This document shows, piece by piece, positions 1 through 64,000 of a DNA stretch of 64,000 nt. The stretch spans positions 129,566 to 193,565 of the forward strand of contig JAWAPZ010000001.1 in the NCBI GenBank assembly GCA_038894195.1, in the 5' to 3' direction. Every line of letters begins with the position of its first letter. Position 1 is the stretch's first letter. The position numbers were made by a program, and so were the translations under genes. The stretch is from Candidatus Pacearchaeota archaeon (GTDB lineage Archaea; Nanobdellota; Nanobdellia; Pacearchaeales; UBA284). The notes beneath the pieces are model-generated. The model was given only the letters and a program-made list of their open reading frames with translations, was not told the origin of the DNA and made no database searches.

Positions 1-790
1 CAGTATGGCCATTAATTAATAATTTTGCTCCGATATCATCAAGAAATTCTGCGGCATCTCCAGATCTGTTCCAGAGAATGTCATAAATTGCTTTGTTTCT
101 ATTAGAATACTGCTCTCTACTAGGATAACCTCCATGAGTAAGGACAATGCTATCATCTATTATTACTGCAATTGGCAGTGATTTTAAATATGCATACTGG
201 TTTTCTGTGAATCCTCTTGAAGGAAATCTAATTTCATGCCATGCATTAGCGAGTGCTTTTCCGGGTCCAAATTTTTTGAGCCATCTGTAAAATAAGTTAA
301 GGATACCTATATTGCAACCATTAACTGCTTTACGTTTTTCATAACTTTTTTCTGCTTCATAATCATGATTTCCTTTTAAACAAGTATAATATCTCTCTTT
401 TCCTAATTTTTCTAAAGTGTCCTTTCTTGCAATCTCTCTGTCTAAAAATTTAGATTCTTGCCCATGCTCGCTGATTCTTTCAGGATGAACAACATCACCT
501 AGATCTACAACATAGACTTCACCGTTCTTAACTTTATTAATTAAATCCTCTTTCTTTTCAATTTTTTCATAATTCTTATAACCATCGTGTTTATCTGATA
601 TAACATAACAGGGTTTTCCTTTGGGATATAAACGAACCACATTTTCATCACCTACAATTTTTTCGAGAGTTGTTTTGTATGAAGATTGCTCTTGTGTTTG
701 CCCTGGCATTGTGCTTTGGACTGTTGTGTAAAGCATGAATGGGACTAAGAACTTTGATATTTCTCTCTTGAATTTTTGACCGAATTTCAT
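1..790 (-). CDS. Calcineurin-like metallophosphoesterase, 5'-partial in window (start codon at 790)
   Basis: Reverse-strand translation gives MKFGQKFKREISKF... with GNHDYEAE and DDSIVLTHGGYPSREQYSNRNKAIYDILWNRSGDAAEFLDDIGAKLLI. These are GNHE and GH motifs of the metallophosphatase fold. Confidence 0.55.
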   Translation of the reverse strand, partial: MKFGQKFKREISKFLVPFMLYTTVQSTMPGQTQEQSSYKTTLEKIVGDENVVRLYPKGKPCYVISDKHDGYKNYEKIEKKEDLINKVKNGEVYVVDLGDVVHPERISEHGQESKFLDREIARKDTLEKLGKERYYTCLKGNHDYEAEKSYEKRKAVNGCNIGILNLFYRWLKKFGPGKALANAWHEIRFPSRGFTENQYAYLKSLPIAVIIDDSIVLTHGGYPSREQYSNRNKAIYDILWNRSGDAAEFLDDIGAKLLINGHT

Positions 791-905
791 AAAACATCAA
801 GGAAAACTAGATTTATAAATCTTTTGTTTGTTACTACTTTATAGATACACAGGATTAATTCAAAGCGAAGGATAATTTAAAAACTTTAGTTTTCCTAAAC
901 ATTGT

Positions 906-2447
906 ATGAAAAAAGGGTTGCGGAAAGTATCCATTTGGGGTAGGTTGGGTAATCAGTGCACCATTGGCAGGGATGGAAAGTGTTGTAAAAATTGTCTAAT
1001 GGGCCCTTGTGTTGTTTGGAGTTTAAGAAATAAAGGCGCTTGTGGTGCTTCACAAGATTTAATTGTTTCGAGAAATTTGTTAAGATTTACTGCAGGAGGA
1101 ACAGCTGCGCATTGTGGGCATGCTTATCATCTGCTTGAATATTTAAAAGAAAAGTATCCTAAAGATTATATAAAAAGAAGAGCACCACCCTATCTTTATA
1201 AATTGTGGCAAGAAAAAGGGTTTCTTCCTTCTGCGGAAGGTGAACATTTCAAAGAAATCTCTGAAGCAATACATACAACTACAATGGGGTGCAATGCTGA
1301 TTTTCATGATATACTTGCATGGTGTTTAAAACTAGGAATACTAGACGGTTACTACGGACTGTATCTTGCAACTGAACTTGAAGATAAGACTTATGGAAAA
1401 CCAAAACCAAAAATAGGTGAACTGAATCTTGGGGTTATTAATCCTAATAAAGTAAATATCGCTGTTCACGGGCATGAACCAATGCTCGCTGAATCTATCG
1501 CCCATGAAGTAAAGAAAAAAGAGAACCAGGATATTAATCTTGTTGGTGTCTGTTGTACTGGTGCAAGTTTGCTGGCAAGACATGGTGTACCACTTGCAGC
1601 TAATTTCCTGTTACAGGAACAAGTAATCGCGAGTGGTTTGATTGACGCGATGGTTGTTGATGTTCAATGTATAATGCCCTCTCTAGCTGATCTTGCTGAG
1701 TGTTATCATACAAAAATTATCACAACAAGTGACTTGTGTAGAATTCCTAATGCACTACATATGCCAGTAAAGAACAAACAAGAAGCCAAAGAAGTTGCTG
1801 AAAAAATAATAATTACTGGGAGAACAATGTCAAGACATAGAACCTGCAAACAAATTTTTTCTGAAGAAAAGAAATTTGCCATAGTTGGCTTTCACGAGAA
1901 TAATCTCCCTTGGAATACAAAAGAAATTGCAAAAAAGATAAAAGAAAAAAAACTGAAAGGAATCATAGCAGTTATTGGATGCCAGAATCCTCACGTGAAA
2001 GAAAACTGGGTTGAGGTTTATAAAGAACTTTCGCGAGATTATCTGTTTGTGACAACTGGTTGTATTGCATTCAAGTTAGCACAGCATGGCTTACTTGATG
2101 GAAAGAACTTTTTTCATTTTGGAAGTTGCGTTAACAACTCTCGTGTAGCTGAGTTATTTAAAATCGTAGCAGAAGTTTGTAATAAAGAAATACACGAAAT
2201 GCCTTTTTTGGTTTCATGTCCAATGCCAATAACAGAAAAAGCTATCGCAATCGGAATGTTCTTCGCAGCTTTGGGTGTGGACGTTCACTTTGGATATAAT
2301 TTTCTTTTGTCAAGTGATATGCACATTGCACAATTCTTGGAGCATGTACTAAAAGAAGAATTCAAAAGCAAAGTTTTCCTTGAAATGAATCCAAAAAAAT
2401 TTAAAAAACGCATTCAAACAGAGGGGCTTGCAACAATCTACAAATAA
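906..2447 (+). CDS. cooS: Ni-CO dehydrogenase catalytic subunit-like (CooS/hybrid-cluster protein family), short form
   Basis: N-terminal Cys cluster CTIGRDGKCCKNCLMGPC (B/D-cluster-like). VHGHEPML His motif. VCCTGAS and DVQCIMP match the C-cluster ligand motifs of CooS. 513 aa is shorter than canonical CooS. Confidence 0.6.
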   Translation: MKKGLRKVSIWGRLGNQCTIGRDGKCCKNCLMGPCVVWSLRNKGACGASQDLIVSRNLLRFTAGGTAAHCGHAYHLLEYLKEKYPKDYIKRRAPPYLYKLWQEKGFLPSAEGEHFKEISEAIHTTTMGCNADFHDILAWCLKLGILDGYYGLYLATELEDKTYGKPKPKIGELNLGVINPNKVNIAVHGHEPMLAESIAHEVKKKENQDINLVGVCCTGASLLARHGVPLAANFLLQEQVIASGLIDAMVVDVQCIMPSLADLAECYHTKIITTSDLCRIPNALHMPVKNKQEAKEVAEKIIITGRTMSRHRTCKQIFSEEKKFAIVGFHENNLPWNTKEIAKKIKEKKLKGIIAVIGCQNPHVKENWVEVYKELSRDYLFVTTGCIAFKLAQHGLLDGKNFFHFGSCVNNSRVAELFKIVAEVCNKEIHEMPFLVSCPMPITEKAIAIGMFFAALGVDVHFGYNFLLSSDMHIAQFLEHVLKEEFKSKVFLEMNPKKFKKRIQTEGLATIYK

Positions 2448-2570
2448 ATCTAGAGATGAAAAGTCCAAATGTTTTATTGGTTTCAAACTAAGGGTGACCT
2501 GAGATGCTACTGTTCCTTGGAAGTATGATTTAAACAACAAATTTATAATCCCTTTTTCCCTGGATTTTAA

Positions 2571-3467
2571 ATGGAAATTTATGATGTTATAATTCTTGGA
2601 GCAGGGCCGGCTGGGATGACAGCTGCACTATACTGTGCAAGATATCAGTTAAAAACACTTGTTTTAGGTAAAGAGATTGGTGGACAAGCAAATTATATCT
2701 ACGTTCTTGAAAATTATCCTGGCATTGAAAAAACTTCAGGCATAGAACTTGTAAAAAAGTTAAAATCACAACTTGAAAAACTAAAAGTTGAAATAAAACA
2801 AGAAGAGGCAATCGACATTAAAAAGGAAAAAATGTGTATAGTAAAAACTCATACCAGGGTTTATTTTTCTAAAACAATGATCCTTGCGCTTGGAACAGAA
2901 AGTAAGAAACTTGGATTAAAAAATGAAAATAAGTTGATTGGTAAAGGAATAAGTTATTGTGCAACTTGCGACGCTCCTTTATTCAAAAATAAAGTTGTCG
3001 CAGTTGTTGGAAGTGGCAATAGTGCTGTTATGACTGCTTTGTTGCTCGCTGAATATGCAAAAAAAGTTTATTTAATTACAAAATATGAAGAAGAAAAAAT
3101 GAAAGCTGAGAATGTTAAGTTAGAAGAAGCAAAGAAAAATACAAAAATTGAAATATTGCGCGGAAATGTTAAAGAGGTCACTGGCAAAAATTTTGTTGAG
3201 GCGATTATTTTAGAGAATGGCAGGAATCTTGAATGCCAAGGAATTTTTGTTGAAATTGGAAAGGTTCCTAGAACTGATCTTGTTAAGCAACTCGAAGTTA
3301 AATTGGATGATAAAGGTTATATTCTAGTTGATAAAGAAATGAAAACTAACGTGGAAGGAATTTTTGCAGCAGGAGATTGTATTGCAAAGTCATTAAGACA
3401 GATTATAACAGCTGCAAGTGATGGTGCTATTGCAGCACATTCTGCCTACAAATTTTTGAAGAAATGA
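2571..3467 (+). CDS. trxB: Thioredoxin reductase
   Basis: FAD motif GAGPAG, redox-active CATCD, NAD(P) motif VVGSGNSA, C-terminal AAGDC. Confidence 0.85.
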   Translation: MEIYDVIILGAGPAGMTAALYCARYQLKTLVLGKEIGGQANYIYVLENYPGIEKTSGIELVKKLKSQLEKLKVEIKQEEAIDIKKEKMCIVKTHTRVYFSKTMILALGTESKKLGLKNENKLIGKGISYCATCDAPLFKNKVVAVVGSGNSAVMTALLLAEYAKKVYLITKYEEEKMKAENVKLEEAKKNTKIEILRGNVKEVTGKNFVEAIILENGRNLECQGIFVEIGKVPRTDLVKQLEVKLDDKGYILVDKEMKTNVEGIFAAGDCIAKSLRQIITAASDGAIAAHSAYKFLKK

Positions 3468-3472
3468 AATAA

Positions 3473-3802
3473 TTACTCAACATAAAATTGGGGATATTTT
3501 TGATGGTCTGGCATCTGATTATCACCTTTTCTTCTTTGGGAATTTTGAAATTCTTTTAACAAATCTGTTGATGAAATTATATCTCCAATATCAACACTGA
3601 TCTTTATTGGATGAACGCAGATGCACTCTATTTTGTTAGACCCCACTTTTTTTACCCTATCAATCAATGTAGCATGATCACAAATTTCTTGATCTATTTT
3701 AGTTAGAGTTCTATCTTTTCCAACGGCTTCGTAATAAGTAATAAGAAATTTATATCTTTCTACTTCTTTCTTAAAATCTTCAAAATTTCTAAATCTATTC
3801 AT
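3473..3802 (-). CDS. Hypothetical protein
   Basis: 109-aa ORF, no recognisable motif. Confidence 0.3.
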   Translation of the reverse strand: MNRFRNFEDFKKEVERYKFLITYYEAVGKDRTLTKIDQEICDHATLIDRVKKVGSNKIECICVHPIKISVDIGDIISSTDLLKEFQNSQRRKGDNQMPDHQKYPQFYVE

Positions 3803-3880
3803 ATCTGTCTCTGTTTTTCTTAGTTTTTATATTTTTCTAAACAAAAAGTTTTAAAAAATCTCTTTCTATAGATAATACAT

Positions 3881-4033
3881 GCCCCGATGGTGCAACGGTT
3901 AACATAGAACCCTGTCAGAGCCTTTTAAAAAGCCTCGGGAAACTAGTGCTTTAGGCTACTGAACGGTTCAGATCCGAGTTCGAATATAAGGGTAAACCCT
4001 TGTCAACCCTTAACGAAATTCTCGGTCGGGGCG
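3881..4033 (+). tRNA. Intron-containing tRNA, isotype undetermined; T-loop (59/60) intron plus probable further intron(s)
   Basis: Perfect 7-bp acceptor stem GCCCCGA/TCGGGGC. T-arm CCGAG-TTCGAA[35-nt insert]T-CTCGG. Discriminator G. TATA-like TTTTAAAAAA about 25 nt upstream. D-arm and anticodon arm are not contiguous, implying additional introns. Confidence 0.5.
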
Positions 4034-4132
4034 TTCTGAAAAGTTTGATTCCCAAGGTAAGTTTTTTATAAAATACTAACATGATATTTTTTTTCTATTT
4101 CTTTGGATAACTTTTTAGCTTTTTCTAACGCT

Positions 4133-4588
4133 TCAGGAAGCATGAATGAATGGGCTATATCTCTCTTTAATTTTTTTACAGCTTCTTCTAAACCCATCCT
4201 TTTTAGACATATAGTAAAATTTGGTAAAATTGGAGAGATTATCTGCAGAAAAAACTATTTTTGCTTCTATTGTTTCAGGATCCGGCCCTCTGCTCGTTCT
4301 ATGTGATTCAATACAATGCAAAATTGCTTTTAATTTAGTTTTATCATAACCAATTGCATTTAGGAATTCTTCTGCCATCTTTGCAGAAGCAACATTATGA
4401 TCATCTTTATCATAGCCTCCAGTAGGATGAACTATTTCATGTAACCAACAACCATATTCAACAACTTCTTTATTTGCACCTGGATAAAATTGTAATAACC
4501 ATAATCCCTCTTTAACCACCTACACTACATGATTATCAACAAAATATTTTGGTAATTTTGACCTCACAAATTGTTCTACTTTTTCCAT
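4133..4588 (-). pseudogene. HD-domain phosphohydrolase interrupted by an in-frame TAG (pseudogene, sequencing error or recoding)
   Basis: ATG at 4588 gives MEKVEQFVRSKLPKYFVDNHVV, then TAG (4520-4522), then VVKEGLWLL...LHEIVH...DKDDH in the same frame. Sequence on both sides of the TAG is typical of one HD-domain protein. The ORF table shows only the downstream part, starting at a GTG. Confidence 0.5.
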
Positions 4589-4834
4589 AAAAAGATAAAA
4601 GGATTACTTACTTAGATCCTTCTCTTAGATCCATAAAAAGAAAAATGTATTAACTTTGATGCTATTAATGCAATAATACACTAAAAAAAGATACAACTCA
4701 TTAATATGCAGGTTGGTAGTTAACTAGGTATAAGCGTTTCATCTTAGCAAATAAGAGAGTAGGTTTAAGATTTAACACAAGTGCTTGCATCCTAACACAA
4801 TAAAAAATAAAAACCAAGATTTTAAGTTAAAAAC

Positions 4835-5185
4835 ATGAAACTTGAAAAAATCGTTTTGTTTGCTTTGCCATTTTTTATAGCAAGCTCTGTTTTTGAAAAA
4901 ACCAAGGCCCCTGTTTATGAATTTAGAAAGCAAGAGGTTACAGACACGTTCTACTTAAGGAAACATAGAAGTTTAGGGCCATACGATATATTTTTAAAGG
5001 AAATTCTCGGAGATTCGGTTACGGTTGTGATAACTAAAGATAAGGAAAGTTATTTATTTTTATTAAAATTAGGTACTTCAATTACTTATCAAGACAAAAA
5101 TAATGAAACCACAATTACTGTTAATTCTATAAATAATGAGAAAGGAAAAGAGTGCATAATTTTTTCAAAAATTAATGAAAATTAA
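4835..5185 (+). CDS. Hypothetical small secreted protein
   Basis: N-terminal hydrophobic signal-like segment MKLEKIVLFALPFFIASSVF. Confidence 0.3.
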   Translation: MKLEKIVLFALPFFIASSVFEKTKAPVYEFRKQEVTDTFYLRKHRSLGPYDIFLKEILGDSVTVVITKDKESYLFLLKLGTSITYQDKNNETTITVNSINNEKGKECIIFSKINEN

Positions 5186-5237
5186 ACTAATCTTGCATCA
5201 CAACAAAGCTTATAAATTAGGCAGGTTTGGAAAAAAG

Positions 5238-5384
5238 ATGGCAGACAAGAATTGCGAGAAATGTCATGGAACAGGAATAGTAAAAGAGAAAGATGGTAGT
5301 GTCCATGTTTGTTTTGACTGCCTTAATAAGGGCGAAATGAATCAGCATTCTAAAGATGTTAAAGAAACGAAGATAAAAATTTAA
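5238..5384 (+). CDS. Small zinc-ribbon protein (CxxCxGxG ... CxxC)
   Basis: MADKNCEKCHGTGIVKEKDGSVHVCFDCLNKG with a DnaJ-type CxxCxGxG finger. Start chosen at an internal Met of the 69-aa ORF. Confidence 0.35.
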   Translation: MADKNCEKCHGTGIVKEKDGSVHVCFDCLNKGEMNQHSKDVKETKIKI

Positions 5385-5422
5385 TTCTAAAAGTTTAAAT
5401 AGTTTAAAAAGGAAACAAAATA

Positions 5423-6844
5423 ATGCGGTTAAAACATATATATGCTATTATCCCTGTAGGTTTCATAAGTGAGACATCTCAAGCTTTTCATACTGGTAAT
5501 CTTGCTGCTCCGATTCTTCGCGCAATGACCCCTAAAGAGATAAAAATTACACTTACAGACGAAAATCTTGGTGGTAAGATCGACTTTAATTCAAATGCTG
5601 ACCTTATCTTGCTGTTGAGTGTCATAACTTCTTGCGCCCCAAAAGCTTATAGAATTGCAAATGAGTTCAAAAAACGTGGTAAGATCGTTGGCATAGGGGG
5701 CCCACATCCAAGTGTTGCACCTGAAGAATCACTAGAATTTGCTGATTTTGTTGGTATTGGCGAGCTAGAAGGTTACTGGCCACAAGTTTTAAAAGATTTT
5801 GAAAAAAATAAGCTTAAAAAAGTTTACAAAAACAAAGAACCTGTCTGTCTAGACAAGTTACCTTGTCCTGATAGAACTATAATTGAAAATATGCGTGCAA
5901 AAGGCCATAAAGTAAATTATTTAACTGATGTTGTTACTTATACCACAAGAGGTTGCCCGTATAACTGTTCTTTTTGCACTGTCACTAATATTTATGGTGC
6001 AAAATATAGGTTCAGGCCCGTTAAAGAGGTTATTAAAGATATCTTAAAGCATGGTAGGAAATTAAACTTCATGCTTTTTGTAGACGATAATATATGGGCA
6101 AATCCTGAATATGCTAAAGAGCTTTTTAAAGAGATGATAAGAGCTAAATTAAATAAAAAATGGATAAGCCAAGCCAGTCTCTCGCAAGCTTTTGATACAG
6201 AACTACTGAAACTTGCAAAAAAAGCAGGGTGTTCTGGTGTATACATAGGTTATGAAAACATAAATCCTGAAAGCTTGGTAGAAGCACATAAACAAGTTAA
6301 CAAACCAGAACAATTTTTAAAACTAACAAAAAAAATTCATGAAGCAAGAATTCCTGTTATAGGAAGTTTTGTTTTTGGTTTTGATTCTGACACTAAAGAA
6401 ACTATAAAAGAGACTGTTGAATTTGCAATAAAGGCCAATATCGACTATGCACAATTTTGTATATTAACTCCTTTCAAAAAAACAGCTATATATGAGAAAT
6501 TGAAAAAGGAAAATAGAATTATAATTAACGGTGAAGATGGAGGAAAATTCCATGACAACTGGTCTTACTACACCTTTGGAAATGTTGTTTTTGAACCTAA
6601 AAACATGACTGCAAAAGAGCTAAAAGAAATGCAGGTTTGGGCATTCAGAAAATTCGGGGGGGCAAGATCAATTCTTAAGAGAAGTATACACGGCCTAAGA
6701 TATTTTCCTTTATACATGCCATTTCTAGGTTTCTTTAATCTGTTTACAAGACTTTCAGACTCGCAAAGAAGTAAAAACCCAAGAAAATTTCTTGAAAAAA
6801 ACATTAAAAAGTGGGAAAAAAAGTATAAAATCAGAAATGAGTAA
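5423..6844 (+). CDS. B12-binding domain radical SAM protein (class B rSAM)
   Basis: N-terminal cobalamin-binding-like domain, then the CxxxCxxC core RGCPYNCSFCTV. Confidence 0.8.
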   Translation: MRLKHIYAIIPVGFISETSQAFHTGNLAAPILRAMTPKEIKITLTDENLGGKIDFNSNADLILLLSVITSCAPKAYRIANEFKKRGKIVGIGGPHPSVAPEESLEFADFVGIGELEGYWPQVLKDFEKNKLKKVYKNKEPVCLDKLPCPDRTIIENMRAKGHKVNYLTDVVTYTTRGCPYNCSFCTVTNIYGAKYRFRPVKEVIKDILKHGRKLNFMLFVDDNIWANPEYAKELFKEMIRAKLNKKWISQASLSQAFDTELLKLAKKAGCSGVYIGYENINPESLVEAHKQVNKPEQFLKLTKKIHEARIPVIGSFVFGFDSDTKETIKETVEFAIKANIDYAQFCILTPFKKTAIYEKLKKENRIIINGEDGGKFHDNWSYYTFGNVVFEPKNMTAKELKEMQVWAFRKFGGARSILKRSIHGLRYFPLYMPFLGFFNLFTRLSDSQRSKNPRKFLEKNIKKWEKKYKIRNE

Positions 6845-6853
6845 AACACTAAG

Positions 6854-6862
6854 CTTTTAAAT
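6854..6862 (+). promoter_or_regulatory. TATA-box-like element upstream of tRNA-Lys
   Basis: CTTTTAAAT lies about 23-30 nt upstream of the tRNA 5' end at 6885. Confidence 0.4.
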
Positions 6863-6884
6863 GTCAAGTTTCTTGTTTTTTAGT

Positions 6885-7057
6885 GGGCCCGTAGCTCAGC
6901 CTGGTTAGAGCACTGGCCTTTTAAATAAGGACACTTCCTTATGAACCTTTAAATTAAAGGTAGAAGGAGAAAGCCAGGTGTCGGGGGTTCGAATGATCAG
7001 AAACCTACGGTTTCCGATGCTTTCCCTTGAGGAAAAACGAAAATCCCCTCGGGCCCG
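6885..7057 (+). tRNA. tRNA-Lys(TTT) with two introns: anticodon loop (~6925-6972) and T-loop 59/60 (~6994-7043)
   Basis: Acceptor GGGCCCG/CGGGCCC. D-arm TAGCTCAGCCTGGTTAGAGCA. Anticodon stem CTGGC, loop CTTTTAA, 48-nt intron, then GCCAG. T-arm GGGGG-TTCGAA[50 nt]T-CCCCT. Discriminator G. Confidence 0.75.
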
Positions 7058-7068
7058 TTTTAAGAAAT

Positions 7069-8541
7069 TTATTTTTTAAGATACTCGTGTCTCCAAATAG
7101 GGTCCGTCAATTTTTCAAGCTTCTTATCAAACTCATCTAAAAATTTTTCAAACTCTTTCGATTTTATTGCTAAAGCAGCATCTTTGTCCTCTGGTTTGGC
7201 TCTTTTCGTTAGAATATTTTTCTTGAAGTTTTTGAAATGATCTCTTATCGAGCATGGCATCAACCAGTTACTTGGATCGCTTTGATGTGCAAAACCATAT
7301 TCCTCTTGCCATTTTCTACCGTTCTTGAACAAATCAGAAAATAAAGCATCGGTAATGCTCTTGCCTTTCTTATAAAGGTCTATGATATTATCCTCGTAAT
7401 ATGGGACAAAAACGCACGGCATTATGTTTCCATTCCAGTCTATGTAAAAATAGCCTCCGCGCCTTGCATACGCAATACATCCATCTGCTAGTACTCCGGA
7501 GTTCCAGAAATCTGCTATGCAGTACCTTTTCTTCTCAAGAAGATATTCCCACTTTTTAAGCAATTCAACTCTCTCTTCTGGCGTTAACATCAACTCTTTT
7601 ACAGTTCTTGCTTTCCCGATTGGCATTAACTGAAATAACCATATGTATGTTGCACCAAGTTTCAAGAAAATAAAATCATAAAAATCATCTCTAAGTAAAG
7701 TGCCTATATTTTCTCTTGTTGCTGTCAATGAAATGCCAAACGGAACCCCGGCACGTCTCAAATTATTGGTGGCTTCAAGAATTTTCTTAAATACTCCTTT
7801 GCCTCTCCTTACATCAGTTTCTTTTTCAAAACCCTCTAATGAAATAGCTGGGCTAACATTTCCAAGTCTTGCAAGTCTCTCTGCAACTTCCTCATTAATA
7901 AGTGTTCCATTAGTATAAAACATAAAAAACATGTCAGGATGCTGCTCCCAGATATCAAACAAAGTCTTTCCTTGAGACTGATACATTAATGGTTCACCAC
8001 CACTTATGACCATAAATTTATTCCCTAGCAAATCGTGAGCTTCATTGGCTATTCTTTCTACTACGTTAAATGGTAGTGTTGGTGCTGTATCTTTTGAACT
8101 TGCGTAACAGCCAACGCATCTTAAATTACATCTCTGTGTAGGTGAAAGGACAATGAAACCAGGTGGCCAAATTCCGAAATCCTGTCTAAATTTATCTATA
8201 GTTCTAAGCTCCTTTGCTCCTTTTACCATGTTTCCCTGTACAAAAACATGTACAAGCTTATTGGCTACCTCTTTAGATATGTATCCTTTCTTAAAATTTC
8301 TAACAGAACACGTTAGGAGAGCTCTAGCAAAATTGAACTTCATTAATTTAACTTTTCTTAAGCAGTGTGGGTTCTTTTCAACTATATCTTTATACATTCT
8401 TCTTTCTAGAGAATTGAGAAATATGGTTTGAAGTATTGGCGTAAAAATGGCTTTTTTAAGTAAAGAAACAACAAAGCTTTCTTTAAACTCTCTTTCCTTA
8501 ACCTCTTTCGTACTACCCCCTTCACTTAGCAGGCTTTCCAT
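7069..8541 (-). CDS. Radical SAM / SPASM-domain protein (anaerobic sulfatase-maturase-like) with ~130-aa N-terminal extension
   Basis: CNLRCVGCY CxxxCxxC motif. C-terminal SPASM-like CIAYARRGGYFYIDWNGNIMPC. Confidence 0.8.
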   Translation of the reverse strand: MESLLSEGGSTKEVKEREFKESFVVSLLKKAIFTPILQTIFLNSLERRMYKDIVEKNPHCLRKVKLMKFNFARALLTCSVRNFKKGYISKEVANKLVHVFVQGNMVKGAKELRTIDKFRQDFGIWPPGFIVLSPTQRCNLRCVGCYASSKDTAPTLPFNVVERIANEAHDLLGNKFMVISGGEPLMYQSQGKTLFDIWEQHPDMFFMFYTNGTLINEEVAERLARLGNVSPAISLEGFEKETDVRRGKGVFKKILEATNNLRRAGVPFGISLTATRENIGTLLRDDFYDFIFLKLGATYIWLFQLMPIGKARTVKELMLTPEERVELLKKWEYLLEKKRYCIADFWNSGVLADGCIAYARRGGYFYIDWNGNIMPCVFVPYYEDNIIDLYKKGKSITDALFSDLFKNGRKWQEEYGFAHQSDPSNWLMPCSIRDHFKNFKKNILTKRAKPEDKDAALAIKSKEFEKFLDEFDKKLEKLTDPIWRHEYLKK

Positions 8542-8595
8542 TTTTATACTAAAAATCTGGGGTTTAAAAAGCTTTATTTTGTTTTATAAAATATA

Positions 8596-8625
8596 TCCCT
8601 GGCTCACCCCTCCTGCGCCAGCCCC
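8596..8625. promoter_or_regulatory. GC-rich hairpin (CTGGC...GCCAG) next to a T-run, between trpS stop and the rSAM/SPASM start; possible terminator or attenuator
   Basis: The 5-bp inverted repeat CTGGC...GCCAG within 8598-8620 has a 13-nt loop and is followed on the minus strand by ATATATTTTAT. It is a GC island in an AT-rich spacer. Confidence 0.3.
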
Positions 8626-8631
8626 TATTTT

Positions 8632-9777
8632 TTATATGTTCCAGTGAAAAATGAACTTATCAACCTGTTTTTTTGCTCTTTCTCTTGCTTTTTGATGCTG
8701 TTTCAAGAATATGTTTATTTTTGTTATAAGGTACTCTTTAAGTTCAGAGGTTAGCATAGAGCCTGTTTTATAATCCCTATAAATATCTGCTATTTTTTTG
8801 TCATCTGGCTCAAAGAAATAATTGAGCCATTGATATGAAACATCAACATCGGGATTACCACCTTGCTGTCTGTGTTCTTCTACAGTTGATTTGCCTCCAC
8901 TAAAAGCGTGCCTTGTTATCTTGTCTCTGACTTGCTCTGGCGTATCGGTAGTCCAGATTGTTGAATCAGGGTCGCTTGTTGACATTTTGCTACCATAAGT
9001 TTTTAATCCACTTAGAAATTTGGCGTGTATAATTGAAGGTTTATAGTAACCGAGTTTGGGTAAAACATCTCGCGCAATTCTGAAATGAGGATCTTGGTCT
9101 ATTCCTAAAGGAATTAAGCAAGGGATATTTTTCTTTGAAAGAACACTCGGCAAGAAACAAGGAACTGCCTGCATGGCTGTATAAAAAATAGAGCCTATGT
9201 TCGTTTCATTTGAAAAACCAAAAACAGCTTTGACAGTTGAGAATGTGATCTTTTTAGCAACTTTGCAAGCTTCTTTGAACATTATATTTGCGTGCCTTGT
9301 ATCAATTAAAAAATGTGTTTTTCTGTGATCAAAACCGAGAGCTATTACATCGAGCATGTTTTCATTTGTCCATTTTTGAACTTCATCAAACTCGAGATCT
9401 TCTCGAATCATGAATTTCTCTTCGTCTGGAAATTGAAACCATAGTTCTGCTTGGAATTTTTCTTGCAACCATCTGCAGAAAACCCATGGTAACAAGTGTC
9501 CTATATGTATCTTGCCTGACGGGGCACGACCAGTGTATAAAAAAAATTTATTTCCTCGTTCATATTCATCAAGAAGCCATGTAAGATCTCTGTGAGCTAA
9601 AAAAACTCTTCTTGTCAGCATGAAATGCAGTTCTTTTGCATGTTTCTTAATTCTTTCAAGAATTTCATTGGTTATGGGTTGAATACCAAATTTTTTTATG
9701 AGGTGCTGATAATCTTTTTCGGTCAGCCTGCCTCTAAATTCGTAGGGGGTTAGTTTAGCATCCTGCACATTTTTCAT
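8632..9777 (-). CDS. trpS: Tryptophanyl-tRNA synthetase, archaeal/eukaryotic type
   Basis: HIGH-like GKIHIGH and KMSTS. The N-terminus KLTPYEFRG...KKFGIQPIT is typical of archaeal TrpRS. The ORF is open to 9849; start is more likely MKNVQD at 9777. Confidence 0.85.
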   Translation of the reverse strand: MKNVQDAKLTPYEFRGRLTEKDYQHLIKKFGIQPITNEILERIKKHAKELHFMLTRRVFLAHRDLTWLLDEYERGNKFFLYTGRAPSGKIHIGHLLPWVFCRWLQEKFQAELWFQFPDEEKFMIREDLEFDEVQKWTNENMLDVIALGFDHRKTHFLIDTRHANIMFKEACKVAKKITFSTVKAVFGFSNETNIGSIFYTAMQAVPCFLPSVLSKKNIPCLIPLGIDQDPHFRIARDVLPKLGYYKPSIIHAKFLSGLKTYGSKMSTSDPDSTIWTTDTPEQVRDKITRHAFSGGKSTVEEHRQQGGNPDVDVSYQWLNYFFEPDDKKIADIYRDYKTGSMLTSELKEYLITKINIFLKQHQKARERAKKQVDKFIFHWNI

Positions 9778-9830
9778 CTTACCATGAAGAACAGAGATTT
9801 TATAAATCTTACTTGCATTAAGAGATAAAA

Positions 9831-10250
9831 ATGTTAATAAGAAAAGCAAAAGAGGAAGATAGAAAACAGATTATCAAGCTAGTTGATACGTTATATTGCA
9901 ACTCTCCTTTTATGAAAAAAGAATGGAGAAAAAAATTTAATGAATTTATTCTAGCAACATTTGTTGTTGAAATAAAAAAGAAAATTGTTGGCTACATTGC
10001 TTTTGGTTTTACTAAAGATTCTGTGTACATTGGTGATCTTTATATTTTGCCAGAACATAGAAGAAAGGGACTTGCTACTAGACTTCTCAAGGTAGTTGAA
10101 AAAATAAAAGAGAAATTTAAAAAGGAAAACATTCTTGTAGATTTTAGAGAACATAATAGAGGAGCTAGAAAATTTTATGAAAAGCATGGATTTAAATTTT
10201 TAAAAAAATTTGGGAAGTTAAATCACAATCTTTTAAGATTTAGAAAATGA
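9831..10250 (+). CDS. GNAT family N-acetyltransferase
   Basis: YIAFGF...IGDLYILPEHRRKGLATRLL acetyl-CoA binding motif. Confidence 0.7.
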   Translation: MLIRKAKEEDRKQIIKLVDTLYCNSPFMKKEWRKKFNEFILATFVVEIKKKIVGYIAFGFTKDSVYIGDLYILPEHRRKGLATRLLKVVEKIKEKFKKENILVDFREHNRGARKFYEKHGFKFLKKFGKLNHNLLRFRK

Positions 10251-11278
10251 AACATAATCTTAAAATTACTGTGGTAATTGTTGTAATGTTTATAATAAGT
10301 ATGCTTCTTGGCCTAGTCGTTATTAATTCTTACGACAGATATTTTGGAAAAACTAGCCAGAAAATTGCACAAGAAGCTGCTGAAAAGAATATAACTATAG
10401 AAAAGCCGGATATCTCGTTTGTGCAAGAAACTGTGCCCCCACCGATGGAACCAAAAAGAACAATAGATGTTATTAATATATTGGTAAGTATCCTTATTGC
10501 TATTGCAATAGCTGTTGGGTTATTTTTATTACTATCTAAAATTAAAATTCACTTATTTATTAAAGGATGGTTTGCGATTGTTATTTTTATTTGTCTGGTG
10601 GTTGCACTAACTTTGCTTTTGTACTATATTTTTGGATCACAAAGTTTGTTTAATTTTTTTGGTAAAAAGATTTCTATAGCGGAAATGCTTGCCTTACCTA
10701 TCGCTTTTGTTCTCACTTATTTTAAAATAAAAAAAGGAAACAGTATAATTCATAATGTTTCGGAACTTTTTGTTTATCCTGGACTTGCGGTTATTTTTAT
10801 TCCTATCCTTAATGTTTTGGCTGCTGCTATTTTGTTAATTTTAATTTCAGTGTACGATATGATTGCGGTGTGGAAAACAAAGCATATGCAAGCTATGGCG
10901 AAATTTCAGATAGAGTATTTAAAGATTTTTACTGGTTTTCTCCTACCCTACACAAGTAAAAAAGATAAAGTAAAAATTAAGAAGTTAAAATTAGAACTTA
11001 AAAAAATTAAATCAAAAAAGAAACAGCAAGCTTTTTTAAAAAAACAAAAAATTAAAGTCAATATAGCTGCTCTTGGCGGTGGAGACGTTGCATTCCCCCT
11101 CATATTTATTGGGACTATTTTACTTTCTTATGGTTTAACAGCTGCTTTCACTGTAGTTGGAACAACCACCTTAGCACTTGCCCTCTTGCTTATATTTGCA
11201 AAGAAAGGTAAATTTTATCCTGCAATGCCTTTTTTAAGTGCAGGATGTTTTCTTGGGTTGTTGCTTGTGCTAATCTAG
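10247..11278 (+). CDS. Presenilin / signal-peptide-peptidase-like intramembrane aspartyl protease (A22 family)
   Basis: Multi-TM protein with YD (SVYDMIAVW), GxGD (LGGGDVAFP) and PAL-like (YPAMPFL) motifs in the canonical order. Confidence 0.65.
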   Translation: MKHNLKITVVIVVMFIISMLLGLVVINSYDRYFGKTSQKIAQEAAEKNITIEKPDISFVQETVPPPMEPKRTIDVINILVSILIAIAIAVGLFLLLSKIKIHLFIKGWFAIVIFICLVVALTLLLYYIFGSQSLFNFFGKKISIAEMLALPIAFVLTYFKIKKGNSIIHNVSELFVYPGLAVIFIPILNVLAAAILLILISVYDMIAVWKTKHMQAMAKFQIEYLKIFTGFLLPYTSKKDKVKIKKLKLELKKIKSKKKQQAFLKKQKIKVNIAALGGGDVAFPLIFIGTILLSYGLTAAFTVVGTTTLALALLLIFAKKGKFYPAMPFLSAGCFLGLLLVLI

Positions 11279-11279
11279 T

Positions 11280-11771
11280 TCAATAAACAATCACAACAAG
11301 CAAACCAACAATTTGCGAAAACCTTACTTTGCTATCACTGAATTGAGCATTGTCACCTTTTGTTTTGCAGAACCACCCATCAGAATCATAACCGATTGCA
11401 GTAACACGATGAGAAATTATCTCCTCTCCAGATTTATAAGAGATTATATCCCCAACATGAATCTCTTTAGAGTTTGCCGGTTTAATTTCAATGCCATTTG
11501 CTGTATTGTCTAAGGTTGGGTCCATACTGTTTGTATCGGAATAAGTAACCAGGACAGGATTGTCAAGATAGATGATTACCTTATCCTCCAAAACCTGGAT
11601 CTGATTTTCAGTTATTCTGTCAGAGGGGCTTTTCTTTTCTGTAAGTACAGATAGATGGTCTGTTAAAGATCTACCCTCACGCGAGGCTAATGATGATATA
11701 CACAGGAAAAGAGAAAAAACCACGAAGATTAGGGCAATTGTAAGAAAAATTTTAATTGTTTTTGTTTTCAT
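11280..11771 (-). CDS. Signal peptidase I (S26 family, Sec11-like)
   Basis: N-terminal TM segment. Catalytic-Ser box TNSMDPTL. Confidence 0.7.
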   Translation of the reverse strand: MKTKTIKIFLTIALIFVVFSLFLCISSLASREGRSLTDHLSVLTEKKSPSDRITENQIQVLEDKVIIYLDNPVLVTYSDTNSMDPTLDNTANGIEIKPANSKEIHVGDIISYKSGEEIISHRVTAIGYDSDGWFCKTKGDNAQFSDSKVRFSQIVGLLVVIVY

Positions 11772-11853
11772 TTTCTTATTTTTGACACTTTAAAATGGTT
11801 ACAACTGTTTATAAATTTTTTCTTAAAAAGTTAGGATAAGTAAGGAGTAAAAA

Positions 11854-12453
11854 TTAATAAGCAAAAAAATCAATTTTACACCTTGACATTATTTTATAAA
11901 ATTCCAGGTCTCTTTTGTATTCTGTGTGTTCTTCATATAAAAAAAGGGCTTTTGCCATCCCCTCCCAAAAAAAGAACCATCCTGCCGGCTCTAAAACTAC
12001 AATAAGGACTGCAGAAATGAAACTTCCCTCTAAAAAATGAGTAAATAAAACAATCGCTCCTAAAATCATTAATAGAAACCCAAGCGAAGCAAGAATTAAG
12101 CCATTTTTTCTTTTGTCTCTAACCTCCTTTTCCTTTGCTCTGAAATGCTCCTCAAAGTGATTTTTCAACCTTTTTTTGATAATTCTTTCAATCTTTAAAT
12201 CTCTCTTGTTTTCTGGTATCATAAATTTTAATTCATGAATTCCTGGTCCTTTTTCTCTAACCGCTTTTTTTGCTTCAAGCAAAAAATCGTCTGAAAGAGC
12301 CCTTATAGATAGGTCTCTTGGGTCAAAATCAGAGAATATATCATTGTAGGTATCCAGTAGAATACTTATCTCTGACATGTCTAAAAGATATTTTTTATGC
12401 TTTGCACACTGCTCAAATGATGGTACTTTTAAGATCTTTTCCTCTTTTTCCAT
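11854..12453 (-). CDS. Hypothetical membrane protein
   Basis: 199 aa with two C-terminal TM helices. Confidence 0.35.
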   Translation of the reverse strand: MEKEEKILKVPSFEQCAKHKKYLLDMSEISILLDTYNDIFSDFDPRDLSIRALSDDFLLEAKKAVREKGPGIHELKFMIPENKRDLKIERIIKKRLKNHFEEHFRAKEKEVRDKRKNGLILASLGFLLMILGAIVLFTHFLEGSFISAVLIVVLEPAGWFFFWEGMAKALFLYEEHTEYKRDLEFYKIMSRCKIDFFAY

Positions 12454-12491
12454 GCTTCTAGATAGAAATCATAATTTTTAAGTTTATCGTG

Positions 12492-12534
12492 ATAAGGGCA
12501 CACCTACTTATCAACCCTTAATGAACATTTAACG
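12492..12534 (+). repeat. Free-standing copy of the tRNA-intron-like hairpin element (ATAAGGG...CTTAT-CAACCCTTAA)
   Basis: ATAAGGGCACACCTACTTATCAACCCTTAATGAACATTTAACG resembles the intron of the tRNA at 3985-4019, the Lys anticodon intron and the Ser intron repeat unit. It lies across the 3' end of the aCPSF1 gene and the adjoining spacer. Confidence 0.4.
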
Positions 12535-14436
12535 TATTCTTATTGTGTCTAAGTTCCTTGGAACAGTTGTTTCTACTTTATAAAGTTTATAGAAAGTTGA
12601 AGCCAAATCCAGAGAACGAGAAAGCTCACCATGATTAATTATGATCCTTTTTGGTGAAGGTACTAAGTTGTTTACAAAACTCAAAAGTTCTTTTCTTCCA
12701 GCATGACCTGAAAAACCATCTAGAGAATGAACTTCCATTTTTAAAGTAGCGTGTTCTTCTTTTTCGCCCTCGAATTTTATTTCTTTCAAGCCCTCTTGAA
12801 TCTGCCTTCCTAGAGAACCTGCAGCCTGATAACAAACAAAAATCAGTGTGTTTAGTTTATTGTCTATTAAATTTTTTAAATACTCCACACTAGCTCCCCC
12901 GACCAACATTCCAGATGTTGCAAGTATAATACAAGGGCCACCTTCGAGAACTTGCTGTCTTTCTTGTGGCGAACCCACATGCTTAATATTATCGGACAAG
13001 AAAGGGTTCTGGTCCTGGAAAATCAAGGACCTTAGATTAGAAGAAAGAAAATTAGGATATGCTGTGTGTATTGCAGTTACATCCCAAACAAGACCATCTA
13101 CATAAACATTGACATTTTTAGGAAGCTTGCCCTCCTTTATTGCATTATCTATTACAAGAATCTCTTCCTGTCCTCTTCCAACACCGAGAACAGGAATAAG
13201 TACCTTGCCTTTTCTCTCGAGGGTCTTGTTTATTATTTCGATAAGTGAAGCCTCGAGCTCTTTTCTTGGCAAAAAAATGTTTTGCTGACCACCATATGTG
13301 CTTTCACAAATCAGTGTTTCTAAACGAGGAAAATTACAAGCAGCAAGATCTAGAACCCTAGATCTTGAGAATTTAAAGTCAGCTGTATAGAGTAAATTAT
13401 GCAAACCATTACCTATATTAAGATGTATCATTGAACTTCCAAGGCAGTGCCCAGCATTGTACAAAGTGAGTCGAACATCAGGAGTTATATCAGTAACTTC
13501 ATTATACTCCAATTCAACAGAGTGTTTTATCATTGTCTTAACGTCAGCAACCCTAAAGAGAGGTGCTACTGCTTGTTTATAGCTGACTCCTATAAAATCT
13601 AGAGCAAGTAAAGCTGTTATGTCTCTTGTAGGAGCAGTCATGTAACAGGGACCTCTATAACCTATTCTATAAAGGTATGGCAAAACACCACTGTGGTCAA
13701 GATGCGCATGCGAAAGTATAACGGCGTCTATGCTCTTGAGATCAAATTCGGGCGCATTAAAATAAGGAAATTTTTCTGAATTAACCCCCGCAACATTTAT
13801 GCCGCAATCAAGCAAGATTCTAGATTCGGGTGTTTGTAACAGTAAGCAACTTCGGCCAACTTGTCTTCCCCCCCCAAGAAAACTTATTCTTACCCACTCT
13901 TCTTTTTTCTCAGGACTCCATTCTTTATAGATCTTTTTACCTATGCTATTTAAAAATTTCTTTCTGTAACCTTCCTTTTCAAAAAGAGTGTGCCTTATTG
14001 CAGTAGTGATTTTACTTTGAATTGCTGGGATTCTAGAAACTTGGGGTGTCCAAAAAGTTTTTTCTTTAATGCTCTTTAGTATTTCGCCTCCCTTGCCTAT
14101 CGCTAATCCTGGTTTTTTTGTTTCTATGACTACTATGCTTCTTGCATCGTCAAACAAAACACCTTGAACTTCGGCTTCTTTTGGTACAAGTTCTTGGATT
14201 ATCTTCTCTGTTTTATCGTGATCTAACAAAATTTCTTTTTCTGCCCTTAGCTCTACACGTTTTTTAATCTTGTTGACTATCTCTCTAATTTTTTCATCAC
14301 TTTCATGGAAAAATTCCTTATCACGAGTGTAAAGAACAATGTTTGCTCCTTCAAAGTTTGCAGAGCTGATTACCTTTGGTAGTTCGTCTAAAATTACTTT
14401 TAAGATGTCTGGCATTTTTAATTTTTTACTAGCCAA
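12529..14436 (-). CDS. aCPSF1: KH-domain / metallo-beta-lactamase / beta-CASP ribonuclease
   Basis: 635 aa. N-terminal KH domains. HAHLDHSG metallo-beta-lactamase motif and beta-CASP C-terminal region. Confidence 0.85.
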   Translation of the reverse strand: MASKKLKMPDILKVILDELPKVISSANFEGANIVLYTRDKEFFHESDEKIREIVNKIKKRVELRAEKEILLDHDKTEKIIQELVPKEAEVQGVLFDDARSIVVIETKKPGLAIGKGGEILKSIKEKTFWTPQVSRIPAIQSKITTAIRHTLFEKEGYRKKFLNSIGKKIYKEWSPEKKEEWVRISFLGGGRQVGRSCLLLQTPESRILLDCGINVAGVNSEKFPYFNAPEFDLKSIDAVILSHAHLDHSGVLPYLYRIGYRGPCYMTAPTRDITALLALDFIGVSYKQAVAPLFRVADVKTMIKHSVELEYNEVTDITPDVRLTLYNAGHCLGSSMIHLNIGNGLHNLLYTADFKFSRSRVLDLAACNFPRLETLICESTYGGQQNIFLPRKELEASLIEIINKTLERKGKVLIPVLGVGRGQEEILVIDNAIKEGKLPKNVNVYVDGLVWDVTAIHTAYPNFLSSNLRSLIFQDQNPFLSDNIKHVGSPQERQQVLEGGPCIILATSGMLVGGASVEYLKNLIDNKLNTLIFVCYQAAGSLGRQIQEGLKEIKFEGEKEEHATLKMEVHSLDGFSGHAGRKELLSFVNNLVPSPKRIIINHGELSRSLDLASTFYKLYKVETTVPRNLDTIRIR

Positions 14437-14491
14437 GAGAATTTAATCATGAAAAATATAACGCGATTCTATTCTTTTAGGCCATTATGTT

Positions 14492-15151
14492 TTAACTTTT
14501 CTTTATTAAAACTTGTTTGACTTCTTCTGTCAATACTTTTTTTGCACCGTCTTTATTAATAACAACAACATCTATTCCTGAACCTGAAGCTGTGTCTCGT
14601 TGCATTGCTGCATTTATCGCTCTTACAGCAAGTTTAATTCCTTCCTCTACAGTTATTTCTTGTTTGTATGCATCTTCAAGCACTCCATAAGCAATAACAC
14701 TACCTGAACCATCTGAAACATAATCTTTATGTTCCATTAAACTTCCGTCTGGAGCTACCTCAAAAAGCCAGAAACCTTTCTTATCAACACCACCAACTAA
14801 AAAGGCTGAAATTCCTATTAGTGTTGAAAATTTCCTTATATTCTCGTAAGTTAGCATCGCAAAAAGACTTGCTATTTCTTTAATTGTCGGTTCTGCCTTA
14901 GTTCTAAGCTGTTTTAATTTTAATTCAGCTTTTGTTAATTTCAGAATTAACTGCACGTCTGAAACATTTCCGGCTGTTGTTACTGCTGATTTGTCGGTTA
15001 CTAAAAAAACTTTGTCAGCTTTTTTGTGCGCCACTAAAGGAGGATATCCCATCGTTGCACGCTTGTCAGCAGCAAGTACTATACCATCTTTACAAACTAA
15101 TCCGAGAGTTGTAGTTCCAGACTTAACAACATTTTTTTCTATCTTGTCCAT
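14492..15151 (-). CDS. psmB: Proteasome subunit beta
   Basis: Propeptide then TTTLGLVCKDGIVLAADKRAT, with the Thr1 nucleophile context. Confidence 0.9.
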   Translation of the reverse strand: MDKIEKNVVKSGTTTLGLVCKDGIVLAADKRATMGYPPLVAHKKADKVFLVTDKSAVTTAGNVSDVQLILKLTKAELKLKQLRTKAEPTIKEIASLFAMLTYENIRKFSTLIGISAFLVGGVDKKGFWLFEVAPDGSLMEHKDYVSDGSGSVIAYGVLEDAYKQEITVEEGIKLAVRAINAAMQRDTASGSGIDVVVINKDGAKKVLTEEVKQVLIKKS

Positions 15152-15324
15152 TTTCAGAATACATCTTTCTTATGCCTCGAAAGTTTTTAAATGTTTCTAT
15201 ATGTTTTATATGTTGGTTTGCTGAGACATTATTTTTAGACAACATAAATAATTTTCTGTTAACAATAATCATACAATCTAATAATTTTAAAAAGGAAGCA
15301 TTAACAATTTTTTATTTGTAAAAG

Positions 15325-15440
15325 TCCCCGCAGCCGGATTTGAACCGGCAACCTCACGGGTTCTATGAACGCATGCTCGAGTTTCACGCAAAATGATGCA
15401 TAAACTACAGCCGTGCGCTCCACCATTGAGCTATGCGGGG
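15325..15440 (-). tRNA. tRNA-Tyr(GTA) with ~45-nt anticodon-loop intron
   Basis: Reverse complement shows acceptor CCCCGCA/TGCGGGG, D-arm GCTC-AATGGTG-GAGC, anticodon stem CACGG/CCGTG around CTGTAG plus intron, T-arm GCCGG-TTCAAAT-CCGGC. Discriminator A. Confidence 0.75.
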
Positions 15441-15478
15441 TGTTGGAATGAAGAAATATGGCTTAAAAAATTTTCCGA

Positions 15479-15772
15479 TTATGAAGAAAAAATTTCTCTT
15501 AATCTTCCTTGCTTAAACAATTCAAGGACTTGACTATAAGTTTTATTTAAAATATACCATGGAACATGTTTGTCCTTATAGGGGATGTTATTCATCATAA
15601 CATTATTTTTAATTTCTTGCTCAAAACTTTTTCCTAGTTTTTGCGTTAATTCTTCATTTATTTCTTTGGGTATTTGTTCTGAAACAAGATAGGGGCATTC
15701 CTCAACAACACCATGTTGTTCTATAGCTTTTTTAACAGCTTCTAGAATTCTTGATTGAAAAAGCGTATCCAT
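15479..15772 (-). CDS. Hypothetical protein; start chosen to abut the aspS stop
   Basis: Start set at MDTLFQS so the gene abuts aspS without overlap. No recognisable motif. Confidence 0.35.
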   Translation of the reverse strand: MDTLFQSRILEAVKKAIEQHGVVEECPYLVSEQIPKEINEELTQKLGKSFEQEIKNNVMMNNIPYKDKHVPWYILNKTYSQVLELFKQGRLREIFSS

Positions 15773-15773
15773 T

Positions 15774-17069
15774 TTAAGGAACAAGTCTTTCAGTATCTCT
15801 TGGAAACAAACAAGCTTCACGAATATTTTCAAGTCCAAGCAAAACTTGCGTAAATCTTTCTATCCCTAGAGCAAAGCCCCCATGTGGCGGCATACCATAT
15901 TTAAAGAATTTAGTAAACCACTCAAGGTTCTTTGGATTTAATTTTTTTTCTTTTATATTTTTGATTAGAACATTATATCTATGTTCTCGCTGACCTCCTG
16001 AACTAAGCTCAAGATTTTTGCAGTATAGGTCAACACTTCTAGCATAATCATTATCGTGATAAACATAAAAAGGTTTGAGTTTGAATGGAAAACCGTTTAT
16101 AAAGAAAAAATCTGATTTATATTTTTTTTGTACATAGCTTGTAAGTAATTTTTCGGCTTCTGAATCAAGATCTTCGTCAGTTTTTATTTTTTTTCCAAGC
16201 CCTTCTAAAATTTCATAAATTTTAGGAAACTTAAGTTCTGGGAAAGGAACTTTTGGAATTTTTAGCCGAACATTTAAAAATTCAAGTTCTTCTTTGCACT
16301 TTCCAATTGCATTTTTAATTGCATTCGCAACAATTTGCTCTTCAACTCGCATTGTGTCCTCTTCATTTTCAATAAAAGCTAACTCTACTGCCATACATCT
16401 ATGTTCAGTCAAATGCTTTACTGTATGGCTTTTTTCAGCTCTCCAGCTAGGTCCAAGGTCATAGATTTTTTCTAAACCTCCTGCAATTGTTAATTGCCGA
16501 TGTAACTGTGGGTCCTGCCTTAAAAATGCTTTCTTGTTAAAGTAGAGAACATGAAAGACATCTGCACCAGACTCAGAAGCGGAACCCATCAAACAAGGTG
16601 TTGAGACTTGTATGAACCCTTGAGAATTAAGCCATTGCTGCATTCCCTCAATTAAAGCTGCTTGAATCTTAAAAATTGCTATGTTTTTTCTTGTTCTCAA
16701 GTCAAGGCTTCTATAATCCAATCTTCTCGCAAATCCAGTCTTGATTTCTTTTGATTTAATATCGATGGGTAGAGGCTCTGCTATCGATAAGATTTTAATT
16801 TTATTAGCTTCAATTTCAATATTTTTTTTTGTAACCTCGGGACTTTTAATTTGTGCTTCACAAACCTGGCCTTCAACCGAAATAACAGATTCTAGTGTTA
16901 GCTTCGTAAATTCAGGAAAAAGTTTTTCATCTTTAATGACACATTGAACTATACCAGTCACGTCACGTAAAAGAATAAACTTTATCTTAGCTAGATCTCT
17001 AAGCTCGTGAATCCAACCTTTTAAGAGCACCCGACCATTTTTTAAATCTTTAATATATGCACGTTCCAT
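15774..17069 (-). CDS. aspS: Aspartyl-tRNA synthetase, archaeal type (possibly non-discriminating)
   Basis: N-terminal OB fold, class II motifs including GGFALGIERF, C-terminal FPRDTERLVP. Confidence 0.9.
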   Translation of the reverse strand: MERAYIKDLKNGRVLLKGWIHELRDLAKIKFILLRDVTGIVQCVIKDEKLFPEFTKLTLESVISVEGQVCEAQIKSPEVTKKNIEIEANKIKILSIAEPLPIDIKSKEIKTGFARRLDYRSLDLRTRKNIAIFKIQAALIEGMQQWLNSQGFIQVSTPCLMGSASESGADVFHVLYFNKKAFLRQDPQLHRQLTIAGGLEKIYDLGPSWRAEKSHTVKHLTEHRCMAVELAFIENEEDTMRVEEQIVANAIKNAIGKCKEELEFLNVRLKIPKVPFPELKFPKIYEILEGLGKKIKTDEDLDSEAEKLLTSYVQKKYKSDFFFINGFPFKLKPFYVYHDNDYARSVDLYCKNLELSSGGQREHRYNVLIKNIKEKKLNPKNLEWFTKFFKYGMPPHGGFALGIERFTQVLLGLENIREACLFPRDTERLVP

Positions 17070-17165
17070 AAATTATTTCAGCAAAGATAATTTATAAATT
17101 TTGGCTTATTTTAGATCTGTTAATTAGTTAATCAAAATTATTGTATTAGTTTCTTTTGATCAGTT

Positions 17166-18578
17166 TTATTTAACATATTTTTTTAATATATCCGAAGCAT
17201 CTTTTGGATTAACATACTTAAAATGTTGCATTATGATACCCATGTAAGCATTAACGCTAAGCCCTTTTTTTGTTTTGATTAATTGCTGAATGTACTCTTC
17301 TACTTTTTGTAGGTCAATTTTTTCTGCTTTTAATGCTTGCTCAAGCTCCTTACCCCTAACAATTTCAAGCATAACTTTTTTTACCTGTGACTCTTGAACC
17401 TCACCCCTAATAGTTTTTTCAAGCAAATGTTCTATAATGTCAAGATTAAGTTTCTTATCAATTTCTTCAAGCCCAAGTTTTTCATGGCTTGCTATCTCAT
17501 GAGGCCATAAAACAAGCATCTTAGCAATTAAATTTGGTTTGTTCGCAAGTTTTTCAAGTGCCTTGAACTCCTGAAGTTTATTCTTTTGTAAAATTAATTT
17601 AATAAGCTCAGGATTCATTCCTTTTTCTTTCAACTCAAGTTCAATTTCTTCTCGAAGTTTTGGCAAAGTTCCTCTTGCTTCTTTCAAGAATTCTTTTGTA
17701 TAAATTAAAGGAAGATCTGTTTCAGGATACATTCTAGCTGATCCTGCTAATGGCCTAAGAAAAGTTGTGCTTCCGTCTTGGTTTGCCTTTCTTACTTCCC
17801 GTCTTTTTGTCTTTTCTTGCTGTTGTCTTCTTATTTCATATTCCAAAACTTTTACTATCAAATCTGGTTCTTGGACTCCCTTAATCTCAACTCTTGGATG
17901 CCCCGGCGTACTTATATTGACGTCCTGTCTTATAGTCCCTATGCCTCGCTTAACTTTACAAGCCCTGAGAATTTCTCCAAGTTTTAAAGCAACTTGCTTA
18001 GCTTCTTCTGGCGAGTTTATATCTGGTTTAGTCACGAGCTCGACAAGAGGAATTCCAAGCCTGTCAAGTCTGAATGTTATTGAATTTGCTTCTCTTTTTA
18101 TCTCGCGAGCAGCATCTTCTTCAAGTGTCAAGCTCTGGAGACCTATTTTCTTGTTACCAATTTCAAGAAAACCATCTTCTGCAACAAGAAGAGTTCTTTG
18201 AAAACCTGAAACACAACTGCCATTAATTATTGTTTTACGCATTACTTGAGTAACTGGAAAAACTTTCATATTGAGCAAAAGAGCAAGCTGTAAAGCTATT
18301 ATTAAAGCATCTTGGTTAATTTCGTGCGGCGGTTCTTCATCTAACTCAACTAAGCAGTTAGAATCTTTATAAGCTTCATAAATAAACTCACGCTCTTGAG
18401 CTTCTTCAAAACTTGCTGCTTCGTCAATTACACCTGTCTCTCCAACAACCGCTTTCATTCTTCTTTTTAGAATTATTTCTGGTTCATCTTGCCTTAAGAT
18501 AGAAGGACATCTACAAAACAACTTTCCTGTATCAAGCTGCTGATGAATTTCAATGCCTATCTTGACCGAATCTTGCAT
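17166..18578 (-). CDS. gatB: Glu/Asp-tRNA amidotransferase subunit B/E family
   Basis: N-terminal IGIEIHQQLDTGKLFCRC is the GatB/GatE signature. 470 aa matches GatB length, but the N-terminal motif is GatE-like. Location next to aspS suggests Asn-tRNA formation. Confidence 0.7.
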   Translation of the reverse strand: MQDSVKIGIEIHQQLDTGKLFCRCPSILRQDEPEIILKRRMKAVVGETGVIDEAASFEEAQEREFIYEAYKDSNCLVELDEEPPHEINQDALIIALQLALLLNMKVFPVTQVMRKTIINGSCVSGFQRTLLVAEDGFLEIGNKKIGLQSLTLEEDAAREIKREANSITFRLDRLGIPLVELVTKPDINSPEEAKQVALKLGEILRACKVKRGIGTIRQDVNISTPGHPRVEIKGVQEPDLIVKVLEYEIRRQQQEKTKRREVRKANQDGSTTFLRPLAGSARMYPETDLPLIYTKEFLKEARGTLPKLREEIELELKEKGMNPELIKLILQKNKLQEFKALEKLANKPNLIAKMLVLWPHEIASHEKLGLEEIDKKLNLDIIEHLLEKTIRGEVQESQVKKVMLEIVRGKELEQALKAEKIDLQKVEEYIQQLIKTKKGLSVNAYMGIIMQHFKYVNPKDASDILKKYVK

Positions 18579-18681
18579 GAAAATAAAAAAGAGGGCATAT
18601 TAATAAATATTTTGATGCCTTTTACTTTATTTTTTAATGTAGTACAGTAAACTATATATAAAAATATAACTTCTGTTTTTT

Positions 18682-18960
18682 ATGGCTAAGAGGATAAATA
18701 TAATATACCTTGGGTCTCGAAACGAAGAGAATAAATACATACTTTGCGAACATAAAAGTTATGATCCTTCTGATAAAGACACCAAGTTTAAGGATCTCAC
18801 CTCATTACTTAAATTTCTAAATAACGGTTTTTTGCATAGGAAAAGACTATTAGAGGTGGCTTTAGATAAAGAAATACCACCAGAAGATAAGGAAAAACTT
18901 GTAAACTTTATTAAAGGAAACTTTCCAAGAGCTAAGATTATAGATTATCAATTATTTTAA
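18682..18960 (+). CDS. Hypothetical protein
   Basis: 92-aa ORF, no motif. Confidence 0.3.
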   Translation: MAKRINIIYLGSRNEENKYILCEHKSYDPSDKDTKFKDLTSLLKFLNNGFLHRKRLLEVALDKEIPPEDKEKLVNFIKGNFPRAKIIDYQLF

Positions 18961-19182
18961 GTCTCTCATTAATTTTTCGCAATTTATATATAATATGATT
19001 GGATCTTCTGAGAAAAGCCCTTTTTTCTTAAGTAGTTCTTCTGGAATTTTTATATGCTCTCGAGGTTGTGTTTGATACTTGTCTCCTAAAGATTCTAATC
19101 CATTTTTCTTTAAAACGTGATGAGGGGGAGAATTACAAGTATAGTGAATTACAAATCTGCCTTGCTGTGCTTCATTTTTCAT
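18952..19182 (-). CDS. Hypothetical protein
   Basis: 76-aa ORF, no motif. Confidence 0.25.
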   Translation of the reverse strand: MKNEAQQGRFVIHYTCNSPPHHVLKKNGLESLGDKYQTQPREHIKIPEELLKKKGLFSEDPIILYINCEKLMRDLK

Positions 19183-19247
19183 ATTTTTTAAAAGAAATCT
19201 TTATTTATAAATCTTTCTATTTGTTGTTACCAAATAATAACAAAAAA

Positions 19248-19320
19248 TGCTCCTGCCGAGATTTGAACTCGGGTCACAGCCGTGAGAGGGCTGTATCCTT
19301 GGCCTCTAGACTACAGGAGC
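19248..19320 (-). tRNA. tRNA-Glu(CTC), intron-less
   Basis: Reverse complement: GCTCCTG/CAGGAGC acceptor, anticodon stem CAGCC/GGCTG with loop CTCTCAC, T-arm CGAG-TTCAAAT-CTCG. Discriminator A. Confidence 0.85.
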
Positions 19321-19343
19321 TAGAACTGTAAGAAAAGAGAAGT

Positions 19344-19493
19344 TTAAAAATTTTCACCAAGTTTTTTAACAACAATAAGCTCGCCACAATTACTACAAGA
19401 ATAAAAAGTATCGTACTGATTATTAGCTTTAACCTTTGCTTTTGCTTTACATTTCGGACATTCAACTTCGATTTCTTTATATTCTGGTTTCAT
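19344..19493 (-). CDS. Small C4 zinc-ribbon protein (49 aa), not in the ORF track
   Basis: Reverse translation MKPEYKEIEVECPKCKAKAKVKANNQYDTFYSCSNCGELIVVKKLGENF, with CxxC...CxxCG, lying between tRNA genes. Could be an RpoP, Nop10 or ribosomal-type zinc ribbon; identity unresolved. Confidence 0.45.
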   Translation of the reverse strand: MKPEYKEIEVECPKCKAKAKVKANNQYDTFYSCSNCGELIVVKKLGENF

Positions 19494-19557
19494 TTTTGCT
19501 AGTATTTTTTTAAAGGTATGATTGTATTTATATTTTTTGATGCTCGAAAATATAGAA

Positions 19558-19657
19558 TAGCCCTGCCAGGATTTTCTTAAGCATCTAAAAAATGCTCGTT
19601 CGAACCTGGGTCCTTTGGGCCAGAGCCAAAGATCCTTGACCGCTAGACTACAGGGCT
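19558..19657 (-). tRNA. tRNA-Gln(CTG) with 27-nt intron at T-loop position 59/60
   Basis: Reverse complement: AGCCCTG/CAGGGCT acceptor. Anticodon stem TTTGG/CCAAA with loop CTCTGGC. T-arm CCAGG-TTCGAA[CGAGCATTTTTTAGATGCTTAAGAAAA]T-CCTGG. Confidence 0.75.
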
Positions 19658-19711
19658 TTAATATTAAAAAAACAATTATCTTTAAAAAACCTTTTTCTTT
19701 ACTATTTTTAA

Positions 19712-19797
19712 GCCTCGGTAGCTCAGTTGGTTAGTAGCGCGACCTTGGTAATTAACTAAAAAGGTCGAGGTCCCGTGTTCAAATCACGGCCGAGGCT
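19712..19797 (+). tRNA. tRNA-Thr(GGT) with short (~11-nt) anticodon-loop intron
   Basis: GCCTCGG/CCGAGGC acceptor. Anticodon stem CGACC/GGTCG enclosing TTGGTAA plus TTAACTAAAAA. T-arm CCGTG-TTCAAAT-CACGG. D-stem pairing is imperfect. Confidence 0.65.
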
Positions 19798-19834
19798 TCA
19801 CAATATTTAAAAACTCGTTAAGCTTGAAAAAAAG

Positions 19835-20320
19835 ATGGAAAAAAATGTTAGTCTTTCTGAAATTAGGAAAAAATACAAAAAACTTGAGAGCAAATACAAA
19901 CTGCCTAGTTTTTCTGATCTAAATGAAGAGTTTGAAATTGAAAAAGTTCAAGAAAGGGAGACTGAATTTTTGCTAAGAGAAATTAGGAGAGCAATGAGTG
20001 ATAAGGTTATAGCTTTCCTAAGATTTTTAGAACTTTTTTTGAATCCTGTAACTGCGCCGCTTTTCGTTCTAGTTGCTTTAAAAAATATGAGCATTCAGGA
20101 TAAGGAGAAAATGGAAAGCTTATATCAAGAACTTGTGAGGGTAGAAATTAAATCGATAATTTTAGACATAGAATATAGTGAAGCCGAAGAAGCAAAATTC
20201 ATAAAAGAAATATATGCGAAATGGAAAGAAGTCAAAAAAGAGCTTGGTGAAATTTGTAAAGAAATTGAAAAAGTACATGAAAAAAGTTCTGAAAAAAAGA
20301 GTAAGAGTTATTTTGGTTAG
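19835..20320 (+). CDS. Hypothetical coiled-coil protein
   Basis: 161 aa, charged and helical, no motif. Confidence 0.35.
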   Translation: MEKNVSLSEIRKKYKKLESKYKLPSFSDLNEEFEIEKVQERETEFLLREIRRAMSDKVIAFLRFLELFLNPVTAPLFVLVALKNMSIQDKEKMESLYQELVRVEIKSIILDIEYSEAEEAKFIKEIYAKWKEVKKELGEICKEIEKVHEKSSEKKSKSYFG

Positions 20321-20332
20321 TTGGTTAAGGTT

Positions 20333-21991
20333 CTAGAATAATTCATCAAAAAAGAGCTCGAGAGCTGAAACCGGCATTTTGAGATTCCAATTCTCAAGAA
20401 CTTGTGGGGCTATCTCACCGATAATCCCTATTTTTTTGTCCTGTATTACAATCTCTGCTGCTCTTCCAGGAATAAAAAAAGAACTGTCCACTGGTTCAAG
20501 TTTATATTCCTTTTTAACATTTTTCATTAAATATGCTAAAATCTGTGCAACCTCTGTGAAATTTGCTTTTGCATGTGAAATTGTTAAAGCTAGTTTTGTT
20601 TTATTCTCAGCCTTGGTCTCATTTTCCAAATTTTGCTTGACAATTTCTCCAATTTCAAAGATCTTCTGAGGAAAATCTTTTGTTGTATTAAAAGCAAGAA
20701 ACTTGAGCTGAGAAGGTAAAAGTCTCGTTCTTAAACAAGTAAACGTTTCTGAAACCGGGTTTAAAATTTCAATCGCTTGTTCTGGTTTAAGATTCATGTT
20801 ATCAAACTGTTCTTTTTTATTGCTCAGTATCTGTGAATTTATCTCTTGAAAGCCTAAACCAATAAGTAACTCAGAAATTTTTTCTTTTTTCTTTGTTTCT
20901 TCTAAGAGATTACCGACCGTATAAAATTTCAACTCTTCTGGTAAAATATTTTTATAACCAAACGCAATTGCAATATCCTCAATAATGTCGACTGTATGAA
21001 TCACGTCCTGCCTATAAAAAGGGATTTCAATAATAAGTTTATCTTTTGTTTTTGATTCTTTGGCACTATATCTCAACTTATGGAGCAACTCAATAACTTG
21101 TCTAGATTTTAATTTTAATCCAAGCAAAGAGGTAATTTCTTGTAATTCTAAAATTTTCACTCTTGTGGTAAAAATTGGTGTTGCAGTCCTCTTCGTACCA
21201 CGAATTTCTACTGTAAAAATTTTGCCTCCACGCTCGGCTAATGCAGAAACTACAACATTAAGAACATTAGAAATTTTATTTAGATTGAAGCCAGAAACCT
21301 CTATGAACACGTTCTTAGTCTTTTCTGTCACCTTGCCCGAATATTCCGAATTAATTATTGGTGGCATGCTTAGAACATTTTCAGCAGCATCAATAAAAAT
21401 TGGGTACTCTTTTGCTTGTTGGAGTAAACCAGCATAAGCCTGCCCCTTTTCATGTTTTTCTAAAATTTGCTTTAGGGTAAGCCTTTCAACAAAACCTAAT
21501 GGTACAAAACTAAGTGATTCTGGTTTGAAAGTTGTGTAGGTTATTGGCCATACAATCTTATCAAAATCATAGATGCCAATTGCAGCTTCTTTTCTTTTTC
21601 TTCCAAATGTCTCAGAAAGTTTTTCTTGTAATTGTATAATCTGTTGTATCATAGCATTATTGAAATGAAGATCTTTGACAACAGCACACACTGTGTAGGG
21701 CCTAACCCGTCTTACCTTTGGATTGACATTTACAAAGTAATTAGACTGTTCAATCTTGTAATTTGCCAGGCCTTTTTCTTTGCCAAGAATCCCTTTTAGC
21801 TCGCGAGCTATACCTTCAACTGACAAGAGATCTGCACGGTTCGCATCCTCTATTTCAAGTGAAAGATTATCGTTTTCAACTTTTTCTATGTTTATTTTTG
21901 TAAATTCTAAAATCTCTTTTAATTGCTCTAAAGAGAACCTTTTTTTACATAAATTTTCTAGATCTTTTTTGCTTATTTCTAGTTTTGGCAT
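20333..21991 (-). CDS. pheT: Phenylalanyl-tRNA synthetase beta subunit (archaeal)
   Basis: 552 aa with B3/4 and B5 domain-like regions. Immediately downstream of pheS. Confidence 0.9.
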   Translation of the reverse strand: MPKLEISKKDLENLCKKRFSLEQLKEILEFTKINIEKVENDNLSLEIEDANRADLLSVEGIARELKGILGKEKGLANYKIEQSNYFVNVNPKVRRVRPYTVCAVVKDLHFNNAMIQQIIQLQEKLSETFGRKRKEAAIGIYDFDKIVWPITYTTFKPESLSFVPLGFVERLTLKQILEKHEKGQAYAGLLQQAKEYPIFIDAAENVLSMPPIINSEYSGKVTEKTKNVFIEVSGFNLNKISNVLNVVVSALAERGGKIFTVEIRGTKRTATPIFTTRVKILELQEITSLLGLKLKSRQVIELLHKLRYSAKESKTKDKLIIEIPFYRQDVIHTVDIIEDIAIAFGYKNILPEELKFYTVGNLLEETKKKEKISELLIGLGFQEINSQILSNKKEQFDNMNLKPEQAIEILNPVSETFTCLRTRLLPSQLKFLAFNTTKDFPQKIFEIGEIVKQNLENETKAENKTKLALTISHAKANFTEVAQILAYLMKNVKKEYKLEPVDSSFFIPGRAAEIVIQDKKIGIIGEIAPQVLENWNLKMPVSALELFFDELF

Positions 21992-21998
21992 TTTTTAG

Positions 21999-23489
21999 TT
22001 ACGCTTTTCTCAAAAAATTTATGTCTTGGGTAAAAAGATCGCGGATATCTGTAATATTCTCGCGTACCATAAATAATCTGTCTATACCAATTCCCCACGC
22101 AAGAACTTTTTCTTTGATTCCTAGTGGCAATGTAACCTCTGGCCTAAAAATTCCTGCTGGCAAAACTTCAATCCAACCGTGTTTTTCATGGTACAAATAC
22201 CCTTGAACACTCGGTTCTGTGAATGGAAAATAAGCTGGTGAAAATTTTACCTTATCTGTTTTAGCTATTTTTTTGGCAAATGTTGTTAGCAAGTACAATA
22301 AATTCCTAAAATTGACTTCTCCTATGACTATTCCTTCGAGCTGATTAAATTCGGTCAGATGTCTCGCATCGACAATGTCTGGCCTAAAACATCTAGCTAT
22401 TGCAAAATATTTTCCTGGAATTTTCGGTTTAGAAGCGAGTATTCTTGCAGAAATCGCTGTTCCCTGACTTCTAAGAACTAGTTTGGCTGTTTCTTCATTG
22501 TTAAATTTGTAATTCCAACCATCTGAACCAGTTTTCCACCCATTTTCATGAGTTTTTTTCACTTGTTCCAGTATTTTTATATTTTTTCGAAGATCTGCCT
22601 TACCATAGACAAAATAAAGGTCATGAATGCCGCGAGCAGGATGATTTTGTGGCATGAACAAAGAGTCGCAGTTCCAAAAATTTGATTCTACTAAAGGCCC
22701 GGTTGCTTCTTCAAAACCAAGTGAAAGAAGTTCCTGTCTTACTTCATCAAGAAATTTTAAATAAGGATGCCTTTTGCCACCAAAAATATCCGGGAGTTTT
22801 ACATTCAGATCATAAATTCTAAATTTTTTTCCTTTCCATTTTTTACTTTTAATCATTTCTGGAGTTAACTGTTCTAGAAGTTCTTGTTTAAACATTCTCA
22901 ACTTGTTTATAAGCTCGTGGCATTCGGGTGTTACTTCCATACTTATTTTCTCTTTTCTCTCTACAATAATTATTTTTTTCCTTTTCCTTAATTCTTCTAA
23001 TATGCTTCGATCTTGCGTCGGTACTTTCTCTAAAGGTAAAGGTAAAAGCTCAAGAAATTTTTCTTCAGGAAACTTGTTTATTAAATCCTCTTTTGTCTTA
23101 CTGAGTATTACGTTACGGTTTTCGATTTTGATTATATTTTTAGATTTTAATACACCTAAAGCAATTTGAAATTCATTGTCAGTAAGCCCGGATTGTTCTT
23201 TTACTTTTTCCAATTTTAAATGTGGATTTTCTACAAGTAGATTCAATAATTTTCGCTCTGGGAGCCCATTTTTTTTGTACAAGATTCCATTAACATCAAG
23301 ATCTACTATTTCCTCGGATGCTTTTTTTATTTTAACTAAATCCTTCTTTTCGAGAAATTGTAATGCGCGCTTGAGTGTAGTTTCATCTAACCCACTTGCT
23401 TCTTCAATCTTTTCAAAATCTCTAAGCTCAAGAAATGGTAGAATCTTTTTTTCTATAGGGCTTAAAGATAAAAGTTTATTCTCTTCCAT
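21999..23489 (-). CDS. pheS: Phenylalanyl-tRNA synthetase alpha subunit (archaeal)
   Basis: Class II core FRPDIVDARHLTEFNQLEG and GIGIDRLFM. N-terminal winged-helix repeats. Confidence 0.9.
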   Translation of the reverse strand: MEENKLLSLSPIEKKILPFLELRDFEKIEEASGLDETTLKRALQFLEKKDLVKIKKASEEIVDLDVNGILYKKNGLPERKLLNLLVENPHLKLEKVKEQSGLTDNEFQIALGVLKSKNIIKIENRNVILSKTKEDLINKFPEEKFLELLPLPLEKVPTQDRSILEELRKRKKIIIVERKEKISMEVTPECHELINKLRMFKQELLEQLTPEMIKSKKWKGKKFRIYDLNVKLPDIFGGKRHPYLKFLDEVRQELLSLGFEEATGPLVESNFWNCDSLFMPQNHPARGIHDLYFVYGKADLRKNIKILEQVKKTHENGWKTGSDGWNYKFNNEETAKLVLRSQGTAISARILASKPKIPGKYFAIARCFRPDIVDARHLTEFNQLEGIVIGEVNFRNLLYLLTTFAKKIAKTDKVKFSPAYFPFTEPSVQGYLYHEKHGWIEVLPAGIFRPEVTLPLGIKEKVLAWGIGIDRLFMVRENITDIRDLFTQDINFLRKA

Positions 23490-23527
23490 ACATAATTAAA
23501 GAAAGAGGAATTTTAAAAGGTTGTGCT

Positions 23528-25087
23528 TTACTTTCTTTTTCTAGCCTTTGCTGAGGCGGACTCTTTTGTTATTCTTTTTGGTTTTCTTGCAAGGAAAATT
23601 GTTAAAAGAATTATTATTATTATCAAAACAATTATCAAAATAAACCATCCAAGATTTCTTTGCAATTCAAAAAGAAATTGCTGCCATGCAGAAGCTGGCT
23701 TCGTTTCTCTCTGAACTCTTACTTCAATTTCCTGGCTTTTCGACACAGAATCGAAAGCGACCGTTATCTTAAAAGTATTGACTAAAGAGGCGTTTTCTTT
23801 TGGCTTGAGAGTTATAAAAAAATTACCTTGCGATCCTGGCTCGAGCTCGAGAGAGCTTGGCTCTATTTCAATTATAGAAGCCCACGACTCATAATCGGAA
23901 ACTAAAATAGAATAATTTGTCTTGACATTTCCTGTATTGGCTATAGTTACTCTTATTGCGACATCTTGACCAATATAGGCTGTAACACTTTCTGTTACTA
24001 TTGAAACATCTTTTAGTATTGTTCTACAATTGTCTCTCAGCTCAACTTCAATACTATCATAAATGCTTATTGTATCGGAAAAAACACGAATCTCAAAAAT
24101 ATATTTTCCTGGAGCAACTACAGGCAATACATCTTGAAAAAAGAAATTTTTGCTTTCTCCCTCGTCAATACTTTTTCTTTGCTCTGAGCTAAAATTTATT
24201 TCGGTGTTGTAAACTTTGACTATAACGTCTTCATCACTTTTCCCTGCGTTCGCAACTTTTAGATGCAACCCTAAAGGAGCATTGCAAGCGATAGGCGATG
24301 TAAAAGTTTTCTTTTCTATAACAAGAGAATGCGTTCTTTTTTTGATCTGTATGCTTATACTTTTTTCTTTGCATTGCTTCTCTTCGTTACCGTCTTCATA
24401 AACTTTAACATTAACAGCATATTCATGATTTGGATTTATGTTGTAAGGAACTTTTAAGTTTAGTGTGTAATCTTTATCTTCGTCTTCATCGAGAGTATCC
24501 TCGAGAGAAGTTTCGTCTATTGCATCGTTATCTGTCAAGTCAAAAAGTTCTGCTTCGATAACAATATCGACTTCTTCGCCTCTATTTTCAACATTCAGCT
24601 CTATAGTAATATTTTCGCCCGCATAAAATCTATCGCCGTTTTTTGGCTTATCAACATCAAGAACAAGCTGTCTTCCTTTTTCGCCATACTCGCAAAATTG
24701 TTTTTTAACATTCAAATCAAAATTAAAACTTGTTGAGGCGTTCTCTCCAGTTACATTTATTGTTACTGTTTTCTTTCCAAGAGCAGTACTTGAAGATGCG
24801 CTCAAAGTGAAGCCGACAATAACAGAAGAACCGTTTTCTAGAACTATGTTGGTTTGGTTGAAGATTATGCTTACGCCAGAAGGCAAATTCAATGCATTGA
24901 AAGTTATGTTTGTTACAGTCTCATTACCGATGTTTGTCAAATTGAAGGAACTTGAAATGTTGCTACTTCTGTAAAGGCTTAAAGAACTCGGACTATTGCT
25001 TATAGATAAAATTCCCTGAGCAAAAGCAACTTGAGCAAAAATAACTATAAAAACGATGCTTAAAAAAAGCTTCATTGGTTTATTCAT
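23528..25087 (-). CDS. Secreted cell-surface protein with signal peptide and C-terminal TM anchor plus basic tail (CARDB/NEW3-like beta domains)
   Basis: N-terminal MNKPMKLFLSIVFIVIFAQVAFAQG. Many N-x-S/T sequons. C-terminal TM followed by ARKPKRITKESASAKARKRK. Confidence 0.5.
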   Translation of the reverse strand: MNKPMKLFLSIVFIVIFAQVAFAQGILSISNSPSSLSLYRSSNISSSFNLTNIGNETVTNITFNALNLPSGVSIIFNQTNIVLENGSSVIVGFTLSASSSTALGKKTVTINVTGENASTSFNFDLNVKKQFCEYGEKGRQLVLDVDKPKNGDRFYAGENITIELNVENRGEEVDIVIEAELFDLTDNDAIDETSLEDTLDEDEDKDYTLNLKVPYNINPNHEYAVNVKVYEDGNEEKQCKEKSISIQIKKRTHSLVIEKKTFTSPIACNAPLGLHLKVANAGKSDEDVIVKVYNTEINFSSEQRKSIDEGESKNFFFQDVLPVVAPGKYIFEIRVFSDTISIYDSIEVELRDNCRTILKDVSIVTESVTAYIGQDVAIRVTIANTGNVKTNYSILVSDYESWASIIEIEPSSLELEPGSQGNFFITLKPKENASLVNTFKITVAFDSVSKSQEIEVRVQRETKPASAWQQFLFELQRNLGWFILIIVLIIIIILLTIFLARKPKRITKESASAKARKRK

Positions 25088-25202
25088 GTTCCCCTAGCCT
25101 TCGAGTTCTATTATTTTTGTTGTAATTCTTAAGTTAAATCACTTTAAAAACTTTTCGTTTCCAAAACGATTATTTTAAAAATCAAAAATTCTTTGAGAAA
25201 AC

Positions 25203-25802
25203 ATGAAAACCATTAAAAAAGAGATTAGAATTCTTGGGATTGATGATACGCCTTTTAAAAAATTTGAAAGAGGTAAAAAGATTTTAATTATCGGGGTTAT
25301 TTTTCGTGGTGGTGAATTCCTTGACGGGGTTATTTCAACCAATATTAAAATAGACTGTGATGACGCAACAAAAAAAATTGTAGAGATGATAAAAGAAACA
25401 CGCCACATTGGACAACTTAGATGTATAATGTTGAAGGGTTTGTCTCTTGGTGGTTTTAATGTGATAGATATCAAGGAAATAAAAAAAAGAACGAAACTAC
25501 CAGTGATTATTTTTATGAGAAAAAAACCGAATTTTAATAAAATAAATAAGGCTCTTAAAAAAGCAATTAAAAATGAAAATAAAAGAAGAAGAAAAATAGA
25601 TTTAATGAAAAAAGCTGGAAAAATATTTACAGTAAAAATAAAAACAAAGAAAGTTTATTTTCAGATTGCAGGAATTTCAGAGAAAAAAGCTTCTGAAATA
25701 ATAAAACTTACAAGTACTCGGGCCTTGGTGCCTGAACCATTAAGGGTGGCTCATCTTATAGCACAAGGAATTACTCTTGGAGAAAGTAAAGGACGAGCTT
25801 AA
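25203..25802 (+). CDS. DUF99/UPF0215 family protein (RNase H-like fold, archaeal)
   Basis: N-terminal IRILGIDDTPF...IIGVIFRGGEFLDGV resembles the DUF99 consensus. Confidence 0.5.
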   Translation: MKTIKKEIRILGIDDTPFKKFERGKKILIIGVIFRGGEFLDGVISTNIKIDCDDATKKIVEMIKETRHIGQLRCIMLKGLSLGGFNVIDIKEIKKRTKLPVIIFMRKKPNFNKINKALKKAIKNENKRRRKIDLMKKAGKIFTVKIKTKKVYFQIAGISEKKASEIIKLTSTRALVPEPLRVAHLIAQGITLGESKGRA

Positions 25803-26075
25803 TTAAAAATTCGCAAAAGCATTTTTTATTTTTTGTATTGCTTCTGCAACTTGTTGGCCTTTGTTTGTTAATTTGATTAATTTGATTCTACCCTTTTTCT
25901 CAAAACCAACAAGATTGTATTTTTCTAAACTCTGTAAAATTTTTACAGCATGACTGTACGTACAATCAACCTCCTTGGCAAGCAAAGAACCATACCTTAC
26001 TCTTGCACTTTTTTTTAATGCAAGAAGAATTAAAGCTGGTTTTTTTCTAAAAAAAGTATCAAACGCGTCTTTCAT
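25803..26075 (-). CDS. Winged-helix transcriptional regulator
   Basis: 90 aa. LAKEVDCTYSHAVKILQSLEKYNLVGF looks like a helix-turn-helix recognition helix. Confidence 0.5.
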   Translation of the reverse strand: MKDAFDTFFRKKPALILLALKKSARVRYGSLLAKEVDCTYSHAVKILQSLEKYNLVGFEKKGRIKLIKLTNKGQQVAEAIQKIKNAFANF

Positions 26076-26216
26076 TTTTCCTCAGCCTTGTGTATACTAA
26101 AAACTATATGTTACAGTATAGTATTCCTTTATAAATTTTTCGTTGGATTAAAAAATTTAAAAATTTTTGTTTTTCCTTCGGTAAAATTTATTTAAGAATT
26201 TGTAAATCGACGATTT

Positions 26217-27125
26217 TTAAAAAGTATTTATGCCAGAATCAGAAATTTTTTTCAACTTTTGATAATTTTTCTCAAAAATTTTTTTCAGTTCTATAATATC
26301 TTTTTCTTTCAAATGAGAAAATCTTCCTTGAACCTTAAGATAATTTTCCAGTTTTTCTTCTGGAAATTCTTGTAGCTTAAGCCTTCCATTTTCAATTTCG
26401 AATAAAAGATAGACTTTAGAATTTACAGCTTGTTTTGCAAGCTTGATTGTTATGTTGCTAGGAATTTTCCATCCTGGAATACAAGGACATAACACTTGGA
26501 TGTATGCTGGTCCGCCCTCTTTACCTGGTCTATGAATATGCTCTAAAGCTTTTTTCAGCTTGCTCTTAAAATCTTCAAGATAACCTATAGAAGCAGTTGC
26601 AACATAAACATTGCCATGACTTGCCACAAGGAACGGCATGTTTTTCTTTACTTCAAGTTTTCCATGAATAACTGAACCAAAAGGCGAGGTTGTTGTATCT
26701 GCATGTAATGGGGTAGCACCACTCCGCTGAATTCCTGTGTTCATATAAGCTTCATTGTCATAACAAATATAAAGAACTCGATGACCTCGTTCAAGCATTC
26801 CAGAAAGTGCTTGTAATCCTATATCAAAAGTCCCGCCATCACCAGCTATAGCAATAACATTTATTTTTTTTCCTTGTTTTTTTAATGCGGCTTCTATGCC
26901 AGATGCTGTTGCAGCTGTATTTTCAAAAGCTGAATGAATACAAGGGACTTTCCATGCTGTAAGAGGATAAACAGTTGAAACAACTTCCATACATCCTGTT
27001 GCAATTGTTACAATTGTATTTGGGCCAGCAATTTTTAGAATGTGTCTCATGGCAAGAGCTGAGCCACAACCTGCACACGCATTGTGCCCTGAAACAAAGC
27101 CTTCAAAGTTTTTTTGCTTTTTCAT
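26217..27125 (-). CDS. porB: Pyruvate:ferredoxin oxidoreductase beta subunit (TPP-binding)
   Basis: TPP motif IAIAGDGGTFDIG. CPC...GW C-terminal region. Confidence 0.9.
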   Translation of the reverse strand: MKKQKNFEGFVSGHNACAGCGSALAMRHILKIAGPNTIVTIATGCMEVVSTVYPLTAWKVPCIHSAFENTAATASGIEAALKKQGKKINVIAIAGDGGTFDIGLQALSGMLERGHRVLYICYDNEAYMNTGIQRSGATPLHADTTTSPFGSVIHGKLEVKKNMPFLVASHGNVYVATASIGYLEDFKSKLKKALEHIHRPGKEGGPAYIQVLCPCIPGWKIPSNITIKLAKQAVNSKVYLLFEIENGRLKLQEFPEEKLENYLKVQGRFSHLKEKDIIELKKIFEKNYQKLKKISDSGINTF

Positions 27126-27439
27126 TTTATTTTAAATTTTATTATAAACAATTTTGTTTTTGAAGTAACTTTTTTCTTATAATAATGAGAAAAAATTTTG
27201 CACATTTCTTCAATATTCTTATAAACTTTATGCCCTTCCTTGTCTTCTTTTGTTAAATTTTCGAAAGTAGTTTTTTTTATCCACAAAACTTTTGCTTTTG
27301 CAAATTTTTTTCCATTAGCATAAAATAATAGTTTTTCACCTGGATTAAGCTTTTCATATTTTTTTCCTATTCTCCATGTTATGGTTTTCTTACCTGTTAA
27401 AATTCTTTCTATACTGCTTTCTAAAAAATTTATTTTCAT
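27122..27439 (-). CDS. ASCH/PUA-like domain protein embedded in the por operon
   Basis: ILTGKKTITWRIGKK resembles the ASCH GxKxxExR signature. Overlaps porA stop and porB start by 4 nt. Confidence 0.4.
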   Translation of the reverse strand: MKINFLESSIERILTGKKTITWRIGKKYEKLNPGEKLLFYANGKKFAKAKVLWIKKTTFENLTKEDKEGHKVYKNIEEMCKIFSHYYKKKVTSKTKLFIIKFKIK

Positions 27440-28530
27440 TTTATCAACTTTTTAATCATCCGTGGTGTAATGTCTTGGCCACCTAAGCCAAGGATGTGTG
27501 AATTTATTTTTACATTGTCTTGTAAAATTGCTTTGACTTCAGTATATAGAGGAGCATGGCTGCCTAGAGATATCGCCCTATCAATAACATCAATTCTTTT
27601 CAGATTTTTGCATGCCGTTTGTAATTCTTTTTTAGGAAAAGGCCTAAAAGATTTTATCCTTATTAAACCAACTTTTTTAGTTTTCTGTCCTTGTAAAACG
27701 TGTTTTATTGTTGAACACTGAGAACCTAGAGCTATAACTGCTTGATTTGTATCTTGCATATTAAAAGTTTCAATTAGGCCATTTCCATACACACGGTAGA
27801 ACTTTTCTTTAAATTCAGAGTTTACTTTTTTAATTACTTCTAAAGCTTGTTTCATTGCGTTTTGTTGCTGCACTTTAAACTTCCAGTAATTATCAGGAAA
27901 AGCAACTGAACCCATTGTAACTGGCTTCTTTGGATCAAGAATATAGTTTGGTTTGTAAGTTGGCAAGAAGCTAGAAACTTGTTTTTCATTTAACAGTTCA
28001 ACATTTTCAGAAACATGACTTAAAGTGAAACCATCTATACAAACCATCACTGGCAACAAAACTTGCTCGGCAATTTTATAAGCCTGTAAAACAGTATCGT
28101 GAGCTTCTTGAACTGATTCACAGTATAGTTGAATCCAACCAGAATCACGAGAAGCCATCGTATCAGAATGATCACACCATATGTTCAGAGGCGCGCTTAA
28201 AGCTCTATTAACTGTAACCATCACAATAGGCAATCTCAAACCAGAAGCAATGAATAACATTTCATGCATTAAAGCTAAACCCTGGCTTGACGTAGCAGTA
28301 AAAGTTCTGCAACCAGTAGCTTCAGCACCTATGCAAATACTTAGTGCAGAATGTTCTGATTCTACATTTATAAATTCTGCTTGAAGTTTGCCATCTGCAT
28401 GCATCTTAGCAAGTTCTTCAACAATCAAAGTCTGTGGTGTTATTGGATATGCTGCTATGACTTCTGGTTTGCACAAACGAACAGCTTCTGCAATTGCCTT
28501 ACTGCATTGAATTGCTCTTGGAATTTTCAC
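27436..28530 (-). CDS. porA: Pyruvate:ferredoxin oxidoreductase alpha subunit
   Basis: 364 aa. Pyruvate-flavodoxin/ferredoxin oxidoreductase domain I/II pattern. Sits in the porG-D-A-B gene order. Confidence 0.9.
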   Translation of the reverse strand: MKIPRAIQCSKAIAEAVRLCKPEVIAAYPITPQTLIVEELAKMHADGKLQAEFINVESEHSALSICIGAEATGCRTFTATSSQGLALMHEMLFIASGLRLPIVMVTVNRALSAPLNIWCDHSDTMASRDSGWIQLYCESVQEAHDTVLQAYKIAEQVLLPVMVCIDGFTLSHVSENVELLNEKQVSSFLPTYKPNYILDPKKPVTMGSVAFPDNYWKFKVQQQNAMKQALEVIKKVNSEFKEKFYRVYGNGLIETFNMQDTNQAVIALGSQCSTIKHVLQGQKTKKVGLIRIKSFRPFPKKELQTACKNLKRIDVIDRAISLGSHAPLYTEVKAILQDNVKINSHILGLGGQDITPRMIKKLIK

Positions 28531-28799
28531 TTTTCCTCCTTAACCATAAGGATAGTATGGTTTGGGCATTCAATAGCACAGATGCCACAACCTTTGCAAT
28601 AACCATAATCAATAATTTTCTTACTATTAGTTATTTTTATTGCCCCCTCTGGGCAAAATTCTGCACATAAGCCACAGGCACTGCATTTTTTTAAATCAAT
28701 TTTTGGCCTTAAAGTTCTCCAGGAACCTGTTTTATTCTTGAGACTTGAACCAGGATCGGTTATTATTGCTGCAAAATTTATTTTTTCTTGTTTTTTCAT
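28527..28799 (-). CDS. porD: POR delta subunit (2x[4Fe-4S] ferredoxin)
   Basis: CSACGLCAEFCP and CKGCGICAIECP cluster motifs. Confidence 0.85.
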   Translation of the reverse strand: MKKQEKINFAAIITDPGSSLKNKTGSWRTLRPKIDLKKCSACGLCAEFCPEGAIKITNSKKIIDYGYCKGCGICAIECPNHTILMVKEEK

Positions 28800-29302
28800 T
28801 TTAAATTTTTATAAACTTCTTCGATTGCTTGCAAGTTTTTTTTAAAGAGTCCTTCTGAAAATGATTCCTTACATGCTTCTATTAAAGCTCGTCTTGAAAT
28901 TATTCCTGTAAAACATGAAAAAACGGCAAGCATAGCTGTATTGACAAAAGGCTTTCCGAAAATTTTTAATGCTAAACTTGTTGCATCAAATTCACATGCT
29001 TTTTTATTTATTTTTTTGTTAGTTGAATTGATGATTAAAGTTTTTGCCTGAATTCTCTTTACTTTCAATAACGAAGAATCAAGGATTATAGCATAATCTG
29101 CTTTATCAACATGACTTCTCAGAATGATTGGCTTATCTGAAATCCTACAGTAAGCTTCGACAGGGGCTCCCTCTCGCTCGATACCAAAACTTGGAAATGC
29201 TTGGCTGTATTTTCCTTCCAAGGAAGCTGCTAAAGCAAGTAACTGAACTGCTTTTACCGCGCCTTGACCACCACGACCATGAATTACTATCTGAATCACC
29301 AT
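28796..29302 (-). CDS. porG: POR gamma subunit
   Basis: HGRGGQG N-terminal motif. Operon position. Confidence 0.8.
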   Translation of the reverse strand: MVIQIVIHGRGGQGAVKAVQLLALAASLEGKYSQAFPSFGIEREGAPVEAYCRISDKPIILRSHVDKADYAIILDSSLLKVKRIQAKTLIINSTNKKINKKACEFDATSLALKIFGKPFVNTAMLAVFSCFTGIISRRALIEACKESFSEGLFKKNLQAIEEVYKNLK

Positions 29303-29323
29303 CTTTATACCTTATTTAATTTA

Positions 29324-29680
29324 TTATGAATTTTGCTTGATTAAATTTTTAATTGTATTTATTGCTTCGTCTGTTTTCATATTTCTTATGTCTGCACCAA
29401 AATGTTTTGTTAAATCAAAATTAGCTTCTTTAAAAGCATCCTTAAACATTTTCTGCTGCATTTTTGGATCACAACCTGCTACAAATAATCTCTCAATTTC
29501 TTTGTTTTTTAACAATGCTTTAAGAAACTCGTCACCATCGTCGGCGCAAAGTTGTGGATGTATTGCTACAAAATCCACAAGTTTTTCCTTTCGTATTTTA
29601 TTCAAAACTTCAAAAATGTCCATGTTTTTGAACGAAGGGCAGGTGCCTTGACAAACACACAACAAAAGTCCTGTTTTCAT
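29324..29680 (-). CDS. Small Cys-motif redox protein (MvhD/FlpD-like?)
   Basis: N-terminal LLLCVCQGTCPSF and later AGCDP. Translationally coupled to the downstream ferredoxin gene. Confidence 0.35.
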   Translation of the reverse strand: MKTGLLLCVCQGTCPSFKNMDIFEVLNKIRKEKLVDFVAIHPQLCADDGDEFLKALLKNKEIERLFVAGCDPKMQQKMFKDAFKEANFDLTKHFGADIRNMKTDEAINTIKNLIKQNS

Positions 29681-29895
29681 TTTTTATTCCAACTATTATC
29701 TCCAGGAAAAAGTATTGCCTTATTTTGGCATGCTCCTTTCTGACAGCCTCGACAAAACTCCACACAATTTTCGGGTTTCACTACTATCGGTTTGCCATCT
29801 TTAACCCTAAAAACCTTATTCTTACAAAAATTTACGCATGCTAAACAACCGATACATTTCTTATAATCTATTTTAGGGTACCAAGTTTTAGTCAT
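29677..29895 (-). CDS. 2x[4Fe-4S] ferredoxin
   Basis: CIGCLACVNFC and CVEFCRGCQKGAC. Confidence 0.7.
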   Translation of the reverse strand: MTKTWYPKIDYKKCIGCLACVNFCKNKVFRVKDGKPIVVKPENCVEFCRGCQKGACQNKAILFPGDNSWNKK

Positions 29896-29945
29896 TTTTT
29901 ATTTAACATAAAAAAGAATTTGTTTTTTTAAACTTATTGTTCGAA

Positions 29946-30890
29946 CTACTTTTTCACAACTTTATAGATTTCTTCAAGATCTTTTTCATGTATTAAAGGA
30001 ACAAAAGCATAACCCGGTTCTCTTGAAACAAGATAAAGATTGCCGCCCCGGAATTGCCATACTTCTAGGCCGCCGTAATCAAAGAATTCACGAGTAGGAA
30101 ACAGAATCAAACCATCTTCTCTAAGAAGCGATTGGCCCATCTCTTTCACGCGAGGAAGATGTTCTTTAGAAACACCTGCTGTAAAAAAAATTCTGTCGTA
30201 TTTTTGTTTCCAGATCGGATTCTCTTTATCAAGAGCATCTCCAACTACGAATTGTATTTCAAATTTTTTTCTCTCTTTTTTGTCAAGACTTTCTATAAAA
30301 CGGTTTATATTTTTGATTGCATTTTCTGCTAGTGGTTGAAAAATTTCTATAGTAGTTACCTGGCCTGGATAGACGAGCCATGAAGCCAGAGCAGCATGAT
30401 ATCCTGTATTCGTTCCTATTTCAAGAACATCAAGTCCTGGCCTCAGCTCAATTTTTTTCAACATCCTGGCTATTGTTGTTGGCTGACTTATTGTTTGACC
30501 GAAAGCAATGTGTTTGGCTTCATCGCTATATGGATCATGTTTAACAAAAAATTTTCTGTCTACAATTCTAAAAGCTTGCTCAATTTCTGGAGGCAAACCC
30601 GGATTATTGATCTTAATCGACTTTATCATCAGTTCTAATTCGTTTTTAACTGGGATGAAAATTTTTTTCTGTTCTTGAGTTTTTCTTGTTTTGTTAATTT
30701 TTCTTGTCCTCATCCCTGTTTCCTTAGATTTTGTTTTTATGTGTTTTATTTTATGCTTAATTTTTTTAATAGAAAATAGACCGATACGAAGTGCTGATTT
30801 TTTCTTTTGTTTTTTCCTTGTTTTTTTAATTTTATGTTTTATTTTCTTTATATCTTTATATTTCTTGTTTTTTTTGCCTCTTTTTTTCAT
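29946..30890 (-). CDS. pcm: Protein-L-isoaspartate O-methyltransferase with ~85-aa lysine-rich N-terminal extension; true start may be internal (~30629)
   Basis: AFRIVDRKFFV and the SAM-binding DVLEIGTNTGYHAALA. Residues 1-87 are about 50% Lys/Arg. Confidence 0.8.
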   Translation of the reverse strand: MKKRGKKNKKYKDIKKIKHKIKKTRKKQKKKSALRIGLFSIKKIKHKIKHIKTKSKETGMRTRKINKTRKTQEQKKIFIPVKNELELMIKSIKINNPGLPPEIEQAFRIVDRKFFVKHDPYSDEAKHIAFGQTISQPTTIARMLKKIELRPGLDVLEIGTNTGYHAALASWLVYPGQVTTIEIFQPLAENAIKNINRFIESLDKKERKKFEIQFVVGDALDKENPIWKQKYDRIFFTAGVSKEHLPRVKEMGQSLLREDGLILFPTREFFDYGGLEVWQFRGGNLYLVSREPGYAFVPLIHEKDLEEIYKVVKK

Positions 30891-30939
30891 CTGGATTAAA
30901 AGATAATTGGCTTAATAAAGTTTCTGTTTTTAAACATAT

Positions 30940-31290
30940 TCATGTGGATTGTTTTCCGATCAGGAATTTATTGTTTGGCGGGATTGTTTTTATCCAAGGG
31001 ATCTGCACTAGAAAAGGTTTCTCATTTTCTTCAGTCTTCTTTTCTCTTTTCTTGACCTCAAATTCTTCTAAATAATCATTTTCAAGAGCATATGCTATCG
31101 ATTCTGCTAATTGCTGATAATAGTTGCTTTTTTCATTTTCGATAGTTACTTGAATAGTTTGGGAAAAGTCAAACCAATTAAAAAGCGAATTTCTGAGTTT
31201 TTTTGAAACAAGAGAAATGATACTATCAAGTTTTTGTTGCTCGATTCTAAATTGTTTTCCATTATAGGATATATTTATTTCTTTTACCAT
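30940..31290 (-). CDS. Hypothetical protein
   Basis: 116 aa, no motif. Confidence 0.3.
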   Translation of the reverse strand: MVKEINISYNGKQFRIEQQKLDSIISLVSKKLRNSLFNWFDFSQTIQVTIENEKSNYYQQLAESIAYALENDYLEEFEVKKREKKTEENEKPFLVQIPWIKTIPPNNKFLIGKQST

Positions 31291-31306
31291 TTCCCCTTTT
31301 TTTACC

Positions 31307-31564
31307 TTAATCTCTAAACTTGGGAGGAGAATCTACTTCGAATAAAATATAATCTACTAATGTTTTGAGTAAATTATCGAAATTTTTGTTAGTTCCTTTC
31401 TTTTTTGTCAAGGAATATGAATTAATATATTTGGTTAAAAAATACTTAATTCTTTTTTTATAGTAGTTTCTAATTTCTTGAATATCTTTGAATGTTAATT
31501 CGGGTGGGACCATATTCTCTACATCCTCTAATGACATTTTTCCTCTTTTATTTTTTAAGCGCAC
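31307..31564 (-). CDS. Hypothetical protein
   Basis: 85 aa, no motif. Confidence 0.3.
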   Translation of the reverse strand: MRLKNKRGKMSLEDVENMVPPELTFKDIQEIRNYYKKRIKYFLTKYINSYSLTKKKGTNKNFDNLLKTLVDYILFEVDSPPKFRD

Positions 31565-31733
31565 TGTCTATCTTTTCGCATATGGCATCTATCAACTCTT
31601 GATATTCGACTTTCATCTTCCCCCTTTATATTAATCTACAGAGTTGTATTTTAGTTATACTTTTCTTACCAAAAAATGTATATGGTGTTGTACTGTAGGA
31701 AAAGTTTAAATATTTCAAAATCCTATAAATAGG

Positions 31734-32585
31734 ATGCTGACACCTGAAATAGCAAAAAAGATAAATGATTTTGTATATGTAAAGCCAAGGACAATTGATG
31801 AAATTGCAAACCACATCAAGAAAAATTGGAGGACAGCAAATAGATATGTCGAATCAATACAAAAACACCAGGGAAATTTGGCAGTAAGGGTTTTTAGAGA
31901 AGGAACAAGAGGTGCATTGAAGATAGTTTATTGGGCTAATATAGAGAACATCCATTCAACAAGTCTTCAAGAAAGACTCTTCAGAAAAATTGAAATAGGA
32001 AGAACAAAAGAAGACTTTAGTCCTTCTGAAATTTATCAGTACGTAAATAAAAATAAAAAACGTCTGTCTGCACATACGTATGCAAGCTATGTATCTAAGA
32101 AAAACTTTGATGATTTTTGCTCTTTTTTAAGGGGGGCCCAGAAACAAATTTCATTTTTTTCAGGCAATTTAACTTGGAGCAATATGGCATATCATGATAA
32201 AAAAATTTTACAAATTGTAGAAGAACTTGCTAAAAAAAATGTGATTATTAAAATTTTGACCAGGGTTGAGCTTGCAGGAATCGATAATATAAAAAATATA
32301 CTTTCTATTAACAGCAAGATAGGAAAGGAGATGGTAGAAGTTAGGCATTGCTATCAGCCTCTCAGGGCTACAATTGTTGACAATAAGTCTGCAAGATTCA
32401 AAGAAATTTTAAAAAAACAGGATTATGCTAAAGGAGAGTTAAAAGAAGATACTTACCTTTTATATGAAATTCTTGATAAGGAATGGGTTGAATGGCTTCA
32501 AAAAATTTTTTGGAATTTATTCAATGCATCAATTTCAGCTGAAAAAAGAATAGAAGAATTAGAAATAATAAAGAGGAGTTTGTAA
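31734..32585 (+). CDS. Hypothetical protein with N-terminal wHTH-like region
   Basis: 283 aa. IDEIANHIKKNWRTANRYVESI resembles an HTH. No catalytic motif recognised. Confidence 0.35.
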   Translation: MLTPEIAKKINDFVYVKPRTIDEIANHIKKNWRTANRYVESIQKHQGNLAVRVFREGTRGALKIVYWANIENIHSTSLQERLFRKIEIGRTKEDFSPSEIYQYVNKNKKRLSAHTYASYVSKKNFDDFCSFLRGAQKQISFFSGNLTWSNMAYHDKKILQIVEELAKKNVIIKILTRVELAGIDNIKNILSINSKIGKEMVEVRHCYQPLRATIVDNKSARFKEILKKQDYAKGELKEDTYLLYEILDKEWVEWLQKIFWNLFNASISAEKRIEELEIIKRSL

Positions 32586-32591
32586 ACTAAT

Positions 32592-33827
32592 TTACCTTAG
32601 TTGTCTTTCGATCCTAAGAAGTTCATGCAATTTTGCAAATCGCTCCTTGCCGAGAATTCCTGTCTTGATGATTGGAATTTGCCATCCAACTGCAAGATGA
32701 GCAATTGTATTATCGTATGTCTCTCCGGAACGATGACTTATAATAAGAGTTATGTTATTTTTCTTTGCAAAATCAATCACTTTTTTTGTTTCAAGTAAAC
32801 TAGCTACTTGGTTTGGTTTTACTATAAGGGAATTTATTGCTTTCATATCTATTGTTTTTTTCACTAATTCCATGTGCGTACATGTAAGGTCATCTCCACA
32901 TATGAGACAGTTTTTTGTTTTTTTCAGAAGTAAAGAAAAGGATTCGAAAGCCTTGTCATGAAAAGGATCCTCAACATAAAAAAGATTGTATTTGTTTATT
33001 ATACTCCTAACATACTCTAGCTGTGCTTCTTCTGTTAACTTTGTCCTCGGTTTTTCTTTTTTAAAATTTTGATATCTGTATCGAGAGTCCTGCCACAAAG
33101 AATCTGCTGCTATATCCACCCCAATTAGAATTTCTATTCCGTATTTTTCTTTAATTTTTTCTTTAACCTCTTGAAGAAGATCGAGAATTGATTCATTGTC
33201 CATTGTAGAAGCAAGAGCATTTTCGTAGGTTAGAGTGCCTTGCCATGTCTTGTCTTTTTTTTGCAATAAAGATTTAGTTTCTTTATACGTTTGTAAATTT
33301 ATAAAGTAAGAATCAAAGAAATGTTCTGTTCTTGGCATAACAAGAAATTCCTGAAAATCTGGTCTCAGTTCTTGTTCAGTATGCTTCCCCCCACCAATAC
33401 AGTTTCCTAATGGTTTAGGAATTTGCGCCTTTTTGTTTTCAAGAAGAAACTGCCAAAGTTCTTGTTTGTAGCTTGCAGCTATTGCTTTTAGAAGACTAGC
33501 CTCAAGAGCATAAAGAGAATTGCCGCCGATAACTGAAAAATTATTTGTTTTGTCAAGTTGTTTAACGAGAGATTCAAGTTTTTCTAGGTCATCAAATGTG
33601 CAGAAAATTAACTTGTCTTGCACAATTTTCTTACCAAGAGCATTAACAAGCGAGATTGAAAAATCTATTCCTTTTTCCGAGAGTGCAGAAACTTCATATT
33701 TGCCCTTGCTTGTTCCTTCTGGAGCGCTTGTCTCAAAAATCTTGCCCTGACTTTTTACTATGACAGAAATTGTTTCTTTTCCTTTCGAATTGAGAATCTT
33801 TCTTGCACTTATTTCTTGAGGTTGCAT
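32592..33827 (-). CDS. eno: Enolase
   Basis: N-terminal ISARKILNSKGKETI...SAPEGTSKGKYE. C-terminal SHRSGETYDNTIAHLAV enolase signature. Confidence 0.9.
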   Translation of the reverse strand: MQPQEISARKILNSKGKETISVIVKSQGKIFETSAPEGTSKGKYEVSALSEKGIDFSISLVNALGKKIVQDKLIFCTFDDLEKLESLVKQLDKTNNFSVIGGNSLYALEASLLKAIAASYKQELWQFLLENKKAQIPKPLGNCIGGGKHTEQELRPDFQEFLVMPRTEHFFDSYFINLQTYKETKSLLQKKDKTWQGTLTYENALASTMDNESILDLLQEVKEKIKEKYGIEILIGVDIAADSLWQDSRYRYQNFKKEKPRTKLTEEAQLEYVRSIINKYNLFYVEDPFHDKAFESFSLLLKKTKNCLICGDDLTCTHMELVKKTIDMKAINSLIVKPNQVASLLETKKVIDFAKKNNITLIISHRSGETYDNTIAHLAVGWQIPIIKTGILGKERFAKLHELLRIERQLR

Positions 33828-33857
33828 GAAATAAGTATAGAGAATGAATATAAAAAT

Positions 33858-34163
33858 TTAACTTTCCTCGGTTTCGTTTATTGTTTTTAATTTTTCTTCT
33901 GTTCTTGGAGTTTCTTCAGTTACTATCTCTTTTATGTCTGGCAATATTTCAGTTCTTTTTGGCATTGGTCTTTTTATTGTTATTGGTAAAATTCCTGCTT
34001 CAAATTCCGCCTCCGCAATCCTTAAAGGATCATAAGCCATGCTCTCAAGCTGTTCTTTGCTTAATTTCAAAAGTATTGGGGCGTTTGCACTAATCTGTAA
34101 AGCTCTTGCTCCAAGGATTCTGGCTATTTCATACTTTGTGTACTTTTCTTTTTCTTTTTTCAT
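33858..34163 (-). CDS. rpoK: DNA-directed RNA polymerase subunit K (Rpb6 homologue)
   Basis: TKYEIARILGARALQISANAP...FEAGILPITIKRP matches the Rpb6/RpoK core. Conserved rpoK-eno neighbourhood. Confidence 0.7.
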   Translation of the reverse strand: MKKEKEKYTKYEIARILGARALQISANAPILLKLSKEQLESMAYDPLRIAEAEFEAGILPITIKRPMPKRTEILPDIKEIVTEETPRTEEKLKTINETEES

Positions 34164-34198
34164 TTTTGAGTTAAGTTAAATGATCTTTTTTTGATTTA

Positions 34199-34996
34199 TT
34201 ATTTTTGTAATTTAACAAGTTTCTCATGAAGTTTTTTACCCTCGTTTATTAGAACCTCAAGAATCCTTAATAATTTTTCTGTTTCAATTGCTTCTTCTCC
34301 ATTCTTTAATAAACCATGAATTTTTGGTTCTTTATGATACGTAACTGAAATAGAAAGTTGAAGGACTGAAGCTTCTTCTTCTTCAGAACAAGGATCAATT
34401 ATAAAAGAATCACCGATTTTATATGCAGTAATGGTTATTGGTGGCTCGTTCAAAGGAAGTTTCTTTTGTGTTAACTCGCCATACTTGACTTTATTGTTTT
34501 CTATTTCAGGAATATATGTGTTCATCAAAGCTAGAACACCTGCAAGTGCACTTGCGTCTATAAGATTGCCGGCATCATTTATTGCGTATATATCAAGAAA
34601 AATACCCCATACAAGCTCTCCTTTTTTTAAACATAATTTCTTGAAATCAATAAACCCGGATTCTCTGATTGCGCGATCAACCACCCTTGCCAGTTTAATA
34701 GCCTTTATATCTGGAGGTCCTAATTCAAATTTTTCTGAAGCTAGGGGTTGTAATTCTGCTCCCACTATAAGGATACCTTCATCAGGAGTGTCTGTAAAAG
34801 GCTCAAGAAGGTCAAGTTTCGTACCAGCTATCACTTCAGTATCCCCTATTTTCACATGAACAGAACCCTCTGCATGGGACGATACATTAAATTCTACTTT
34901 AATCTCCCGAAACTCTAGTGGTGTTCTACCATCTAGACGTTTGTTTTTTTCAAGAAGTTCAGAAATTTTTTCCTTGGTCATATTTGGGATTTCCAT
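34199..34996 (-). CDS. rrp42: Exosome complex component Rrp42 (RNase PH-like)
   Basis: RNase PH fold pattern (LDGRTPLEFREIKVE...). Position after rrp41. Confidence 0.85.
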   Translation of the reverse strand: MEIPNMTKEKISELLEKNKRLDGRTPLEFREIKVEFNVSSHAEGSVHVKIGDTEVIAGTKLDLLEPFTDTPDEGILIVGAELQPLASEKFELGPPDIKAIKLARVVDRAIRESGFIDFKKLCLKKGELVWGIFLDIYAINDAGNLIDASALAGVLALMNTYIPEIENNKVKYGELTQKKLPLNEPPITITAYKIGDSFIIDPCSEEEEASVLQLSISVTYHKEPKIHGLLKNGEEAIETEKLLRILEVLINEGKKLHEKLVKLQK

Positions 34997-35003
34997 TTTA
35001 AAA

Positions 35004-35723
35004 TCAATCTGTAATTTTTTTAATCGTTTGTTTTTGTATGGCTTCTATCTTTACACATGCTTTCTTCATTAACTCGAAAGCTTCTTTAAGCTCCTCAAGC
35101 TTCAAGTTTCCATCAACATGTAAAAGCGAAAGTTTTTTTGATCTGGTTAAAAAGGCTGCTGCAATGTCTGTTGCAGCTTTTATTTCTTGACCATCCTTTT
35201 TTATTTTATACTGTTCTTCTTCATGATTTAGATCAATAACAATAGTCGTATCAAGTTTTCCTGCAGAAACTGCTGTTACGAGTTCTTGCATCGGTATTCC
35301 TGCACTCGCTAATGCCATCGATGCTGCATTTACAGCAGCACACCTTGTAGAAGCATCTGCTTCGAGAATCTGTATATAAACGTCTATTACTGTATTCGGA
35401 AATGTGTCAAGTAACAATGCTGGTTCTATTGCTTTAGTTATTTCATGCGATATTTCAAGATTTCTTCTTCCAGGACCTGGTTTCTTTCGTTCTGAAACTG
35501 AAAAAGAAAGCATATCATAGTAACATCTAAAAAGGGCCTTTCCTGGGTTTTGTAAATGTTGAGGAAAAAGTTCTCTCGGACCATAAACCGCTGCAAGTGC
35601 TTTGCTTTTTCCAAAAGAAAAAAACGCAGACCCATCTGCTCTTTTGATTACGTTTGTTCTAGCTTCAATTTTTCTCATCTCGTCAAATGCGCGACCATCT
35701 GCTCTTTTAAATTTTTCATTCAT
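35004..35723 (-). CDS. rrp41: Exosome complex exonuclease Rrp41 (RNase PH)
   Basis: RADGRAFDEMRKIEART...ADGSA and phosphate-binding region. Confidence 0.9.
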   Translation of the reverse strand: MNEKFKRADGRAFDEMRKIEARTNVIKRADGSAFFSFGKSKALAAVYGPRELFPQHLQNPGKALFRCYYDMLSFSVSERKKPGPGRRNLEISHEITKAIEPALLLDTFPNTVIDVYIQILEADASTRCAAVNAASMALASAGIPMQELVTAVSAGKLDTTIVIDLNHEEEQYKIKKDGQEIKAATDIAAAFLTRSKKLSLLHVDGNLKLEELKEAFELMKKACVKIEAIQKQTIKKITD

Positions 35724-36421
35724 TTTTTCTTTCCTTTTAAAAAATCTTTTATATAATCTGTTAAACCTTCAACAAATGGTTTTTCAACCACGAGATTTAT
35801 CGCTTCTCTAGCAAGCATTTCTTCTTCGATACTAGGGCCCTTAATCCAAATCAAACCGTTCTGACCGACAATTACATTGCAGCCGGTTTCGTTTTTGATC
35901 ATTGTCACCATGCTACCTTCCTTTCCAATAACTCGTGGAACCCTGGTTGGATTTATCCGCATCAAAAAACCACCGCTTAATTTTTTACAAGTCTTATCTT
36001 TCATTGTGAGTTCTATGCTTCTCGCACGGATTTCCTTTACTTTAGTTACTATCACATCGTTGATATCATAATATTCTGAAAGATCCTTTTTATTAACATA
36101 ACCAAAGCACTCTGAAACAGGTAGGAATCCAGAATGCGGAGAGAGTATATCTACAATCCAACCATTAAAAGTTATGTCAAGTACCTGTCCTATTAATGTG
36201 TTCCCAACACGGGGGATATAAGCACCGCTAAGAGGGATTATCTTGACAAGGTTGTTATCTTTTTCTAATAAGCCAAATTTTATAGCAATTATATCTTTTC
36301 CTTCCCTCCTTGTTCCTTCACCCGGTAAAAATTCCTCGCCAGAAGCAACAATCTCACCAGGAACAACTACAATTCTTTTTTGCTTCTCTTGCTTTTTAAT
36401 TATTTGCTTTTCCATTCTCAA
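35720..36421 (-). CDS. rrp4: Exosome complex RNA-binding protein Rrp4 (S1 + KH)
   Basis: VVPGEIVA N-terminus, S1 and KH (IGKEGSMV) domains. Confidence 0.85.
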   Translation of the reverse strand: MRMEKQIIKKQEKQKRIVVVPGEIVASGEEFLPGEGTRREGKDIIAIKFGLLEKDNNLVKIIPLSGAYIPRVGNTLIGQVLDITFNGWIVDILSPHSGFLPVSECFGYVNKKDLSEYYDINDVIVTKVKEIRARSIELTMKDKTCKKLSGGFLMRINPTRVPRVIGKEGSMVTMIKNETGCNVIVGQNGLIWIKGPSIEEEMLAREAINLVVEKPFVEGLTDYIKDFLKGKKK

Positions 36422-36647
36422 TTTCTTCCTCCATTTTTGAAGTTATTTTAATTAGTTCAAAAAAATCTGGCAGAAACATCAATAAACGCCACCTAGAATG
36501 CACTGGCGTTATCTTATCAATCCAGTGATAGATAAAAAAATCTTTCTCTACCTCTATTTTTATTTCTCTGTTTTGTTCTTCTTCAATCTCTTTTATGAGT
36601 TTTTCTGTAAAATTTAATTGTTCCGAATTTTCCATTTTAATTTTCAT
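36396..36647 (-). CDS. Small hypothetical ORF between sdo1 and rrp4
   Basis: 83 aa. Overlaps rrp4 start by 26 nt. Could be spurious. Confidence 0.25.
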   Translation of the reverse strand: MKIKMENSEQLNFTEKLIKEIEEEQNREIKIEVEKDFFIYHWIDKITPVHSRWRLLMFLPDFFELIKITSKMEEEIENGKANN

Positions 36648-37351
36648 AAACTGATTTGTTCTAGTTCTTGAGTTATAGCCGAACCTTTAGTCAAATTGTT
36701 TAATTTATCATAAAACTCGATCTGCATTCCTGCTGGCAAACTAATTATACATTTGAGTGACCCATCATTAAGCCATTCTTCTTTCTCCCTATTAAATTTT
36801 TGCAAAAAAGAATAAGTATGCCCGACGTGCTCTGGAGGCACTGTAACCATCAATCTCTTGGTTGCTATTTTTATTGGTAGTTTCTCTTCAAGTTTTCTAA
36901 TTATAACAAGAGCTTGTTCTGTTGCATCTCTGTTTTCATCTATTCTAACACCAATTTCTTTAAGTGCAGTTGCTAATACTATTGTAGTGTAGGGTATACC
37001 TGTTCTCGGATCAATGCAGTTTTTTGTGAGAAAATCTATTATTTGCTTAAACTTCATATCCCTCATTTTTTCTCTGTATTCTTGTGGTAACTGCAGCTCT
37101 CCCTGTTTTATTATTTTTTCTGCAATTTCATAAATATTCTCTGTTCCAAAAGAGGCTCTTAGATCAGCAGAGGACGCTCTTAAACCTTTCTTATGATCTG
37201 TAAAAATTATTTCGGTCACAAGAGCATTCTCTATTTTTCCAGGTTTTCCCTTTTTTAAATCAAGTGCCCTGTCAAGATCAACTAGAACTTCAAAAGTTTT
37301 ATTTTTAATCCTTAATTTTGCTATAGTATCCATTTTAATGTTATTTCGCAT
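36644..37351 (-). CDS. sdo1: SBDS/Sdo1 ribosome maturation protein
   Basis: 235 aa. N-terminal FYSH-like region IKNKTFEVLVD. Superoperon position. Confidence 0.8.
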   Translation of the reverse strand: MRNNIKMDTIAKLRIKNKTFEVLVDLDRALDLKKGKPGKIENALVTEIIFTDHKKGLRASSADLRASFGTENIYEIAEKIIKQGELQLPQEYREKMRDMKFKQIIDFLTKNCIDPRTGIPYTTIVLATALKEIGVRIDENRDATEQALVIIRKLEEKLPIKIATKRLMVTVPPEHVGHTYSFLQKFNREKEEWLNDGSLKCIISLPAGMQIEFYDKLNNLTKGSAITQELEQISL

Positions 37352-38063
37352 ACTTAATTAATTGCTCTGGAAGTAATCTTTTCGCTTTTTGGTCCGATTT
37401 ATTAACATAGTAAGCCTCGAAACGTGCAATATTAAAACTCTTACCTAGAATTTTTTTGAAAATCGAAAGTGCAAGTTTGATTCCTTGCTCGATATTCATA
37501 GTTTCCTTATAAGACTCTCTAAGCATTTCTATTATTTTTTCATCATTCTCACCTATTGCAGTTGCTTTATAGCAAAAGTAATTTCCAGTAACTTCAGAAA
37601 CAAAAAGTTTTGCAGTTTCGTCTGGATTGATTCCAGCTATCATTATTTTGGTTCCGAAAGGCCTTACTCCGCCATGCAGTGTGTAGGCTTGCTTTATATC
37701 GGCGATTTCTTTCATAACGGATTCAACATCTATTGGTTCTTCATAAGTTATTTTATGCTGCTGAGCTGTTAGTTGTGCTCTTTCTATTAGAACGCGCGCA
37801 TCACTTAGGACACCGGCTGCACTCGCAATTATATGATCATCAACTTGATAGATTTTCATTGAAAATTCAGGAACCATTAAACTATCTACGATTCTTTTGT
37901 CTGTTATAATAAATACACCATCACTGCAGACCATCCCTATGCTGGCTGATCCTAAACGGACGGTTTTTTCAGCATACTCTACCTGTAGAATTCTTCCTTC
38001 GGGTGAGAACAAAGTTGCAGCTCTGTCATAACCCATTACTTGATGTTGCATTTCTAAAGCCAT
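37341..38063 (-). CDS. psmA: Proteasome subunit alpha
   Basis: YDRAATLFSPEGRILQVEYA N-terminal signature. Confidence 0.9.
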   Translation of the reverse strand: MALEMQHQVMGYDRAATLFSPEGRILQVEYAEKTVRLGSASIGMVCSDGVFIITDKRIVDSLMVPEFSMKIYQVDDHIIASAAGVLSDARVLIERAQLTAQQHKITYEEPIDVESVMKEIADIKQAYTLHGGVRPFGTKIMIAGINPDETAKLFVSEVTGNYFCYKATAIGENDEKIIEMLRESYKETMNIEQGIKLALSIFKKILGKSFNIARFEAYYVNKSDQKAKRLLPEQLIKYAK

Positions 38064-38202
38064 TTTAAAATTAGCTTAATCAATTTTTTGTTTATGTATT
38101 TTCTTTACTTAAAACATAAATTCAGAAGATTTATAAAGGTTTTGGCTCGCTTAATCAAAACTTATTTAAAAGCTGATTCTCTTTTATCTAAAAAGAGGGA
38201 AA

Positions 38203-38733
38203 ATGTTAAGAAGATTAAATCACAAGGCACAAACAATGGGTGTTCCTTTTCAATTGATTTTTTCGCTGATTATTGTAGCTGTTGTTATTGTTTTCGCTTT
38301 TTTGGCTATAAGAATGTTTTTAGAACGAGCAGAGCAAGCTAAGTTTGGGGCTACTTTTACTGAAATTCAAAATGAAATACGTGGAGCATGGGAAAAAGAT
38401 GCAACCAATAGAACAATAACTGTTCTAGTTCCGAAGAAAATTGAGGCTGTATGTTTTTTAAATAAAAGTGCAACTTGTAGAGATCCCTCTGGGGTAGATT
38501 TTTGTGGTTCATACGAATCTTTTATGAATGCTAATGAAAACTTTTTTTTCTATCCTCTTGGAATAGCTGAAGATTATAAAAGCAAGTCTGCATGGAGCTT
38601 GCTGTGCCAGAACCATTCTTGTATAACTAGCCCAAGGAATCCTTTGTGTTTTTTCAAGCAAGATAGTAACATTAAAATTAAAATTGTAAAAAATTTTGAC
38701 GAGCCATTCGTAAGATTATATGAAGTCTATTGA
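38203..38733 (+). CDS. Pilin-like protein with class III (type IV pilin-type) signal peptide, paralogue 1
   Basis: Basic N-terminus, KAQTMG, then the hydrophobic VPFQLIFSLIIVAVVIVFAFLA. Cys-containing C-terminal domain. Confidence 0.5.
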   Translation: MLRRLNHKAQTMGVPFQLIFSLIIVAVVIVFAFLAIRMFLERAEQAKFGATFTEIQNEIRGAWEKDATNRTITVLVPKKIEAVCFLNKSATCRDPSGVDFCGSYESFMNANENFFFYPLGIAEDYKSKSAWSLLCQNHSCITSPRNPLCFFKQDSNIKIKIVKNFDEPFVRLYEVY

Positions 38734-38734
38734 G

Positions 38735-39655
38735 ATGAAAAACAAAAAAGCAATGGAGTTTGCATGGATTTTTGCAATAGTACTGGGTGCAATTATCTTA
38801 TTTCTCGCTTTTTACTTTCTAGGCTCGCAGATTTTTTTGAAAGAAAAAACCAGGTCGACTGAAACCGCCCACAGCACAGAAATACTATTTAATCCATTCT
38901 CGTATCTTGGTGCCATGGGTGCTATAACTTATAAACCAATAGAAATGCAAAAAGAAGTGCAGTTTGAATTTGATTGTGATCCAGACATGGAGATTGTAGG
39001 TAGCAACACAATAATAGTTGATTCCAGCCCAAGGACCATTTATGACAAATATATTTTTAGTGAAAATTTGAAAGCAAAAAGAATAGAAACTATAAGCAAA
39101 TCATTTGAAATGCCCTGGCGTATTGCAGACCTTATCTATGTTTTTCCTTCTGGAAGAGAGTACTGTTTCATAGATGCGCCTTCAAGAATTGAGGAAGAAA
39201 TTGAGCTGTTAAACATAAGTAACATTTTTTTTCAAGAGCCCTGTCCTGAGAATGCAACAAAAGTCTGCTTTGGAAGGGAGGGATGCGAAATAAAAGTCAC
39301 AAACTTAGAAGGATTTTACCATAGAGGATTTGTAGAGAAAAGTGAAGAAACTGGTAGAATGTATTTTATTGGTGATAATTATGCCTTACTGCTTGGCGCT
39401 ATTTTTTCTTCACGAGATTTGTATAATTGTAACTTAAAAAGACTCGCAAAAAGAATTCTACTTGAAGTAAATGTTTACCGAGAAAAACAAAGAATTATGG
39501 CAGAGCGAGGATGCGCTGCTGAAATGAATCTAGAAAGTTTAGAGCAAGCTGCATCAAACGTTAGAGCAAGTGCAAATGAAAATAATTTAAATGCCCTGTA
39601 TCAAGTTGCAAAAGAAATTAAGAATCAAAATTCATACGAATGCCCTTTGTTTTAA
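38735..39655 (+). CDS. Pilin-like protein, paralogue 2 (start set at MKNKKAMEF)
   Basis: MKNKKAMEF followed by AWIFAIVLGAIILFLAF. The same MKNKKA start occurs in paralogue 4. Confidence 0.5.
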   Translation: MKNKKAMEFAWIFAIVLGAIILFLAFYFLGSQIFLKEKTRSTETAHSTEILFNPFSYLGAMGAITYKPIEMQKEVQFEFDCDPDMEIVGSNTIIVDSSPRTIYDKYIFSENLKAKRIETISKSFEMPWRIADLIYVFPSGREYCFIDAPSRIEEEIELLNISNIFFQEPCPENATKVCFGREGCEIKVTNLEGFYHRGFVEKSEETGRMYFIGDNYALLLGAIFSSRDLYNCNLKRLAKRILLEVNVYREKQRIMAERGCAAEMNLESLEQAASNVRASANENNLNALYQVAKEIKNQNSYECPLF

Positions 39656-39656
39656 A

Positions 39657-40142
39657 ATGTTAAAAATATTTAAAAATAAAAAAACACAATTTAAGATACA
39701 AGAGATGGCTTTTGTTCTTTTAGCAGTTGTTCTACTTTTCGGCCTGGTATTTGTTTTTTTTGCAAGGTTCGAGTTGGAGAAAGTTAGAAATATTGCAGAG
39801 ACTACCCGAGAGGAAAGAGCTGTAACACTTGTAAGAGTTATAGCTTCTATGCCTGAATTAAGATGTTCGGGGAGTATAAACAAGATAAGCGAAGCTGCTT
39901 GTCTCGATCTTGATAAAGTCAAAGCATTTAATAACAGTGACGTCTTGAGATCTAATTATAGAAAGATTTGGCAGTCTAGTTTTGTTACTGAAGTAATTGT
40001 TAGAGAAATTTTTCCTGGAAATAAAACGTATACGATTTATAAAGAGCAAGAAAGTAATGAAAGTTACTATAGTTTTATGCCATTATGTTCACAAAAGAAA
40101 TGTGTTGTTGCAAGACTTATAGTTGGAATAAAAACTGTGTAA
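39657..40142 (+). CDS. Pilin-like protein, paralogue 3
   Basis: KNKKTQFKIQEM followed by AFVLLAVVLLFGLVFVFF. Confidence 0.45.
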   Translation: MLKIFKNKKTQFKIQEMAFVLLAVVLLFGLVFVFFARFELEKVRNIAETTREERAVTLVRVIASMPELRCSGSINKISEAACLDLDKVKAFNNSDVLRSNYRKIWQSSFVTEVIVREIFPGNKTYTIYKEQESNESYYSFMPLCSQKKCVVARLIVGIKTV

Positions 40143-40143
40143 G

Positions 40144-40644
40144 ATGAAAAACAAAAAGGCGCAGGAAGAGATGATGGGTTTTTTAATGATAGTAATAATT
40201 ATAGTTATAATAGGACTTGTTTTTTTTGCGTTCTCTTTGAGACAGAAAGGTAAAAACATAGAACCAAAAGCAATGCAACAGGAGGATTTGTTACAAGCTG
40301 TTCTGCTTTATAGTACTGATTGCGAACTTAACAATGAAATGCTAAACGTAAGAGAGCTTATACAAGAATGTAATGAAATGCCTTCAAGAACTTGTGAGAA
40401 TGATAATATCAGGATGTGTAGCAAGCTAGAAGAGAATTTAGAGTCTATGTTAGAGGTTTTGCTTGGAAAAAATCAAAGTATAAAGAACGCTTTTATCCAT
40501 GGATATAGTTTTTATATTAACGCTTCACAAGAGATCTTGATAGAAAAAGGAAATCTAACTGGGGATTATTTCAGTTCAAGGGTTCCTATCCCCGTCGGTT
40601 ATGGCAGTGAAGCTATCATAGTTCTAAAAAGTTATTATAGCTAG
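40144..40644 (+). CDS. Pilin-like protein, paralogue 4
   Basis: MKNKKAQEEMMG followed by FLMIVIIIVIIGLVFFAF. Confidence 0.5.
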   Translation: MKNKKAQEEMMGFLMIVIIIVIIGLVFFAFSLRQKGKNIEPKAMQQEDLLQAVLLYSTDCELNNEMLNVRELIQECNEMPSRTCENDNIRMCSKLEENLESMLEVLLGKNQSIKNAFIHGYSFYINASQEILIEKGNLTGDYFSSRVPIPVGYGSEAIIVLKSYYS

Positions 40645-40671
40645 TTTGATATACAAAACTAAATTAAAACC

Positions 40672-41169
40672 TTAAATGCTTATAGAGAGGTTTAATTTAT
40701 TAACTTGCAAAACAGGTTTGAGTTTCTCTCTTGCTTTTGTTCTTTCTTTTACCATTTTAATTAAACCGAACTTTTCCAAGGTTCTAAGATCCTCCCTTAC
40801 TGCTTTAAAATCTCTGGCAGAAAGTTTAGCTAGTTTGTAGATAGAGCTTGGTTTTTTTGTTTTTATCAAATGTAGCAACCTTGCTTTTTCATTGCTAAGC
40901 AATGCACGGATGTCAGAAAGCTCTATATGCTGACTCAAAGCTAGTGGTCCTGCTTTTCTTAAATCTTTTATACTTTTTGTCACCTCTTCCACGCTTTCAG
41001 TCACTGTTGATTTTATTTTTTTAATAGCTGGGACCCAGGAAGCCAGGGGTGTTTGCTCTAACATACCTGAAATGCCTGTTCCTTTTTTCTGTTCTTCATT
41101 TTGTGCTTGTTTTTCTTGTTTTCTTTCTTTAAAACTAAGAAACAGGTGTATATTTTTCTTGCCTTTCAT
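40672..41169 (-). CDS. Winged-helix/HTH transcriptional regulator
   Basis: C-terminal LSARDFKAVREDLRTLEKFGLIKMVKERTK wing-helix pattern. Confidence 0.45.
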   Translation of the reverse strand: MKGKKNIHLFLSFKERKQEKQAQNEEQKKGTGISGMLEQTPLASWVPAIKKIKSTVTESVEEVTKSIKDLRKAGPLALSQHIELSDIRALLSNEKARLLHLIKTKKPSSIYKLAKLSARDFKAVREDLRTLEKFGLIKMVKERTKAREKLKPVLQVNKLNLSISI

Positions 41170-41470
41170 TTTTTACGTCGTTAAAACTTGAATAATTGCA
41201 AGGTAAAATATGTTTTTAAATATTATGCTTCTAAGATATATATATTTTTTTAGCATATATGTAACAAAATAACATATAAAATTAAAATCGCGCTGCTGGT
41301 TTTTTAGCATCCTAAATATAGTGTAACTTTTAAGAAGAAACATAAGCTTTATAAATAAAACCTAAGAACTTAGTAAAAAAAATTGGTGTCATAGAAAACT
41401 TTAAAAATGCAGAATTTATAAGTTAAACATAAGCTGGCCAGCGTTCATTTCTGAACGCAATTTTTAATTG

Positions 41471-41490
41471 ATTGAAAGGAGGTTTAGAAA
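41471..41490 (+). promoter_or_regulatory. Strong Shine-Dalgarno-like site (GGAGG) for the S-layer gene
   Basis: AAAGGAGGTTTAGAAA immediately precedes the ATG at 41491. About 300 nt of AT-rich leader lies upstream. Confidence 0.5.
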
Positions 41491-43755
41491 ATGAAACTAC
41501 TTAAGAAAATAGCACCTATAGCAGGAATCCTTTTAATGACTGGATTGACTTTTGGTGCTGCAACAGCAGCAGAACTTGGAACATGGAAAGCAAACTTTCC
41601 ATCAGCAAGTACTTCAATTGTTGTTGGTACAGGCCATAACGATGCAATTGCAATGACAGAAATTGCATCTGAGATTGGAATAACTGCTGCAACCACAACA
41701 GTAACTGGTGAAAGCTACAAGTTTGAAAAAACAAGGGATCACCTTAATCTAGGGGAAAACTTTTACCACATAAAGGAAAGGCTTACAAAAAACGAATTGC
41801 CAACCATACTTGCAGATAAGTCTTACGAGGACGCAGATGGAAATACTTATGATTATACACAAAAAATAAGTATCGCAAACGGAAATAGTCTTACACACTT
41901 CAAGAATGACGACTACAAAGATGGTGCGTTAACTCTCGGGTTTGAATTGAATGAAAATGACCCTATACTAAATTACACTTTGAGCTTTGTAGAGAAACCA
42001 GATTTTGATAATGATACTTTAGAAACAACAGTAATAGAAATGATGGGAAGAGAGTATTATATAAGTAGTATTGATGCTACTGCCGACTCGATGACTTTTC
42101 TTGAAGCCGGACAAACTGCCACAGTGTATGAAGGCGAAACTGCATCAATAGGTGGAAAGAGTGTAAAACTTGTTACTGTTTATCCTTCCGGAGACACGTA
42201 TAAAGCTGTGTTAGAAATAGATGGCACTGAAACAAGGGGTCTTAAAGAGGGTGGAACACAAAAAGTGGGTTCGGTCTATGTTGGTGTTCTTGAAATAAGA
42301 TACAATTCAAGAGAAACAGGGAGAAGCTCTGCACGAATAAGTATAGGTAGTGGAGAAATAGTGATAAAGGATGGAGAAGAAGTAAAAATAAGTGAGAAAA
42401 GTGTAGATAACCTGTTCGGTCATATTGACACCTCTAGTGATAAACTTAACAGCATCACATTAGAATGGCTACTTGAAGAGGATGCATTTCTTGGTTCTGG
42501 GGATGAGATTGTTTTACCTGGTTTCAAAAATATAAAACTGATGATGACAGAAATGGTTTTCCCAACAGGAGAGCAAATAAAAGTTGGTTATTCTGGAACT
42601 AAGAAAGCTTTGTTAAAAGTTCCTATAGAATCTGGAACTGGAACTTCTGATGTTGTTCTTTTGGAAGGTGATGGAACTACCTGGAATTACCTTGGAGAAT
42701 CAAGTAAACCATTGAAGGTTACTAATGAAAGTGAATTTACGGGCCTAACCAAGAAGGACCGCTTCTTTGCCACATACATGGAAGAAGAAGAAGGACAATC
42801 TTATTACTTATATGTATATGGCTTTGACGAAGACAAAGATACAGTAACCTTTAAGTCAGTTGATGGAAGCAGTAGTTGCACAGTTTCTGATGGGGATGAT
42901 TGCACTTTTGGACAGGTTTCATTCAAAGTTGCTGGTTTGGATGCTGAAGGTGAAGAAGTAAACATAACGGCAGCAGATGATGTTTACTTTGACAGAATTG
43001 TTTCAAAAGCAGGAGCTTTGTTTTGGCTTCCCAACACAATAGAAGGTAATGAACACTACATTAATCTCACAGTGAGTAATTCTTGGGATCTTGTTATGTC
43101 TGAAAAAGATGAAGACGGAAATATAGGGGATGGAAAAGAAATAACCTTTGCATTAAAATTCGCAGACGCTAAGGCAACTGTTGGACAACCAACAGCAACA
43201 TGGGCTGGAGGTGATATGCTCGAACAAGATGATGACACTGATGTTGGTTATGTTGAATCGCCCCTTGCAACAAAAGTAGTTTATGAAACTGGTGGCGACC
43301 AGGATTACGCGGATGTGACTTATTTTGGTGAAGAAGTCTACGGTAACGTTTATATTGCAGGTGCTGGTACAACAACCAGCGGTGAAGGCAGTGTAGCTAT
43401 TCTTGATACAGAATTCCTGGCTGGACCAAAGACAAACAATGTCGTGCTTATAGGGGGTTCTGGTGTCAACAAAGCATCAGCTCAGTTGCTCTTTAATTCC
43501 CAAAACCTAGTATATGGAAGTGATCCTGCCTGGGTTGCGGCCACTGGAGTTGACTCTGTTGGTAAGGCACTAGTAAAACTTCAGGCAAGTCCATGGGCTA
43601 CTGGCAAATATGCACTGCTTGTTGCTGGTTTCGAGGCAACAGATACGCTAAGAGCTGCAAGGCTTTTGACAACAACTCCTAGTGCACTAGCGGGAAAAAC
43701 AACTGCCTTACTTAATACAGGTACTGAAGAAGCAACCCTTATAAGTGGTAGCTAA
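41491..43755 (+). CDS. S-layer (surface layer) protein, Methanococcus-type
   Basis: Signal peptide MKLLKKIAPIAGILLMTGLTFGAATAAE. N-terminal DAIAMTEIASEIG and C-terminal ALLVAGFEATDTLRAARLL resemble methanogen S-layer proteins. GC content is markedly above flanking genes. Confidence 0.65.
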   Translation: MKLLKKIAPIAGILLMTGLTFGAATAAELGTWKANFPSASTSIVVGTGHNDAIAMTEIASEIGITAATTTVTGESYKFEKTRDHLNLGENFYHIKERLTKNELPTILADKSYEDADGNTYDYTQKISIANGNSLTHFKNDDYKDGALTLGFELNENDPILNYTLSFVEKPDFDNDTLETTVIEMMGREYYISSIDATADSMTFLEAGQTATVYEGETASIGGKSVKLVTVYPSGDTYKAVLEIDGTETRGLKEGGTQKVGSVYVGVLEIRYNSRETGRSSARISIGSGEIVIKDGEEVKISEKSVDNLFGHIDTSSDKLNSITLEWLLEEDAFLGSGDEIVLPGFKNIKLMMTEMVFPTGEQIKVGYSGTKKALLKVPIESGTGTSDVVLLEGDGTTWNYLGESSKPLKVTNESEFTGLTKKDRFFATYMEEEEGQSYYLYVYGFDEDKDTVTFKSVDGSSSCTVSDGDDCTFGQVSFKVAGLDAEGEEVNITAADDVYFDRIVSKAGALFWLPNTIEGNEHYINLTVSNSWDLVMSEKDEDGNIGDGKEITFALKFADAKATVGQPTATWAGGDMLEQDDDTDVGYVESPLATKVVYETGGDQDYADVTYFGEEVYGNVYIAGAGTTTSGEGSVAILDTEFLAGPKTNNVVLIGGSGVNKASAQLLFNSQNLVYGSDPAWVAATGVDSVGKALVKLQASPWATGKYALLVAGFEATDTLRAARLLTTTPSALAGKTTALLNTGTEEATLISGS

Positions 43756-43764
43756 AAAGAGGTG

Positions 43765-43830
43765 CTAAAAAGAATTTTTTCTTTTTTGTTTTTTCTTTTT
43801 GTTTTTTAATTTTTTATTTCTATTGATGAT
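43765..43830 (+). terminator. Oligo-T terminator region after the S-layer gene
   Basis: TTTTTTCTTTTTTGTTTTTTCTTTTTGTTTTTTAATTTTTTATTT runs of T, typical of archaeal termination. Confidence 0.5.
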
Positions 43831-43952
43831 AATAGGTGGTTGAAAATTACCCCTTTCGTCAAAATTGGCTTCCAGCTAATATAAATATGCCGTTACTTTC
43901 TACAAAGCTACATTGGTGAGAAAATTTAAATATTAAATCAGAACTTATTTTA

Positions 43953-44606
43953 ATGTACAAGATTAAAAAGACCAGAACAAAAATGTTAAAACCACTAGAA
44001 ACAAAAGAAATGCAAGAAAAAAGGATAAAAAAAAGAAATATAATTTTTGGTGTTATAATAGCTGTTATTATGATTGCTGGAACAGTCGGATGGGCTCTTT
44101 CAGGAAGAGAAAAAACAAACCAAGAAGAATACAACGGATTTAAGTTCATAAAGCAAGAGAATTACTGGCAAACTTCAGTAAGCATTTATGGTAGCAATTT
44201 TTTGCTTAGAACTAGTTACTTGCCAAGGGAGGTTGAAAACATAACCAGTAAAAGTAGAACACTTTCATTAGAAAAAATTTATGGCAAGACCCTATATGTT
44301 GTGTTAGATTCGGCTATTGAGCAAGAACCTGTCAGAGAACTTGCACTAAATTTGCAAAATTTTGTTGAAAGAATACAGATTGCTTGTTCAGAAAATGTGT
44401 CAGAAGAAAGTATAAGTTTTTGCTCTGACAAGCCAGTAAAGGGCTGTGATGACGCAACTCTTGAAAATGCAATAATAGTTTTTGAAGAAAAAAATTTAAC
44501 AAAACTGGAGTACAAGGCTGGTTGTTTACAGATACAGGCTCAAGAATCTGATTTTTTGAGGGCTTCGGATAAAGCTTTATTTTTAATTTTTGGTATTATG
44601 ACATAA
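43953..44606 (+). CDS. Hypothetical membrane-anchored protein
   Basis: N-terminal TM helix (IIFGVIIAVIMIAGTVGWAL). Confidence 0.35.
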   Translation: MYKIKKTRTKMLKPLETKEMQEKRIKKRNIIFGVIIAVIMIAGTVGWALSGREKTNQEEYNGFKFIKQENYWQTSVSIYGSNFLLRTSYLPREVENITSKSRTLSLEKIYGKTLYVVLDSAIEQEPVRELALNLQNFVERIQIACSENVSEESISFCSDKPVKGCDDATLENAIIVFEEKNLTKLEYKAGCLQIQAQESDFLRASDKALFLIFGIMT

Positions 44607-44638
44607 GAATATAAAAGGACTTTAAAAGGATATAAAAA

Positions 44639-45367
44639 ATGGACGAGCAAAATAATGAAATAGAAAAGGGAGAAAATGCTGAAGAAAGAGAAAATCTTGA
44701 AAAAGGGCAAGAAAAATTGCCTGGAACTGAAAAAAAAGTTCTAAAAAGTAAAAACATTACCCTAATTATACTTTTACTGGTTATTGCTGCCGTCATAGTT
44801 TTTTTTGTTTTTAAAGATGATATAACTTCTTTTGTTGTTAAAAACAATTTTAATTACAATGGCTTAGAATTTTTTAAGACAACGTTGTACAAAGAAACTT
44901 TCTTCGCGACAAAAGTTAATTTAACTGTAAAAAATGTAAAGAACACACATATCTTCTATTTCAGAAATGATCCTAGAAAACTCGATAGGATCCCTTTTAG
45001 TGTTAATAGAAAAATTGCAACAAAAACTTACGTTTCCTTTACAAAAGAATCCCTTCAATGTGAAACTGTGAATCTTGTTGCATGGAATCTCGGTGATTTT
45101 TTAGGAAGAATGGGTTCTAAAGTTACTGGTGCTGTTGCTGATCCTGAATCCAGTGAAAACGGCACAAAGCTAGTTGTAAATTGTTCAAGTAACAAAAAAG
45201 AGATTATTGTTTTAAAAGCACAAGCTAGCCAAACAAGAGTGTATCAGGATGCTAATAACGAGGGGTGCATCATAATAGAAGCCAAGGATTGTTCGATTAT
45301 AGAAGCAAGTGAAAGATTTATCCTTGGAATGCTTGTAAAAAAAATTAATGAAGAAAAAGTTGAATAG
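44639..45367 (+). CDS. Hypothetical membrane-anchored protein
   Basis: N-terminal acidic region then a TM helix (ITLIILLLVIAAVIVFFVF). Confidence 0.35.
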   Translation: MDEQNNEIEKGENAEERENLEKGQEKLPGTEKKVLKSKNITLIILLLVIAAVIVFFVFKDDITSFVVKNNFNYNGLEFFKTTLYKETFFATKVNLTVKNVKNTHIFYFRNDPRKLDRIPFSVNRKIATKTYVSFTKESLQCETVNLVAWNLGDFLGRMGSKVTGAVADPESSENGTKLVVNCSSNKKEIIVLKAQASQTRVYQDANNEGCIIIEAKDCSIIEASERFILGMLVKKINEEKVE

Positions 45368-45402
45368 AAAGATTTTAAATTGCTTCTTCTTTATATTTTT
45401 AT

Positions 45403-45600
45403 GCCGACGTGGCCCAATGGTACGGCGCCCGCCTTGAGAGCGGGTTCCCGCAAGGGTTTCCAGGTTCGAAAATAAGGAACACATTTCCTTATCAACCTTT
45501 GGAAGAATAAGGAACACATTTCCTTATCAACCTTTGGAAGAATAAGGAACACATTTCCTTATCAACCTTTGAGTTGAAAACGAAAATCCTGGCGTCGGCG
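45403..45600 (+). tRNA. tRNA-Ser(TGA) with ~116-nt intron at T-loop position 59/60
   Basis: Acceptor GCCGACG/CGTCGGC. D-arm GCC-CAATGGTAC-GGC. Anticodon stem CCCGC/GCGGG with loop CTTGAGA. Long variable arm TCCCGCAAGGGT. T-arm CCAGG-TTCGAA[intron]T-CCTGG. Discriminator G. TATA-like TTTTAAAT about 25 nt upstream. Confidence 0.8.
45471..45575 (+). repeat. Three tandem direct repeats of a 35-bp unit inside the tRNA-Ser intron (third copy truncated)
   Basis: The unit AATAAGGAACACATTTCCTTATCAACCTTTGGAAG occupies 45471-45505 and 45506-45540. Copy 3 (45541-45570) diverges into GAGTTGAAAACGAAAA. Each unit has the hairpin TAAGGAA...TTCCTTA. Confidence 0.9.
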
Positions 45601-45651
45601 TTGTATTTTATCACTTTACTTTCTTAAAAGCCAAATTTTCTCAAGTTGTAT

Positions 45652-48600
45652 CTATCTAAATTTTTTAAGAACCTGACCAAGTTTTCTTTCTCTTATTTCT
45701 TTGATTATTAAAAATTTTTTTCTGTAGGACAGTAGGATCACCACTGCAACTATGGCAACAATTATAACAGTCCATGCCAGGATACCCATTCTAAATGCTT
45801 CTTCCTCAAGAGGAATTTCTTCAATCTCTTTGAATTTAGAAATAATCAACGTTACTTTCCCATCTTTTATCTCTTTAATTTTTATTGTTATATCCTCTCT
45901 ACCATCCCTATCAAGATCTATGTTCTTAGCCTCACCAACTTGTATTGTTAAAGTAACCAGTGAATTTATTTCAATAGTTACTTTGTTATTGCCTATATTC
46001 AAAATTTTTATAACGTGTTCTTCACCATTGACAATAAATTGAATGGTTTCCCCCTGGCTCATGTTTATTTCTTTGCTACTTTCTGATAGCTCTCCAATGC
46101 TGTAAGGAGGAACACCCCCCCTTGTATCTTCGGTTGTTACATTTGTTTGGTTAGTTACATTGGTCACATTTTGTTGTGTCGTGCCTCCACCGCCTCTATT
46201 TCCGCCGCCATCTTCTTCCTCCTCAACAATAGATTTTCCAACAATATTTGGTTCTATGCCAGAGAAGTGTGGTATTTTAAACCAAACCATATTATGTGCC
46301 AAATCTTTATAACATAAACCAGTCAAGTTTTCATCACTTTCATTACAAAGCACAGCACTTCCATTAATGTATTCAATATAAATATCAGTTTTGTAATCTT
46401 CATAATCAGTTCCATTTAATTCTTCTATATCCTCACCTTGTTCCCAAATATATTGCCACTCTTCATCATAAAATTTAGTTATATTAACTTTCATGTCCTC
46501 AGATTCATTTATTGCAGAACTGTTATAAGGAACACCTATTATTACATAGTCATATATATTAGGACCCATGCTTCCAAAACGCCAGGCTTCTTTCATCATG
46601 TTGCCACTTGGAGTTTTATTAGCACTTTCATCAAAAATTCCATCTGGCGGCTGACTTGCCAATAAATCAACATTTACATAATGAATGGTTATGTTTGTTG
46701 TGTTCTGTCTCATTTCTAGATCATACTTACCTCCACTTATAACCCATGTAAATGGATTTGGTGGGCCTCCGCCCTGCCCAACGCCTTCTGGCAAGCATCC
46801 TAGATCACCAGGAGTCTCGTTAGGCCATGGCACAGAACAAGAACCATCATCTTTGTATTTAAAGTTTCTAAACTGAACATTTTGTATTTCCTCACCATCT
46901 GGCCTTTTTGCTTTTAATTGCTCAAGTATAAGTTCAAAAGGACTTTCTTGTAAATCTTCTACTTTGATCGTTCTTTTTATTGGAGGAAATTGCGGAGAGA
47001 ATATTCTTATATTAATACTGTCATTTAGTAAAGGAATTTTTATTATATTATTATCTCCAGAATCAGCCATCCAAGAGAAGGAAGCATCTGATCCAGAAAA
47101 TTTAGAGTAATCTACTTCTATTTCTGCATGAACATTTGTAACTCCTGTTTTGTTTCCATCTTCTAACAAACTTGTTATGTTAAATGCAAAGAGGGAAGTA
47201 TTAATTGGTTCGCCTATCTCTCCAACTTTGCTCTCGAGTGTTGCTTCTTCTCCAACCATTGGATAAAGAGTTAAATTTAATTCTGTAGGATTTTCACCAT
47301 AATTTAAAGTAACTGTTTTAAAACCACCATACCATACACCCTCTTTTTTTGCCGAAGCAAATAACAAAATATTGGCTCCATACAGTGCTGCTGGTAGTGT
47401 TATATTGTAGAAGCCAGTTGTTTTATCGAGAACATCTTCAACAGGTGGTTCATCATGCTGTCCTATGTTTTGCGGCATCATTGCACCTAAAAATACCATT
47501 TTTCCTGCTTCAAGCAAAAAGCCAACAACTGTATAATTGTCAAAGTTTTGATTCCCATTAGAACCATTTAATTTTGAAAAACCACTTAACTGAACCAAAT
47601 CTGTTGTCAAGTTTAATTCTGTAAGGTTCAAGTACAGAGCTTGATTTATTGATGTTATTGTTCTATTTTCTACTGTTCCAAGAGAAATATTATTACCATA
47701 AACCAAATTATTTAATTCTATACTAACTGGAAAAGCCGGGCCTCCTTCAGGGTAAATCATAAGAGAGTAATTTCTATCAGCAGGAATATAAACTCTATCA
47801 AAATACTTTAATTCATTAAAACTTTCTTTTATTCCATAACCTAATTTTTTGTCTTTAAACTGATATCTAAAAGCATACTCGTTCGTAAAAAAATTTATGT
47901 TTGTTAAATTTTTATCTGGCGAAGAAGAAGCAATAAAATATCTTGGATTCTCATAAAAAACATCATCAACAAAGCCATTAACAACCAAACCTTCTGTTAA
48001 GTTTACTGGTCTATCACAACTAAAATCTTCACCCATAAAAATTTTGTAAAAAACATATCTTCCTGAATTATTTCCTATTCCAAAGCCACCCCCAGGGTTG
48101 AAAAGCATCTTTCCAACATAACAGTTGGGTGTATAAAAATCTTTATGAAGAGTAAAATTAGGATAATAAATATAAACGTGGCTTTCCCCACTTCCATTTA
48201 GTGCTGAAACAAAAAATTTTCCTTCCTCTCCTGCAAATTCATTAAACGAAATGCCACCAATTTCACTGAATTCTTCTGAAGACAAATCTGTGTAGTTTCC
48301 CTCGTTGCAATCCATTGTTCCCTCACTAACATTTAAAAAACATCTTTGAACTCCTGTCAGATTAATAAAATAAAACACCCATAAACCCTCTTCTACTGGT
48401 CCGTCAGTAAACTCTTTTATGTTTGTTATATTTAAATCGCAAAAAGAATTATTATAATCTAAAGTTTCATTTAAAAAAATAAGACAATCACTCCCATTTA
48501 TATAAGTATATTGTTTTTCTCCAGAATTATTTATTATGGCTAACCCGGTTTTATAATCTTCTGGAAAAGAACCAATATTATTATATTCTATCTTGCTTTC

Positions 48601-49074
48601 ATCTTCTGTCACATACTCTTGACCAATTGCAGAAATATCAATAGTTATGGCCGGCCTTAAATAAAAATAAACTGTTCCTAAGTTGCTTATCTGCTCAGCT
48701 GGAAAATAAGGCAAGTTAGGCCCTATAAATCTTGCATAATTCTCGTTATATTTTATAAGAACTATTTTATACATGAAACTTTCACTTAGGTGTTCCCCGT
48801 CAATTGTTATGTTGAAATATCCACTTCCGTTTGATAAAGTCGAAAGAGTTGCGTTCAGAGAGGGCGGGCCAATCTCGCTTCGTTGATAAATTTCAATAGT
48901 TACATTTGTTTCATTTAAATATTCTTGCCCTCCCTCTTCGATGCCTATTGTATAGCCAGTAATATTGAATGGTGTTAATCCATTAGCAGAAACATTTTGT
49001 GACAATACTGCCAACAATACTAAACATAATAACGAAAAAAAAACTTTGTAGTTCTTTAAAATTATTTTTTTCAT
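45652..49074 (-). CDS. Large secreted cell-surface protein (1140 aa) with signal peptide, Gly/Thr/Gln stalk and C-terminal TM anchor
   Basis: N-terminal signal peptide. Dozens of N-x-S/T sequons. GGGPPNPF and RGGGGTTQQNVTNVTNQTN stalk. C-terminal TM plus basic tail. Confidence 0.55.
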   Translation of the reverse strand: MKKIILKNYKVFFSLLCLVLLAVLSQNVSANGLTPFNITGYTIGIEEGGQEYLNETNVTIEIYQRSEIGPPSLNATLSTLSNGSGYFNITIDGEHLSESFMYKIVLIKYNENYARFIGPNLPYFPAEQISNLGTVYFYLRPAITIDISAIGQEYVTEDESKIEYNNIGSFPEDYKTGLAIINNSGEKQYTYINGSDCLIFLNETLDYNNSFCDLNITNIKEFTDGPVEEGLWVFYFINLTGVQRCFLNVSEGTMDCNEGNYTDLSSEEFSEIGGISFNEFAGEEGKFFVSALNGSGESHVYIYYPNFTLHKDFYTPNCYVGKMLFNPGGGFGIGNNSGRYVFYKIFMGEDFSCDRPVNLTEGLVVNGFVDDVFYENPRYFIASSSPDKNLTNINFFTNEYAFRYQFKDKKLGYGIKESFNELKYFDRVYIPADRNYSLMIYPEGGPAFPVSIELNNLVYGNNISLGTVENRTITSINQALYLNLTELNLTTDLVQLSGFSKLNGSNGNQNFDNYTVVGFLLEAGKMVFLGAMMPQNIGQHDEPPVEDVLDKTTGFYNITLPAALYGANILLFASAKKEGVWYGGFKTVTLNYGENPTELNLTLYPMVGEEATLESKVGEIGEPINTSLFAFNITSLLEDGNKTGVTNVHAEIEVDYSKFSGSDASFSWMADSGDNNIIKIPLLNDSINIRIFSPQFPPIKRTIKVEDLQESPFELILEQLKAKRPDGEEIQNVQFRNFKYKDDGSCSVPWPNETPGDLGCLPEGVGQGGGPPNPFTWVISGGKYDLEMRQNTTNITIHYVNVDLLASQPPDGIFDESANKTPSGNMMKEAWRFGSMGPNIYDYVIIGVPYNSSAINESEDMKVNITKFYDEEWQYIWEQGEDIEELNGTDYEDYKTDIYIEYINGSAVLCNESDENLTGLCYKDLAHNMVWFKIPHFSGIEPNIVGKSIVEEEEDGGGNRGGGGTTQQNVTNVTNQTNVTTEDTRGGVPPYSIGELSESSKEINMSQGETIQFIVNGEEHVIKILNIGNNKVTIEINSLVTLTIQVGEAKNIDLDRDGREDITIKIKEIKDGKVTLIISKFKEIEEIPLEEEAFRMGILAWTVIIVAIVAVVILLSYRKKFLIIKEIRERKLGQVLKKFR

Positions 49075-49218
49075 CTTGCCTCTTTTTTAAAGTTAAGAAA
49101 AAACAGATATATAAATATTTCGTTTATAATTTTGTTCTAACTTCGGGTTTTGATACCAAAGACCATTATTTCTTAGCCATTACTTGAAAATCTATCTCTC
49201 TTAATCTTTTTTTTGTTT

Positions 49219-50892
49219 TTATTTTACTCTAGATTTTCTCCACCAGTAGTGCCTCTTTCTTGCAATTAACATCCATGCAGCAAGAAAAACTACGGCAGCA
49301 GCAAGGATAATTATGACCGCCCATCTAGCATCGAACCATTCAAAACCTATTCTGCATTTTTTTCTTTGCCCTGTTAGATTGTCTGTCTGATCAGTTAGAT
49401 TTCCAGTTAAGTTGCCTGTTACATTTGTTAAATTAGATGAAAATTCTCCTATAGCTTTCAAGAGCAAGTCGATCTTGCTGGTGCTTAGTTTTGTTAAAGT
49501 TACAGAAAAATCATTTATGTTATTCGCGTTTAAATCAAATTCTTTTGTTTCATTAAGTGTAAGAGTTGTTGTTACTGGTTTCGAGTTAATTTCTAAAGTT
49601 GTTGAATTGCTTGTTATATCTTTTACAGTAATTAAATGAGTTTCATTACCAAGAGTAAAGTTAATTTTCTCATCTTTTGCAACATTACTTACAGTTTTGT
49701 TTGTTCCTGTTATATTACCAATATTATGTATTCCTTGGGGAGGTGAATTGCATGTCTTGCTCGTAGAATTGCAACCATAAGTACAATTTTCTATTGTTAC
49801 CCATTCATCATCAATACATTTTTGTAAAGCATCGCCAGAACATCTTTTTGCATTTTCAGTACATGTTGTGCCACCACCACTTGTAGTAGATTTTATAGTT
49901 ATATCCCGAGTTTCAGAGTTATCTGAATTGCCAGCATAGTCATAACACTTAACATACCACTCATATGTTCCTTTTTCAAGCTCGATATCTGAAAATTCTT
50001 GTTGCGTGCCATTTTCTACACTAGCATCAGTATCTTCTAAATCATCGTCTATATACAGAGAACAATTCTTAATACCAAAATTATCTGTAACATTGTACTT
50101 AAAATCTATCGTTGTTGAAGTTGTATTATAATTATCTGCCGGAGATTTTAGATGCACTTCTGGTTTTGTTGTGTCTATTGTTAAAGTTCTATTGCTTGAG
50201 AAATTACAATTTCCTGCAGCATCACAAGCATAACAGTTCCATAAATATCTTGCATTTGCAGTCAAGCTATGGGTAAATGTTGTTGTATTGTTTGTTCCTG
50301 AAACATTACTTGAGTTTTTTTCTTGCCAGCCAGACCAATTGCCATAAAGAGTTATGTTACCTAAATTGTAATTGTCCTGAGCTGTGCAATTAAATGTAAC
50401 ACTTGTACTCGAAAGATTAGCATAAGCAACTGGAGCATTCAATGTCACACTTGGTGCTGTCGTGTCATTTACTTCAAGGTCTAATATAATGTCCCAAGAT
50501 CCTGTTGCATTAGTGATAGTTATTGTTAAATTATAATTACCTGGCTCAGAAACTGTAACATTAAACCAAAAGTATTCTATAGAGTTATTCATAACAAGAC
50601 CTTCTTTTTCCCAGCTTAAAACACTGGATGTGTTAGAAAAATTAGCTTCAGCAACACTGCTACCATTAGAATCTGTAATGAATATAAAACCAGAAGGTAA
50701 AGTTATATTAACTTGGGTTATATTTGATTCTTCTGTCTCATAACTATTGTTTATTGAAATGTTAATTAAAGATGAAACATCTTCTTTAATTGAATTTTCT
50801 TGTAGCTGAGCAGAATAATCGGCAAGAACAAAAAAAGGTAGGATTGCTATAAGAAGCATAACAAAAAAAATTACTATCAAGACTTTCTTCAT
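49219..50892 (-). CDS. Secreted surface protein (557 aa) with the shared NCxxCDxxGNC domain and C-terminal TM anchor
   Basis: Signal peptide. VTFNCTAQDN...ITLYGNWSGW...YLWNCYACDAAGNCNFSSNRTLTID domain. Cys-rich CxxxC segment. C-terminal TM plus RKRHYWWRKSRVK. Confidence 0.55.
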   Translation of the reverse strand: MKKVLIVIFFVMLLIAILPFFVLADYSAQLQENSIKEDVSSLINISINNSYETEESNITQVNITLPSGFIFITDSNGSSVAEANFSNTSSVLSWEKEGLVMNNSIEYFWFNVTVSEPGNYNLTITITNATGSWDIILDLEVNDTTAPSVTLNAPVAYANLSSTSVTFNCTAQDNYNLGNITLYGNWSGWQEKNSSNVSGTNNTTTFTHSLTANARYLWNCYACDAAGNCNFSSNRTLTIDTTKPEVHLKSPADNYNTTSTTIDFKYNVTDNFGIKNCSLYIDDDLEDTDASVENGTQQEFSDIELEKGTYEWYVKCYDYAGNSDNSETRDITIKSTTSGGGTTCTENAKRCSGDALQKCIDDEWVTIENCTYGCNSTSKTCNSPPQGIHNIGNITGTNKTVSNVAKDEKINFTLGNETHLITVKDITSNSTTLEINSKPVTTTLTLNETKEFDLNANNINDFSVTLTKLSTSKIDLLLKAIGEFSSNLTNVTGNLTGNLTDQTDNLTGQRKKCRIGFEWFDARWAVIIILAAAVVFLAAWMLIARKRHYWWRKSRVK

Positions 50893-50954
50893 CTTCCCTC
50901 TTTATTTTTTCTTTGAAAAAATAAGTTAAATGATATTAAAAATCTTTCGTTTTT

Positions 50955-53900
50955 CTATTTTCTCTTTTTCTTTTTGAAAACTGTAAAAAAGATTAAAACA
51001 ATTAAAATTATTGCAACTAAAATTAGTAAAATGTAAAGAAGAGGGAGAGAAATTTTTCTAACAGACTCTTCCCCTAATTTTTCTTCTTTCTTCTCTTCTG
51101 TTTTATTTCCTTCTTTCTTCTCTTCTCTTGTTATTGGTTGCTGTGGCATTGTTACATTTGTTATGTTTGTTACATTTTGTTGTGTTGTTCCTCCACCTCT
51201 ACCGCCACCGCTGCTAGGAGAGTAATACATAGGAGCGAGAATCGCATGATGGGTAATGCTAACGTTTCCAGAATAAACATAATTATGTGCTGTGTTGACT
51301 CCGCTGCTTGCAAGCTCGTTCCAAGAGCCATTATAAGCAAACATTTTCAAGCTAGCTTCATTACTAATTTCCCTTTCATCATAGCTAACATTAAGATAGA
51401 TCCATGAATTTCCTGATGCTGCAATTACATTAACAAATTTACCAATGTTTTCATAGTTCCTTGGATCCGAGGCTGGTGCTATTGTCTTATTTAAAGCAAT
51501 ATTTTCTGACGTAAAACTTACTGTTTCTTCTAAGCCGATATCAAAATAAGAAACTATATTATTTGTAGAGTTTAGTTGAGAAACAAATGCAAAAAGTTGA
51601 TTATTTTTTGACTCGTCATTAATTAAAATGTTGTTATCAGAATCTGATAATATAGTCCCAACCTGATTATTGTTGGTTTTTGATGAAAGAATATAAGTGT
51701 AATGACTTCCTGTCAAAAAGATTCCAAAGCTATTTGAGTTGGCAGTTGTATTAAAGATAACATTTGTTGAAGAGTAAACAACTTCAACACCAAGATAGCC
51801 AGAATCAAAAGAAGAATTCGTTATGTTGTTGTGGTTGGAATCAAAAATAGCCAAACCAAAATAATTACCGGAAGAATTGATTAGATCAAAAGTTGTATTT
51901 TCAGTTGCTAAAACAAGCAAGCCATTGTTGTCAATACTCTCAGAGCCAGCAATGGTTATGTTCTTAAGTGAAGAATTATCGGCATTGCATAAAATTAATT
52001 CTGAGAGAGTTTCATTTTCTAAGGTTACGCTAGAATTATAGAATTTTATTTCTCTGTCGCCAGAACCGGTGTTATTCTCTATAAGATTATTGCAATTTTC
52101 CTCTAAAGAAGCATAACCCATCAAATCAAACAAGTTGTTTTCTCTTATCATATTATTAATAATAACATTGTTTTGACCGTCTTCAAGATAAAGGCCATAA
52201 AGGTTATATTCAAAAATGCTATCATTAATATTATTGCCATTAGAATCTTCTAAATAAATTCCATAATAATTTCCAGAAGAATTAACCAAACTAAAATTAG
52301 AATAATCTGTATAATAGACAAATATGCCATTGTTTTGCAAGTAATCAGAACCGATAACAGTTACATTATAAATTGAAGAGCTATCTGCGTTACATAAAAT
52401 AAGTTCAGAAAAAATTTCGTCGCTTAAGTTAACACTTTCGTTATAGAAAGCAATAGCTCTTCCATCAGAACCAATAACATCTTCAATAAAGATATGATCA
52501 CAACCAGAATCTGATAAGCTATTAAACCCTACATCTTGCTGTAAGTTATCTTGAACATTACAATTGCTTATGTTTATACTTAGCTCGCCAGTGTCGGGAA
52601 GATCGTAAACGTAAATGCCTGTACTAAAATTAGAAATTGTCAAATTAAAAATAGTTATATTTCCACTTTGAGAAGTGTTTATTCCGTAACCTGTGCTATT
52701 GCCAGTAATGCTATAGTTAGCTCCGTCAATCACTACGTTATCTGAACCAATTGTGAAGCAAGTTCCATTGCTCTGTAAGTTTCCATTTAAAGTGCATGAT
52801 TCATAAATTCTATCGCCACATGTATAAATCATGCCGCTTTCTGCAACACAGCCATAAGGAATTGTTAAAGTTCTATTGCTTGAAGCAAAAACACAATTTC
52901 CAGCAGCATCACATGCCTGACAATTCCAAACATAGGTTCCTGAATCAAGAATTTTTTCAAAAATTACTGGTGTTGCATTTTCTGGCGAGCTATTGGTTTC
53001 ATTAGCGTGCCAGCCACCAGACCAATTGCCGTAAAGAGTTACATTTGTCAAATTTACATTATCAGAAGCAGAACAATTAAATGTAATATTTCTTAAGTTT
53101 GAAGTAAAGTTATCTTCTGGTTCGTTCAAACTAACTTCTGGCTCTCCATAATCTAAAGTAAAGGTCTTCGTTGCAGATGTATTAACTATACCAAAATCTT
53201 CTTCCCAACACTGAATTTTCCAGTTGTAAATTCCTTTTTCACTAAGAATGTATGTTATTATAGTAAGTGTATTATTTTCTGCAATAGTTGTATTAACAAC
53301 AGTATTGTTTATTATTAAATCGCAATTAGCGTTTGTTGCATTTTTATTTATCGTTGTAAAATTAAAAGTTATTAAAGAATCATTTGTTATATAATTATCC
53401 TCTGGAAAGTTTAGTAAGATGCTCGGCTTAAAGTTCGGCGCATTGACTGTATGCGGATAATTAATTTCATCAGTTACATTACATTCATTAAAACCCAACT
53501 TGAAGTAACCATTTTCTCCCCAACCTGTGCCCCAGCTGTTTTTTATTATCCAGTAACTTGTTTCATCATTTCCAGTATCATTATAGCCTACAATTAGTAC
53601 AGCGTGATTGGCATAATCATCATCGGTGCATCTTTCGATACGGCCATCACCAACTAGGTCATCTGCATTAATTGCTGTAGCCAAGGGCCCATAATCAATA
53701 AGTAATTGCTCTACTTGTTTATTTGTTAACCCACTTGGCCATAACCACGTGTAATCATTTATTTTCCATAATCTCTGTGAGTAACTTGAGCATCTATTTG
53801 AGCATATTGTATCAGAGCAGTTTCCACTAGTGTTATAAGTGCAACTTAAAATCGAGCCACAATAATAAAAGCAATCACAACCTGAACCATCAACGTAATT

Positions 53901-54677
53901 AAAACAATTTTCGTCACTTATACCATCTGTCATGATAAAATCAAGAGCGACATCAATCCAGCCGCCACAACAGTTCTCATACAAGCCATAATAAGGATCT
54001 GTATGACAGTTAGAAACAAGATACTCTTCTGCAATATTTGAATTTAATCTTGAATTGTTCTGATTAATTTCATACTTGGCTTCGACTGAAGCAACCGCAG
54101 CAAAGGCCCAGCAAGAGCCACAAGATCCTTGATCCTTAACAGAAGTAAGCCATCCATTGCTTGTATCAAAAAATGTAAAATTATATTTACTATACCTTGT
54201 TCCATTCGGAGGATTGCGCCAATCCCAGTAAGGAAAATCAGAAGCATTATAAGTTTTAATTGGACTATACCCTTGGCTTGAAATTCTTCTTTGTGGTCTT
54301 TCCTTTTCCTTGCCACATGTCATTTTTTCTTTTAAATTCATTAACTTAGAGACAGGGATTTCCTCTATTTTTCCAGATTCATTATCAGGAACAATACAGA
54401 AAGCCATGCCATTCTTACTTTTAAGCTCATAGCCCTGCTTAGAACAGTAAGAAAATTCCTGGCCGCATTCACCTCTAAAAAAAGACCATTCATCACATTT
54501 TTCATTGTTTGGCATAACACAAATACCTTTTTGGCCTAAAGAAGTTTCAACAACCTTATACTTATAACCTAATTCGCTACAATAAACTGCTGCAGGATTC
54601 GGTAGAGCAGAAACATAAGCAATGTTTGCTAGAAAGATAACTATCAAAATTAAAAACAAAATTTTTTTCATTTTCAT
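50955..54677 (-). CDS. Membrane-anchored papain-like (C1A) cysteine protease fused to DUF333 repeats, parallel beta-helix repeats and the shared NCxxCDxxGNC domain (1240 aa)
   Basis: C1 catalytic motifs QGSCGSCWAF (Cys), NHAVLIVGY (His) and IKNSWGTGWGENGYFKL (Asn). N-terminal YCSELGYKY...CDEWSFFRGECG is DUF333-like. The beta-helix repeats are SGNYYGIYLEDSNGNNINDS...LYGLYLEDGQNNVI. Also has WNCQACDAAGNC, a GGGRGGGTTQQNVTNITN stalk and a C-terminal TM. Confidence 0.8.
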   Translation of the reverse strand: MKMKKILFLILIVIFLANIAYVSALPNPAAVYCSELGYKYKVVETSLGQKGICVMPNNEKCDEWSFFRGECGQEFSYCSKQGYELKSKNGMAFCIVPDNESGKIEEIPVSKLMNLKEKMTCGKEKERPQRRISSQGYSPIKTYNASDFPYWDWRNPPNGTRYSKYNFTFFDTSNGWLTSVKDQGSCGSCWAFAAVASVEAKYEINQNNSRLNSNIAEEYLVSNCHTDPYYGLYENCCGGWIDVALDFIMTDGISDENCFNYVDGSGCDCFYYCGSILSCTYNTSGNCSDTICSNRCSSYSQRLWKINDYTWLWPSGLTNKQVEQLLIDYGPLATAINADDLVGDGRIERCTDDDYANHAVLIVGYNDTGNDETSYWIIKNSWGTGWGENGYFKLGFNECNVTDEINYPHTVNAPNFKPSILLNFPEDNYITNDSLITFNFTTINKNATNANCDLIINNTVVNTTIAENNTLTIITYILSEKGIYNWKIQCWEEDFGIVNTSATKTFTLDYGEPEVSLNEPEDNFTSNLRNITFNCSASDNVNLTNVTLYGNWSGGWHANETNSSPENATPVIFEKILDSGTYVWNCQACDAAGNCVFASSNRTLTIPYGCVAESGMIYTCGDRIYESCTLNGNLQSNGTCFTIGSDNVVIDGANYSITGNSTGYGINTSQSGNITIFNLTISNFSTGIYVYDLPDTGELSINISNCNVQDNLQQDVGFNSLSDSGCDHIFIEDVIGSDGRAIAFYNESVNLSDEIFSELILCNADSSSIYNVTVIGSDYLQNNGIFVYYTDYSNFSLVNSSGNYYGIYLEDSNGNNINDSIFEYNLYGLYLEDGQNNVIINNMIRENNLFDLMGYASLEENCNNLIENNTGSGDREIKFYNSSVTLENETLSELILCNADNSSLKNITIAGSESIDNNGLLVLATENTTFDLINSSGNYFGLAIFDSNHNNITNSSFDSGYLGVEVVYSSTNVIFNTTANSNSFGIFLTGSHYTYILSSKTNNNQVGTILSDSDNNILINDESKNNQLFAFVSQLNSTNNIVSYFDIGLEETVSFTSENIALNKTIAPASDPRNYENIGKFVNVIAASGNSWIYLNVSYDEREISNEASLKMFAYNGSWNELASSGVNTAHNYVYSGNVSITHHAILAPMYYSPSSGGGRGGGTTQQNVTNITNVTMPQQPITREEKKEGNKTEEKKEEKLGEESVRKISLPLLYILLILVAIILIVLIFFTVFKKKKRK

Positions 54678-54698
54678 CTCTTTTTTATTAAAAAATGA

Positions 54699-54983
54699 TT
54701 AAGGTTTTTTAAATTTTTCTCCAGGTTTACATTCTCCTTGATAGTATGACCATTCCTCACACTCACTACCATCAGGAAAGATGCATACACCGTATTGGCC
54801 TTGCTCATTTTCTCTTATTTCAAGAGTACCATTATGTTCTATGCAATAGACGCTCGCTGGATTTGGTATTGACTGGTTTGATTGATTTTTTTCTTTGTCC
54901 TTGCTTTCAGGAAATTTGATTATCGTAACTAAAACAAGGGCAAAAATCAGTAATATGCACACAAAAACAAAAATTTTTTTCAT
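54699..54983 (-). CDS. DUF333 ('putative hemolysin') domain protein, 94 aa
   Basis: NPASVYCIEHNGTLEIRENEQGQYGVCIFPDGSECEEWSYYQGEC matches the DUF333 consensus. N-terminal TM or signal segment. Confidence 0.6.
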   Translation of the reverse strand: MKKIFVFVCILLIFALVLVTIIKFPESKDKEKNQSNQSIPNPASVYCIEHNGTLEIRENEQGQYGVCIFPDGSECEEWSYYQGECKPGEKFKKP

Positions 54984-55021
54984 TTGATCTTTTTTTAATT
55001 AATTGTCTTATTTTTACTTTT

Positions 55022-56647
55022 TTAGTATCTCAGTTCTCTGTTTTTAATTATCTTTAGTTTATATAGTATTGCGACAAGAATTACAAGAAGAGTTACTATG
55101 ATCAAGAAAAAATCCCCGGCTTTTAATGCACCAAGTTTTCTTTGAGGATATGCTATTTTAAAGAACGCACTTGCACTTGCAACAGTTCCATTATAAGTTG
55201 CTTTAGCATAAAGAACGTAACCTCCTAGTTGTGTTTGCAAAGGAATTTTAAAAGTTTTAATTTTACTGAGATGTGTCTCTATCGCCACCGTCTCTCTCTC
55301 ATAAACGATTTTGTCAATTTCATGATTTTTTATAGTATATTCTAAAAGCACATCCACTGGTTTTCCTGTTTCTCCGATTTTATGCAAAGTCACTACAGCC
55401 ATTAAATCCCCTCCTGGGAAAATTTCCAGATATTTTTCTGGAATCTCTAATTCGACATCAAGTAAAGGTCCTTTAGATTCTATGTCTACTGCAACTAAAA
55501 CTTCTTTTGTTATTGTACTGCTTTTGAATATAATTTTTCCCATGTATAACTGTGGAACCGTATCTTGTCTTGCTATAAAATCTAAAGTTAGTGTTTTAGT
55601 TTCCCCGGCATTCAAAGAAAAAGTTGTTTCACTAATTTTTACAAAATCTTGAATTTTTGTTATTTCTACTTCTATGTTCAGATTTTTTTTACCAGTATTT
55701 TTAATCTGCAAAAATTCCGTCTTTGTTTCTCCCTGTTTTAGAGAAACGTGTATGTTTTCTCTATCTAGTATAAAATTCTCTTCTAATGTTACACCACCTC
55801 CTCCTCCTTTTTCTTTTTCTTCTTCTGTTTCTCCAACAGTGTAGTTTGTAAAACCAGTTACATTTACTTGAAATATGCCATCAACATAGGATTGGCCAGA
55901 ACAAATATCGGCAGAACAAGGAATGCCGTTTCTTAGAACTCTTGGATTTTTAAAGTTAAGATTGTAAAACCATAAAGTCGCCTTCTTATTCAAGTTAGGC
56001 AACCCGGTTTCATTAACAAAAATAGAAGAATTCGCAATTACCACATTGTAATCTAGTGTTGTTATCCTATCATTTGGGTCTACATCTGCTGTAACATTTA
56101 CATTTTCAAGCCATAAAATCTTACCATAATCTGTATTTTCAAGAGTCATGCCAGAAAGATTTTCTAATTCTTCATCACTCAGCAAATCAAAATCTGTTGA
56201 GTTGCCTCTTTTACCTTGACGAAAATTTTCGTAAATAACAATGATCTTTGAATTATTTGCAAAAAATCTAACACTTTTTGAACTTAGAGTTCCTTGAGTA
56301 TCATTAGCATATAAATAAAGGATATGATTTCCTTCTGAGGTGTTGAAATATGTCTGGCCACTTGACGAATTTCCTAAACTTATATTGGTTTCGTTGTCTA
56401 TATTATACCAGACAAGAGATATACCATCAGCATCATAAACACTATAGTTCAATAAAATGTTCTGACTTCTATAAGTTCTATTTTCTTTTGGCGAAAATAT
56501 TGAAATTGTCGGTGCAATACTTACAACTGTAATTGATGCATTTATCTGATTTGAAGTAGCTTCACCAGAAATATAAATTCCATTTGTTAAAGGAAAAACT
56601 AGAATAAATAAAAAAATTATGAAAATAATGAACACTCTTTTTTTCAT
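55022..56647 (-). CDS. Secreted surface protein (541 aa) with beta-sandwich repeats, Gly-rich hinge and C-terminal TM anchor
   Basis: Signal peptide. Many sequons. EEEKEKGGGGGV linker. C-terminal TM plus KLKIIKNRELRY. Confidence 0.5.
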   Translation of the reverse strand: MKKRVFIIFIIFLFILVFPLTNGIYISGEATSNQINASITVVSIAPTISIFSPKENRTYRSQNILLNYSVYDADGISLVWYNIDNETNISLGNSSSGQTYFNTSEGNHILYLYANDTQGTLSSKSVRFFANNSKIIVIYENFRQGKRGNSTDFDLLSDEELENLSGMTLENTDYGKILWLENVNVTADVDPNDRITTLDYNVVIANSSIFVNETGLPNLNKKATLWFYNLNFKNPRVLRNGIPCSADICSGQSYVDGIFQVNVTGFTNYTVGETEEEKEKGGGGGVTLEENFILDRENIHVSLKQGETKTEFLQIKNTGKKNLNIEVEITKIQDFVKISETTFSLNAGETKTLTLDFIARQDTVPQLYMGKIIFKSSTITKEVLVAVDIESKGPLLDVELEIPEKYLEIFPGGDLMAVVTLHKIGETGKPVDVLLEYTIKNHEIDKIVYERETVAIETHLSKIKTFKIPLQTQLGGYVLYAKATYNGTVASASAFFKIAYPQRKLGALKAGDFFLIIVTLLVILVAILYKLKIIKNRELRY

Positions 56648-56731
56648 AAAAAAATTATATAAATAAAGTATTTAAAATTAGTGATTATAAATAAAACAGA
56701 AAAATAGAGGTGTCCAAAAAGGTAATTAAAA

Positions 56732-57337
56732 TTACTTTTTCTTGCCCATCTCTCTTTCTTCTTTCTTTTCCTCTCTTCTAGTCTCTTTTTTCTTTCTTGT
56801 TAGAAGCCAGATTATAAAAATGATTACAATGATTACTATAGTTATCACCACAATTAGCAATGTAGGGAATTTCTTTTCTTGAACAGGAGCTGGTTGAGTT
56901 GGAGTTTTAATTATAACAGGAAAGTATTTTTCAATGCTTGTACCTACTTCTACCCCTCCTGTTCTGCTTGGCTTGATTGTTGTAAAAGCAACCCCTATTG
57001 TATACTCTTTGCCTTCAGGCGCGCTAGTTGGAATTATTATTCTTATATTGACTGTAACATTTTTAACTCCAAGAGGTACATAATACTCTTTATTTGGATC
57101 TATTATCTCGGCTATTTCTGTTCCATTTATTATTTCGGCCCTGACTCTTAGGTTTTCATTTCCAACCATGTTCTGCAGTTGTAGAGTAACTGTTGCAATT
57201 TCTCCTGGAGCCAATTCAAGAGGCCTTTCTTTCCAGTAAGGTGACGTAATTCCAAAAGCACTTACATTTGATAAAGTAAGGATCACTATAGCTACTAACA
57301 TTCCGAAAGTCAAGTTTATTCTTACTAAGTTTTTCAT
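56732..57337 (-). CDS. Small surface protein (201 aa), signal peptide, C-terminal TM, Lys/Glu-rich tail
   Basis: MKNLVRINLTFGMLVAIVILTLSNVSA signal. C-terminal TM plus KKKETRREEKKEEREMGKKK. Confidence 0.45.
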   Translation of the reverse strand: MKNLVRINLTFGMLVAIVILTLSNVSAFGITSPYWKERPLELAPGEIATVTLQLQNMVGNENLRVRAEIINGTEIAEIIDPNKEYYVPLGVKNVTVNIRIIIPTSAPEGKEYTIGVAFTTIKPSRTGGVEVGTSIEKYFPVIIKTPTQPAPVQEKKFPTLLIVVITIVIIVIIFIIWLLTRKKKETRREEKKEEREMGKKK

Positions 57338-57416
57338 TTCATTTACCTCTTTTGCTTATTGTCTTTAATTATTTTTAATTTTTATATTTTTTGTTTTTAA
57401 TTCCTTTTTCAGTTGT

Positions 57417-60167
57417 TTATGATAATATTTTAATTATCCAAGAGCCCAGGGTACTTGTCGAATAAGTTTGTGAAATTAAACTGCTTGGAGCTTCTCTTAA
57501 ACAGTAATACAATTGTTCTTGACCTTGGCCAGCTGAATTGTTTCCAGCAGGCAAGCTAGCTCCTGCAATGCCAACAAAAGTATTGTTCTGTAGTGCAGTA
57601 CCATCACACTCTATTGGTGGCGAGCCACCTGTTTCTATGTCTACTGTAAAGTTTTCTGCTGGTATGTAATAAGCATTGTTTGTTTCACCAATAAGATCTA
57701 AACCCTTGACCTGAATTGTGCTTATGTCGGCATTTCCAGTATTGTTAAGCAGAGAAGGATCGTTGTTTGATGTTACATTTTCAGAACCAGGAGCTGTTGT
57801 AGGGAAACTTATAAGTACTGGCGAAAGAACAAATGCTGCTGTTTCTAGAAGTAAAAAACTCTCATTATAAGGTTGAGAAATCAAGCCATCTGTATCATTT
57901 GCTGTTGCATTTACTTGCCATGTTCCTGCTTTATCCCAATACCAGATGCCTATTGTACAAGAATAATTCGCTTGAGTTGCATTTATCGCATTGACAAAAA
58001 CACAGCTTGAATTGTATCTTAAATCCTCGCCTTCAAGATAGAAAGTTGCATTCACTGTATCTATAGTTTCATAACCTTGAGCATCTGAAACATTAACATA
58101 GAATGTAACATATGTGACACTTGCTTCTGTTATACTTTGATCTGGAATAGCTGATATATCGTCGATTGTTGGTGCTTGAGCTGCTACTATCACACTAACT
58201 TCCAAAGGTCCAAGAATTTCTTCACCAAGATTGCCAGCAGAATCATTTGCATATGTATAATTAATATAAAAAGTTCCAGGAGTTGAGCCAACATTTATTT
58301 CAACACCATAATTATTATCTCCTGGAGCGCCATCACAAGATGTTTCCCCATTATCAGACATTTCTGTTACAGCTGAATAATTTAATTCAGTTCCATTTGG
58401 GTATGTTATATAAACCCAGACTTTATTTATGCCAGAACCCTCTCCAACTTCCTGAACATTTGCATTAACACAGACAAATTCATTTGTATAAACACTACTA
58501 GCATTAACTTGTGTTCCTGAAACATCTGGCGGTTGTGTATCAACTGTAAAACTATAATTGCTTGCAGAAAAATTGCAATTACCTGACGTATCACAAGAGT
58601 AACAATTGTAAACATATTTGCCGTCACTTAAAGTATTTTGCCACTGACTTGAGTTGCTTGTGCCCGAAATGCTTGATGAATTTTTTGCACCCCAACCAGA
58701 CCAATCTCCATATAAAGTAATATTTTTTAACTGAACAGCATCTTCTGCAGAGCAATTAAAAGTTACCAAACTACCTTGAAATGAGTTATTTTGAGGCAAA
58801 TTCAGTGTTACTTCAGGAGCTGTCTTATCAGAAACAAATTTTTCAAAAACAAACTGAAATTGCTCATAAGTTGCTACAGAAGTTAATGCAACAGCATTTG
58901 CTACCTCAACAGCAGTGCAGGTTGTTGTAGTGCAAGAAGTTATTCCTTTATAAACTGCAAGATTCGCTGTCTGATCGCGCATCAAAGCAAAGATTCTTGA
59001 GCTATTGTCTGGATCATAATCCATATTAATCCAAGAACCATCTGTTCCGATGTCTGTTGTTCCCCATGGCGCAGCTATTAAACTAGACCAAGTACCAGCA
59101 GCACAATTTGCAGCAGAAGTGCATTGATAACCAGAAAAATAGTCTACATTGCTATCATCAACTCCAACAAGAAAACCACCCGTAGCTTGAACAGGAGCAA
59201 TATCCATATGCCTCCAAGTAGTTACTGTTTCTATACTTGTATCAACACCTTTCACAGTTCCCCATGAATTGCCATTCCATTCTTGACAAAACAAGTCATT
59301 GGCTGTATAAACTTCAACGCACATCATTATTCTGTCTGTTCCAGGATAATTAACTGTTCTAATCCAATAATTGGTTGCTGAACCAGTAGAACCAGCCGTT
59401 CCAGGAGTGCCCCAAGACCCCGTGCTGCTATAAGTTATATACTCCGGGGTTGCTAAAGCACCATCGACCCATACAATCAAAGCATCTCCAGATGCTTCAT
59501 AAGCAACATCAAATGTCTGAACTGTAGCGACTTCAGAATTAGTTTCAAGTTCTTTAACAGAAAGAAAAGAAGTGCCGTTCCAAGGAATTGCAACTATTCT
59601 TCTATCAGCGTCCATTGCAACAAGCATCATTTGATTACTATCACTTCTTGCCTCAAGTCTTATCCAATTTACTAAGCCAGAACCGCCTGTTGAAATTGTT
59701 TGCTCTGCACTCCAGCTCTGGCCGTTCCAAATTTTGTAGCCAATATAACCAGCTGTTCCATTTCCATATGCTACCATAACTTTACCGCTCAAAGACATAA
59801 TGCCTATATCAAAACAACGATAAGCATTTGTTGAAGCACTTGCTGTCATCTCTACTGGCAAACTCCAACCGCTTCCATTCCATATTTGTACATCAATATC
59901 AGAATCTGCATCAAGTGTCGCAAGAACTGTTTCATTTCTTGCAGGATTTGCTTTTAGTTCAAGCCATCTAATTGTATTGCCAACTGGATTCGCGCTAGCC
60001 AAAGAACTCCAAGCGCTACCGTTCCATATCATGTACTTTGGTGTAGCGCTTTGATTTTGTGTAACCAACAAACCTCTTGTTGCTGAAACGTTTTTTATTG
60101 ATAAAAAGAAGATAAATACGAACAAAAGTAATACAACCGATAATTTTTTATTAAATGTTTTTTTCAT
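57417..60167 (-). CDS. Large secreted surface protein (916 aa) with the shared NCxxCDxxGNC domain
   Basis: Signal peptide. VTFNCSAEDAVQLKNITLYGDWSGW...YNCYSCDTSGNCNFSASN. Many sequons. 4-nt gap to the upstream gene suggests co-transcription. Confidence 0.55.
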   Translation of the reverse strand: MKKTFNKKLSVVLLLFVFIFFLSIKNVSATRGLLVTQNQSATPKYMIWNGSAWSSLASANPVGNTIRWLELKANPARNETVLATLDADSDIDVQIWNGSGWSLPVEMTASASTNAYRCFDIGIMSLSGKVMVAYGNGTAGYIGYKIWNGQSWSAEQTISTGGSGLVNWIRLEARSDSNQMMLVAMDADRRIVAIPWNGTSFLSVKELETNSEVATVQTFDVAYEASGDALIVWVDGALATPEYITYSSTGSWGTPGTAGSTGSATNYWIRTVNYPGTDRIMMCVEVYTANDLFCQEWNGNSWGTVKGVDTSIETVTTWRHMDIAPVQATGGFLVGVDDSNVDYFSGYQCTSAANCAAGTWSSLIAAPWGTTDIGTDGSWINMDYDPDNSSRIFALMRDQTANLAVYKGITSCTTTTCTAVEVANAVALTSVATYEQFQFVFEKFVSDKTAPEVTLNLPQNNSFQGSLVTFNCSAEDAVQLKNITLYGDWSGWGAKNSSSISGTSNSSQWQNTLSDGKYVYNCYSCDTSGNCNFSASNYSFTVDTQPPDVSGTQVNASSVYTNEFVCVNANVQEVGEGSGINKVWVYITYPNGTELNYSAVTEMSDNGETSCDGAPGDNNYGVEINVGSTPGTFYINYTYANDSAGNLGEEILGPLEVSVIVAAQAPTIDDISAIPDQSITEASVTYVTFYVNVSDAQGYETIDTVNATFYLEGEDLRYNSSCVFVNAINATQANYSCTIGIWYWDKAGTWQVNATANDTDGLISQPYNESFLLLETAAFVLSPVLISFPTTAPGSENVTSNNDPSLLNNTGNADISTIQVKGLDLIGETNNAYYIPAENFTVDIETGGSPPIECDGTALQNNTFVGIAGASLPAGNNSAGQGQEQLYYCLREAPSSLISQTYSTSTLGSWIIKILS

Positions 60168-60170
60168 TTT

Positions 60171-62342
60171 TTATGAAATTTTTTCTAAAGAAAAATTAGT
60201 TATGAGCACATAACCAAAATAATCTTCAATGCCTTCAGATCTAAAGCCGATAAGTGCTTTGGTAGAATTTTTTGGCAACTCTAATTCGATAGTAATTTTT
60301 TTCCATAGACCCGAGTCAGAAACACTGAATTTTCTTTTTTCTTTTTGTGTATGGTCAGCCTCCCATACTTCATCATTATTCCAGACTAAAGGAGGATATG
60401 TTTCTATTTCTTTATTGCTGCTATCTAAAATGTCTATTATGATAGAAAACCCGTTATCTTTATTTCCTATAATCTGCAGCTCGGGTCTTACATAAAAACT
60501 TATTCTGTATTTGCCTTCTTCAACATCAAAAACAGAACTTATGCCAATGTTGTCTTTTGTTTCTGCAACATGAGAAAGATTGTAAAGCAAAGCGTTTCCG
60601 CATTCGACTTGAACAAGATTTGCTGTATTTTTTACTTTTTTTGAATGCTCATCGTCTTTCAGCTCAAGGCTATTTTTTTCTTTCAAAAACCATTTACCAG
60701 GAAGCTTTATATCTTCTTTTCTTGGCTCATCAAAAAGACAAGTAAAATTAATTTCAACTACACTAATAAAAATTTCATTACTCTCGACAGTAAAATTTCC
60801 GTCGCTTGCATAAAATTTTAAAGTTTTATTACCCACAAAATCTTTTTCAGGAACTAAAGTAACATAAGAATCTTTTATGATCACACTTATGTTTTCTGGA
60901 TGTGTTGAGCTAAAAGTTAAAAAATCGTTGTCAGGATCTTTAAAATAGGCAGCAAGATCTAAATTTATGTTCGAGTTTTTCAAAATCGTGATGTTTGGAA
61001 TTGGATTTAACAAAATCGGAGGATTGTTTGTAACATTTACTACTTTTATTGTAAATTGATTGCCCTCTACACTTAAATTACCGTCAGAAGCAGAAACAAT
61101 CAACTTCTCATAGCCTACATCATAAGCACTTACAAAAAAAATCTCTTCGTTAATAGTGATGTTTGTTAAATTTTCGTTTTCAAGAACTTTGTAGTAAAAA
61201 ATTAAAGCATCGCCATCTGGATCTGAAAAGTATTCTGAAAGATTTAGCATGAAAGAAGAATTAACCAAAATTTCTTGATCTGGAATTTCTTTCTTAAGTT
61301 TTGGTGCTCGATTCTTGCTTTCTATTGGCAAGATTGTATAAGTTATTGAATCAAGATGCAAGAAAGCATCTTGAATTTCTATACGCAGAATATAACTTTT
61401 GTCAGTTAAATTTAAATCTCTAAGATCACAGGTTTCAATACATACTTGAGAAAAATCAATTTCGTAAGTTATTATTTCTTCTGGCAAAGATTCAACTGGT
61501 TCTTCCTCTTCTTCTGTAATATTTTCTTCTGTTAAATTCTCCTCAGAAACTTTTTCTTCTGGTTTTTCTTGTGTTGGTTCATTCACCTCTGGTTCACTTT
61601 GTTCTGGTTCTGAAGGTGTTTCAGAAGAATGTTCTACTAGTTCTGGCGATGATGGAGTTTCTTCAGTAATTTCACTTCCTTCACCTTCAACAGCCAAGCC
61701 TGTTATTAAATTTCGTGATGCTTGAGAAGATTTAGTTTCAAGTTTTGAGCTGTCAAGAATTAATTTATCTTGAAAATAAATTTTTACAGAACCCTGGTCA
61801 ATCAAAGTCAATTTTCCTGAAACTTTTAAACCGGTTAACTGACCATAATTTTCAGGATGCCATTCATATTCTTGTGAAGCATTAAACTCAAGAAGCAAGT
61901 TATCTTGATAGGTTTTTTCTTGCGGTGCTATAATAAAACCAGTTAATTTCGCTATTTCTGTTCTGAAAAAAAATAGCACGAAAAAAATAAAAAAGAGCAA
62001 GAAAAAAATAGATGCCAGCCTAAAACTCTTTCTAACTTTCTTTTTCCTTTTTTCTTGTTCTTCTCTTCTTAAAGCATAAATTTCTTCAGTCAAGACTTGA
62101 ATTTCTTTTTTTAATTTTTCTATCTCCTTGTCTATTTTTTTAAGAAAAGTTTCAAGAGTTTCATCAATAAATGAGAGTCTTTTTCTGTATTCATAATAAC
62201 TTATCACTCCAAGCTTGTATTTTTGTTCAGTAGCCTGAAAAAAATTAACAACTTTTTTCTTTTTAAGTTCAAGTTTTTCTATCTCTTTTTCTGTATCTAT
62301 CAACCTACGAAGCTTATTTCTGATTTGTCCTTCTAATTTCAT
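60171..62342 (-). CDS. Type-II membrane protein: cytoplasmic coiled-coil, TM, acidic Glu/Pro linker, cadherin-like (DPDGD) repeats
   Basis: N-terminal heptad-rich 100 aa. TM IFFLLFFIFFVLFFF. EPEQSEPEVNEPTQEKPEE linker. DPDGDALIFYY and DPDNDFLTFSS cadherin-like motifs. Confidence 0.5.
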   Translation of the reverse strand: MKLEGQIRNKLRRLIDTEKEIEKLELKKKKVVNFFQATEQKYKLGVISYYEYRKRLSFIDETLETFLKKIDKEIEKLKKEIQVLTEEIYALRREEQEKRKKKVRKSFRLASIFFLLFFIFFVLFFFRTEIAKLTGFIIAPQEKTYQDNLLLEFNASQEYEWHPENYGQLTGLKVSGKLTLIDQGSVKIYFQDKLILDSSKLETKSSQASRNLITGLAVEGEGSEITEETPSSPELVEHSSETPSEPEQSEPEVNEPTQEKPEEKVSEENLTEENITEEEEEPVESLPEEIITYEIDFSQVCIETCDLRDLNLTDKSYILRIEIQDAFLHLDSITYTILPIESKNRAPKLKKEIPDQEILVNSSFMLNLSEYFSDPDGDALIFYYKVLENENLTNITINEEIFFVSAYDVGYEKLIVSASDGNLSVEGNQFTIKVVNVTNNPPILLNPIPNITILKNSNINLDLAAYFKDPDNDFLTFSSTHPENISVIIKDSYVTLVPEKDFVGNKTLKFYASDGNFTVESNEIFISVVEINFTCLFDEPRKEDIKLPGKWFLKEKNSLELKDDEHSKKVKNTANLVQVECGNALLYNLSHVAETKDNIGISSVFDVEEGKYRISFYVRPELQIIGNKDNGFSIIIDILDSSNKEIETYPPLVWNNDEVWEADHTQKEKRKFSVSDSGLWKKITIELELPKNSTKALIGFRSEGIEDYFGYVLITNFSLEKIS

Positions 62343-62477
62343 ACTTATTTTGTATGTATTTTCACCTTTTAAAGCTTTCTAATTAATACTTATTTTTGTT
62401 AGTTAATACTTAATATGTATGTATAAATCACTTAAAAGCTGAGGAAAGTTTTAAAAATAAAAACTACGTGCTTTTGG

Positions 62478-62842
62478 TGTAGTCAGGAGGCTGACTGTCT
62501 CACTTAAGTGGGAGGAAGGTCCGCTCACCCATAAAGATCTGGGCAAGCATTTTGTCCGACTTTATGAAGTAGCTGGCTTTCGCAAGAAAGTTTGTCGTGA
62601 GGCAAAGCTCTGCCACAGAAACGACACAGCTTTCATGGAGATATGAAGCATGCGCTGATCTGGGAAATGAAAGACTTGATGAAACGCCTTGTTTTTTAAC
62701 AAGGCACGCCAAAATCTTAGATTTTGCGCGTGGGCAACTCAGCTGGTGCAACTCTTCGAGAGGCGAAGTCGGATGTTGGCATGGTCGGTTTTGGGCAAAA
62801 AGCCAAAGGACCAACAGAAAGCGGCCTACTCCTGACTGCAAA
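62478..62842 (+). ncRNA. rnpB: RNase P RNA (type A-like)
   Basis: GC-rich island. GGGAGGAAGGTCCGCTCACC matches the conserved GAGGAAAGTCCGGGCTC region. ACAGAAAGCGGCCTACTCC matches ACAGAANCCGGCTTA. P1 pairing AGTCAGGAG/CTCCTGACT at the ends. Overlapping ORFs have no protein-like features. Confidence 0.7.
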
Positions 62843-62873
62843 CATTTTTATATGTCGGAGCATTACCTGAAAA

Positions 62874-63023
62874 ATGGCAGAAGAATTAAAAATACCGGCA
62901 TCTGGTGGTGGTTTGGTAAGGTATGGTGAAGAAATTGAAAGCAAATTAAAGATAAAGCCAGCACATGTTATTGCAATAATCATAGCGCTTGTTGCTTTTG
63001 AACTTCTTTTAAGAATTCTTTAA
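62874..63023 (+). CDS. secG: Sec61-beta/SecG-like preprotein translocase subunit (49 aa), not in the ORF track
   Basis: MAEELKIPASGGGLVRYGEEIESKLKIKPAHVIAIIIALVAFELLLRIL shows the GGGL-VRY-E motif plus a single C-terminal TM, typical of archaeal Sec61-beta. Confidence 0.55.
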   Translation: MAEELKIPASGGGLVRYGEEIESKLKIKPAHVIAIIIALVAFELLLRIL

Positions 63024-63180
63024 GGGTTTAGAACAACGGATGAAGTAAAAAGAAAACACAAAACTTTTGAGAAGGAAAAGTAAAAAATCAAGAAGTCAAT
63101 CATGAAAGAACCTTTATTGCAGTAGAAATTTAATTCTCAAGTAGCATAAAAATTTTATATTTCAAAAACCTCTTAGTTCT

Positions 63181-63570
63181 ATGAAAAGCTTAGAGCAAGC
63201 AGAGAATTTTTTGAGAATTGCAGATCATCTCGCTTATGTTACTTATCCTCTAATGAAAGATGGTAATCTACTTAAAAAAATTCTTGAGAATCTCGAAGCA
63301 AGTTTAAAAAATATTCTAGAAATTCAAGAAAAAAATAAAATGGAGGAAGAAATTCAAAAACTTAAAAACATTGATGAAGAATACAAAAATTTGTTATCCA
63401 GATTGACAGAAATGTTTGAGAAACGAGAGTCAAGCTCATTTGAGTTTTTAAGAAGAAATAAACTTGTGTTTATGGATAATGATCTTAAATTAAGTGAAAT
63501 AAACCTCGAGGAATTAAAAAAATATATACAGATTTTAAAAAAAATCCTATTTGACTTAAAAAACCGATAA
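63181..63570 (+). CDS. Hypothetical coiled-coil protein
   Basis: 129 aa, K/E-rich helical. Confidence 0.3.
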   Translation: MKSLEQAENFLRIADHLAYVTYPLMKDGNLLKKILENLEASLKNILEIQEKNKMEEEIQKLKNIDEEYKNLLSRLTEMFEKRESSSFEFLRRNKLVFMDNDLKLSEINLEELKKYIQILKKILFDLKNR

Positions 63571-63648
63571 ATATATAAGATGAACTGATTCCTACTAGCT
63601 TGTTTATTAGAGCAAAATGCTATACCTAACAGAAAAGAGGTTCTAGAA

Positions 63649-64000
63649 TGAAAAATTTAATTAAAGAAATAAGGAGAGAGCAAAAAATGGCTGAACATCT
63701 TTTTTATGTTAGCTTGAAATACACAAAGAGCGGTGATGTCATCTTGAACTTAATTGAAAGATGGGAAAAAATGACCGGATCTTGCATTGAATTGTTGTTA
63801 AAAAAAGCTAAAAAGAAAAAACAAATAACAAGTATCCCTATAGCACCAAAGGTAAAAGAAATTTTAGTTAAGAAAATTTATAAAGGAATAGATAATATTA
63901 TCGATCTTTATGATTTATTTAGAAAAATGCCCAACCTTGAAAAAATCAAAGAGCACGAATTTAGAAAAAATGTTGCTGTTCGTGTAATAGACCAGGGAAA
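63649..64000 (+). CDS. Hypothetical protein, 3'-partial at window end
   Basis: ATG at 63649. ORF is open to the window edge (MKNLIKEIRREQKMAEHLFYVSLKY...). Confidence 0.3.

What the first reader, a model, noticed from the sequence alone, without database searches (positions are those of the whole stretch)
45465..45592. tRNA-Ser intron expanded by three tandem 35-bp repeats
The 59/60 intron of tRNA-Ser(TGA) contains the 35-bp unit AATAAGGAACACATTTCCTTATCAACCTTTGGAAG in perfect tandem twice, plus a 30-nt third copy. Each unit carries a 7-bp hairpin. The unit length equals the 35-nt T-loop intron of the tRNA at 3881, and the sequence resembles the Lys anticodon intron. Tandem amplification inside a tRNA intron is unusual. 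It could be replication slippage of a mobile intron-like module, or a processed small-RNA or protein-binding array.
Basis: seen in the sequence. Interest (0 to 1): 0.75.

Follow-up and report, generated by a model that had tools for sequence, protein, structure and literature searches.

The report
Tandemly expanded T-loop intron in tRNA-Ser
A serine tRNA gene of a tiny uncultured archaeon is interrupted in its T-loop by a 116-base intron made of three head-to-tail copies of a small hairpin module; the module belongs to a widespread family of intron-like elements in these archaea, so the case is a curiosity that says something about how such introns spread, not a new kind of system.

Summary
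Bases 45471-45571 are 2.9 perfect copies of a 35-nt unit. They lie inside a 116-nt intron (45471-45586) between positions 59 and 60 of tRNA-Ser(UGA), in a Candidatus Pacearchaeota (DPANN) genome. The outer junctions form a relaxed bulge-helix-bulge: T-stem, then UUCG:CGAA, with 3-nt bulges. Removing the 116 nt in silico gives a tRNA-Ser that ARAGORN accepts.

The unit is one member of a module family, AUAAGG-hairpin-CCUUAUCAACC.
- In this window it also forms the 35-nt 59/60 intron of tRNA-Asp and the 5' end of the 37/38 intron of tRNA-Lys, and it occurs once as a degenerate copy outside any tRNA.
- A pattern scan found 46 loci, about 45 of them in DPANN genomes (one is annotated Chlorobiota and shows no tRNA), in many different tRNAs.
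- Intron and exon covary as a splice helix requires.
- Syntenic tRNA-Ser genes of relatives have a 15-nt intron or none.
- Two-module and multi-module arrays occur elsewhere, inside and outside tRNAs.

Best reading: an ordinary endonuclease-spliced intron of a mobile family, recently lengthened by local duplication, with no function of its own. Copy number is unverified: a second assembly breaks inside the array.

It is a new variant of a known kind, of moderate interest.

The parts
45373..45380 (+). TATA-box-like element TTTTAAAT, 23-30 nt upstream of the tRNA start
   Evidence: Read directly. The same (T)TTTAAA element sits at the same distance upstream of the syntenic tRNA-Ser genes in L001, L007 and L008. 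Promoter function is inferred.
45403..45470 (+). tRNA-Ser(UGA) exon 1, tRNA positions 1-59 (acceptor GCCGACG, anticodon TGA, long variable arm, T-stem CCAGG, T-loop TTCGAA)
   Evidence: Manual parse. ARAGORN calls tRNA-Ser(tga) after in-silico splicing. Rfam's tRNA model matches 45412-45444 only partially.
45465..45468 (+). TTCG (positions 54-57), the 5' strand of the 4-bp central helix of the bulge-helix-bulge
   Evidence: Pairs with 45581-45584 in the minimum-free-energy folds. It is the best candidate in the BHB scan. Across the family, position 57 covaries with the intron partner.
45471..45586 (+). 116-nt intron between tRNA positions 59 and 60
   Evidence: BHB scan: cut after 45470 and after 45586, 4/4 central pairs, 5-bp outer helix. 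Its removal restores a tRNA.
45471..45505 (+). repeat unit 1 (35 nt); its hairpin starts at intron base 2, directly next to the 5' splice bulge
   Evidence: Covariance model R1 scores 35.8 bits.
45506..45540 (+). repeat unit 2 (35 nt), identical to unit 1
   Evidence: R1 scores 30.1 bits.
45541..45571 (+). repeat unit 3, the first 31 nt of the unit
   Evidence: R1 scores 30.1 bits. The identical sequence lies at the end of the independent Logan contig L064.
45572..45586 (+). unique intron tail AGTTGAAAACGAAAA; CGAA (45581-45584) is the 3' strand of the central helix and AA (45585-45586) plus T60 form the 3' bulge
   Evidence: Together with unit 3 it makes a 46-nt intron that folds into the BHB with probability about 0.9.
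45587..45600 (+). tRNA-Ser exon 2, positions 60-73 (T60, T-stem CCTGG, acceptor CGTCGGC, discriminator G)
   Evidence: Identical in L064.
3985..4019 (+). 35-nt 59/60 intron of tRNA-Asp(GUC) (gene 3881-4033), a single copy of the same module family
   Evidence: R1 scores 34 bits. Aligned.
6924..6971 (+). 48-nt 37/38 intron of tRNA-Lys(UUU) (gene 6885-7057); its 5' end is the closest relative of the Ser unit in the window
   Evidence: R1 scores 25.7 bits at 6923-6950. Sequence. ARAGORN calls tRNA-Lys(ttt) with a 48-nt intron. Aligned.
12490..12519 (+). solo degenerate module outside any tRNA, in the 75-nt spacer between two minus-strand genes (FttA 12529-14436 and ORF 11854-12453)
   Evidence: R1 scores 20.5 bits, E 0.011. 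Its tail CTTATCAACCCTTAATGAA is identical to the intron in L050. ORF context.

Best explanation
This is an archaeal protein-spliced (bulge-helix-bulge) intron at position 59/60 of the single tRNA-Ser(UGA) gene seen in this Pacearchaeota window.

The working intron is the last 46 nt: hairpin 1, a CAA linker, a small second hairpin, then CGAA-AA. CGAA pairs with T-loop bases 54-57 (UUCG). The T-stem lies on one side of that helix and hairpin 1 on the other, so each splice site sits in a 3-nt bulge. The splicing endonuclease would cut there and the ligase would join the exons. This step is inferred; the enzymes are not in the window.

The intron belongs to a family of short structured modules (AUAAGG-hairpin-CCUUAUCAACC). 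The family has spread among tRNA genes and tRNA positions in DPANN archaea.

In this lineage the 5' module was duplicated twice very recently at the DNA level, by slippage or unequal recombination once two copies existed. This added 70 nt of passenger sequence in the part of the intron where length varies across the family. The extra copies have no function of their own and may be mildly harmful to folding.
For: - Repeat and coordinates.
- BHB: the best candidate cuts after 45470 and 45586, with 4/4 central pairs and a 5-bp outer helix. The minimum-free-energy folds keep it.
- In-silico splicing gives tRNA-Ser(tga); the unspliced locus gives nothing.
- Exons look functional. All stems are complementary, and the acceptor stem differs from the orthologues on both strands, GCCGACG/CGTCGGC against GCCGGGA/TCCCGGC. 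A TATA-like box is conserved upstream.
- The family is real. A T-loop-plus-module pattern hit 46 loci in species-representative genomes, where I estimate fewer than 1 by chance. In 38 of 49 cases ARAGORN finds a tRNA after removal of the predicted intron, covering many isoacceptors.
- T-loop base 57 covaries with intron base n-5 (G:C 19, A:U 19, 6 other), and the inner hairpin pairs covary.
- The same module is in Asp 59/60 and Lys 37/38 in this window.
- The expansion is lineage-specific. Syntenic tRNA-Ser genes have a 15-nt intron (identical in six assemblies) or none.
- Family intron lengths run from 35 to 114 nt, so the body tolerates insertions. Two-module introns occur in L048 and L040 and in L061.
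- The 46-nt last copy alone folds into the BHB with probability about 0.9.
- No mobile-element or reverse-transcriptase genes were found among the larger ORFs scanned.
Against: - The inter-unit junction ...CCTTTG-GAAG-AATAAGG contains GAAG, which is absent from the single-copy reconstruction. A plain tandem duplication of that reconstruction therefore cannot give the array; either filler was added or the last copy was later remodelled.
- The array begins exactly at intron base 1, which a random internal duplication would do only about 1 time in 35-46. A splice-site-precise process is therefore not excluded.
- In whole-pre-tRNA partition functions, the splice helix probability drops from about 0.9 to about 0.27 with the extra units, so neutrality is not shown.
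- Copy number rests on one assembly.
- There are no expression or splicing data.
- The endonuclease and ligase genes were not seen in the window.
Confidence: 0.68

Rival explanations
1. The array was built at the RNA level. Excised introns were joined head to tail by the tRNA ligase, or a circular intron was copied round and round. The product was then reverse-transcribed and recombined into the gene, so each unit would be a complete intron.
For: The periodic region starts exactly at the predicted first intron base. The unit is 35 nt, the length of the shortest complete family members: Asp here, and L027, L050, L051. The unit ends in TGGA-AG, which mimics a 3' splice strand plus bulge (U-A, U-G, C-G, G-U against UUCG). 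A solo intron-like copy lies outside any tRNA at 12490-12519.
Against: With the 35-nt unit as the only intron, the BHB does not form in the folding model: probability 0 in the full pre-tRNA and about 0.1 in the T-arm alone. The last copy has a different 15-nt tail, so the array is not a whole number of identical introns. No reverse transcriptase was found among the larger ORFs scanned. The junctions of the older two-module introns L048 and L040 do not end in a usable 3' strand.
Confidence: 0.07
2. The repeated units are functional: a multivalent binding platform for a protein, a stable circular or processed small RNA, or a decoy that tunes how fast tRNA-Ser is spliced.
For: The module's primary sequence is shared across DPANN lineages well beyond what a BHB needs, although that core was part of the search pattern. 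The unit tail can pair with the exon (UUUCCAGG) and lowers the predicted splice-competent fraction. Arrays of the module also occur outside introns, in L059 and L060.
Against: The copies are 100% identical, so they are too young for selection to be visible. Orthologous tRNA-Ser genes manage with 15 nt or no intron. There are no C/D boxes in the unit (read directly) and no Rfam family. Other T-loop introns in the same window lack the module (Gln, Lys T-loop).
Confidence: 0.1
3. The copy number is an assembly artefact: the real locus has one or two units.
For: A 35-nt period makes a loop in de Bruijn graphs. The independent Logan assembly of SRR27730018 breaks exactly inside the array. The exact unit is absent from JGI metagenome contigs, so no second population confirms it.
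Against: The whole array is 101 nt, shorter than a normal read, so read threading normally resolves it. The Logan contig stops at the repeat edge, at the point where the 30-mer ATAAGG...CCTTTG would have two different continuations (+A in the last copy, +G in inner copies). That is what at least two copies with different right contexts would produce; a low-coverage break is not excluded.
Confidence: 0.1
4. The gene is a decaying pseudogene that the expansion has made unspliceable.
For: The predicted splice-helix probability falls to about 0.27 in the full transcript.
Against: The exons are intact and show compensatory acceptor-stem changes. The promoter-like box and T-rich trailer are kept. 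The minimum-free-energy structure still contains the BHB. In the local T-arm context the probability stays about 0.9. No second tRNA-Ser(UGA) is in the window.
Confidence: 0.05

Closest known systems
Non-canonical archaeal BHB introns at tRNA position 59/60 (for example the hBH-type intron of ARMAN-2 pre-tRNA-Cys; PMC3239211), in DPANN lineages reported to have many disrupted tRNA genes (PMC5829648)
   Same: The position (59/60), the relaxed hBH geometry with the T-stem as outer helix, the DPANN host, and the fact that standard tRNA finders miss the gene.
   Different: Here the intron is 116 nt and is built from three perfect tandem copies of a module. The inner helix is replaced by a local hairpin that starts at intron base 2.
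Transposed tRNA intron families of Thermoproteales (Fujishima et al. 2010, as summarised in PMC4090602)
   Same: Near-identical intron sequences occur in different isoacceptors and at different tRNA positions within a genome: here Ser 59/60, Asp 59/60 and Lys 37/38. This implies intron spread after the tRNA genes diverged.
   Different: The host clade is different (DPANN, about 33% G+C). The hits carrying the core AUAAGG...CCUUAUCAACC (which was specified in the search pattern) are spread across several DPANN phyla. There are head-to-tail multi-copy introns, and copies and arrays outside tRNA genes. None of these was found in the papers searched.
Bacterial REP/BIME-type extragenic hairpin repeats
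   Same: A roughly 30-45-nt hairpin with a conserved flank, found singly and in tandem arrays in intergenic DNA (L059, L060, window 12490-12519).
   Different: In roughly 450 kb of DNA examined (selected around T-loop hits), most hits lie inside tRNA genes in the sense orientation, abutting a splice site. No associated transposase was seen. Membership was not tested beyond this resemblance.

Membership tests
Archaeal BHB (splicing-endonuclease) tRNA intron | Two 3-nt bulges carrying the splice sites, separated by a 4-bp helix and flanked by helices | tested here: met
   UUCG(54-57):CGAA(45581-45584), bulges AA|A and AA|U, and the T-stem as a 5-bp outer helix. The inner helix is not the canonical one; it is hairpin 1 starting at intron base 2. 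This is the relaxed hBH form known for 59/60 introns (PMC3239211).
Archaeal BHB (splicing-endonuclease) tRNA intron | Removal of the intron restores a canonical cloverleaf tRNA | tested here: met
   ARAGORN finds nothing in the unspliced locus and finds tRNA-Ser(tga) after deleting 45471-45586.
Archaeal BHB (splicing-endonuclease) tRNA intron | Exon-intron pairing maintained by compensatory change across homologues | tested here: met
   Position 57 against intron n-5: G:C 19, A:U 19, other 6, among 47 distinct family introns.
Archaeal BHB (splicing-endonuclease) tRNA intron | Cleavage by the host EndA and ligation by RtcB | not testable with these tools
   Neither gene was found among the larger window ORFs scanned against Pfam. 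The rest of the genome is not available. The literature reports alpha4 EndA with an extra loop in DPANN, Pacearchaeota being among the lineages analysed (PMC5829648).
Transposed (mobile) tRNA intron family | Closely similar intron sequence in different isoacceptors and at different tRNA positions | tested here: met
   Ser 59/60, Asp 59/60 and Lys 37/38 in this window. More than 15 isoacceptors across about 45 loci. Extra module copies lie near the 5' part of the same tRNAs in L033, L036 and L049; their boundaries were not determined.
Box C/D sRNA-bearing intron (tRNA-Trp type) | C (RUGAUGA) and D (CUGA) boxes with a guide segment | tested here: not met
   Neither TGATGA nor CTGA occurs in the unit or the tail (read). 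There is no snoRNA-type Rfam match above noise.
Self-splicing group I intron in a tRNA gene | Conserved P3-P8 catalytic core, usually more than 200 nt | tested here: not met
   The intron is 116 nt of repeated hairpins. There is no Rfam intron family at E up to 10.
REP/BIME- or MITE-like DNA repeat | Dispersed extragenic copies in both orientations, with an associated transposase or target-site duplications | tested here: inconclusive
   Extragenic copies exist: the window copy at 12490-12519, the L059 array between convergent genes, and the L060 array upstream of tRNA-Pro. L061 carries antisense copies. No transposase was seen, and the ends complementary to the T-loop follow the exon, so they are not target-site duplications.

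The most novel reading that the evidence does not exclude
The 35-nt unit is a copy of a so far undescribed, DPANN-wide small mobile element: a hairpin plus UCAACC. It settles in tRNA genes wherever a bulge-helix-bulge can form (37/38, 59/60, D-loop region). It also survives as solo copies and arrays outside tRNAs, and it multiplies head to tail. The exact coincidence of the array's start with the splice site would then be a footprint of the insertion or amplification mechanism, possibly through ligated or circular excised introns. That would give the first sequence-level handle on how archaeal tRNA introns are gained.
Probability: 0.2. Interest if true: 0.75.

Novelty: new variant of a known kind. 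Interest (0 to 1): 0.45.

Why it matters
How archaeal tRNA introns arise and move is unresolved; the review PMC4090602 calls the mechanism of intron transposition 'still unknown'. This locus catches a member of a mobile intron family just after it multiplied in place, and syntenic relatives show the smaller states (15 nt, or no intron). Together with the family survey it gives three things:
1. A defined sequence and structure motif for finding hidden tRNA genes in DPANN genomes. ARAGORN found 1 of the 7 tRNAs in this window.
2. A natural series (0, 1, 2, 3 modules) for testing how much intron body a broad-specificity splicing endonuclease tolerates.
3. Junction sequences that constrain models of intron gain.

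If the array is only a neutral duplication, the practical value is mainly for annotation.

Tried and rejected
- **Exact unit in other populations.** AAGGAACACATTTCCTTATCAACC has no match in JGI metagenome contigs, so copy-number variation could not be assessed.
- **Viral contigs.** Neither the T-loop family pattern nor the two-module pattern has a match.
- **Own contig.** The gene next to the tRNA (242 aa) and its database twin P0001 are not indexed. Neighbouring genes led to two Logan contigs of SRR27730018, neither of which spans the array.
- **Rfam.** Nothing covers the module, at gathering or permissive thresholds.
- **Internal splice sites.** A scan of all cut-site pairs found no in-phase internal bulge-helix-bulge that could remove single units, so this is one intron, not three nested ones.
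- **'Each unit is a complete intron'.** The unit alone does not fold into a BHB, so this was demoted to a low-probability rival.
- **Target-site duplication.** The intron's T-loop-like 3' end is complementary to the exon, not a copy of it: TTCA loops have TGAA, TTCG loops have CGAA. Rejected.
- **C/D-box guide RNA, group I intron, CRISPR-like array.** Rejected on sequence.
- **Mobile-element genes nearby.** Pfam scans of 30 of the 34 ORFs of at least 200 aa show housekeeping genes (aminoacyl-tRNA synthetases, exosome, proteasome, PFOR, FttA, S-layer-like and other surface proteins) and no transposase, integrase or reverse transcriptase.
- **L038 and L058.** These pattern hits (a Chlorobiota MAG and a GC-rich contig) look like chance matches and were set aside.

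Full report
**1. Observation**

Tandem Repeats Finder reports one strong array in the window: 45471-45571, period 35, 2.9 copies, 100% matches, score 202, consensus AATAAGGAACACATTTCCTTATCAACCTTTGGAAG. The full unit occurs exactly twice, at 45471 and 45506, where 100 shuffles gave none. A third copy of 31 nt follows, then 15 unique bases, AGTTGAAAACGAAAA. Each unit folds into an 8-bp hairpin with a 5-nt loop.

**2. The host gene**

Read by hand, 45403-45470 plus 45587-45600 is a class II tRNA.
- Acceptor stem GCCGACG/CGTCGGC.
- Anticodon loop CTTGAGA, so the anticodon is UGA (Ser).
- A long variable arm.
- T-stem CCAGG/CCTGG.
- T-loop TTCGAA...T.
- Discriminator G.

ARAGORN and Rfam at gathering threshold miss it. 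ARAGORN finds tRNA-Ser(tga) once 45471-45586 is deleted, and still finds nothing in the unspliced sequence.

A scan of every possible pair of cut sites for bulge-helix-bulge (BHB) geometry ranks one solution first: cuts after 45470 and 45586, a perfect 4-bp central helix (TTCG 54-57 with CGAA 45581-45584), and the 5-bp T-stem as outer helix. The minimum-free-energy folds of the whole precursor and of the T-arm keep this structure, with three hairpins in the intron body. Both fold significantly better than shuffles (z -5.2 and -4.8).

No in-phase internal BHB exists that would remove single units. This is therefore one 116-nt intron at 59/60, of the relaxed hBH type.

**3. Organism and orthologues**

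The gene just upstream encodes a 242-aa protein that is 100% identical to a Candidatus Pacearchaeota MAG protein on a 214,946-bp contig. The rest of the window is archaeal housekeeping: FttA, PheRS, AspRS, exosome, proteasome, PFOR, and an RNase P RNA just under Rfam's threshold.

Relatives at 40-48% identity keep the gene order: S-layer-like gene, two small genes, then tRNA-Ser(UGA).
- One lineage has a 15-nt 59/60 intron, AACAAGAATCGAAAA. It is identical in six assemblies.
- A complete 648-kb genome and a further MAG have no intron there.

The expansion is therefore specific to this lineage. The exons look functional: all stems pair, the acceptor stem has changed on both strands relative to the orthologues, and a TTTTAAA box sits about 25 nt upstream in all four.

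**4. The unit is one member of a module family**

Within the window:
- The 35-nt 59/60 intron of tRNA-Asp(GUC), 3985-4019, reads TATAAGGGTAAACCCTTGTCAACCCTTAACGAAAT.
- The 48-nt canonical intron of tRNA-Lys(UUU), 6924-6971, begins AATAAGGACACTTCCTTATGAACCTTT.

A pattern combining the T-loop with the module core (GTTCRAWWATAAGG N3-20 CCTTNTCAACC) hit 46 loci in one-genome-per-species archaeal and bacterial contigs, where I estimate fewer than one by chance. About 45 are in Woese-, Nano-, Aenigmat- and Micrarchaeota MAGs, up to five per genome. The remaining one, L038, is annotated Chlorobiota and shows no tRNA.

After removal of the predicted intron, ARAGORN recognises a tRNA in 38 of 49 cases, covering more than 15 isoacceptors. 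Intron lengths run from 35 to 114 nt.

Two kinds of covariation show that the structures are real:
- T-loop base 57 against intron base n-5 is G:C 19 times, A:U 19 times and other 6 times.
- The two inner hairpin pairs switch between G:C/A:U and U:A/C:G/G:C.

In every member the hairpin starts at intron base 2. The 5' bulge therefore lies between the central helix and the hairpin, which stands in for the missing inner helix.

A covariance model of the module (R1) finds only the expected copies in the window, plus the Lys intron and one degenerate solo copy at 12490-12519. The solo copy lies in a spacer between two genes and is not in a tRNA. Its tail is identical over 19 nt to an intron in L050.

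Rfam has no family for the module.

Note that the sequence conservation of the core is partly by construction, since the pattern required it. What the pattern does not impose is the number of hits, their spread across lineages and the covariation.

**5. Tandem copies elsewhere**

Among the family introns, L048 (tRNA-Ser GCU, 93 nt) and L040 (tRNA-Leu, 114 nt) carry two diverged modules in a row.

A metagenome scan for two modules in tandem returned five contigs:
- L061 is a tRNA-Trp with a 177-nt 59/60 intron holding three modules in the antisense orientation.
- L060 has 3.9 perfect 45-nt units directly upstream of a tRNA-Pro, on the opposite strand.
- L059 has about 2.5 units between convergent genes.
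- L057 has two.
- L058 looks unrelated.

Multiplication of this module therefore recurs, and not only inside introns. The window's array is the only one found that is both inside a sense-strand T-loop intron and perfectly identical.

**6. Effect of the extra copies (model only)**

| Construct | Context | Probability of central helix (and T-stem where modelled) |
|---|---|---|
| Last 46 nt as the only intron | full pre-tRNA | about 0.9 |
| One or two extra units | full pre-tRNA | about 0.27 |
| More extra units | full pre-tRNA | 0.1 or less |
| Full array | T-arm alone | about 0.9 |
| 35-nt unit as the only intron | full pre-tRNA / T-arm alone | 0 / about 0.1 |

The drop in the full precursor appears to arise because the unit tail CCUUUGGAAG can pair with UUUCCAGG of the exon (my reading of the folds). 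The 46-nt copy is thus the working intron, and the two full units are passengers that are at best neutral.

**7. Origin of the array**

Perfect identity means the duplications are recent. Going from two copies to three needs only misalignment by one unit.

The first step is less clear. The junction ...CCTTTG-GAAG-AATAAGG... contains four bases absent from the single-copy reconstruction, so a plain tandem duplication does not explain it. Either filler was added, or the tail of the last copy was remodelled afterwards.

The array also starts exactly at the predicted first intron base, and the unit ends in TGGA-AG, a weak mimic of a 3' splice strand. That is what head-to-tail joining of excised introns would give. 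I keep this as a low-probability rival for three reasons: the unit alone does not fold as an intron, the last copy differs, and no reverse transcriptase was seen.

**8. Assembly support**

Two contigs of an independent Logan assembly of run SRR27730018 carry the neighbouring genes.
- One stops about 800 nt upstream of the array.
- The other ends at ATAAGGAACACATTTCCTTATCAACCTTTGAGTTGAAAACGAAAATCCTGG..., that is, inside the array, with the right edge identical to the window.

A break at that point is what a repeat with two different right-hand continuations produces, although a low-coverage break is not excluded. The break is therefore consistent with at least two copies and says nothing about three. 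The exact unit is absent from JGI metagenome contigs.

**9. Comparison with what is known**

- Relaxed 59/60 introns are described for ARMAN-2 (PMC3239211).
- Pacearchaeota and Woesearchaeota are among the DPANN lineages analysed where a marked increase in disrupted tRNA genes goes with alpha4 endonucleases carrying an extra loop (PMC5829648).
- Intron families shared between isoacceptors and positions are known from Thermoproteales, with an unknown mechanism (PMC4090602).
- tRNAscan-SE's BHB models were trained on other phyla (PMC8450103).

Seven full-text searches found no report of tandem repeats inside an archaeal tRNA intron, nor of this motif. That shows absence from the held library only.

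**10. Verdict**

The feature is real and correctly described. It is an ordinary kind of element, a BHB intron of a mobile family, in an unusual state: three head-to-tail module copies. I rate it a new variant of a known kind and of moderate interest. The family-level result (a motif shared widely across DPANN genomes, at several tRNA positions, with copies outside tRNAs) is more interesting than the array itself.

Noticed in passing
window 3881-4033, 6885-7057, 15325-15440(-), 19248-19320(-), 19561-19657(-), 19713-19795, 45403-45600: There are seven tRNA genes in 64 kb. Six are interrupted, by eight introns in all: Asp 46+35 nt, Lys 48+50, Tyr 44, Gln 27, Thr 11, Ser 116. Four of the introns are at 59/60. 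ARAGORN on the raw window finds only tRNA-Glu, and Rfam finds two, so standard annotation would miss most of them.
   Followed up: yes
window 19561-19657 (-): tRNA-Gln(CUG) has a 27-nt 59/60 intron (CGAGCATTTTTTAGATGCTTAAGAAAA) with no module. Its central helix has only 3 of 4 pairs (TTCG against AGAA), which suggests the host endonuclease tolerates imperfect BHBs.
   Followed up: partly
window 6994-7043: The T-loop intron of tRNA-Lys (50 nt, TGATCAGAAACCTACGGTTTCCGATG...) is unrelated to the module. It starts with a C-box-like TGATCA, but no D box was seen.
   Followed up: no
window 12490-12519: A solo, degenerate copy of the intron module lies in the 75-nt spacer between FttA and the next gene, antisense to both. 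Its 19-nt tail is identical to a Woesearchaeota tRNA intron (L050).
   Followed up: partly
window 62479-62839: Archaeal RNase P RNA scores 82.1 bits, just below Rfam's gathering score of 84, so it is probably a real but divergent DPANN RNase P RNA.
   Followed up: no
L060 8440-8680: There are 3.9 perfect 45-nt units, each holding an antisense module, directly abutting and overlapping the first 9 nt of tRNA-Pro(GGG). Each unit ends with a near-copy of the tRNA's first 8 bases, so the duplication included the tRNA start.
   Followed up: partly
L061 541-842 (minus strand): This is a tRNA-Trp(CCA) with a 51-nt anticodon intron and a 177-nt 59/60 intron carrying three antisense modules. The hairpin interiors differ from each other while the linkers are identical.
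   Followed up: partly
L033, L036, L049: A second copy of the same module lies in the D-loop or anticodon-stem region of tRNAs that also carry it in the T-loop. The boundaries of these upstream introns were not determined.
   Followed up: no
L009 1790-1900: In the closest relative by the neighbouring protein (48% identity), the spacer after the gene holds a GC-rich stretch on the opposite strand. It may be a heavily interrupted tRNA; it was not resolved.
   Followed up: no
window 41491-62342: The tRNA-Ser sits in a 20-kb block of very large, N-glycosylation-sequon-rich surface proteins (754, 1140, 557, 1240, 541, 916 and 723 aa), most without Pfam matches.
   Followed up: no

What the first reader, a model, noticed from the sequence alone, without database searches (positions are those of the whole stretch)
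45652..62342. 16.7-kb minus-strand island of eight secreted, C-terminally anchored, sequon-rich surface proteins
Every gene in the island has an N-terminal signal peptide or anchor and a C-terminal TM helix plus basic tail. The proteins are saturated with N-x-S/T glycosylation sequons. Three proteins (557, 1240 and 916 aa) share a ~90-aa module: VTFNC(S/T)AxDN..L.NITLYGNWSGW..Y.WNCxxCD(A/T)(A/S)GNC.F(S/A)S.N. Two share a GGGTTQQNVTN(V/I)TN stalk. Gaps of only 4-22 nt suggest operon-like transcription. In a small-genome, possibly episymbiotic archaeon, such an island is a prime candidate for host attachment or host-surface remodelling. The shared Cys-pair module appears to be an uncharacterised domain.
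Basis: partly seen in the sequence, partly recalled or inferred. Interest (0 to 1): 0.7.

Follow-up and report, generated by a model that had tools for sequence, protein, structure and literature searches.

The report
Archaeal surface glycoprotein and protease gene cluster
This is a chromosomal cluster of eight genes for sugar-coated cell-surface proteins of a tiny (Pacearchaeota/DPANN) archaeon, built around a membrane-tethered papain-like protease and Ig-like spacer domains; it is a well-made example of something already described for such archaea, not a new kind of system.

Summary
The eight minus-strand ORFs are real, and all are predicted exported or membrane proteins. N-x-S/T sequons are strongly enriched: 222 in 5,412 aa, against 58-92 for out-of-register controls. 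Three details of the observation are wrong. Only 5 of 8 proteins have a C-terminal TM helix plus basic tail. The intergenic gaps are 3-144 nt, not 4-22. The shared "Cys-pair module" is not an uncharacterised domain. It is an Ig-like beta-sandwich (AF2 pLDDT 95) of the Pfam Big_7/Big_13 type, with an Ig-style strand B-F cysteine pair and an optional hairpin pair. It occurs in over 12,000 representative proteins, mostly giant multi-copy surface proteins. The closest relative, a Pacearchaeota MAG, keeps only three of the genes in synteny: a small DUF333 protein, a DUF333-papain protease-Ig-beta-helix protein, and an Ig stalk protein. The other five genes are absent there. A more distant relative holds a subtilase and a separate beta-helix protein in the same slot beside the S-layer gene. 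Best reading: an envelope locus with a conserved tethered-protease core plus lineage-specific binding proteins. Whether these proteins act on a host cell remains untested. Comparable proteins are already described in the cultivated DPANN archaeon Nanobdella. This is a new member of a known kind, of modest interest.

The parts
60171..62342 (-). p723. Predicted type II membrane protein with a charged coiled-coil-like N-terminus (aa 1-105) and a TM helix at aa 107-125. An acidic E/P/S-rich linker follows, then two cadherin-like/Big_9 domains (aa ~330-535; nt 60738-61355) and an unassigned C-terminal domain. No C-terminal anchor. Accessory gene, absent from the syntenic locus of the closest relative.
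   Evidence: Pfam Big_9 1.2e-9 and Cadherin_5 1.3e-6; NCBIfam tandem-95 repeat 1.6e-9. Its N-terminal ectodomain is 46-58% identical to the start of a 4,368-aa protein, P0063. Absent in L001.
57417..60167 (-). p916. Signal peptide, then an N-terminal beta-propeller of 7-8 blades with a repeated W-N-G-x-x-W motif (aa 29-444; nt 58836-60083). The Cys-containing Ig module follows (aa 442-545; nt 58533-58844), then further beta-rich regions. No membrane anchor. Its start lies 3 nt after the p723 stop. Accessory gene.
56732..57337 (-). p201. Signal peptide, one small domain that looks beta-rich by eye (not tested), a Pro-rich linker, a C-terminal TM helix (aa 160-178) and a K/E-rich tail. Accessory gene.
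   Evidence: No specific Pfam or NCBIfam family; only TM-driven noise. No homologue in L001.
55022..56647 (-). p541. Signal peptide, a Big_7 Ig domain (aa 46-107), an unassigned region, a Gly5 linker, an ASH/Cep192/PapD-like Ig domain (aa ~297-378), a C-terminal TM helix (aa 513-531) and a basic tail. Accessory gene.
   Evidence: Pfam Big_7 1.7e-5, Cep192_D3 2e-4, ASH 2.7e-3. Its pieces recur inside giant proteins P0034 and P0078. Absent in L001.
54699..54983 (-). p94. Small exported protein made of one DUF333 domain (aa 39-83) after an N-terminal hydrophobic segment. Core gene, lying 21 nt upstream of the protease gene.
   Evidence: Pfam DUF333 4.7e-22. 67% identical orthologue in the same position in L001. 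The same small-DUF333 plus protease pairing occurs in L013 and in 11 of 80 metagenome loci.
50955..54677 (-). p1240, the core protease. Signal peptide, then DUF333 (aa 25-70; nt 54468-54605), then a papain-family C1 peptidase (aa 173-408; nt 53454-54161) with Gln183, Cys189, His358 and Asn380. Two Ig modules follow, the second being the Cys module (aa 507-610; nt 52848-53159). Then come a parallel beta-helix (aa ~620-1100; nt 51378-52820), a Gly/N-x-T stalk containing GGGTTQQNVTN (nt 51165-51197), a K/E linker, a TM helix (aa 1213-1231) and a basic tail.
   Evidence: Pfam Peptidase_C1 5.4e-37, DUF333 1.4e-18, NosD 1.9e-7, Beta_helix 6.9e-6. TIGR03804 para_beta_helix. PDB matches to cruzain and cathepsin L/S/K at 1e-22. 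Catalytic residues invariant in A7. 74% identical orthologue in L001.
49219..50892 (-). p557, the core Ig stalk protein. Signal peptide, an Ig-like N-terminal domain, the Cys Ig module (aa 143-245; nt 50158-50466), a Big_7/Big_13 Ig domain (aa 244-333) and a small Cys-rich knot. Then come an unannotated ~90-aa pre-anchor domain (aa 384-483; nt 49444-49743), an N-L-T-G repeat stalk, a TM helix (aa 525-543) and a basic tail.
   Evidence: Pfam Big_7 1.1e-6, Big_13 4.1e-6. Module model pLDDT 95.3. 80% identical orthologue in L001. Pre-anchor domain.
45652..49074 (-). p1140. Signal peptide and a ~950-aa sequon-rich ectodomain (49 sequons) with no family assignment. Then an acidic/Gly stalk with GGGTTQQNVTN (nt 46159-46191), the same pre-anchor domain as p557 (aa 989-1083; nt 45826-46110), a TM helix (aa 1097-1115) and a basic tail. 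Accessory gene; the closest relative has an unrelated 198-aa ORF at this position.
   Evidence: No Pfam, NCBIfam or PDB match. 30% identity over 600 aa to part of a 3,142-aa Nanoarchaeota protein in L003, where the region is followed directly by the Cys Ig module. Replaced in L001.
45403..45601 (+). Boundary feature, not part of the cluster. A tRNA-Ser(UGA) gene is interrupted by a ~115-nt insert that holds a 3 x 35-nt tandem repeat (45471-45575). Synteny with the closest relative breaks here.
   Evidence: ARAGORN calls tRNA-Ser(tga) only after the insert is removed in silico. The partial tRNA hit in Rfam is not significant on its own (E 0.29, 17.9 bits against a gathering score of 29).
62479..62839 (+). 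Boundary feature, not part of the cluster. An archaeal RNase P RNA gene lies just upstream of p723. In the closest relative it sits ~140 nt from the p94 orthologue.
   Evidence: Rfam RF00373 82.1 bits (gathering score 84), E 5e-23; synteny.

Best explanation
The region is an ordinary chromosomal envelope locus of a Pacearchaeota-like (DPANN) archaeon. It lies beside the S-layer-like gene and a set of pilin-like genes, and it encodes N-glycosylated cell-surface proteins.

**Two layers**
1. A conserved core of three genes:
   - p94, a small exported DUF333 protein;
   - p1240, a membrane-tethered papain-family cysteine protease that also carries a DUF333 domain, Ig spacers and a parallel beta-helix;
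   - p557, an Ig stalk protein.
2. Lineage-specific accessory genes (p723, p916, p201, p541, p1140). These carry putative binding heads (cadherin-like, beta-propeller, unassigned) on the same kinds of spacers.

**Proposed mechanism**
- Shown by sequence or model:
  - Each protein has an N-terminal signal peptide or signal anchor.
  - Five have a C-terminal TM helix with a basic, presumably cytoplasmic, tail.
  - The protease has a complete Gln-Cys-His-Asn catalytic set.
  - The shared module is an Ig-like beta-sandwich.
- Inferred:
  - Export is by Sec, and the sequons are N-glycosylated by AglB.
  - The Ig modules, stiffened by a strand B-F disulfide, an F-G hairpin disulfide and glycans, act as spacers. 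Together with Gly/N-x-T stalks and a ~90-aa pre-anchor domain, they hold the protease, beta-helix and binding heads away from the membrane, at or beyond the S-layer.
  - The tethered protease cleaves external proteins.
  - p94 and the N-terminal DUF333 domain act as a pro-region, partner or regulator of the protease.
- Not resolved: whether the targets are host-cell surfaces or free substrates.
For: **Export, anchoring and sequons**
-.

**Protease**
- Peptidase_C1 5.4e-37.
- Cruzain and cathepsin matches at 1e-22.
- Q183, C189, H358 and N380 are invariant.
- Beta-helix.

**Module is Ig-like**
- pLDDT 95.3, nine strands.
- Foldseek matches to E-set, FN3-like, BIg, PKD and CARDB domains at TM 0.7-0.76.
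- 22 of 36 modules hit Big_7 and 8 hit Big_13.
- The cysteines vary as pairs: CCCC 16, CCxx 15, xxxx 3, xxCC 1, one exception.
- The module is a mass-produced spacer: 12,477 / 5,311 / 876 representative proteins at E<=1e-3 / 1e-10 / 1e-30. Top hits are 1-7.7 kaa long with up to 46 copies.
- Carrier proteins in 35 genomes are sequon-rich, often with a signal peptide and in some cases a C-terminal TM helix.

**Core versus accessory**
- L001 shares only p94, p1240 and p557, at 67, 74 and 80% aa identity. The S-layer-like protein is 50% identical and the flanking membrane proteins 47-55%.
- The small-DUF333 plus protease pairing recurs in L013 and in 11 of 80 metagenome loci.
- P0114 has the same DUF333-C1-Ig architecture.

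**Same slot, analogous content, in a more distant relative**
- L002 has a beta-helix protein, a Peptidase_S8 protease carrying the module and the pre-anchor domain, and a p557-like protein. These lie next to the f242, f217 and S-layer homologues.

**Precedent**
- Nanobdella aerobiophila has surface proteins with 14-52 N-glycosylation sites, Ig-like folds and, for the peptidase-like set, a C-terminal TM helix. They carry peptidase-like or pectin-lyase-like heads (bioRxiv 10.1101/2023.10.27.564410).
Against: - No expression, localisation or glycosylation data exist.
- AglB is not in the window, so glycosylation rests on sequon statistics alone.
- Three of the eight proteins lack the anchor.
- The ectodomain of p1140 and parts of p541, p723 and p916 have no assignment.
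- The role proposed for DUF333 is pure inference; no solved structure or described function was found.
- The pairing with a small DUF333 gene holds for only a minority (11 of 80) of DUF333-C1 protease loci.
- The spacer role of the Ig modules rests on analogy with bacterial fibrillar adhesins.
- The disulfides are assumed to form outside the cell of a probably anaerobic organism.
Confidence: 0.6

Rival explanations
1. This is a dedicated host-interaction island. The proteins exist to attach the episymbiont to its host. They would breach or remodel the host S-layer or glycocalyx using the protease and the beta-helix, while the propeller and cadherin-like heads recognise the host surface.
For: - The lineage is DPANN.
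- The accessory genes vary between close relatives, as expected for host-specific recognition.
- The protease class differs between relatives in the same slot.
- Foldseek places the p916 propeller nearest to bacterial host-binding lectins.
- The same speculation has been made for analogous Nanobdella proteins.
Against: - Nothing in the sequence identifies a host or a ligand.
- The core genes are more conserved (74-80% aa) than the S-layer-like protein (50%). That points to a housekeeping envelope role rather than an arms-race role.
- Not all Pacearchaeota are shown to be episymbionts (own knowledge).
- DUF333-C1 proteases are very common in sediment metagenomes, with more than 458 relatives.
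Confidence: 0.25
2. These are structural cell-wall components. The C-terminally anchored Ig-rich glycoproteins would be S-layer anchoring or pedestal proteins (SlaB-like), or a second wall layer. The protease would be a maturation or turnover enzyme for the organism's own envelope.
For: - The locus lies next to the S-layer-like gene (41491-43755) and pilin-like genes.
- The anchored architecture, with a conserved membrane-proximal pre-anchor domain, recurs across many proteins.
- The core is highly conserved.
- In Nanobdella, comparable C-terminally anchored Ig proteins were proposed as SlaB-like anchors.
Against: - The domain content of the eight proteins is heterogeneous, and five of them are dispensable in a close relative.
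- There is no sequence match to S-layer families in the island proteins.
- The likely S-layer candidates lie elsewhere in the window: S_layer_C at 41491-43755 and PACE-CTERM-PROT at 23528-25087.
Confidence: 0.1
3. This is a horizontally acquired mobile island, inserted beside a tRNA gene and the RNase P RNA gene.
For: - The accessory blocks abut a tRNA-Ser gene and the RNase P RNA gene, and synteny breaks exactly there.
- The p916 region has a higher GC content (0.383 against ~0.32).
- The p1240-p557 DNA is more similar to the relative (83%) than the flanks are (64-76%).
Against: - No integrase, transposase or other mobility domain occurs in any of the eight ORFs.
- No flanking direct or inverted repeats were found.
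- GC elsewhere equals the genome background.
- There is no plasmid match and only four weak module hits on viral contigs.
- The raised GC in p916 parallels its Ala/Gly/Thr-rich composition, as it does in the S-layer gene.
Confidence: 0.05

Closest known systems
[quoted passage not shown]
   Same: Both sets have a signal peptide, many N-glycosylation sequons (14-52), several Ig-like folds and, for the peptidase-like set, a C-terminal TM helix. Both carry a peptidase or a parallel beta-helix head, and both were proposed to act at the symbiont surface.
   Different: - The peptidase class differs (papain C1 here, thermopsin there).
- Here the protease and the beta-helix are fused in one chain and preceded by DUF333.
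- No sequence homology was tested.
- The Nanobdella genes are not described as a cluster.
Pfam Big_7 (PF17957) / Big_13 (PF19077) bacterial Ig-like domains, as used in fibrillar adhesins (e.g. the SiiE BIg domains)
   Same: The fold is the same beta-sandwich. The motif pattern is shared (P-x-V...T-F...D..G-N...T-I-D). The domain is used in tandem as a stalk in giant surface proteins.
   Different: - The window's three modules score just below the Pfam threshold when tested alone (21.5 against 24.1 bits).
- They carry a strand B-F Cys pair plus a C-x5-C hairpin pair and several sequons.
- The carriers named by the source records are mainly archaeal (DPANN and Methanosarcinales-labelled MAGs).
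Papain-family (MEROPS C1A) peptidases such as cruzain and cathepsin L
   Same: The catalytic domain matches at 1e-22 to 1e-37, with intact Gln, Cys, His and Asn residues and the Q-G-S-C-G-S-C-W-A-F and N-S-W-G-x-x-W-G motifs.
   Different: - No I29 propeptide is detected. A DUF333 domain and an ~80-aa linker sit in its place.
- The protease carries a C-terminal extension of ~830 aa (Ig modules, beta-helix, stalk, TM anchor).
- A separate small DUF333 gene lies directly upstream.
Seven-bladed PLL/PHL propeller lectins of Photorhabdus (PMC5584973)
   Same: The p916 N-terminal domain is a predicted beta-propeller of four-stranded blades with Trp-rich repeats. It gives the best Foldseek hits at E 6e-10. 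In PHL, fucose sits between blades on two Trp residues.
   Different: - Identity is only 12-16%, and p916 probably has 8 blades over 416 aa.
- Binding-site residues were not compared. This is a fold resemblance only.
Staphopain/staphostatin-type gene pairs, a cysteine protease with an adjacent cognate inhibitor (recalled from memory, not tested)
   Same: A papain-like protease gene sits next to a small gene that recurs with it in independent loci.
   Different: - Staphostatins are cytoplasmic lipocalin-like proteins encoded downstream.
- p94 is exported, lies upstream, and shares its domain with the protease itself.
- No inhibitory activity is known for DUF333.

Membership tests
Pfam Big_7/Big_13 Ig-like domains (E-set clan) | HMM score at or above the curated threshold | tested here: inconclusive
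   - The p557 module alone scores Big_7 21.5 bits (E 3.7e-4) against a cut-off of 24.1, and Big_13 17 bits.
- Whole p557 passes both thresholds (29.7 and 27.6 bits), but mainly through the neighbouring domain.
- 22 of 36 orthologous modules hit Big_7 and 8 hit Big_13 at E<=0.01.
- Giant proteins found with the module profile score Big_13 up to 1.8e-20.
Pfam Big_7/Big_13 Ig-like domains (E-set clan) | Ig-like beta-sandwich fold | tested here: met
   - AF2 pLDDT 95.3, nine beta-strands.
- Foldseek PDB hits to the sulfite oxidase E-set domain, CbhA FN3-like modules, SiiE BIg, PKD and CARDB at TM 0.7-0.76.
Papain-family cysteine peptidase (Pfam Peptidase_C1, MEROPS C1) | HMM above threshold and homology to solved C1 enzymes | tested here: met
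   128.4 bits against a cut-off of 20.7. 176 PDB sequences at E<=1e-3, the best being cruzain-type enzymes at 1.2e-22.
Papain-family cysteine peptidase (Pfam Peptidase_C1, MEROPS C1) | Catalytic Cys-His dyad with the Gln oxyanion-hole residue and the Asn | tested here: met
   Q183, C189, H358 and N380 sit in the canonical motifs and are invariant across four family members.
Papain-family cysteine peptidase (Pfam Peptidase_C1, MEROPS C1) | N-terminal I29-type inhibitory propeptide (typical of C1A zymogens) | tested here: not met
   No Inhibitor_I29 hit at E<=0.1. DUF333 and a linker occupy the position.
Archaeosortase-processed surface glycoproteins (PGF-CTERM and related sorting signals) | A recognisable C-terminal sorting motif ahead of the TM helix | tested here: not met
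   NCBIfam scan of the five C-termini at E<=10 gave no sorting-domain hit near threshold. The best was CGP-CTERM at 11.5 bits against a cut-off of 21. The tails look like plain TM helices followed by a basic stretch.
N-glycosylated archaeal surface proteins | Excess of N-x-S/T sequons in exported proteins | tested here: met
   z = 2.6-12.1 against shuffles. 222 in-register sites against 58-92 out-of-register. Proteins with no predicted membrane or signal segment have 0-1.1 per 100 aa.
N-glycosylated archaeal surface proteins | Presence of the oligosaccharyltransferase AglB and actual glycan attachment | not testable with these tools
   No AglB-sized candidate lies in the 64-kb window. The rest of the genome is not available.
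PLL-family beta-propeller lectins | Seven-bladed W-motif propeller with inter-blade Trp sugar sites; sequence-level homology | tested here: inconclusive
Mobile genomic island | Integrase or transposase, flanking repeats, atypical composition | tested here: not met
   - No mobility domains.
- No flanking repeats.
- GC 0.31-0.34, except in p916.
- No plasmid match.
- Adjacency to tRNA-Ser and the RNase P RNA gene is the only positive sign.
Single operon | Short or overlapping junctions throughout, with no internal promoters or terminators | tested here: not met
   The gaps are 3-144 nt. T-runs and TATA-like boxes occur in the 62-, 84- and 144-nt gaps. Transcripts were not available.

The most novel reading that the evidence does not exclude
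The conserved pairing of a small exported DUF333 protein with a DUF333-fronted, membrane-tethered papain-like protease may reveal a previously unrecognised pro-domain or inhibitor (or docking) system for archaeal surface proteases. DUF333 would stand in for the missing I29 propeptide. The slot beside the S-layer gene would then be a swappable "surface protease plus beta-helix" module: C1 in this lineage, subtilase in a relative. DPANN archaea would use it to open up host envelopes.
Probability: 0.15. Interest if true: 0.6.

Novelty: new member of a known kind. Interest (0 to 1): 0.3.

Why it matters
How DPANN archaea hold on to and feed from other cells is still an open question, and their surface proteins are the obvious candidates.

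This locus gives a concrete parts list for that question:
- a tethered, apparently active papain-like protease with a beta-helix;
- a recurrent small DUF333 partner gene;
- a disulfide-braced Ig spacer used thousands of times across uncultured archaea;
- an unannotated membrane-proximal pre-anchor domain.

It also shows that the genomic slot beside the S-layer gene keeps the same kind of content while the actual genes are exchanged between lineages.

None of this changes the current picture. It supplies testable candidates, not a new principle.

Tried and rejected
- **Word-indexed protein searches with the module.** These returned only 3 and 8 short fragments, which wrongly suggested rarity. 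The exhaustive HMMER search corrected this.
- **First metagenome scan with the whole p1240 protein.** It found nothing. The alignment-based rescan found more than 458 relatives.
- **p1140.** No match in Pfam, NCBIfam or PDB, even when split into pieces or approached through its L003 homologue. Its ectodomain remains unassigned.
- **DUF333.** No solved structure. The literature search returned mostly unrelated DUF333x families.
- **C-terminal sorting signals.** None recognised.
- **Mobile-element signs.** No flanking repeats, no plasmid match, four weak viral hits.
- **afdb50 fold library.** Unavailable.
- **Recent gene conversion between module copies.** Rejected: DNA identity is only 74-82% over ~75 nt.

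Full report
**1. What is in the sequence**

Eight ORFs lie head to tail on the minus strand between 45652 and 62342. In order of transcription they are p723, p916, p201, p541, p94, p1240, p557 and p1140.

- Seven begin with a Lys-rich n-region and a hydrophobic h-region. Four of them end the signal with N-V-S-A or V-S-A.
- p723 instead has a 105-residue charged N-terminus followed by a TM helix at 107-125, so it is a signal anchor.
- A C-terminal TM helix followed by a basic tail is present in p1140, p557, p1240, p541 and p201. It is absent from p94, p916 and p723.
- The intergenic gaps are 3, 79, 84, 38, 21, 62 and 144 nt.
- The longer gaps contain T-runs and TATA-like boxes. Examples are tttatata about 35 nt before the p1140 start, and a T-run followed by tttatttatata before p541.
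- Only p723/p916 and p94/p1240 (and perhaps p541/p94) look translationally or transcriptionally coupled.

**2. Sequons**

- The eight proteins hold 222 N-x-S/T sites in 5,412 residues, or 2.0-7.0 per 100 aa.
- Composition-preserving shuffles give z-scores of 2.6 to 12.1.
- Proteins elsewhere in the window with no predicted membrane or signal segment have 0-1.1 per 100 aa and z near 0.
- The enrichment is specific to the register. S/T-x-N occurs 92 times, N-S/T 69 times and N-x-x-S/T 58 times.
- The S-layer-like protein at 41491-43755 has only 5 sequons in 754 aa.
- The statistics support selection for N-glycosylation. The transferase AglB is not in the window, so actual glycosylation is inferred.

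**3. The shared module**

- The three copies (p557 aa 143-245, p1240 aa 507-610, p916 aa 442-545) are about 44-53% identical, with BLASTP E-values of 3e-19 to 3e-24.
- They align along their full length with neighbouring cysteine-free Ig domains of the same proteins.
- Pfam detects Big_7 in all three proteins and Big_13 in p557.
- Tested alone, the p557 module scores Big_7 at 21.5 bits (E 3.7e-4), just under the 24.1-bit cut-off.
- Of 36 orthologous modules, 22 hit Big_7 and 8 hit Big_13 at E<=0.01.
- AlphaFold2 gives a nine-strand all-beta model with mean pLDDT 95.3.
- The closest solved folds are E-set/Ig-like sandwiches at TM 0.70-0.76. They include the sulfite oxidase C-terminal domain, CbhA FN3-like modules, SiiE BIg, PKD and CARDB.
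- Across the 36 modules, the first two cysteines (strand B "FNC" and strand F "WNC") and the last two ("C-D-x-x-G-N-C" around the F-G hairpin) are gained or lost as pairs. The counts are CCCC 16, CCxx 15, xxxx 3, xxCC 1, with one exception.
- That pattern fits a classical Ig core disulfide plus an optional hairpin disulfide. One of the two scan patterns required the first cysteine, so its high frequency is partly a selection effect.
- An exhaustive HMMER search found 12,477 representative proteins at E<=1e-3, 5,311 at 1e-10 and 876 at 1e-30. The best hits are 1,000-7,700 residues long with up to 46 copies.
- Sampled hits combine the module with Big_13, Big_7, PKD, fn3, Laminin_G_3, PQQ propellers and, in P0114, DUF333 plus Peptidase_C1.
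- In one-genome-per-species contigs the module occurs in 35 loci. Most are from Pacearchaeota, Woesearchaeota, Nanoarchaeota and Aenigmatarchaeota MAGs, with some labelled Methanosarcinales.
- The carrier proteins are 190 to more than 5,100 aa long and have 2.5-8.7 sequons per 100 aa.
- The module is therefore a common, recognisable Ig-like spacer and not an uncharacterised domain.

**4. The other parts**

- **p1240.** The domain order is signal peptide, DUF333 (1.4e-18), an ~80-aa linker, a papain-family peptidase (5.4e-37), two Ig modules, a parallel beta-helix (NosD 1.9e-7, Beta_helix 6.9e-6, TIGR03804), a Gly/N-x-T stalk, a K/E linker, a TM helix and a basic tail.
  - Gln183, Cys189, His358 and Asn380 are intact and invariant in relatives.
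  - Cruzain and cathepsins L/S/K match at about 1e-22.
  - No I29 propeptide is detected.
- **p94.** A single exported DUF333 domain (4.7e-22).
- **p557.** Ig-like domains, a small Cys-rich knot, and a ~90-aa domain just before the anchor.
- **The pre-anchor domain.**
  - It is also present in p1140 (30% identity, E 5e-10).
  - A profile of it finds the domain in P0114, in the L001 orthologue, and in 14 further surface proteins from other loci and from the representative set. In every case it sits about 60-190 residues from the C-terminus.
  - It has no Pfam match.
- **p916.**
  - It starts with a ~416-aa domain of W-N-G-x-x-W repeats. The domain has 19 homologues without any Pfam annotation.
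  - It is predicted as a beta-propeller (pLDDT 86, pTM 0.90).
  - Foldseek ranks Photorhabdus PLL/PHL lectins first (E 6e-10).
  - A lectin function is therefore only a hypothesis.
- **p723.** It has cadherin-like/Big_9 domains and resembles the N-terminal end of a 4,368-aa protein.
- **p541.** It has Big_7 and ASH/PapD-like Ig domains.
- **p201 and the ~950-aa ectodomain of p1140.** Both remain unassigned.
- **The GGGTTQQNVTN stalk motif.**
  - The p1240 orthologue in the closest relative has a different stalk, GGGAGGGAGGGA...NQTNITNIT.

**5. Organism and neighbourhood**

- The window is archaeal chromosome. It carries an intron-containing tRNA, FttA, archaeal-type PheRS, exosome and proteasome genes, PFOR and archaeal RNase P RNA.
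- The best related locus, L001, comes from a Candidatus Pacearchaeota MAG (JAWANM010000001). It is collinear with the window over about 20 kb, and its proteasome alpha subunit is 86% identical.
- The cluster lies in an envelope region. Upstream of its 3' end are four small proteins with class-III-like signal peptides, an S-layer-like protein, and two single-pass membrane proteins, f217 and f242.
- Another anchored CARDB-type protein at 23528-25087 matches NCBIfam PACE-CTERM-PROT, "putative S-layer protein", at 4.7e-63.

**6. Comparative genomics**

- In L001 only p94, p1240 and p557 are present, in the same order and position. Their aa identities are 67, 74 and 80%.
- The 7.3-kb block p723-p916-p201-p541 is absent there. 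About 140 nt separate the RNase P RNA gene from the p94 orthologue.
- p1140 is replaced by an unrelated 198-aa ORF with no obvious signal peptide or TM helix.
- The core genes are more conserved than the S-layer-like protein (50%), f217, f242 and f129 (47-55%), and the pilin-like proteins (62-68%).
- At the DNA level, the p1240-p557 segment is 83% identical, against 64-76% for the flanks.
- In L002, a more distant relative that keeps the f242, f217 and S-layer neighbours, the slot holds three genes:
  - a 414-aa NosD/beta-helix protein;
  - a 1,142-aa Peptidase_S8 protease carrying the Ig module, the pre-anchor domain and a C-terminal TM helix;
  - a 592-aa p557-like protein.
- The kind of content is therefore kept (protease, beta-helix, Ig stalk protein) while the protease family is exchanged.
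- The small-DUF333 plus DUF333-C1-protease pair also occurs in another Pacearchaeota MAG, L013/P0114.
- It occurs in 11 of 80 metagenome loci that carry DUF333-C1 proteases. More than 458 such relatives exist in total.

**7. Mobility**

- None of the eight ORFs has a mobility domain.
- No flanking direct or inverted repeats stand out.
- GC matches the background except in p916.
- There is no plasmid match and only four weak module hits on viral contigs.
- The variable blocks do abut RNA genes (tRNA-Ser and RNase P RNA). This may make these positions recombination-prone, but it is not evidence for a mobile element.

**8. Interpretation**

- The most economical reading is an envelope locus with two layers: a conserved tethered-protease core and lineage-specific accessory surface proteins.
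- The proteins are built from a common kit: signal peptide, head domain, Ig spacers, glycosylated Gly/N-x-T stalk, pre-anchor domain, TM helix and basic tail.
- Export, anchoring topology, catalytic competence and the Ig fold are read from sequence or from confident models.
- Glycosylation, disulfide formation, the spacer function, the role of DUF333, and the nature of the targets are all inferred.
It is the usual speculation for such proteins.
[quoted passage not shown] The peptidase-like set also has a C-terminal TM helix. They were interpreted in the same way (bioRxiv 10.1101/2023.10.27.564410).
- Nothing here distinguishes host surfaces from free substrates. The high conservation of the core argues against a fast-evolving recognition role for those three genes.

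**9. Verdict**

- The finding is a new member of a known kind.
- The pieces that could repay follow-up are:
  - the recurrent DUF333 partner of the protease;
  - the unannotated pre-anchor domain;
  - the non-orthologous protease replacement in a conserved slot.
- Interest is 0.3.

Noticed in passing
window 45403-45601 (+): A tRNA-Ser(UGA) gene is split in or near the T-loop by a ~115-nt insert. The insert contains a perfect 3 x 35-nt tandem repeat (45471-45575), and each unit carries an AAGGAA/TTCCTT palindrome. ARAGORN and Rfam (gathering threshold) missed the gene. ARAGORN calls it only after the insert is removed in silico. The orthologous region in L001 (~11981-12085) appears, by eye, to have only a ~13-nt insert. 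Whether the insert is a spliceable intron with a bulge-helix-bulge motif was not checked.
   Followed up: partly
window 62479-62839 (+): An archaeal RNase P RNA gene scores 82.1 bits, just under the Rfam gathering score of 84 (E 5e-23). It is therefore invisible at default thresholds.
   Followed up: yes
It is a ~90-aa domain just before the C-terminal anchor in p557 and p1140, with no Pfam match. It recurs near the C-terminus of at least 16 other large surface proteins from related MAGs and metagenomes. It is a candidate membrane-proximal pedestal domain.
   Followed up: partly
L002 6353-12972 (Woesearchaeota-labelled MAG CAYGZP010000001): The slot syntenic to the window's cluster, next to the f242, f217 and S-layer homologues, holds a separate beta-helix protein, a subtilase (Peptidase_S8) with the same Ig module and pre-anchor domain, and a p557-like protein. 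This is a non-orthologous replacement of the surface protease.
   Followed up: partly
window 49498-53593 versus L001 6852-10963: The p1240-p557 segment is 83% identical at the DNA level to the Pacearchaeota relative. Flanking genes, including proteasome alpha, are 64-76% identical. This points to unusually strong constraint or to a recent exchange of the segment. It remains unexplained.
   Followed up: no
window 41491-43755 (+): The S-layer-like protein (S_layer_C, 2.7e-5) has only 5 sequons in 754 aa, with no enrichment over shuffles. This contrasts sharply with the island proteins. Its region also shows raised GC (0.385).
   Followed up: no
window 38203-40644 (+): Four consecutive small proteins (176, 311, 183 and 166 aa) have short charged N-termini followed by a hydrophobic helix, like class III (type IV pilin-like) signal peptides. 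They contain several cysteines and have no Pfam match. They are conserved in L001 at 62-68% identity.
   Followed up: no
window 23528-25087 (-): Another protein with a signal peptide and a C-terminal TM helix (CARDB/Ig-like) lies outside the island. It matches NCBIfam NF033506 PACE-CTERM-PROT, "putative S-layer protein", at 4.7e-63. This supports the Pacearchaeota assignment and shows that such proteins are not confined to the island.
   Followed up: no
window 15325-15440 (-): A 116-nt tRNA hit in Rfam (57.8 bits) was not reported by ARAGORN. It is presumably an intron-containing archaeal tRNA.
   Followed up: no
window 58001-60000: GC is 0.383 in the p916 region, against ~0.32 for its neighbours. 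By eye p916 is Ala/Gly/Thr/Ser-rich and Lys/Glu-poor compared with the other island proteins. This could reflect composition or a foreign origin.
   Followed up: no
L013 4307-7948: The 1,213-aa ORF looks like elongation factor 2 and, by eye, contains a large insertion resembling an intein. It begins with C-I-S-G-D and ends near V-I-H-N-T. It lies just upstream of the DUF333/protease pair in this Pacearchaeota MAG. No domain search was run on it.
   Followed up: no
L036-L038 (contexts of P0162, a p916-propeller homologue): The propeller-protein homologue is preceded by a 45-49-aa ORF. Further upstream lie a KaiC-like ATPase, a hemerythrin, dCache and histidine-kinase genes and (in L037) response-regulator genes. 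A protein of more than 1,000 aa follows it. This context is quite different from the one in the window.
   Followed up: no

Follow-up and report, generated by a model that had tools for sequence, protein, structure and literature searches.

An exported, membrane-anchored C1A peptidase with an N-terminal DUF333 unit, a candidate pro-region, in a Pacearchaeota archaeon

A DUF333-linked papain-family peptidase

We found that a 1240-residue open reading frame on the minus strand of the window, a 64,000-nucleotide stretch of archaeal DNA from a Pacearchaeota MAG, encodes what its sequence identifies as a genuine papain-family (C1A) peptidase with a complete active site. We propose, with moderate confidence, that it is an exported surface endopeptidase whose N-terminal DUF333 unit serves as a pro-region and that the small DUF333 protein encoded beside it is a partner acting in trans. 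Three observations are new here: the DUF333 unit always lies directly N-terminal of the catalytic domain, with no I29 propeptide detected; four loci encode a separate, membrane-anchored DUF333 protein downstream of a C1 gene that lacks DUF333; and the small DUF333 gene is paired with the protease gene in four other Pacearchaeota MAGs. The target itself is a real yet fairly ordinary cell-surface protease of a tiny archaeon. What makes it most interesting is that DUF333 takes the position at which such proteases usually have a propeptide that inhibits them, and that it may represent a new type of protease partner.

The polypeptide consists, in order, of a signal peptide, a DUF333 domain, a truncated DUF333 copy with a helix, a linker, the C1 domain, two Ig-like domains, a beta-helix, a C-terminal domain, a stalk and a TM helix (Table 1). 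NCBI lists it as MEM4703047.1, "C1 family peptidase", beginning at Met3 (window position 54671).

Table 1 Features of the protease gene and its immediate neighbours in window coordinates
Feature	Residues	Position	Strand	Basis
Whole gene, exported, C-terminally anchored DUF333-C1A peptidase		50955..54677	(-)	
Signal peptide, MKMKK + hydrophobic core + VSA/LP	1-24	54606..54677	(-)	read from sequence
Full DUF333, Cys 33, 53, 61, 71	25-71	54465..54605	(-)	PF03891
Truncated DUF333 copy (73-97) + conserved strand and helix (104-119)	73-97, 104-119	54318..54461	(-)	hhalign
Variable basic linker, putative activation/cleavage region	121-144	54246..54317	(-)	low AF2 confidence
C1A catalytic domain	145-412	53442..54245	(-)	PF00112; PDB phmmer; Foldseek
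Gln183, oxyanion-hole Gln, papain Gln19 equivalent	183	54129..54131	(-)	alignments
Cys189, catalytic nucleophile	189	54111..54113	(-)	alignments
Cys-rich insert in catalytic domain, eight Cys	258-296	53790..53906	(-)	
His358, catalytic His	358	53604..53606	(-)	alignments
Asn380, catalytic Asn, then Ser381 + Trp382	380	53538..53540	(-)	alignments
Ig-like domain 1	413-504	53166..53441	(-)	BLASTP
Ig-like domain 2 with NCxxCD motif	505-607	52857..53165	(-)	sequence comparison
Right-handed parallel beta-helix	~608-1050	51528..52856	(-)	PF05048/PF13229; TIGR03804; AF2; Foldseek
C-terminal ~105-aa domain	1051-1156	51210..51527	(-)	85% identical in L087 orthologue
Gly/Thr/Asn/Lys/Glu-rich stalk, GGGRGGGTTQQNVTNITNVT...	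1157-1210	51048..51209	(-)	
TM helix (1211-1234) + KKKKRK cytoplasmic tail	1211-1234 + tail	50958..51047	(-)	
Stand-alone exported DUF333 protein, 94 aa, MEM4703048.1		54699..54983	(-)	Pfam DUF333, E=4.7e-22
Ig-like (Big_7) surface protein, 557 aa, C-terminal TM anchor, downstream of protease		49219..50892	(-)	

The catalytic domain has a complete active site

HMMER classification of the protease region, suggested as a check in the first-pass annotation, returned Pfam Peptidase_C1 (PF00112) over residues 173-408 (E=5.4e-37; 128 bits, cutoff 20.7), and phmmer against the PDB matched rhodesain and cruzain at E~1e-25. All three motifs that had been quoted for a full catalytic triad were found: QGSCGSCWAF at residues 183-192, NHAVLIVGY at 357-365 and the Asn motif IKNSWGTGWGENGYF at 378-392. 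The active-site Gln, Cys, His and Asn share alignment columns with the rhodesain and cruzain residues and, when 80 family sequences are aligned, prove invariant or at least 90% conserved. Consistent with these matches, an AF2 model of a 420-aa chain (pLDDT 85, pTM 0.85) retrieved cathepsin K, cruzain and procathepsins in Foldseek at E~1e-14. A transglutaminase or other non-peptidase papain-like fold is excluded by the PF00112 score and by the best PDB relatives, which are cathepsins and cruzain; no catalytic residue is lost in the alignment. The Cys-rich insert is conserved across the family, but the closest Pacearchaeota orthologues have lost most of it.

A full and a truncated DUF333 copy precede the protease

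Two DUF333 modules had been described ahead of the protease. One is indeed a full copy (PF03891 at residues 25-70, E=1.4e-18), in which Cys53, Cys61 and Cys71 are invariant across the family and Cys33 is at least 90% conserved. The other is truncated, with only two cysteines (Cys78 and Cys94); it aligns with the first two-thirds of DUF333 (hhalign probability 91%, E=1e-6) and is followed by a helix with the consensus ELMxLxEK. Throughout the unit, the cysteines and helix residues are invariant or at least 90% conserved. The linker that follows shows no conservation in the family consensus and is 46% identical to that of the L087 orthologue. Because the full DUF333 domain is modelled at pLDDT 88-98, the truncated copy and helix at 86-95 and the whole chain at the high pTM given above, with disorder limited to residues 121-140 of the linker (pLDDT 55), the model implies that the DUF333 unit packs on the protease in a fixed arrangement.

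An Ig-like and beta-helix scaffold carries the protease

In BLASTP, Ig-like domain 1 resembles the Ig-like (Big_7/Big_13) region of the downstream gene 49219-50892. Ig-like domain 2 is common to the products of that gene (51% identity) and of gene 57417-60167 (44% identity). It contains the NCxxCD module WNCQACDAAGNC at residues 584-595, which thus sits between the protease and the beta-helix and not, as first annotated, after the beta-helix. The right-handed beta-helix itself was correctly recognized: NosD and Beta_helix matches exceed the Pfam cutoffs at residues 760-892, the AF2 model displays the fold, and its homologues, the closest of which are DPANN 'cell surface' beta-helix proteins, carry PF13229 in 62 of 62 cases and PF05048 in nearly all. 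A block of about 90 residues is duplicated within it. Most of the C-terminal domain (about residues 1064-1160) is low in AF2 confidence. The stalk and TM anchor described earlier are both present; the GGGRGGGTTQQNVT stalk lies between the C-terminal domain and the anchor, and the stalk motif given in Table 1 recurs in gene 45652-49074. NxS/T sequons are in excess (59 versus 25 expected, z=8.3), clustering in the Ig-like domains and the beta-helix; the cytoplasmic proteins used as controls have none.

The DUF333-C1 fusion is widespread

PF00112 and PF03891 occurred together in all 120 of the best database matches; an I29 propeptide was found in none of these 120 and was not detected in the target. 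About 35 species-level reference genomes carry the fusion, spanning DPANN and other archaea, including Methanosarcinales, and bacteria including Chloroflexi, Gemmatimonadota, Acidobacteriota and CPR. Further DUF333-C1 proteins reach 1000-1900 aa, some with beta-helix or Big_7 extensions. Across about 40 fused loci, the order DUF333, half-module, C1 was kept (one locus had no half-module match), whereas the modules at the C-terminal end differ freely from locus to locus (TSP3, dockerin, CARDB, fn3 or beta-helix). The fused homologues sit in very different gene neighbourhoods, most without an extra DUF333 gene within 3 kb. By its sequence, then, the target belongs to a widespread, already annotated prokaryotic subfamily, and the fusion is not rare. 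The first-pass statement that C1A peptidases are uncommon in archaea does not hold, as every major archaeal lineage has them, DPANN among them (Kordis & Turk 2023, PMC10380794).

In four split loci (two from Altiarchaeota, one from another archaeon and one from Moraniibacteria), the C1 gene lacks DUF333, and the next gene downstream encodes a signal peptide, DUF333, the half-module, the helix, Cys-rich repeats and a C-terminal TM anchor. In two further loci a free DUF333 gene precedes the C1 gene. The DUF333 family comprises 3,448 representatives at 50% identity, mostly small free-standing proteins or arrays of 5-7 copies. In the searchable literature, we found neither experiments on any DUF333 protein nor an experimentally characterised DUF333-C1 peptidase.

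A small DUF333 gene is conserved beside the protease gene

The adjoining gene, as first annotated, encodes a stand-alone DUF333 protein. It shares the strand of the protease gene and lies upstream of it at a distance of 21 nt, and its product is 31.5% identical to the protease N-terminal region, both matching PF03891. The spacer contains a T6 tract, which could be an archaeal terminator and, if so, counts against co-transcription of the pair. Of the four other Pacearchaeota MAGs that keep the pair, two (L087 and L090) also keep the following gene for an Ig-like protein of about 552-553 aa; the other two loci end within the protease gene. These conserved loci are 53-75% identical to the target's genes, and their upstream flank is unlike that of the window. 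The full-length orthologues are 72% (L087) and 53% (L090) identical to the target, and the latter lacks a large block of the beta-helix.

More broadly, the protease gene lies in a stretch (45652-62342) in which eight successive genes, all on one strand, encode large exported surface proteins. About 7 kb from it is an S-layer-like gene, 41491-43755, with a weak PF05124 match.

A proposed role for DUF333 and its alternatives

According to our proposal, a heavily N-glycosylated C1A endopeptidase would be exported and anchored to the external face of the membrane by its single TM helix, with the two Ig-like domains and the beta-helix forming a rod of about 800 residues that would hold the catalytic head off the membrane. 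DUF333, its truncated copy and the short helix would occupy the place of the eukaryotic I29 propeptide and, most likely, form a pro-region packed against the catalytic domain, acting as a folding chaperone and/or inhibitor until cleavage in the flexible basic linker activates the enzyme. The 94-aa protein, by analogy with Spi beside speB, may be a lineage-conserved trans-acting partner, either a guard inhibitor or a chaperone. The outcome would be extracellular proteolysis at the cell surface, most plausibly for peptide or amino-acid scavenging and/or for trimming surface proteins, the cell's own or a host's. The first-pass annotation had suggested that the DUF333 proteins could be cognate inhibitors or chaperones. 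The fixed N-terminal position of the unit, the split genes in four loci and the pair conserved in four other MAGs support such a role rather than prove it. However, the nearest relatives of the 94-aa protein are protease-free in 155 of 155 cases, so DUF333 must also have a protease-independent function, such as binding a common ligand, and the lack of an extra DUF333 gene near most fused homologues counts against the partner role.

Those same relatives, at least one of which has no protease nearby, and the abundance of DUF333 as free small proteins and multi-copy arrays are what would be expected if DUF333 were, instead of a pro-region or inhibitor, a targeting or ligand-binding module, for instance for an envelope glycan, a lipid or a metal, with a constitutively active protease and, upstream, a DUF333 protein that is an unrelated small surface or binding protein linked to it by synteny only. 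We regard this account as possible but doubtful, as the family's targeting modules are C-terminal and interchangeable, whereas the DUF333 unit is fixed in position, copy number and order, is rigidly placed on the protease in the AF2 model, and in the split systems is encoded directly after the C1 gene in three phyla. It is unlikely, although the surrounding run of surface-protein genes and the nearby S-layer-like gene would fit, that the enzyme matures S-layer or surface proteins of the cell that makes it, in the way that Clostridioides difficile Cwp84, a surface C1A protease, cleaves SlpA (PMC4089489, PMC4414356): Pfam detects no lectin-like or CWB2 domain of the Cwp84 type, and fused homologues occur in widely differing gene neighbourhoods.

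Many DPANN members are host-dependent, and the first-pass annotation read the protein as a weapon whose beta-helix binds host envelope carbohydrate while the protease degrades the host S-layer for contact or nutrients. The Pacearchaeota source, a long stalk that would present the head past the cell's own surface and a fold class common to polysaccharide-binding and polysaccharide-cleaving proteins agree with this. We consider it distinctly unlikely: the same core is found in lineages regarded as free-living, such as Chloroflexi, Gemmatimonadota, Acidobacteriota and Methanosarcinales, the beta-helix matches carbohydrate-active proteins only generically (Foldseek E~5e-5, TM 0.2-0.3), and the data point to no host or substrate. 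The best of those structural matches, at 10-13% identity, are to alginate C-5 epimerases, polysaccharide lyases and phage tailspike depolymerases. They raise the idea that the beta-helix is itself a polysaccharide lyase, epimerase or glycosidase in a bifunctional degrader of glycan and protein, which is very improbable given the weak scores, the lack of a match to any PL or GH catalytic family in Pfam or NCBIfam, homologues whose annotation goes no further than a generic beta-helix repeat or cell-surface protein, and the loss of the large block in L090, as would suit a spacer.

Comparison with known systems

The closest counterparts are the prokaryotic DUF333-C1 peptidases, annotated as 'C1 family peptidase', 'DUF333 domain-containing protein' or 'putative hemolysin/C1A family cysteine protease'. 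They share the core from the signal peptide to the C1 domain with its Cys-rich insert; only the C-terminal set of the target (two Ig-like domains, duplicated beta-helix, stalk and TM helix) is lineage-specific. The PF05048 and PF13229 repeats are common to NosD/pectate-lyase-like DPANN surface proteins, but the beta-helix of the target is internal, between the protease head and the membrane anchor, and bears no sign of copper binding or carbohydrate-active catalysis.

Cwp84 resembles the target in being a cathepsin-L-like C1A protease displayed on the cell surface, with a non-canonical propeptide that is not I29, an anchoring module and additional domains that are not catalytic (PMC4089489). 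The two differ in their parts: in Cwp84 these are a short extended propeptide, a lectin-like beta-sandwich and CWB2 wall-binding repeats, and in the target they are DUF333 modules, Ig-like domains, a beta-helix and a TM anchor. With the zymogens of cathepsins L and K and cruzain, the target shares the catalytic machinery, the fold and an N-terminal domain that is joined flexibly to the mature enzyme. It differs in having a disulfide-rich DUF333 tandem instead of a detectable I29 domain and, relative to cruzain, a net Cys-rich insertion of about 27 residues. As with free I29-like inhibitors, its genome encodes a free-standing homologue of the protease's N-terminal domain.

The arrangement of a small gene by a protease gene, here with one strand for both and 21 nt between them, also recalls SpeB-Spi, staphopain-staphostatin and Bacteroides Bfp-Bfi, in which a protease gene is paired with an inhibitor gene beside it (for the pairing principle, PMC2873492). 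Like Spi, a propeptide analogue, the 94-aa DUF333 protein shows homology to the N-terminal region of the protease itself. In those clan CA pairs, the proteases are C10 and C47 rather than C1A and the inhibitor folds differ; here, the small gene lies upstream and its product is exported.

A C1A peptidase with a complete active site

The minus-strand reading frame at 50955-54677 is present, as first described; it encodes a protein of 1240 residues, which NCBI names "C1 family peptidase" (MEM4703047.1, starting at Met3, from a Ca. Pacearchaeota MAG). Consistent with the earlier claim of a C1A protease, we found that residues 173-408 match the Pfam profile PF00112 (Peptidase_C1) at positions 8-219 of 220 (E=5.4e-37, 128.4 bits, cutoff 20.7); the C1B-type profile PF03051 gave a weak match of only 24.7 bits. 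In phmmer searches of the PDB, the protein matched rhodesain, cruzain and cathepsins L, K and S with E values down to 6.5e-25. Its DQGSCGSCWAF, NHAVLIVGY and IIKNSWG stretches line up with the Gln/Cys, His and Asn catalytic motifs of these enzymes, and Gln183 (oxyanion hole), Cys189, His358 and Asn380 (orienting) align with their counterparts in rhodesain and cruzain. Across 80 aligned family members, Q183 and C189 never vary, and conservation is at least 90% at H358 and N380; with every catalytic residue conserved, a pseudo-enzyme is ruled out. The AlphaFold2 model of residues 1-420 (pLDDT 85.2, whole-chain pTM 0.85) resembled cathepsins K, S and L, cruzain and procathepsins in Foldseek (E~1e-14), with target-normalised TM scores of 0.72-0.81 against the mature enzymes. 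The PF00112 score, the PDB alignments and the Foldseek matches exclude a papain-like fold without peptidase identity, such as a transglutaminase, which the first-pass annotation had named as the alternative. Taken together, the profile, alignment and model evidence therefore makes it a solid conclusion that this is a C1A (papain-family) peptidase, with a predicted two-lobed papain fold and a complete set of active-site motifs.

The catalytic domain contains a Cys-rich insert with eight cysteines (window 53790-53906), a net insertion of about 27 residues relative to cruzain, in what we take to be the same general region as the occluding loop of cathepsin B. The insert is conserved throughout the DUF333-C1 family, and most of it (about 24 residues) is absent from the closest Pacearchaeota orthologues, at loci L087 and L090.

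The DUF333-C1 family is widespread

The first-pass annotation had considered C1A peptidases uncommon in archaea. Kordis & Turk (2023), in an analysis that explicitly left out multidomain prokaryotic forms, reported the papain family from every major archaeal lineage, DPANN included (PMC10380794). In our searches, all of the 120 best matches to residues 1-416 carried both PF00112 and PF03891 (DUF333), and at least 558 relatives emerged when one genome per species was scanned; the premise of rarity is therefore outdated. Among the best 80 of these relatives, the fused core occurred in about 35 loci, among them archaea (Nanoarchaeota, Micrarchaeota, Aenigmarchaeota, Nanohaloarchaeota, Methanosarcinales, Halobacteriota and Archaeoglobus) and bacteria (Anaerolineae, Dehalococcoidales, Gemmatimonadota, Zixibacteria, Acidobacteriota, Eisenbacteria, Bacteroidales and Paceibacterota). 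Five more proteins of 1000-1900 residues, picked from an exhaustive search, were also DUF333-C1 proteins with long C-terminal extensions. Among the 120 best homologues the C-terminal modules replace one another freely (TSP3, dockerin, CARDB, fn3, PKD or beta-helix). The DUF333-C1 architecture is not unusual: the protein joins other multidomain surface C1A proteases, has an annotation already, and comes from a widespread but experimentally untouched family that DPANN archaea and several bacterial phyla commonly carry.

A DUF333 unit in place of the classical pro-region

Residues 25-70 match PF03891 (E=1.4e-18, 67.3 bits, cutoff 25). Two DUF333 modules had been described here; the first is a full copy, and the second proved to be truncated, giving one and a half. 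Pfam detected a single stretch, residues 73-97 cover only the first ~25 DUF333 columns, and the family HMM scored this half-module with an i-E of 4.8. In the family alignment Cys53, Cys61 and Cys71 are invariant and Cys33 is at least 90% conserved; across the 80 aligned sequences, the cysteines of the unit formed by the full copy, the half-module and a short helix (residues 25-120), together with Leu112 and Leu115 of the helix, show little or no variation. The order DUF333, half-module, C1 recurred in the ~40 fused loci, L040 alone giving no half-module match.

The DUF333 unit occupies the place of an I29-type pro-region, a feature typical of the cathepsin L-like group and not of all C1A members. 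Pfam detected no I29 propeptide (PF08246) in the protease or in its 120 best homologues. In the AlphaFold2 model the unit has pLDDT values of 88-98 and disorder is confined to the linker at 121-140, suggesting that the unit may be packed in a fixed and confidently predicted position on the catalytic domain. Searches for known cysteine-protease inhibitor families (chagasin I42, cystatin I25 and I29) found none in the protease, in the small DUF333 protein encoded beside it or in the relatives of the latter, where PF03891 was the sole match even at E<=1. Searches for functional literature on DUF333, PF03891 or COG3042 returned nothing, one seeming match being DUF3335, and no solved structure related to DUF333 by sequence was found.

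DUF333 genes accompany C1 genes

A stand-alone DUF333 gene had been reported next to the protease gene, and the profile search agreed: the gene at 54699-54983, on the same strand and 21 nt upstream of the protease start, encodes a 94-residue exported protein matching PF03891 (E=4.7e-22, 78.4 bits), named "DUF333 domain-containing protein" by NCBI (MEM4703048.1). It is 31.5% identical to the N-terminal region of the protease, and PF03891 is found in both. The 155 detected relatives of this neighbour are all small and free-standing; each has one or two copies of DUF333, and none has a protease domain. The neighbour is therefore not a recent copy of the N terminus of the protease. The gene order of small DUF333 protein, large DUF333-C1 protein and Ig-like protein of about 553 residues was repeated in L087 and L090, the Pacearchaeota MAG loci with full-length orthologues. 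The DUF333-protease pair was also present in the Pacearchaeota loci L003 and L089, both of which end inside the protease gene. The flank upstream of the pair in the other Pacearchaeota loci (Sec61beta, ParA, HisRS) is unlike that in the window. Two observations count against strict pairing: most fused loci elsewhere had no additional DUF333 gene within 3 kb, and P0276, a related free DUF333 protein, had no protease in its surroundings. Within the 21-nt spacer at 54678-54698 (tcattttttaataaaaaagag) lie an A/T-rich box and a T6 tract, which could serve as a weak terminator or promoter element of archaeal type and make it uncertain that the two genes are transcribed together; a promoter/terminator scan of bacterial type, which is not applicable to archaea, gave chance-level results.

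At four loci from three phyla, listed in the table, the system is split: the C1 gene lacks DUF333, and a DUF333 gene lies directly downstream. The product of the latter combines a signal peptide, DUF333, the half-module, the helix, Cys-rich repeats and a C-terminal TM anchor. The repeats (CGDGxC...CPxDC, in CGDGxC...NCPxDCPSG units) had no Pfam match. In Archaeoglobus (L043) a free gene for DUF333 plus half-module lies just upstream of a C1 gene, and in Methanosarcinales (L044) a single lipoprotein-like DUF333 gene lies just upstream of a C1 gene without DUF333. These loci show that DUF333 genes are genetically linked with C1 genes in several lineages. Fusion in many genomes and adjacency in others is classic evidence that DUF333 and C1 work together physically.

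An exhaustive search with residues 25-120 placed the DUF333 family at 3,448 representatives at 50% identity, 993 of them at E<=1e-10. Three of its members (P0310, P0312 and P0314; 570-620 residues) are made up solely of 5-7 DUF333 domains in tandem, recalling multi-headed protease inhibitors. JGI labels P0245 and P0276 "inhibitor of cysteine peptidase", but their domains give this no backing: both carry DUF333 alone, with no I42 or other inhibitor domain.

A modular, membrane-anchored surface protein

The first-pass annotation described the protein mostly correctly but placed the NCxxCD motif after the beta-helix; it lies before it, in the second Ig-like domain. The right-handed beta-helix itself is well supported: PF05048 (NosD, 31.2 bits, cutoff 23.6) and PF13229 (Beta_helix, 26.2 bits, cutoff 25.9) match residues 760-892, the NCBIfam repeat TIGR03804 scores 28.9 bits (cutoff 19.45), and AlphaFold2 predicts regular short strands with pLDDT 87-99 at model residues 181-430 (about 788-1037 of the full protein), the model being confident over about 627-697 and 777-1047. 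All 62 homologues of this region carry PF13229 and nearly all PF05048; they are mostly from DPANN archaea, and some are annotated "cell surface protein". The Foldseek matches to alginate epimerases, polysaccharide lyases and tailspikes were generic (E 5e-5 to 1e-3, TM 0.2-0.3) and, for the predicted structure, show the fold class and not the function. No PL or GH family match was found in the protein with Pfam or NCBIfam, nor any solved relative of its C-terminal 766 residues by sequence. A block of about 90 residues is duplicated within the beta-helix (window ~51813-52484, residues ~732-955; ...GSDGRAIAFYNESVNLSDEIFSELILCNADSSSIYNVTVIGSDYLQNNG... vs ...GSGDREIKFYNSSVTLENETLSELILCNADNSSLKNITIAGSESIDNNG...). 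The L090 orthologue lacks approximately residues 801-1000, so stalk length differs between relatives.

The protein contains 59 N-x-S/T sequons versus 25 expected from composition (z=8.3, about twofold). The excess sits in the Ig-like and beta-helix scaffold; the DUF333 unit and four cytoplasmic control proteins of the window showed no enrichment. This pattern implies that the stalk would be densely N-glycosylated. By its predicted features, the protease is shown to be exported and C-terminally membrane-anchored, with a long, putatively glycosylated stalk.

The gene is one of eight consecutive minus-strand genes for large exported proteins (45652-62342). A TM helix and basic tail form the C terminus of five of the eight products and also of the product of gene 23528-25087, which lies in another part of the window; the NCxxCD Ig-like module is common to the protease and the products of 49219-50892 and 57417-60167, and a GGGxxGGGTTQQNVT stalk to the protease and the product of 45652-49074. 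Modules are in this way shuffled among the surface genes of the run. On the plus strand, gene 41491-43755 encodes a 754-residue protein with a weak S-layer-like match (PF05124 S_layer_C, E=2.7e-5) that is sequon-poor (0.7 per 100 residues), unlike the nearby surface proteins; it is possibly an S-layer protein and a candidate substrate of the protease. Six plus-strand reading frames of 166-311 residues at 38203-45367, four consecutive upstream of this gene and two just downstream, had no Pfam match at E<=0.001.

Features of the DUF333-C1 protease, its segments compared with the L087 orthologue (L087:6261-9995; identity in 40-residue windows, dS by segment), and split-system genes
Feature	Location	Details
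Signal peptide	residues 1-24	
Full DUF333	residues 25-71	four Cys
Truncated DUF333 copy	residues 73-97	two Cys; hhalign to DUF333 prob 91%, E=1e-6, 25 columns
Conserved strand and helix	residues 104-119	
Linker	residues 121-144	basic, non-conserved; pLDDT 55 at 121-140
C1A domain	residues 145-412	Cys-rich insert at 258-296
Ig-like domain 1	residues 413-504	
Ig-like domain 2	residues 505-607	NCxxCD motif at 584-595
Right-handed beta-helix	residues ~608-1050	
Domain of unknown fold	residues 1051-1156	
Stalk	residues 1157-1210	GGGRGGGTTQQNVT...
TM helix	residues 1211-1234	
Basic tail	residues 1235-1240	KKKKRK
DUF333 unit vs L087	residues 25-120	identity 55-82%; dS 0.96
Catalytic domain vs L087	residues 201-412	identity 27-55% at 201-360, 82-90% at 361-412; dS 1.04-1.19
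Scaffold vs L087	residues 413-1156	identity mostly 77-97%, dips to 52-70%; dS 0.19-0.40
Split-system membrane-anchored DUF333 protein	L042:989-1870	Altiarchaeota
Split-system membrane-anchored DUF333 protein	L046:3750-4802	unclassified archaeon
Split-system membrane-anchored DUF333 protein	L048:3777-4622	Altiarchaeota
Split-system membrane-anchored DUF333 protein	L049:3717-4790	Moraniibacteria (CPR bacterium)

Protease head and scaffold may have separate histories

In a neighbour-joining tree, which carries no support values and is indicative, the protease grouped with Pacearchaeota inside a DPANN-dominated clade, and most bacterial members fell elsewhere, with some cross-domain mixing; this placement, indicative as it is, does not support recent acquisition from bacteria. 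The window is archaeal by its gene content (FttA/aCPSF1, GatE, archaeal PheRS and a proteasome alpha subunit). The L087 orthologue is 72% identical to the protease and has the same architecture, and that of L090 is 53% identical, with a shortened beta-helix. The segment most divergent from L087, residues 201-360, corresponds to window 53598-54077. Positive selection in this middle part of the catalytic domain is ruled out, as its dN/dS is 0.35 and dS is heterogeneous along the protein; dN/dS was below 0.4 in all folded segments, exceeding this value only in the signal peptide (0.72) and linker (0.67). Heterogeneous dS with low dN/dS points to recombination, and suggests that head and scaffold may form a mosaic of separate histories.

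Discussion

The gene itself adds little; more is gained from the comparison, which reveals a widespread and uncharacterised papain-like subfamily in which a disulfide-rich DUF333 tandem replaces the classical I29 propeptide, and in which fused, split and adjacent-gene arrangements all tie DUF333 to the protease. The most likely explanation is that the DUF333 unit would serve as the pro-region, as chaperone and/or inhibitor, and that cleavage within the linker at 121-144 would activate the enzyme. Propeptide-like inhibitors encoded next to their protease have precedents in Spi, a propeptide analogue encoded beside speB, and likewise in the staphostatins (PMC2873492), and Cwp84 is a prokaryotic C1A enzyme with a non-canonical propeptide (PMC4089489). 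By analogy, the 94-residue neighbour might act in trans as a guard or chaperone for the protease. We rank second the reading of DUF333 as a binding module rather than a pro-region or inhibitor. The linkage of DUF333 with C1 genes and the position of the unit where an I29-type pro-region would lie both favour the pro-region. Extended to the whole family, the pro-region reading would make DUF333 a new family of C1A pro-domains and inhibitors, working in cis when fused, in trans and membrane-anchored in the split systems of Altiarchaeota and CPR, and in trans as small exported proteins such as the neighbour; we consider this broad form tentative and, on balance, rather unlikely.

What carries over to other systems is the hypothesis that DUF333 acts as a pro-domain or inhibitor of cysteine proteases, a testable proposal for a 47-residue domain of unknown function whose family counts about 3,400 cluster representatives at the 50% identity level. 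If the broad form is true, many of the orphan bacterial and archaeal DUF333 proteins annotated "putative hemolysin", which number in the thousands, would inhibit cysteine proteases; the 5-7-copy arrays, with their likeness to multi-headed inhibitors, would be among them. Confirmation of the pro-domain or inhibitor hypothesis would define a new protease-inhibitor/prodomain family and offer a handle on the control of cell-surface proteolysis in genome-reduced archaea.

As to substrates, the protease may scavenge nutrients, attack a host envelope or mature the cell's own surface proteins, as Cwp84 does. Like SpeB and Spi, it has an adjacent, same-strand small gene homologous to its own N-terminal region, and this gene pair is kept in the Pacearchaeota loci L003, L087, L089 and L090. 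By contrast, S-layer maturation proteases of the Cwp84 type have a lectin-like domain and CWB2 repeats, neither of which Pfam detected in the archaeal protease, which carries Ig-like domains and a TM anchor instead.
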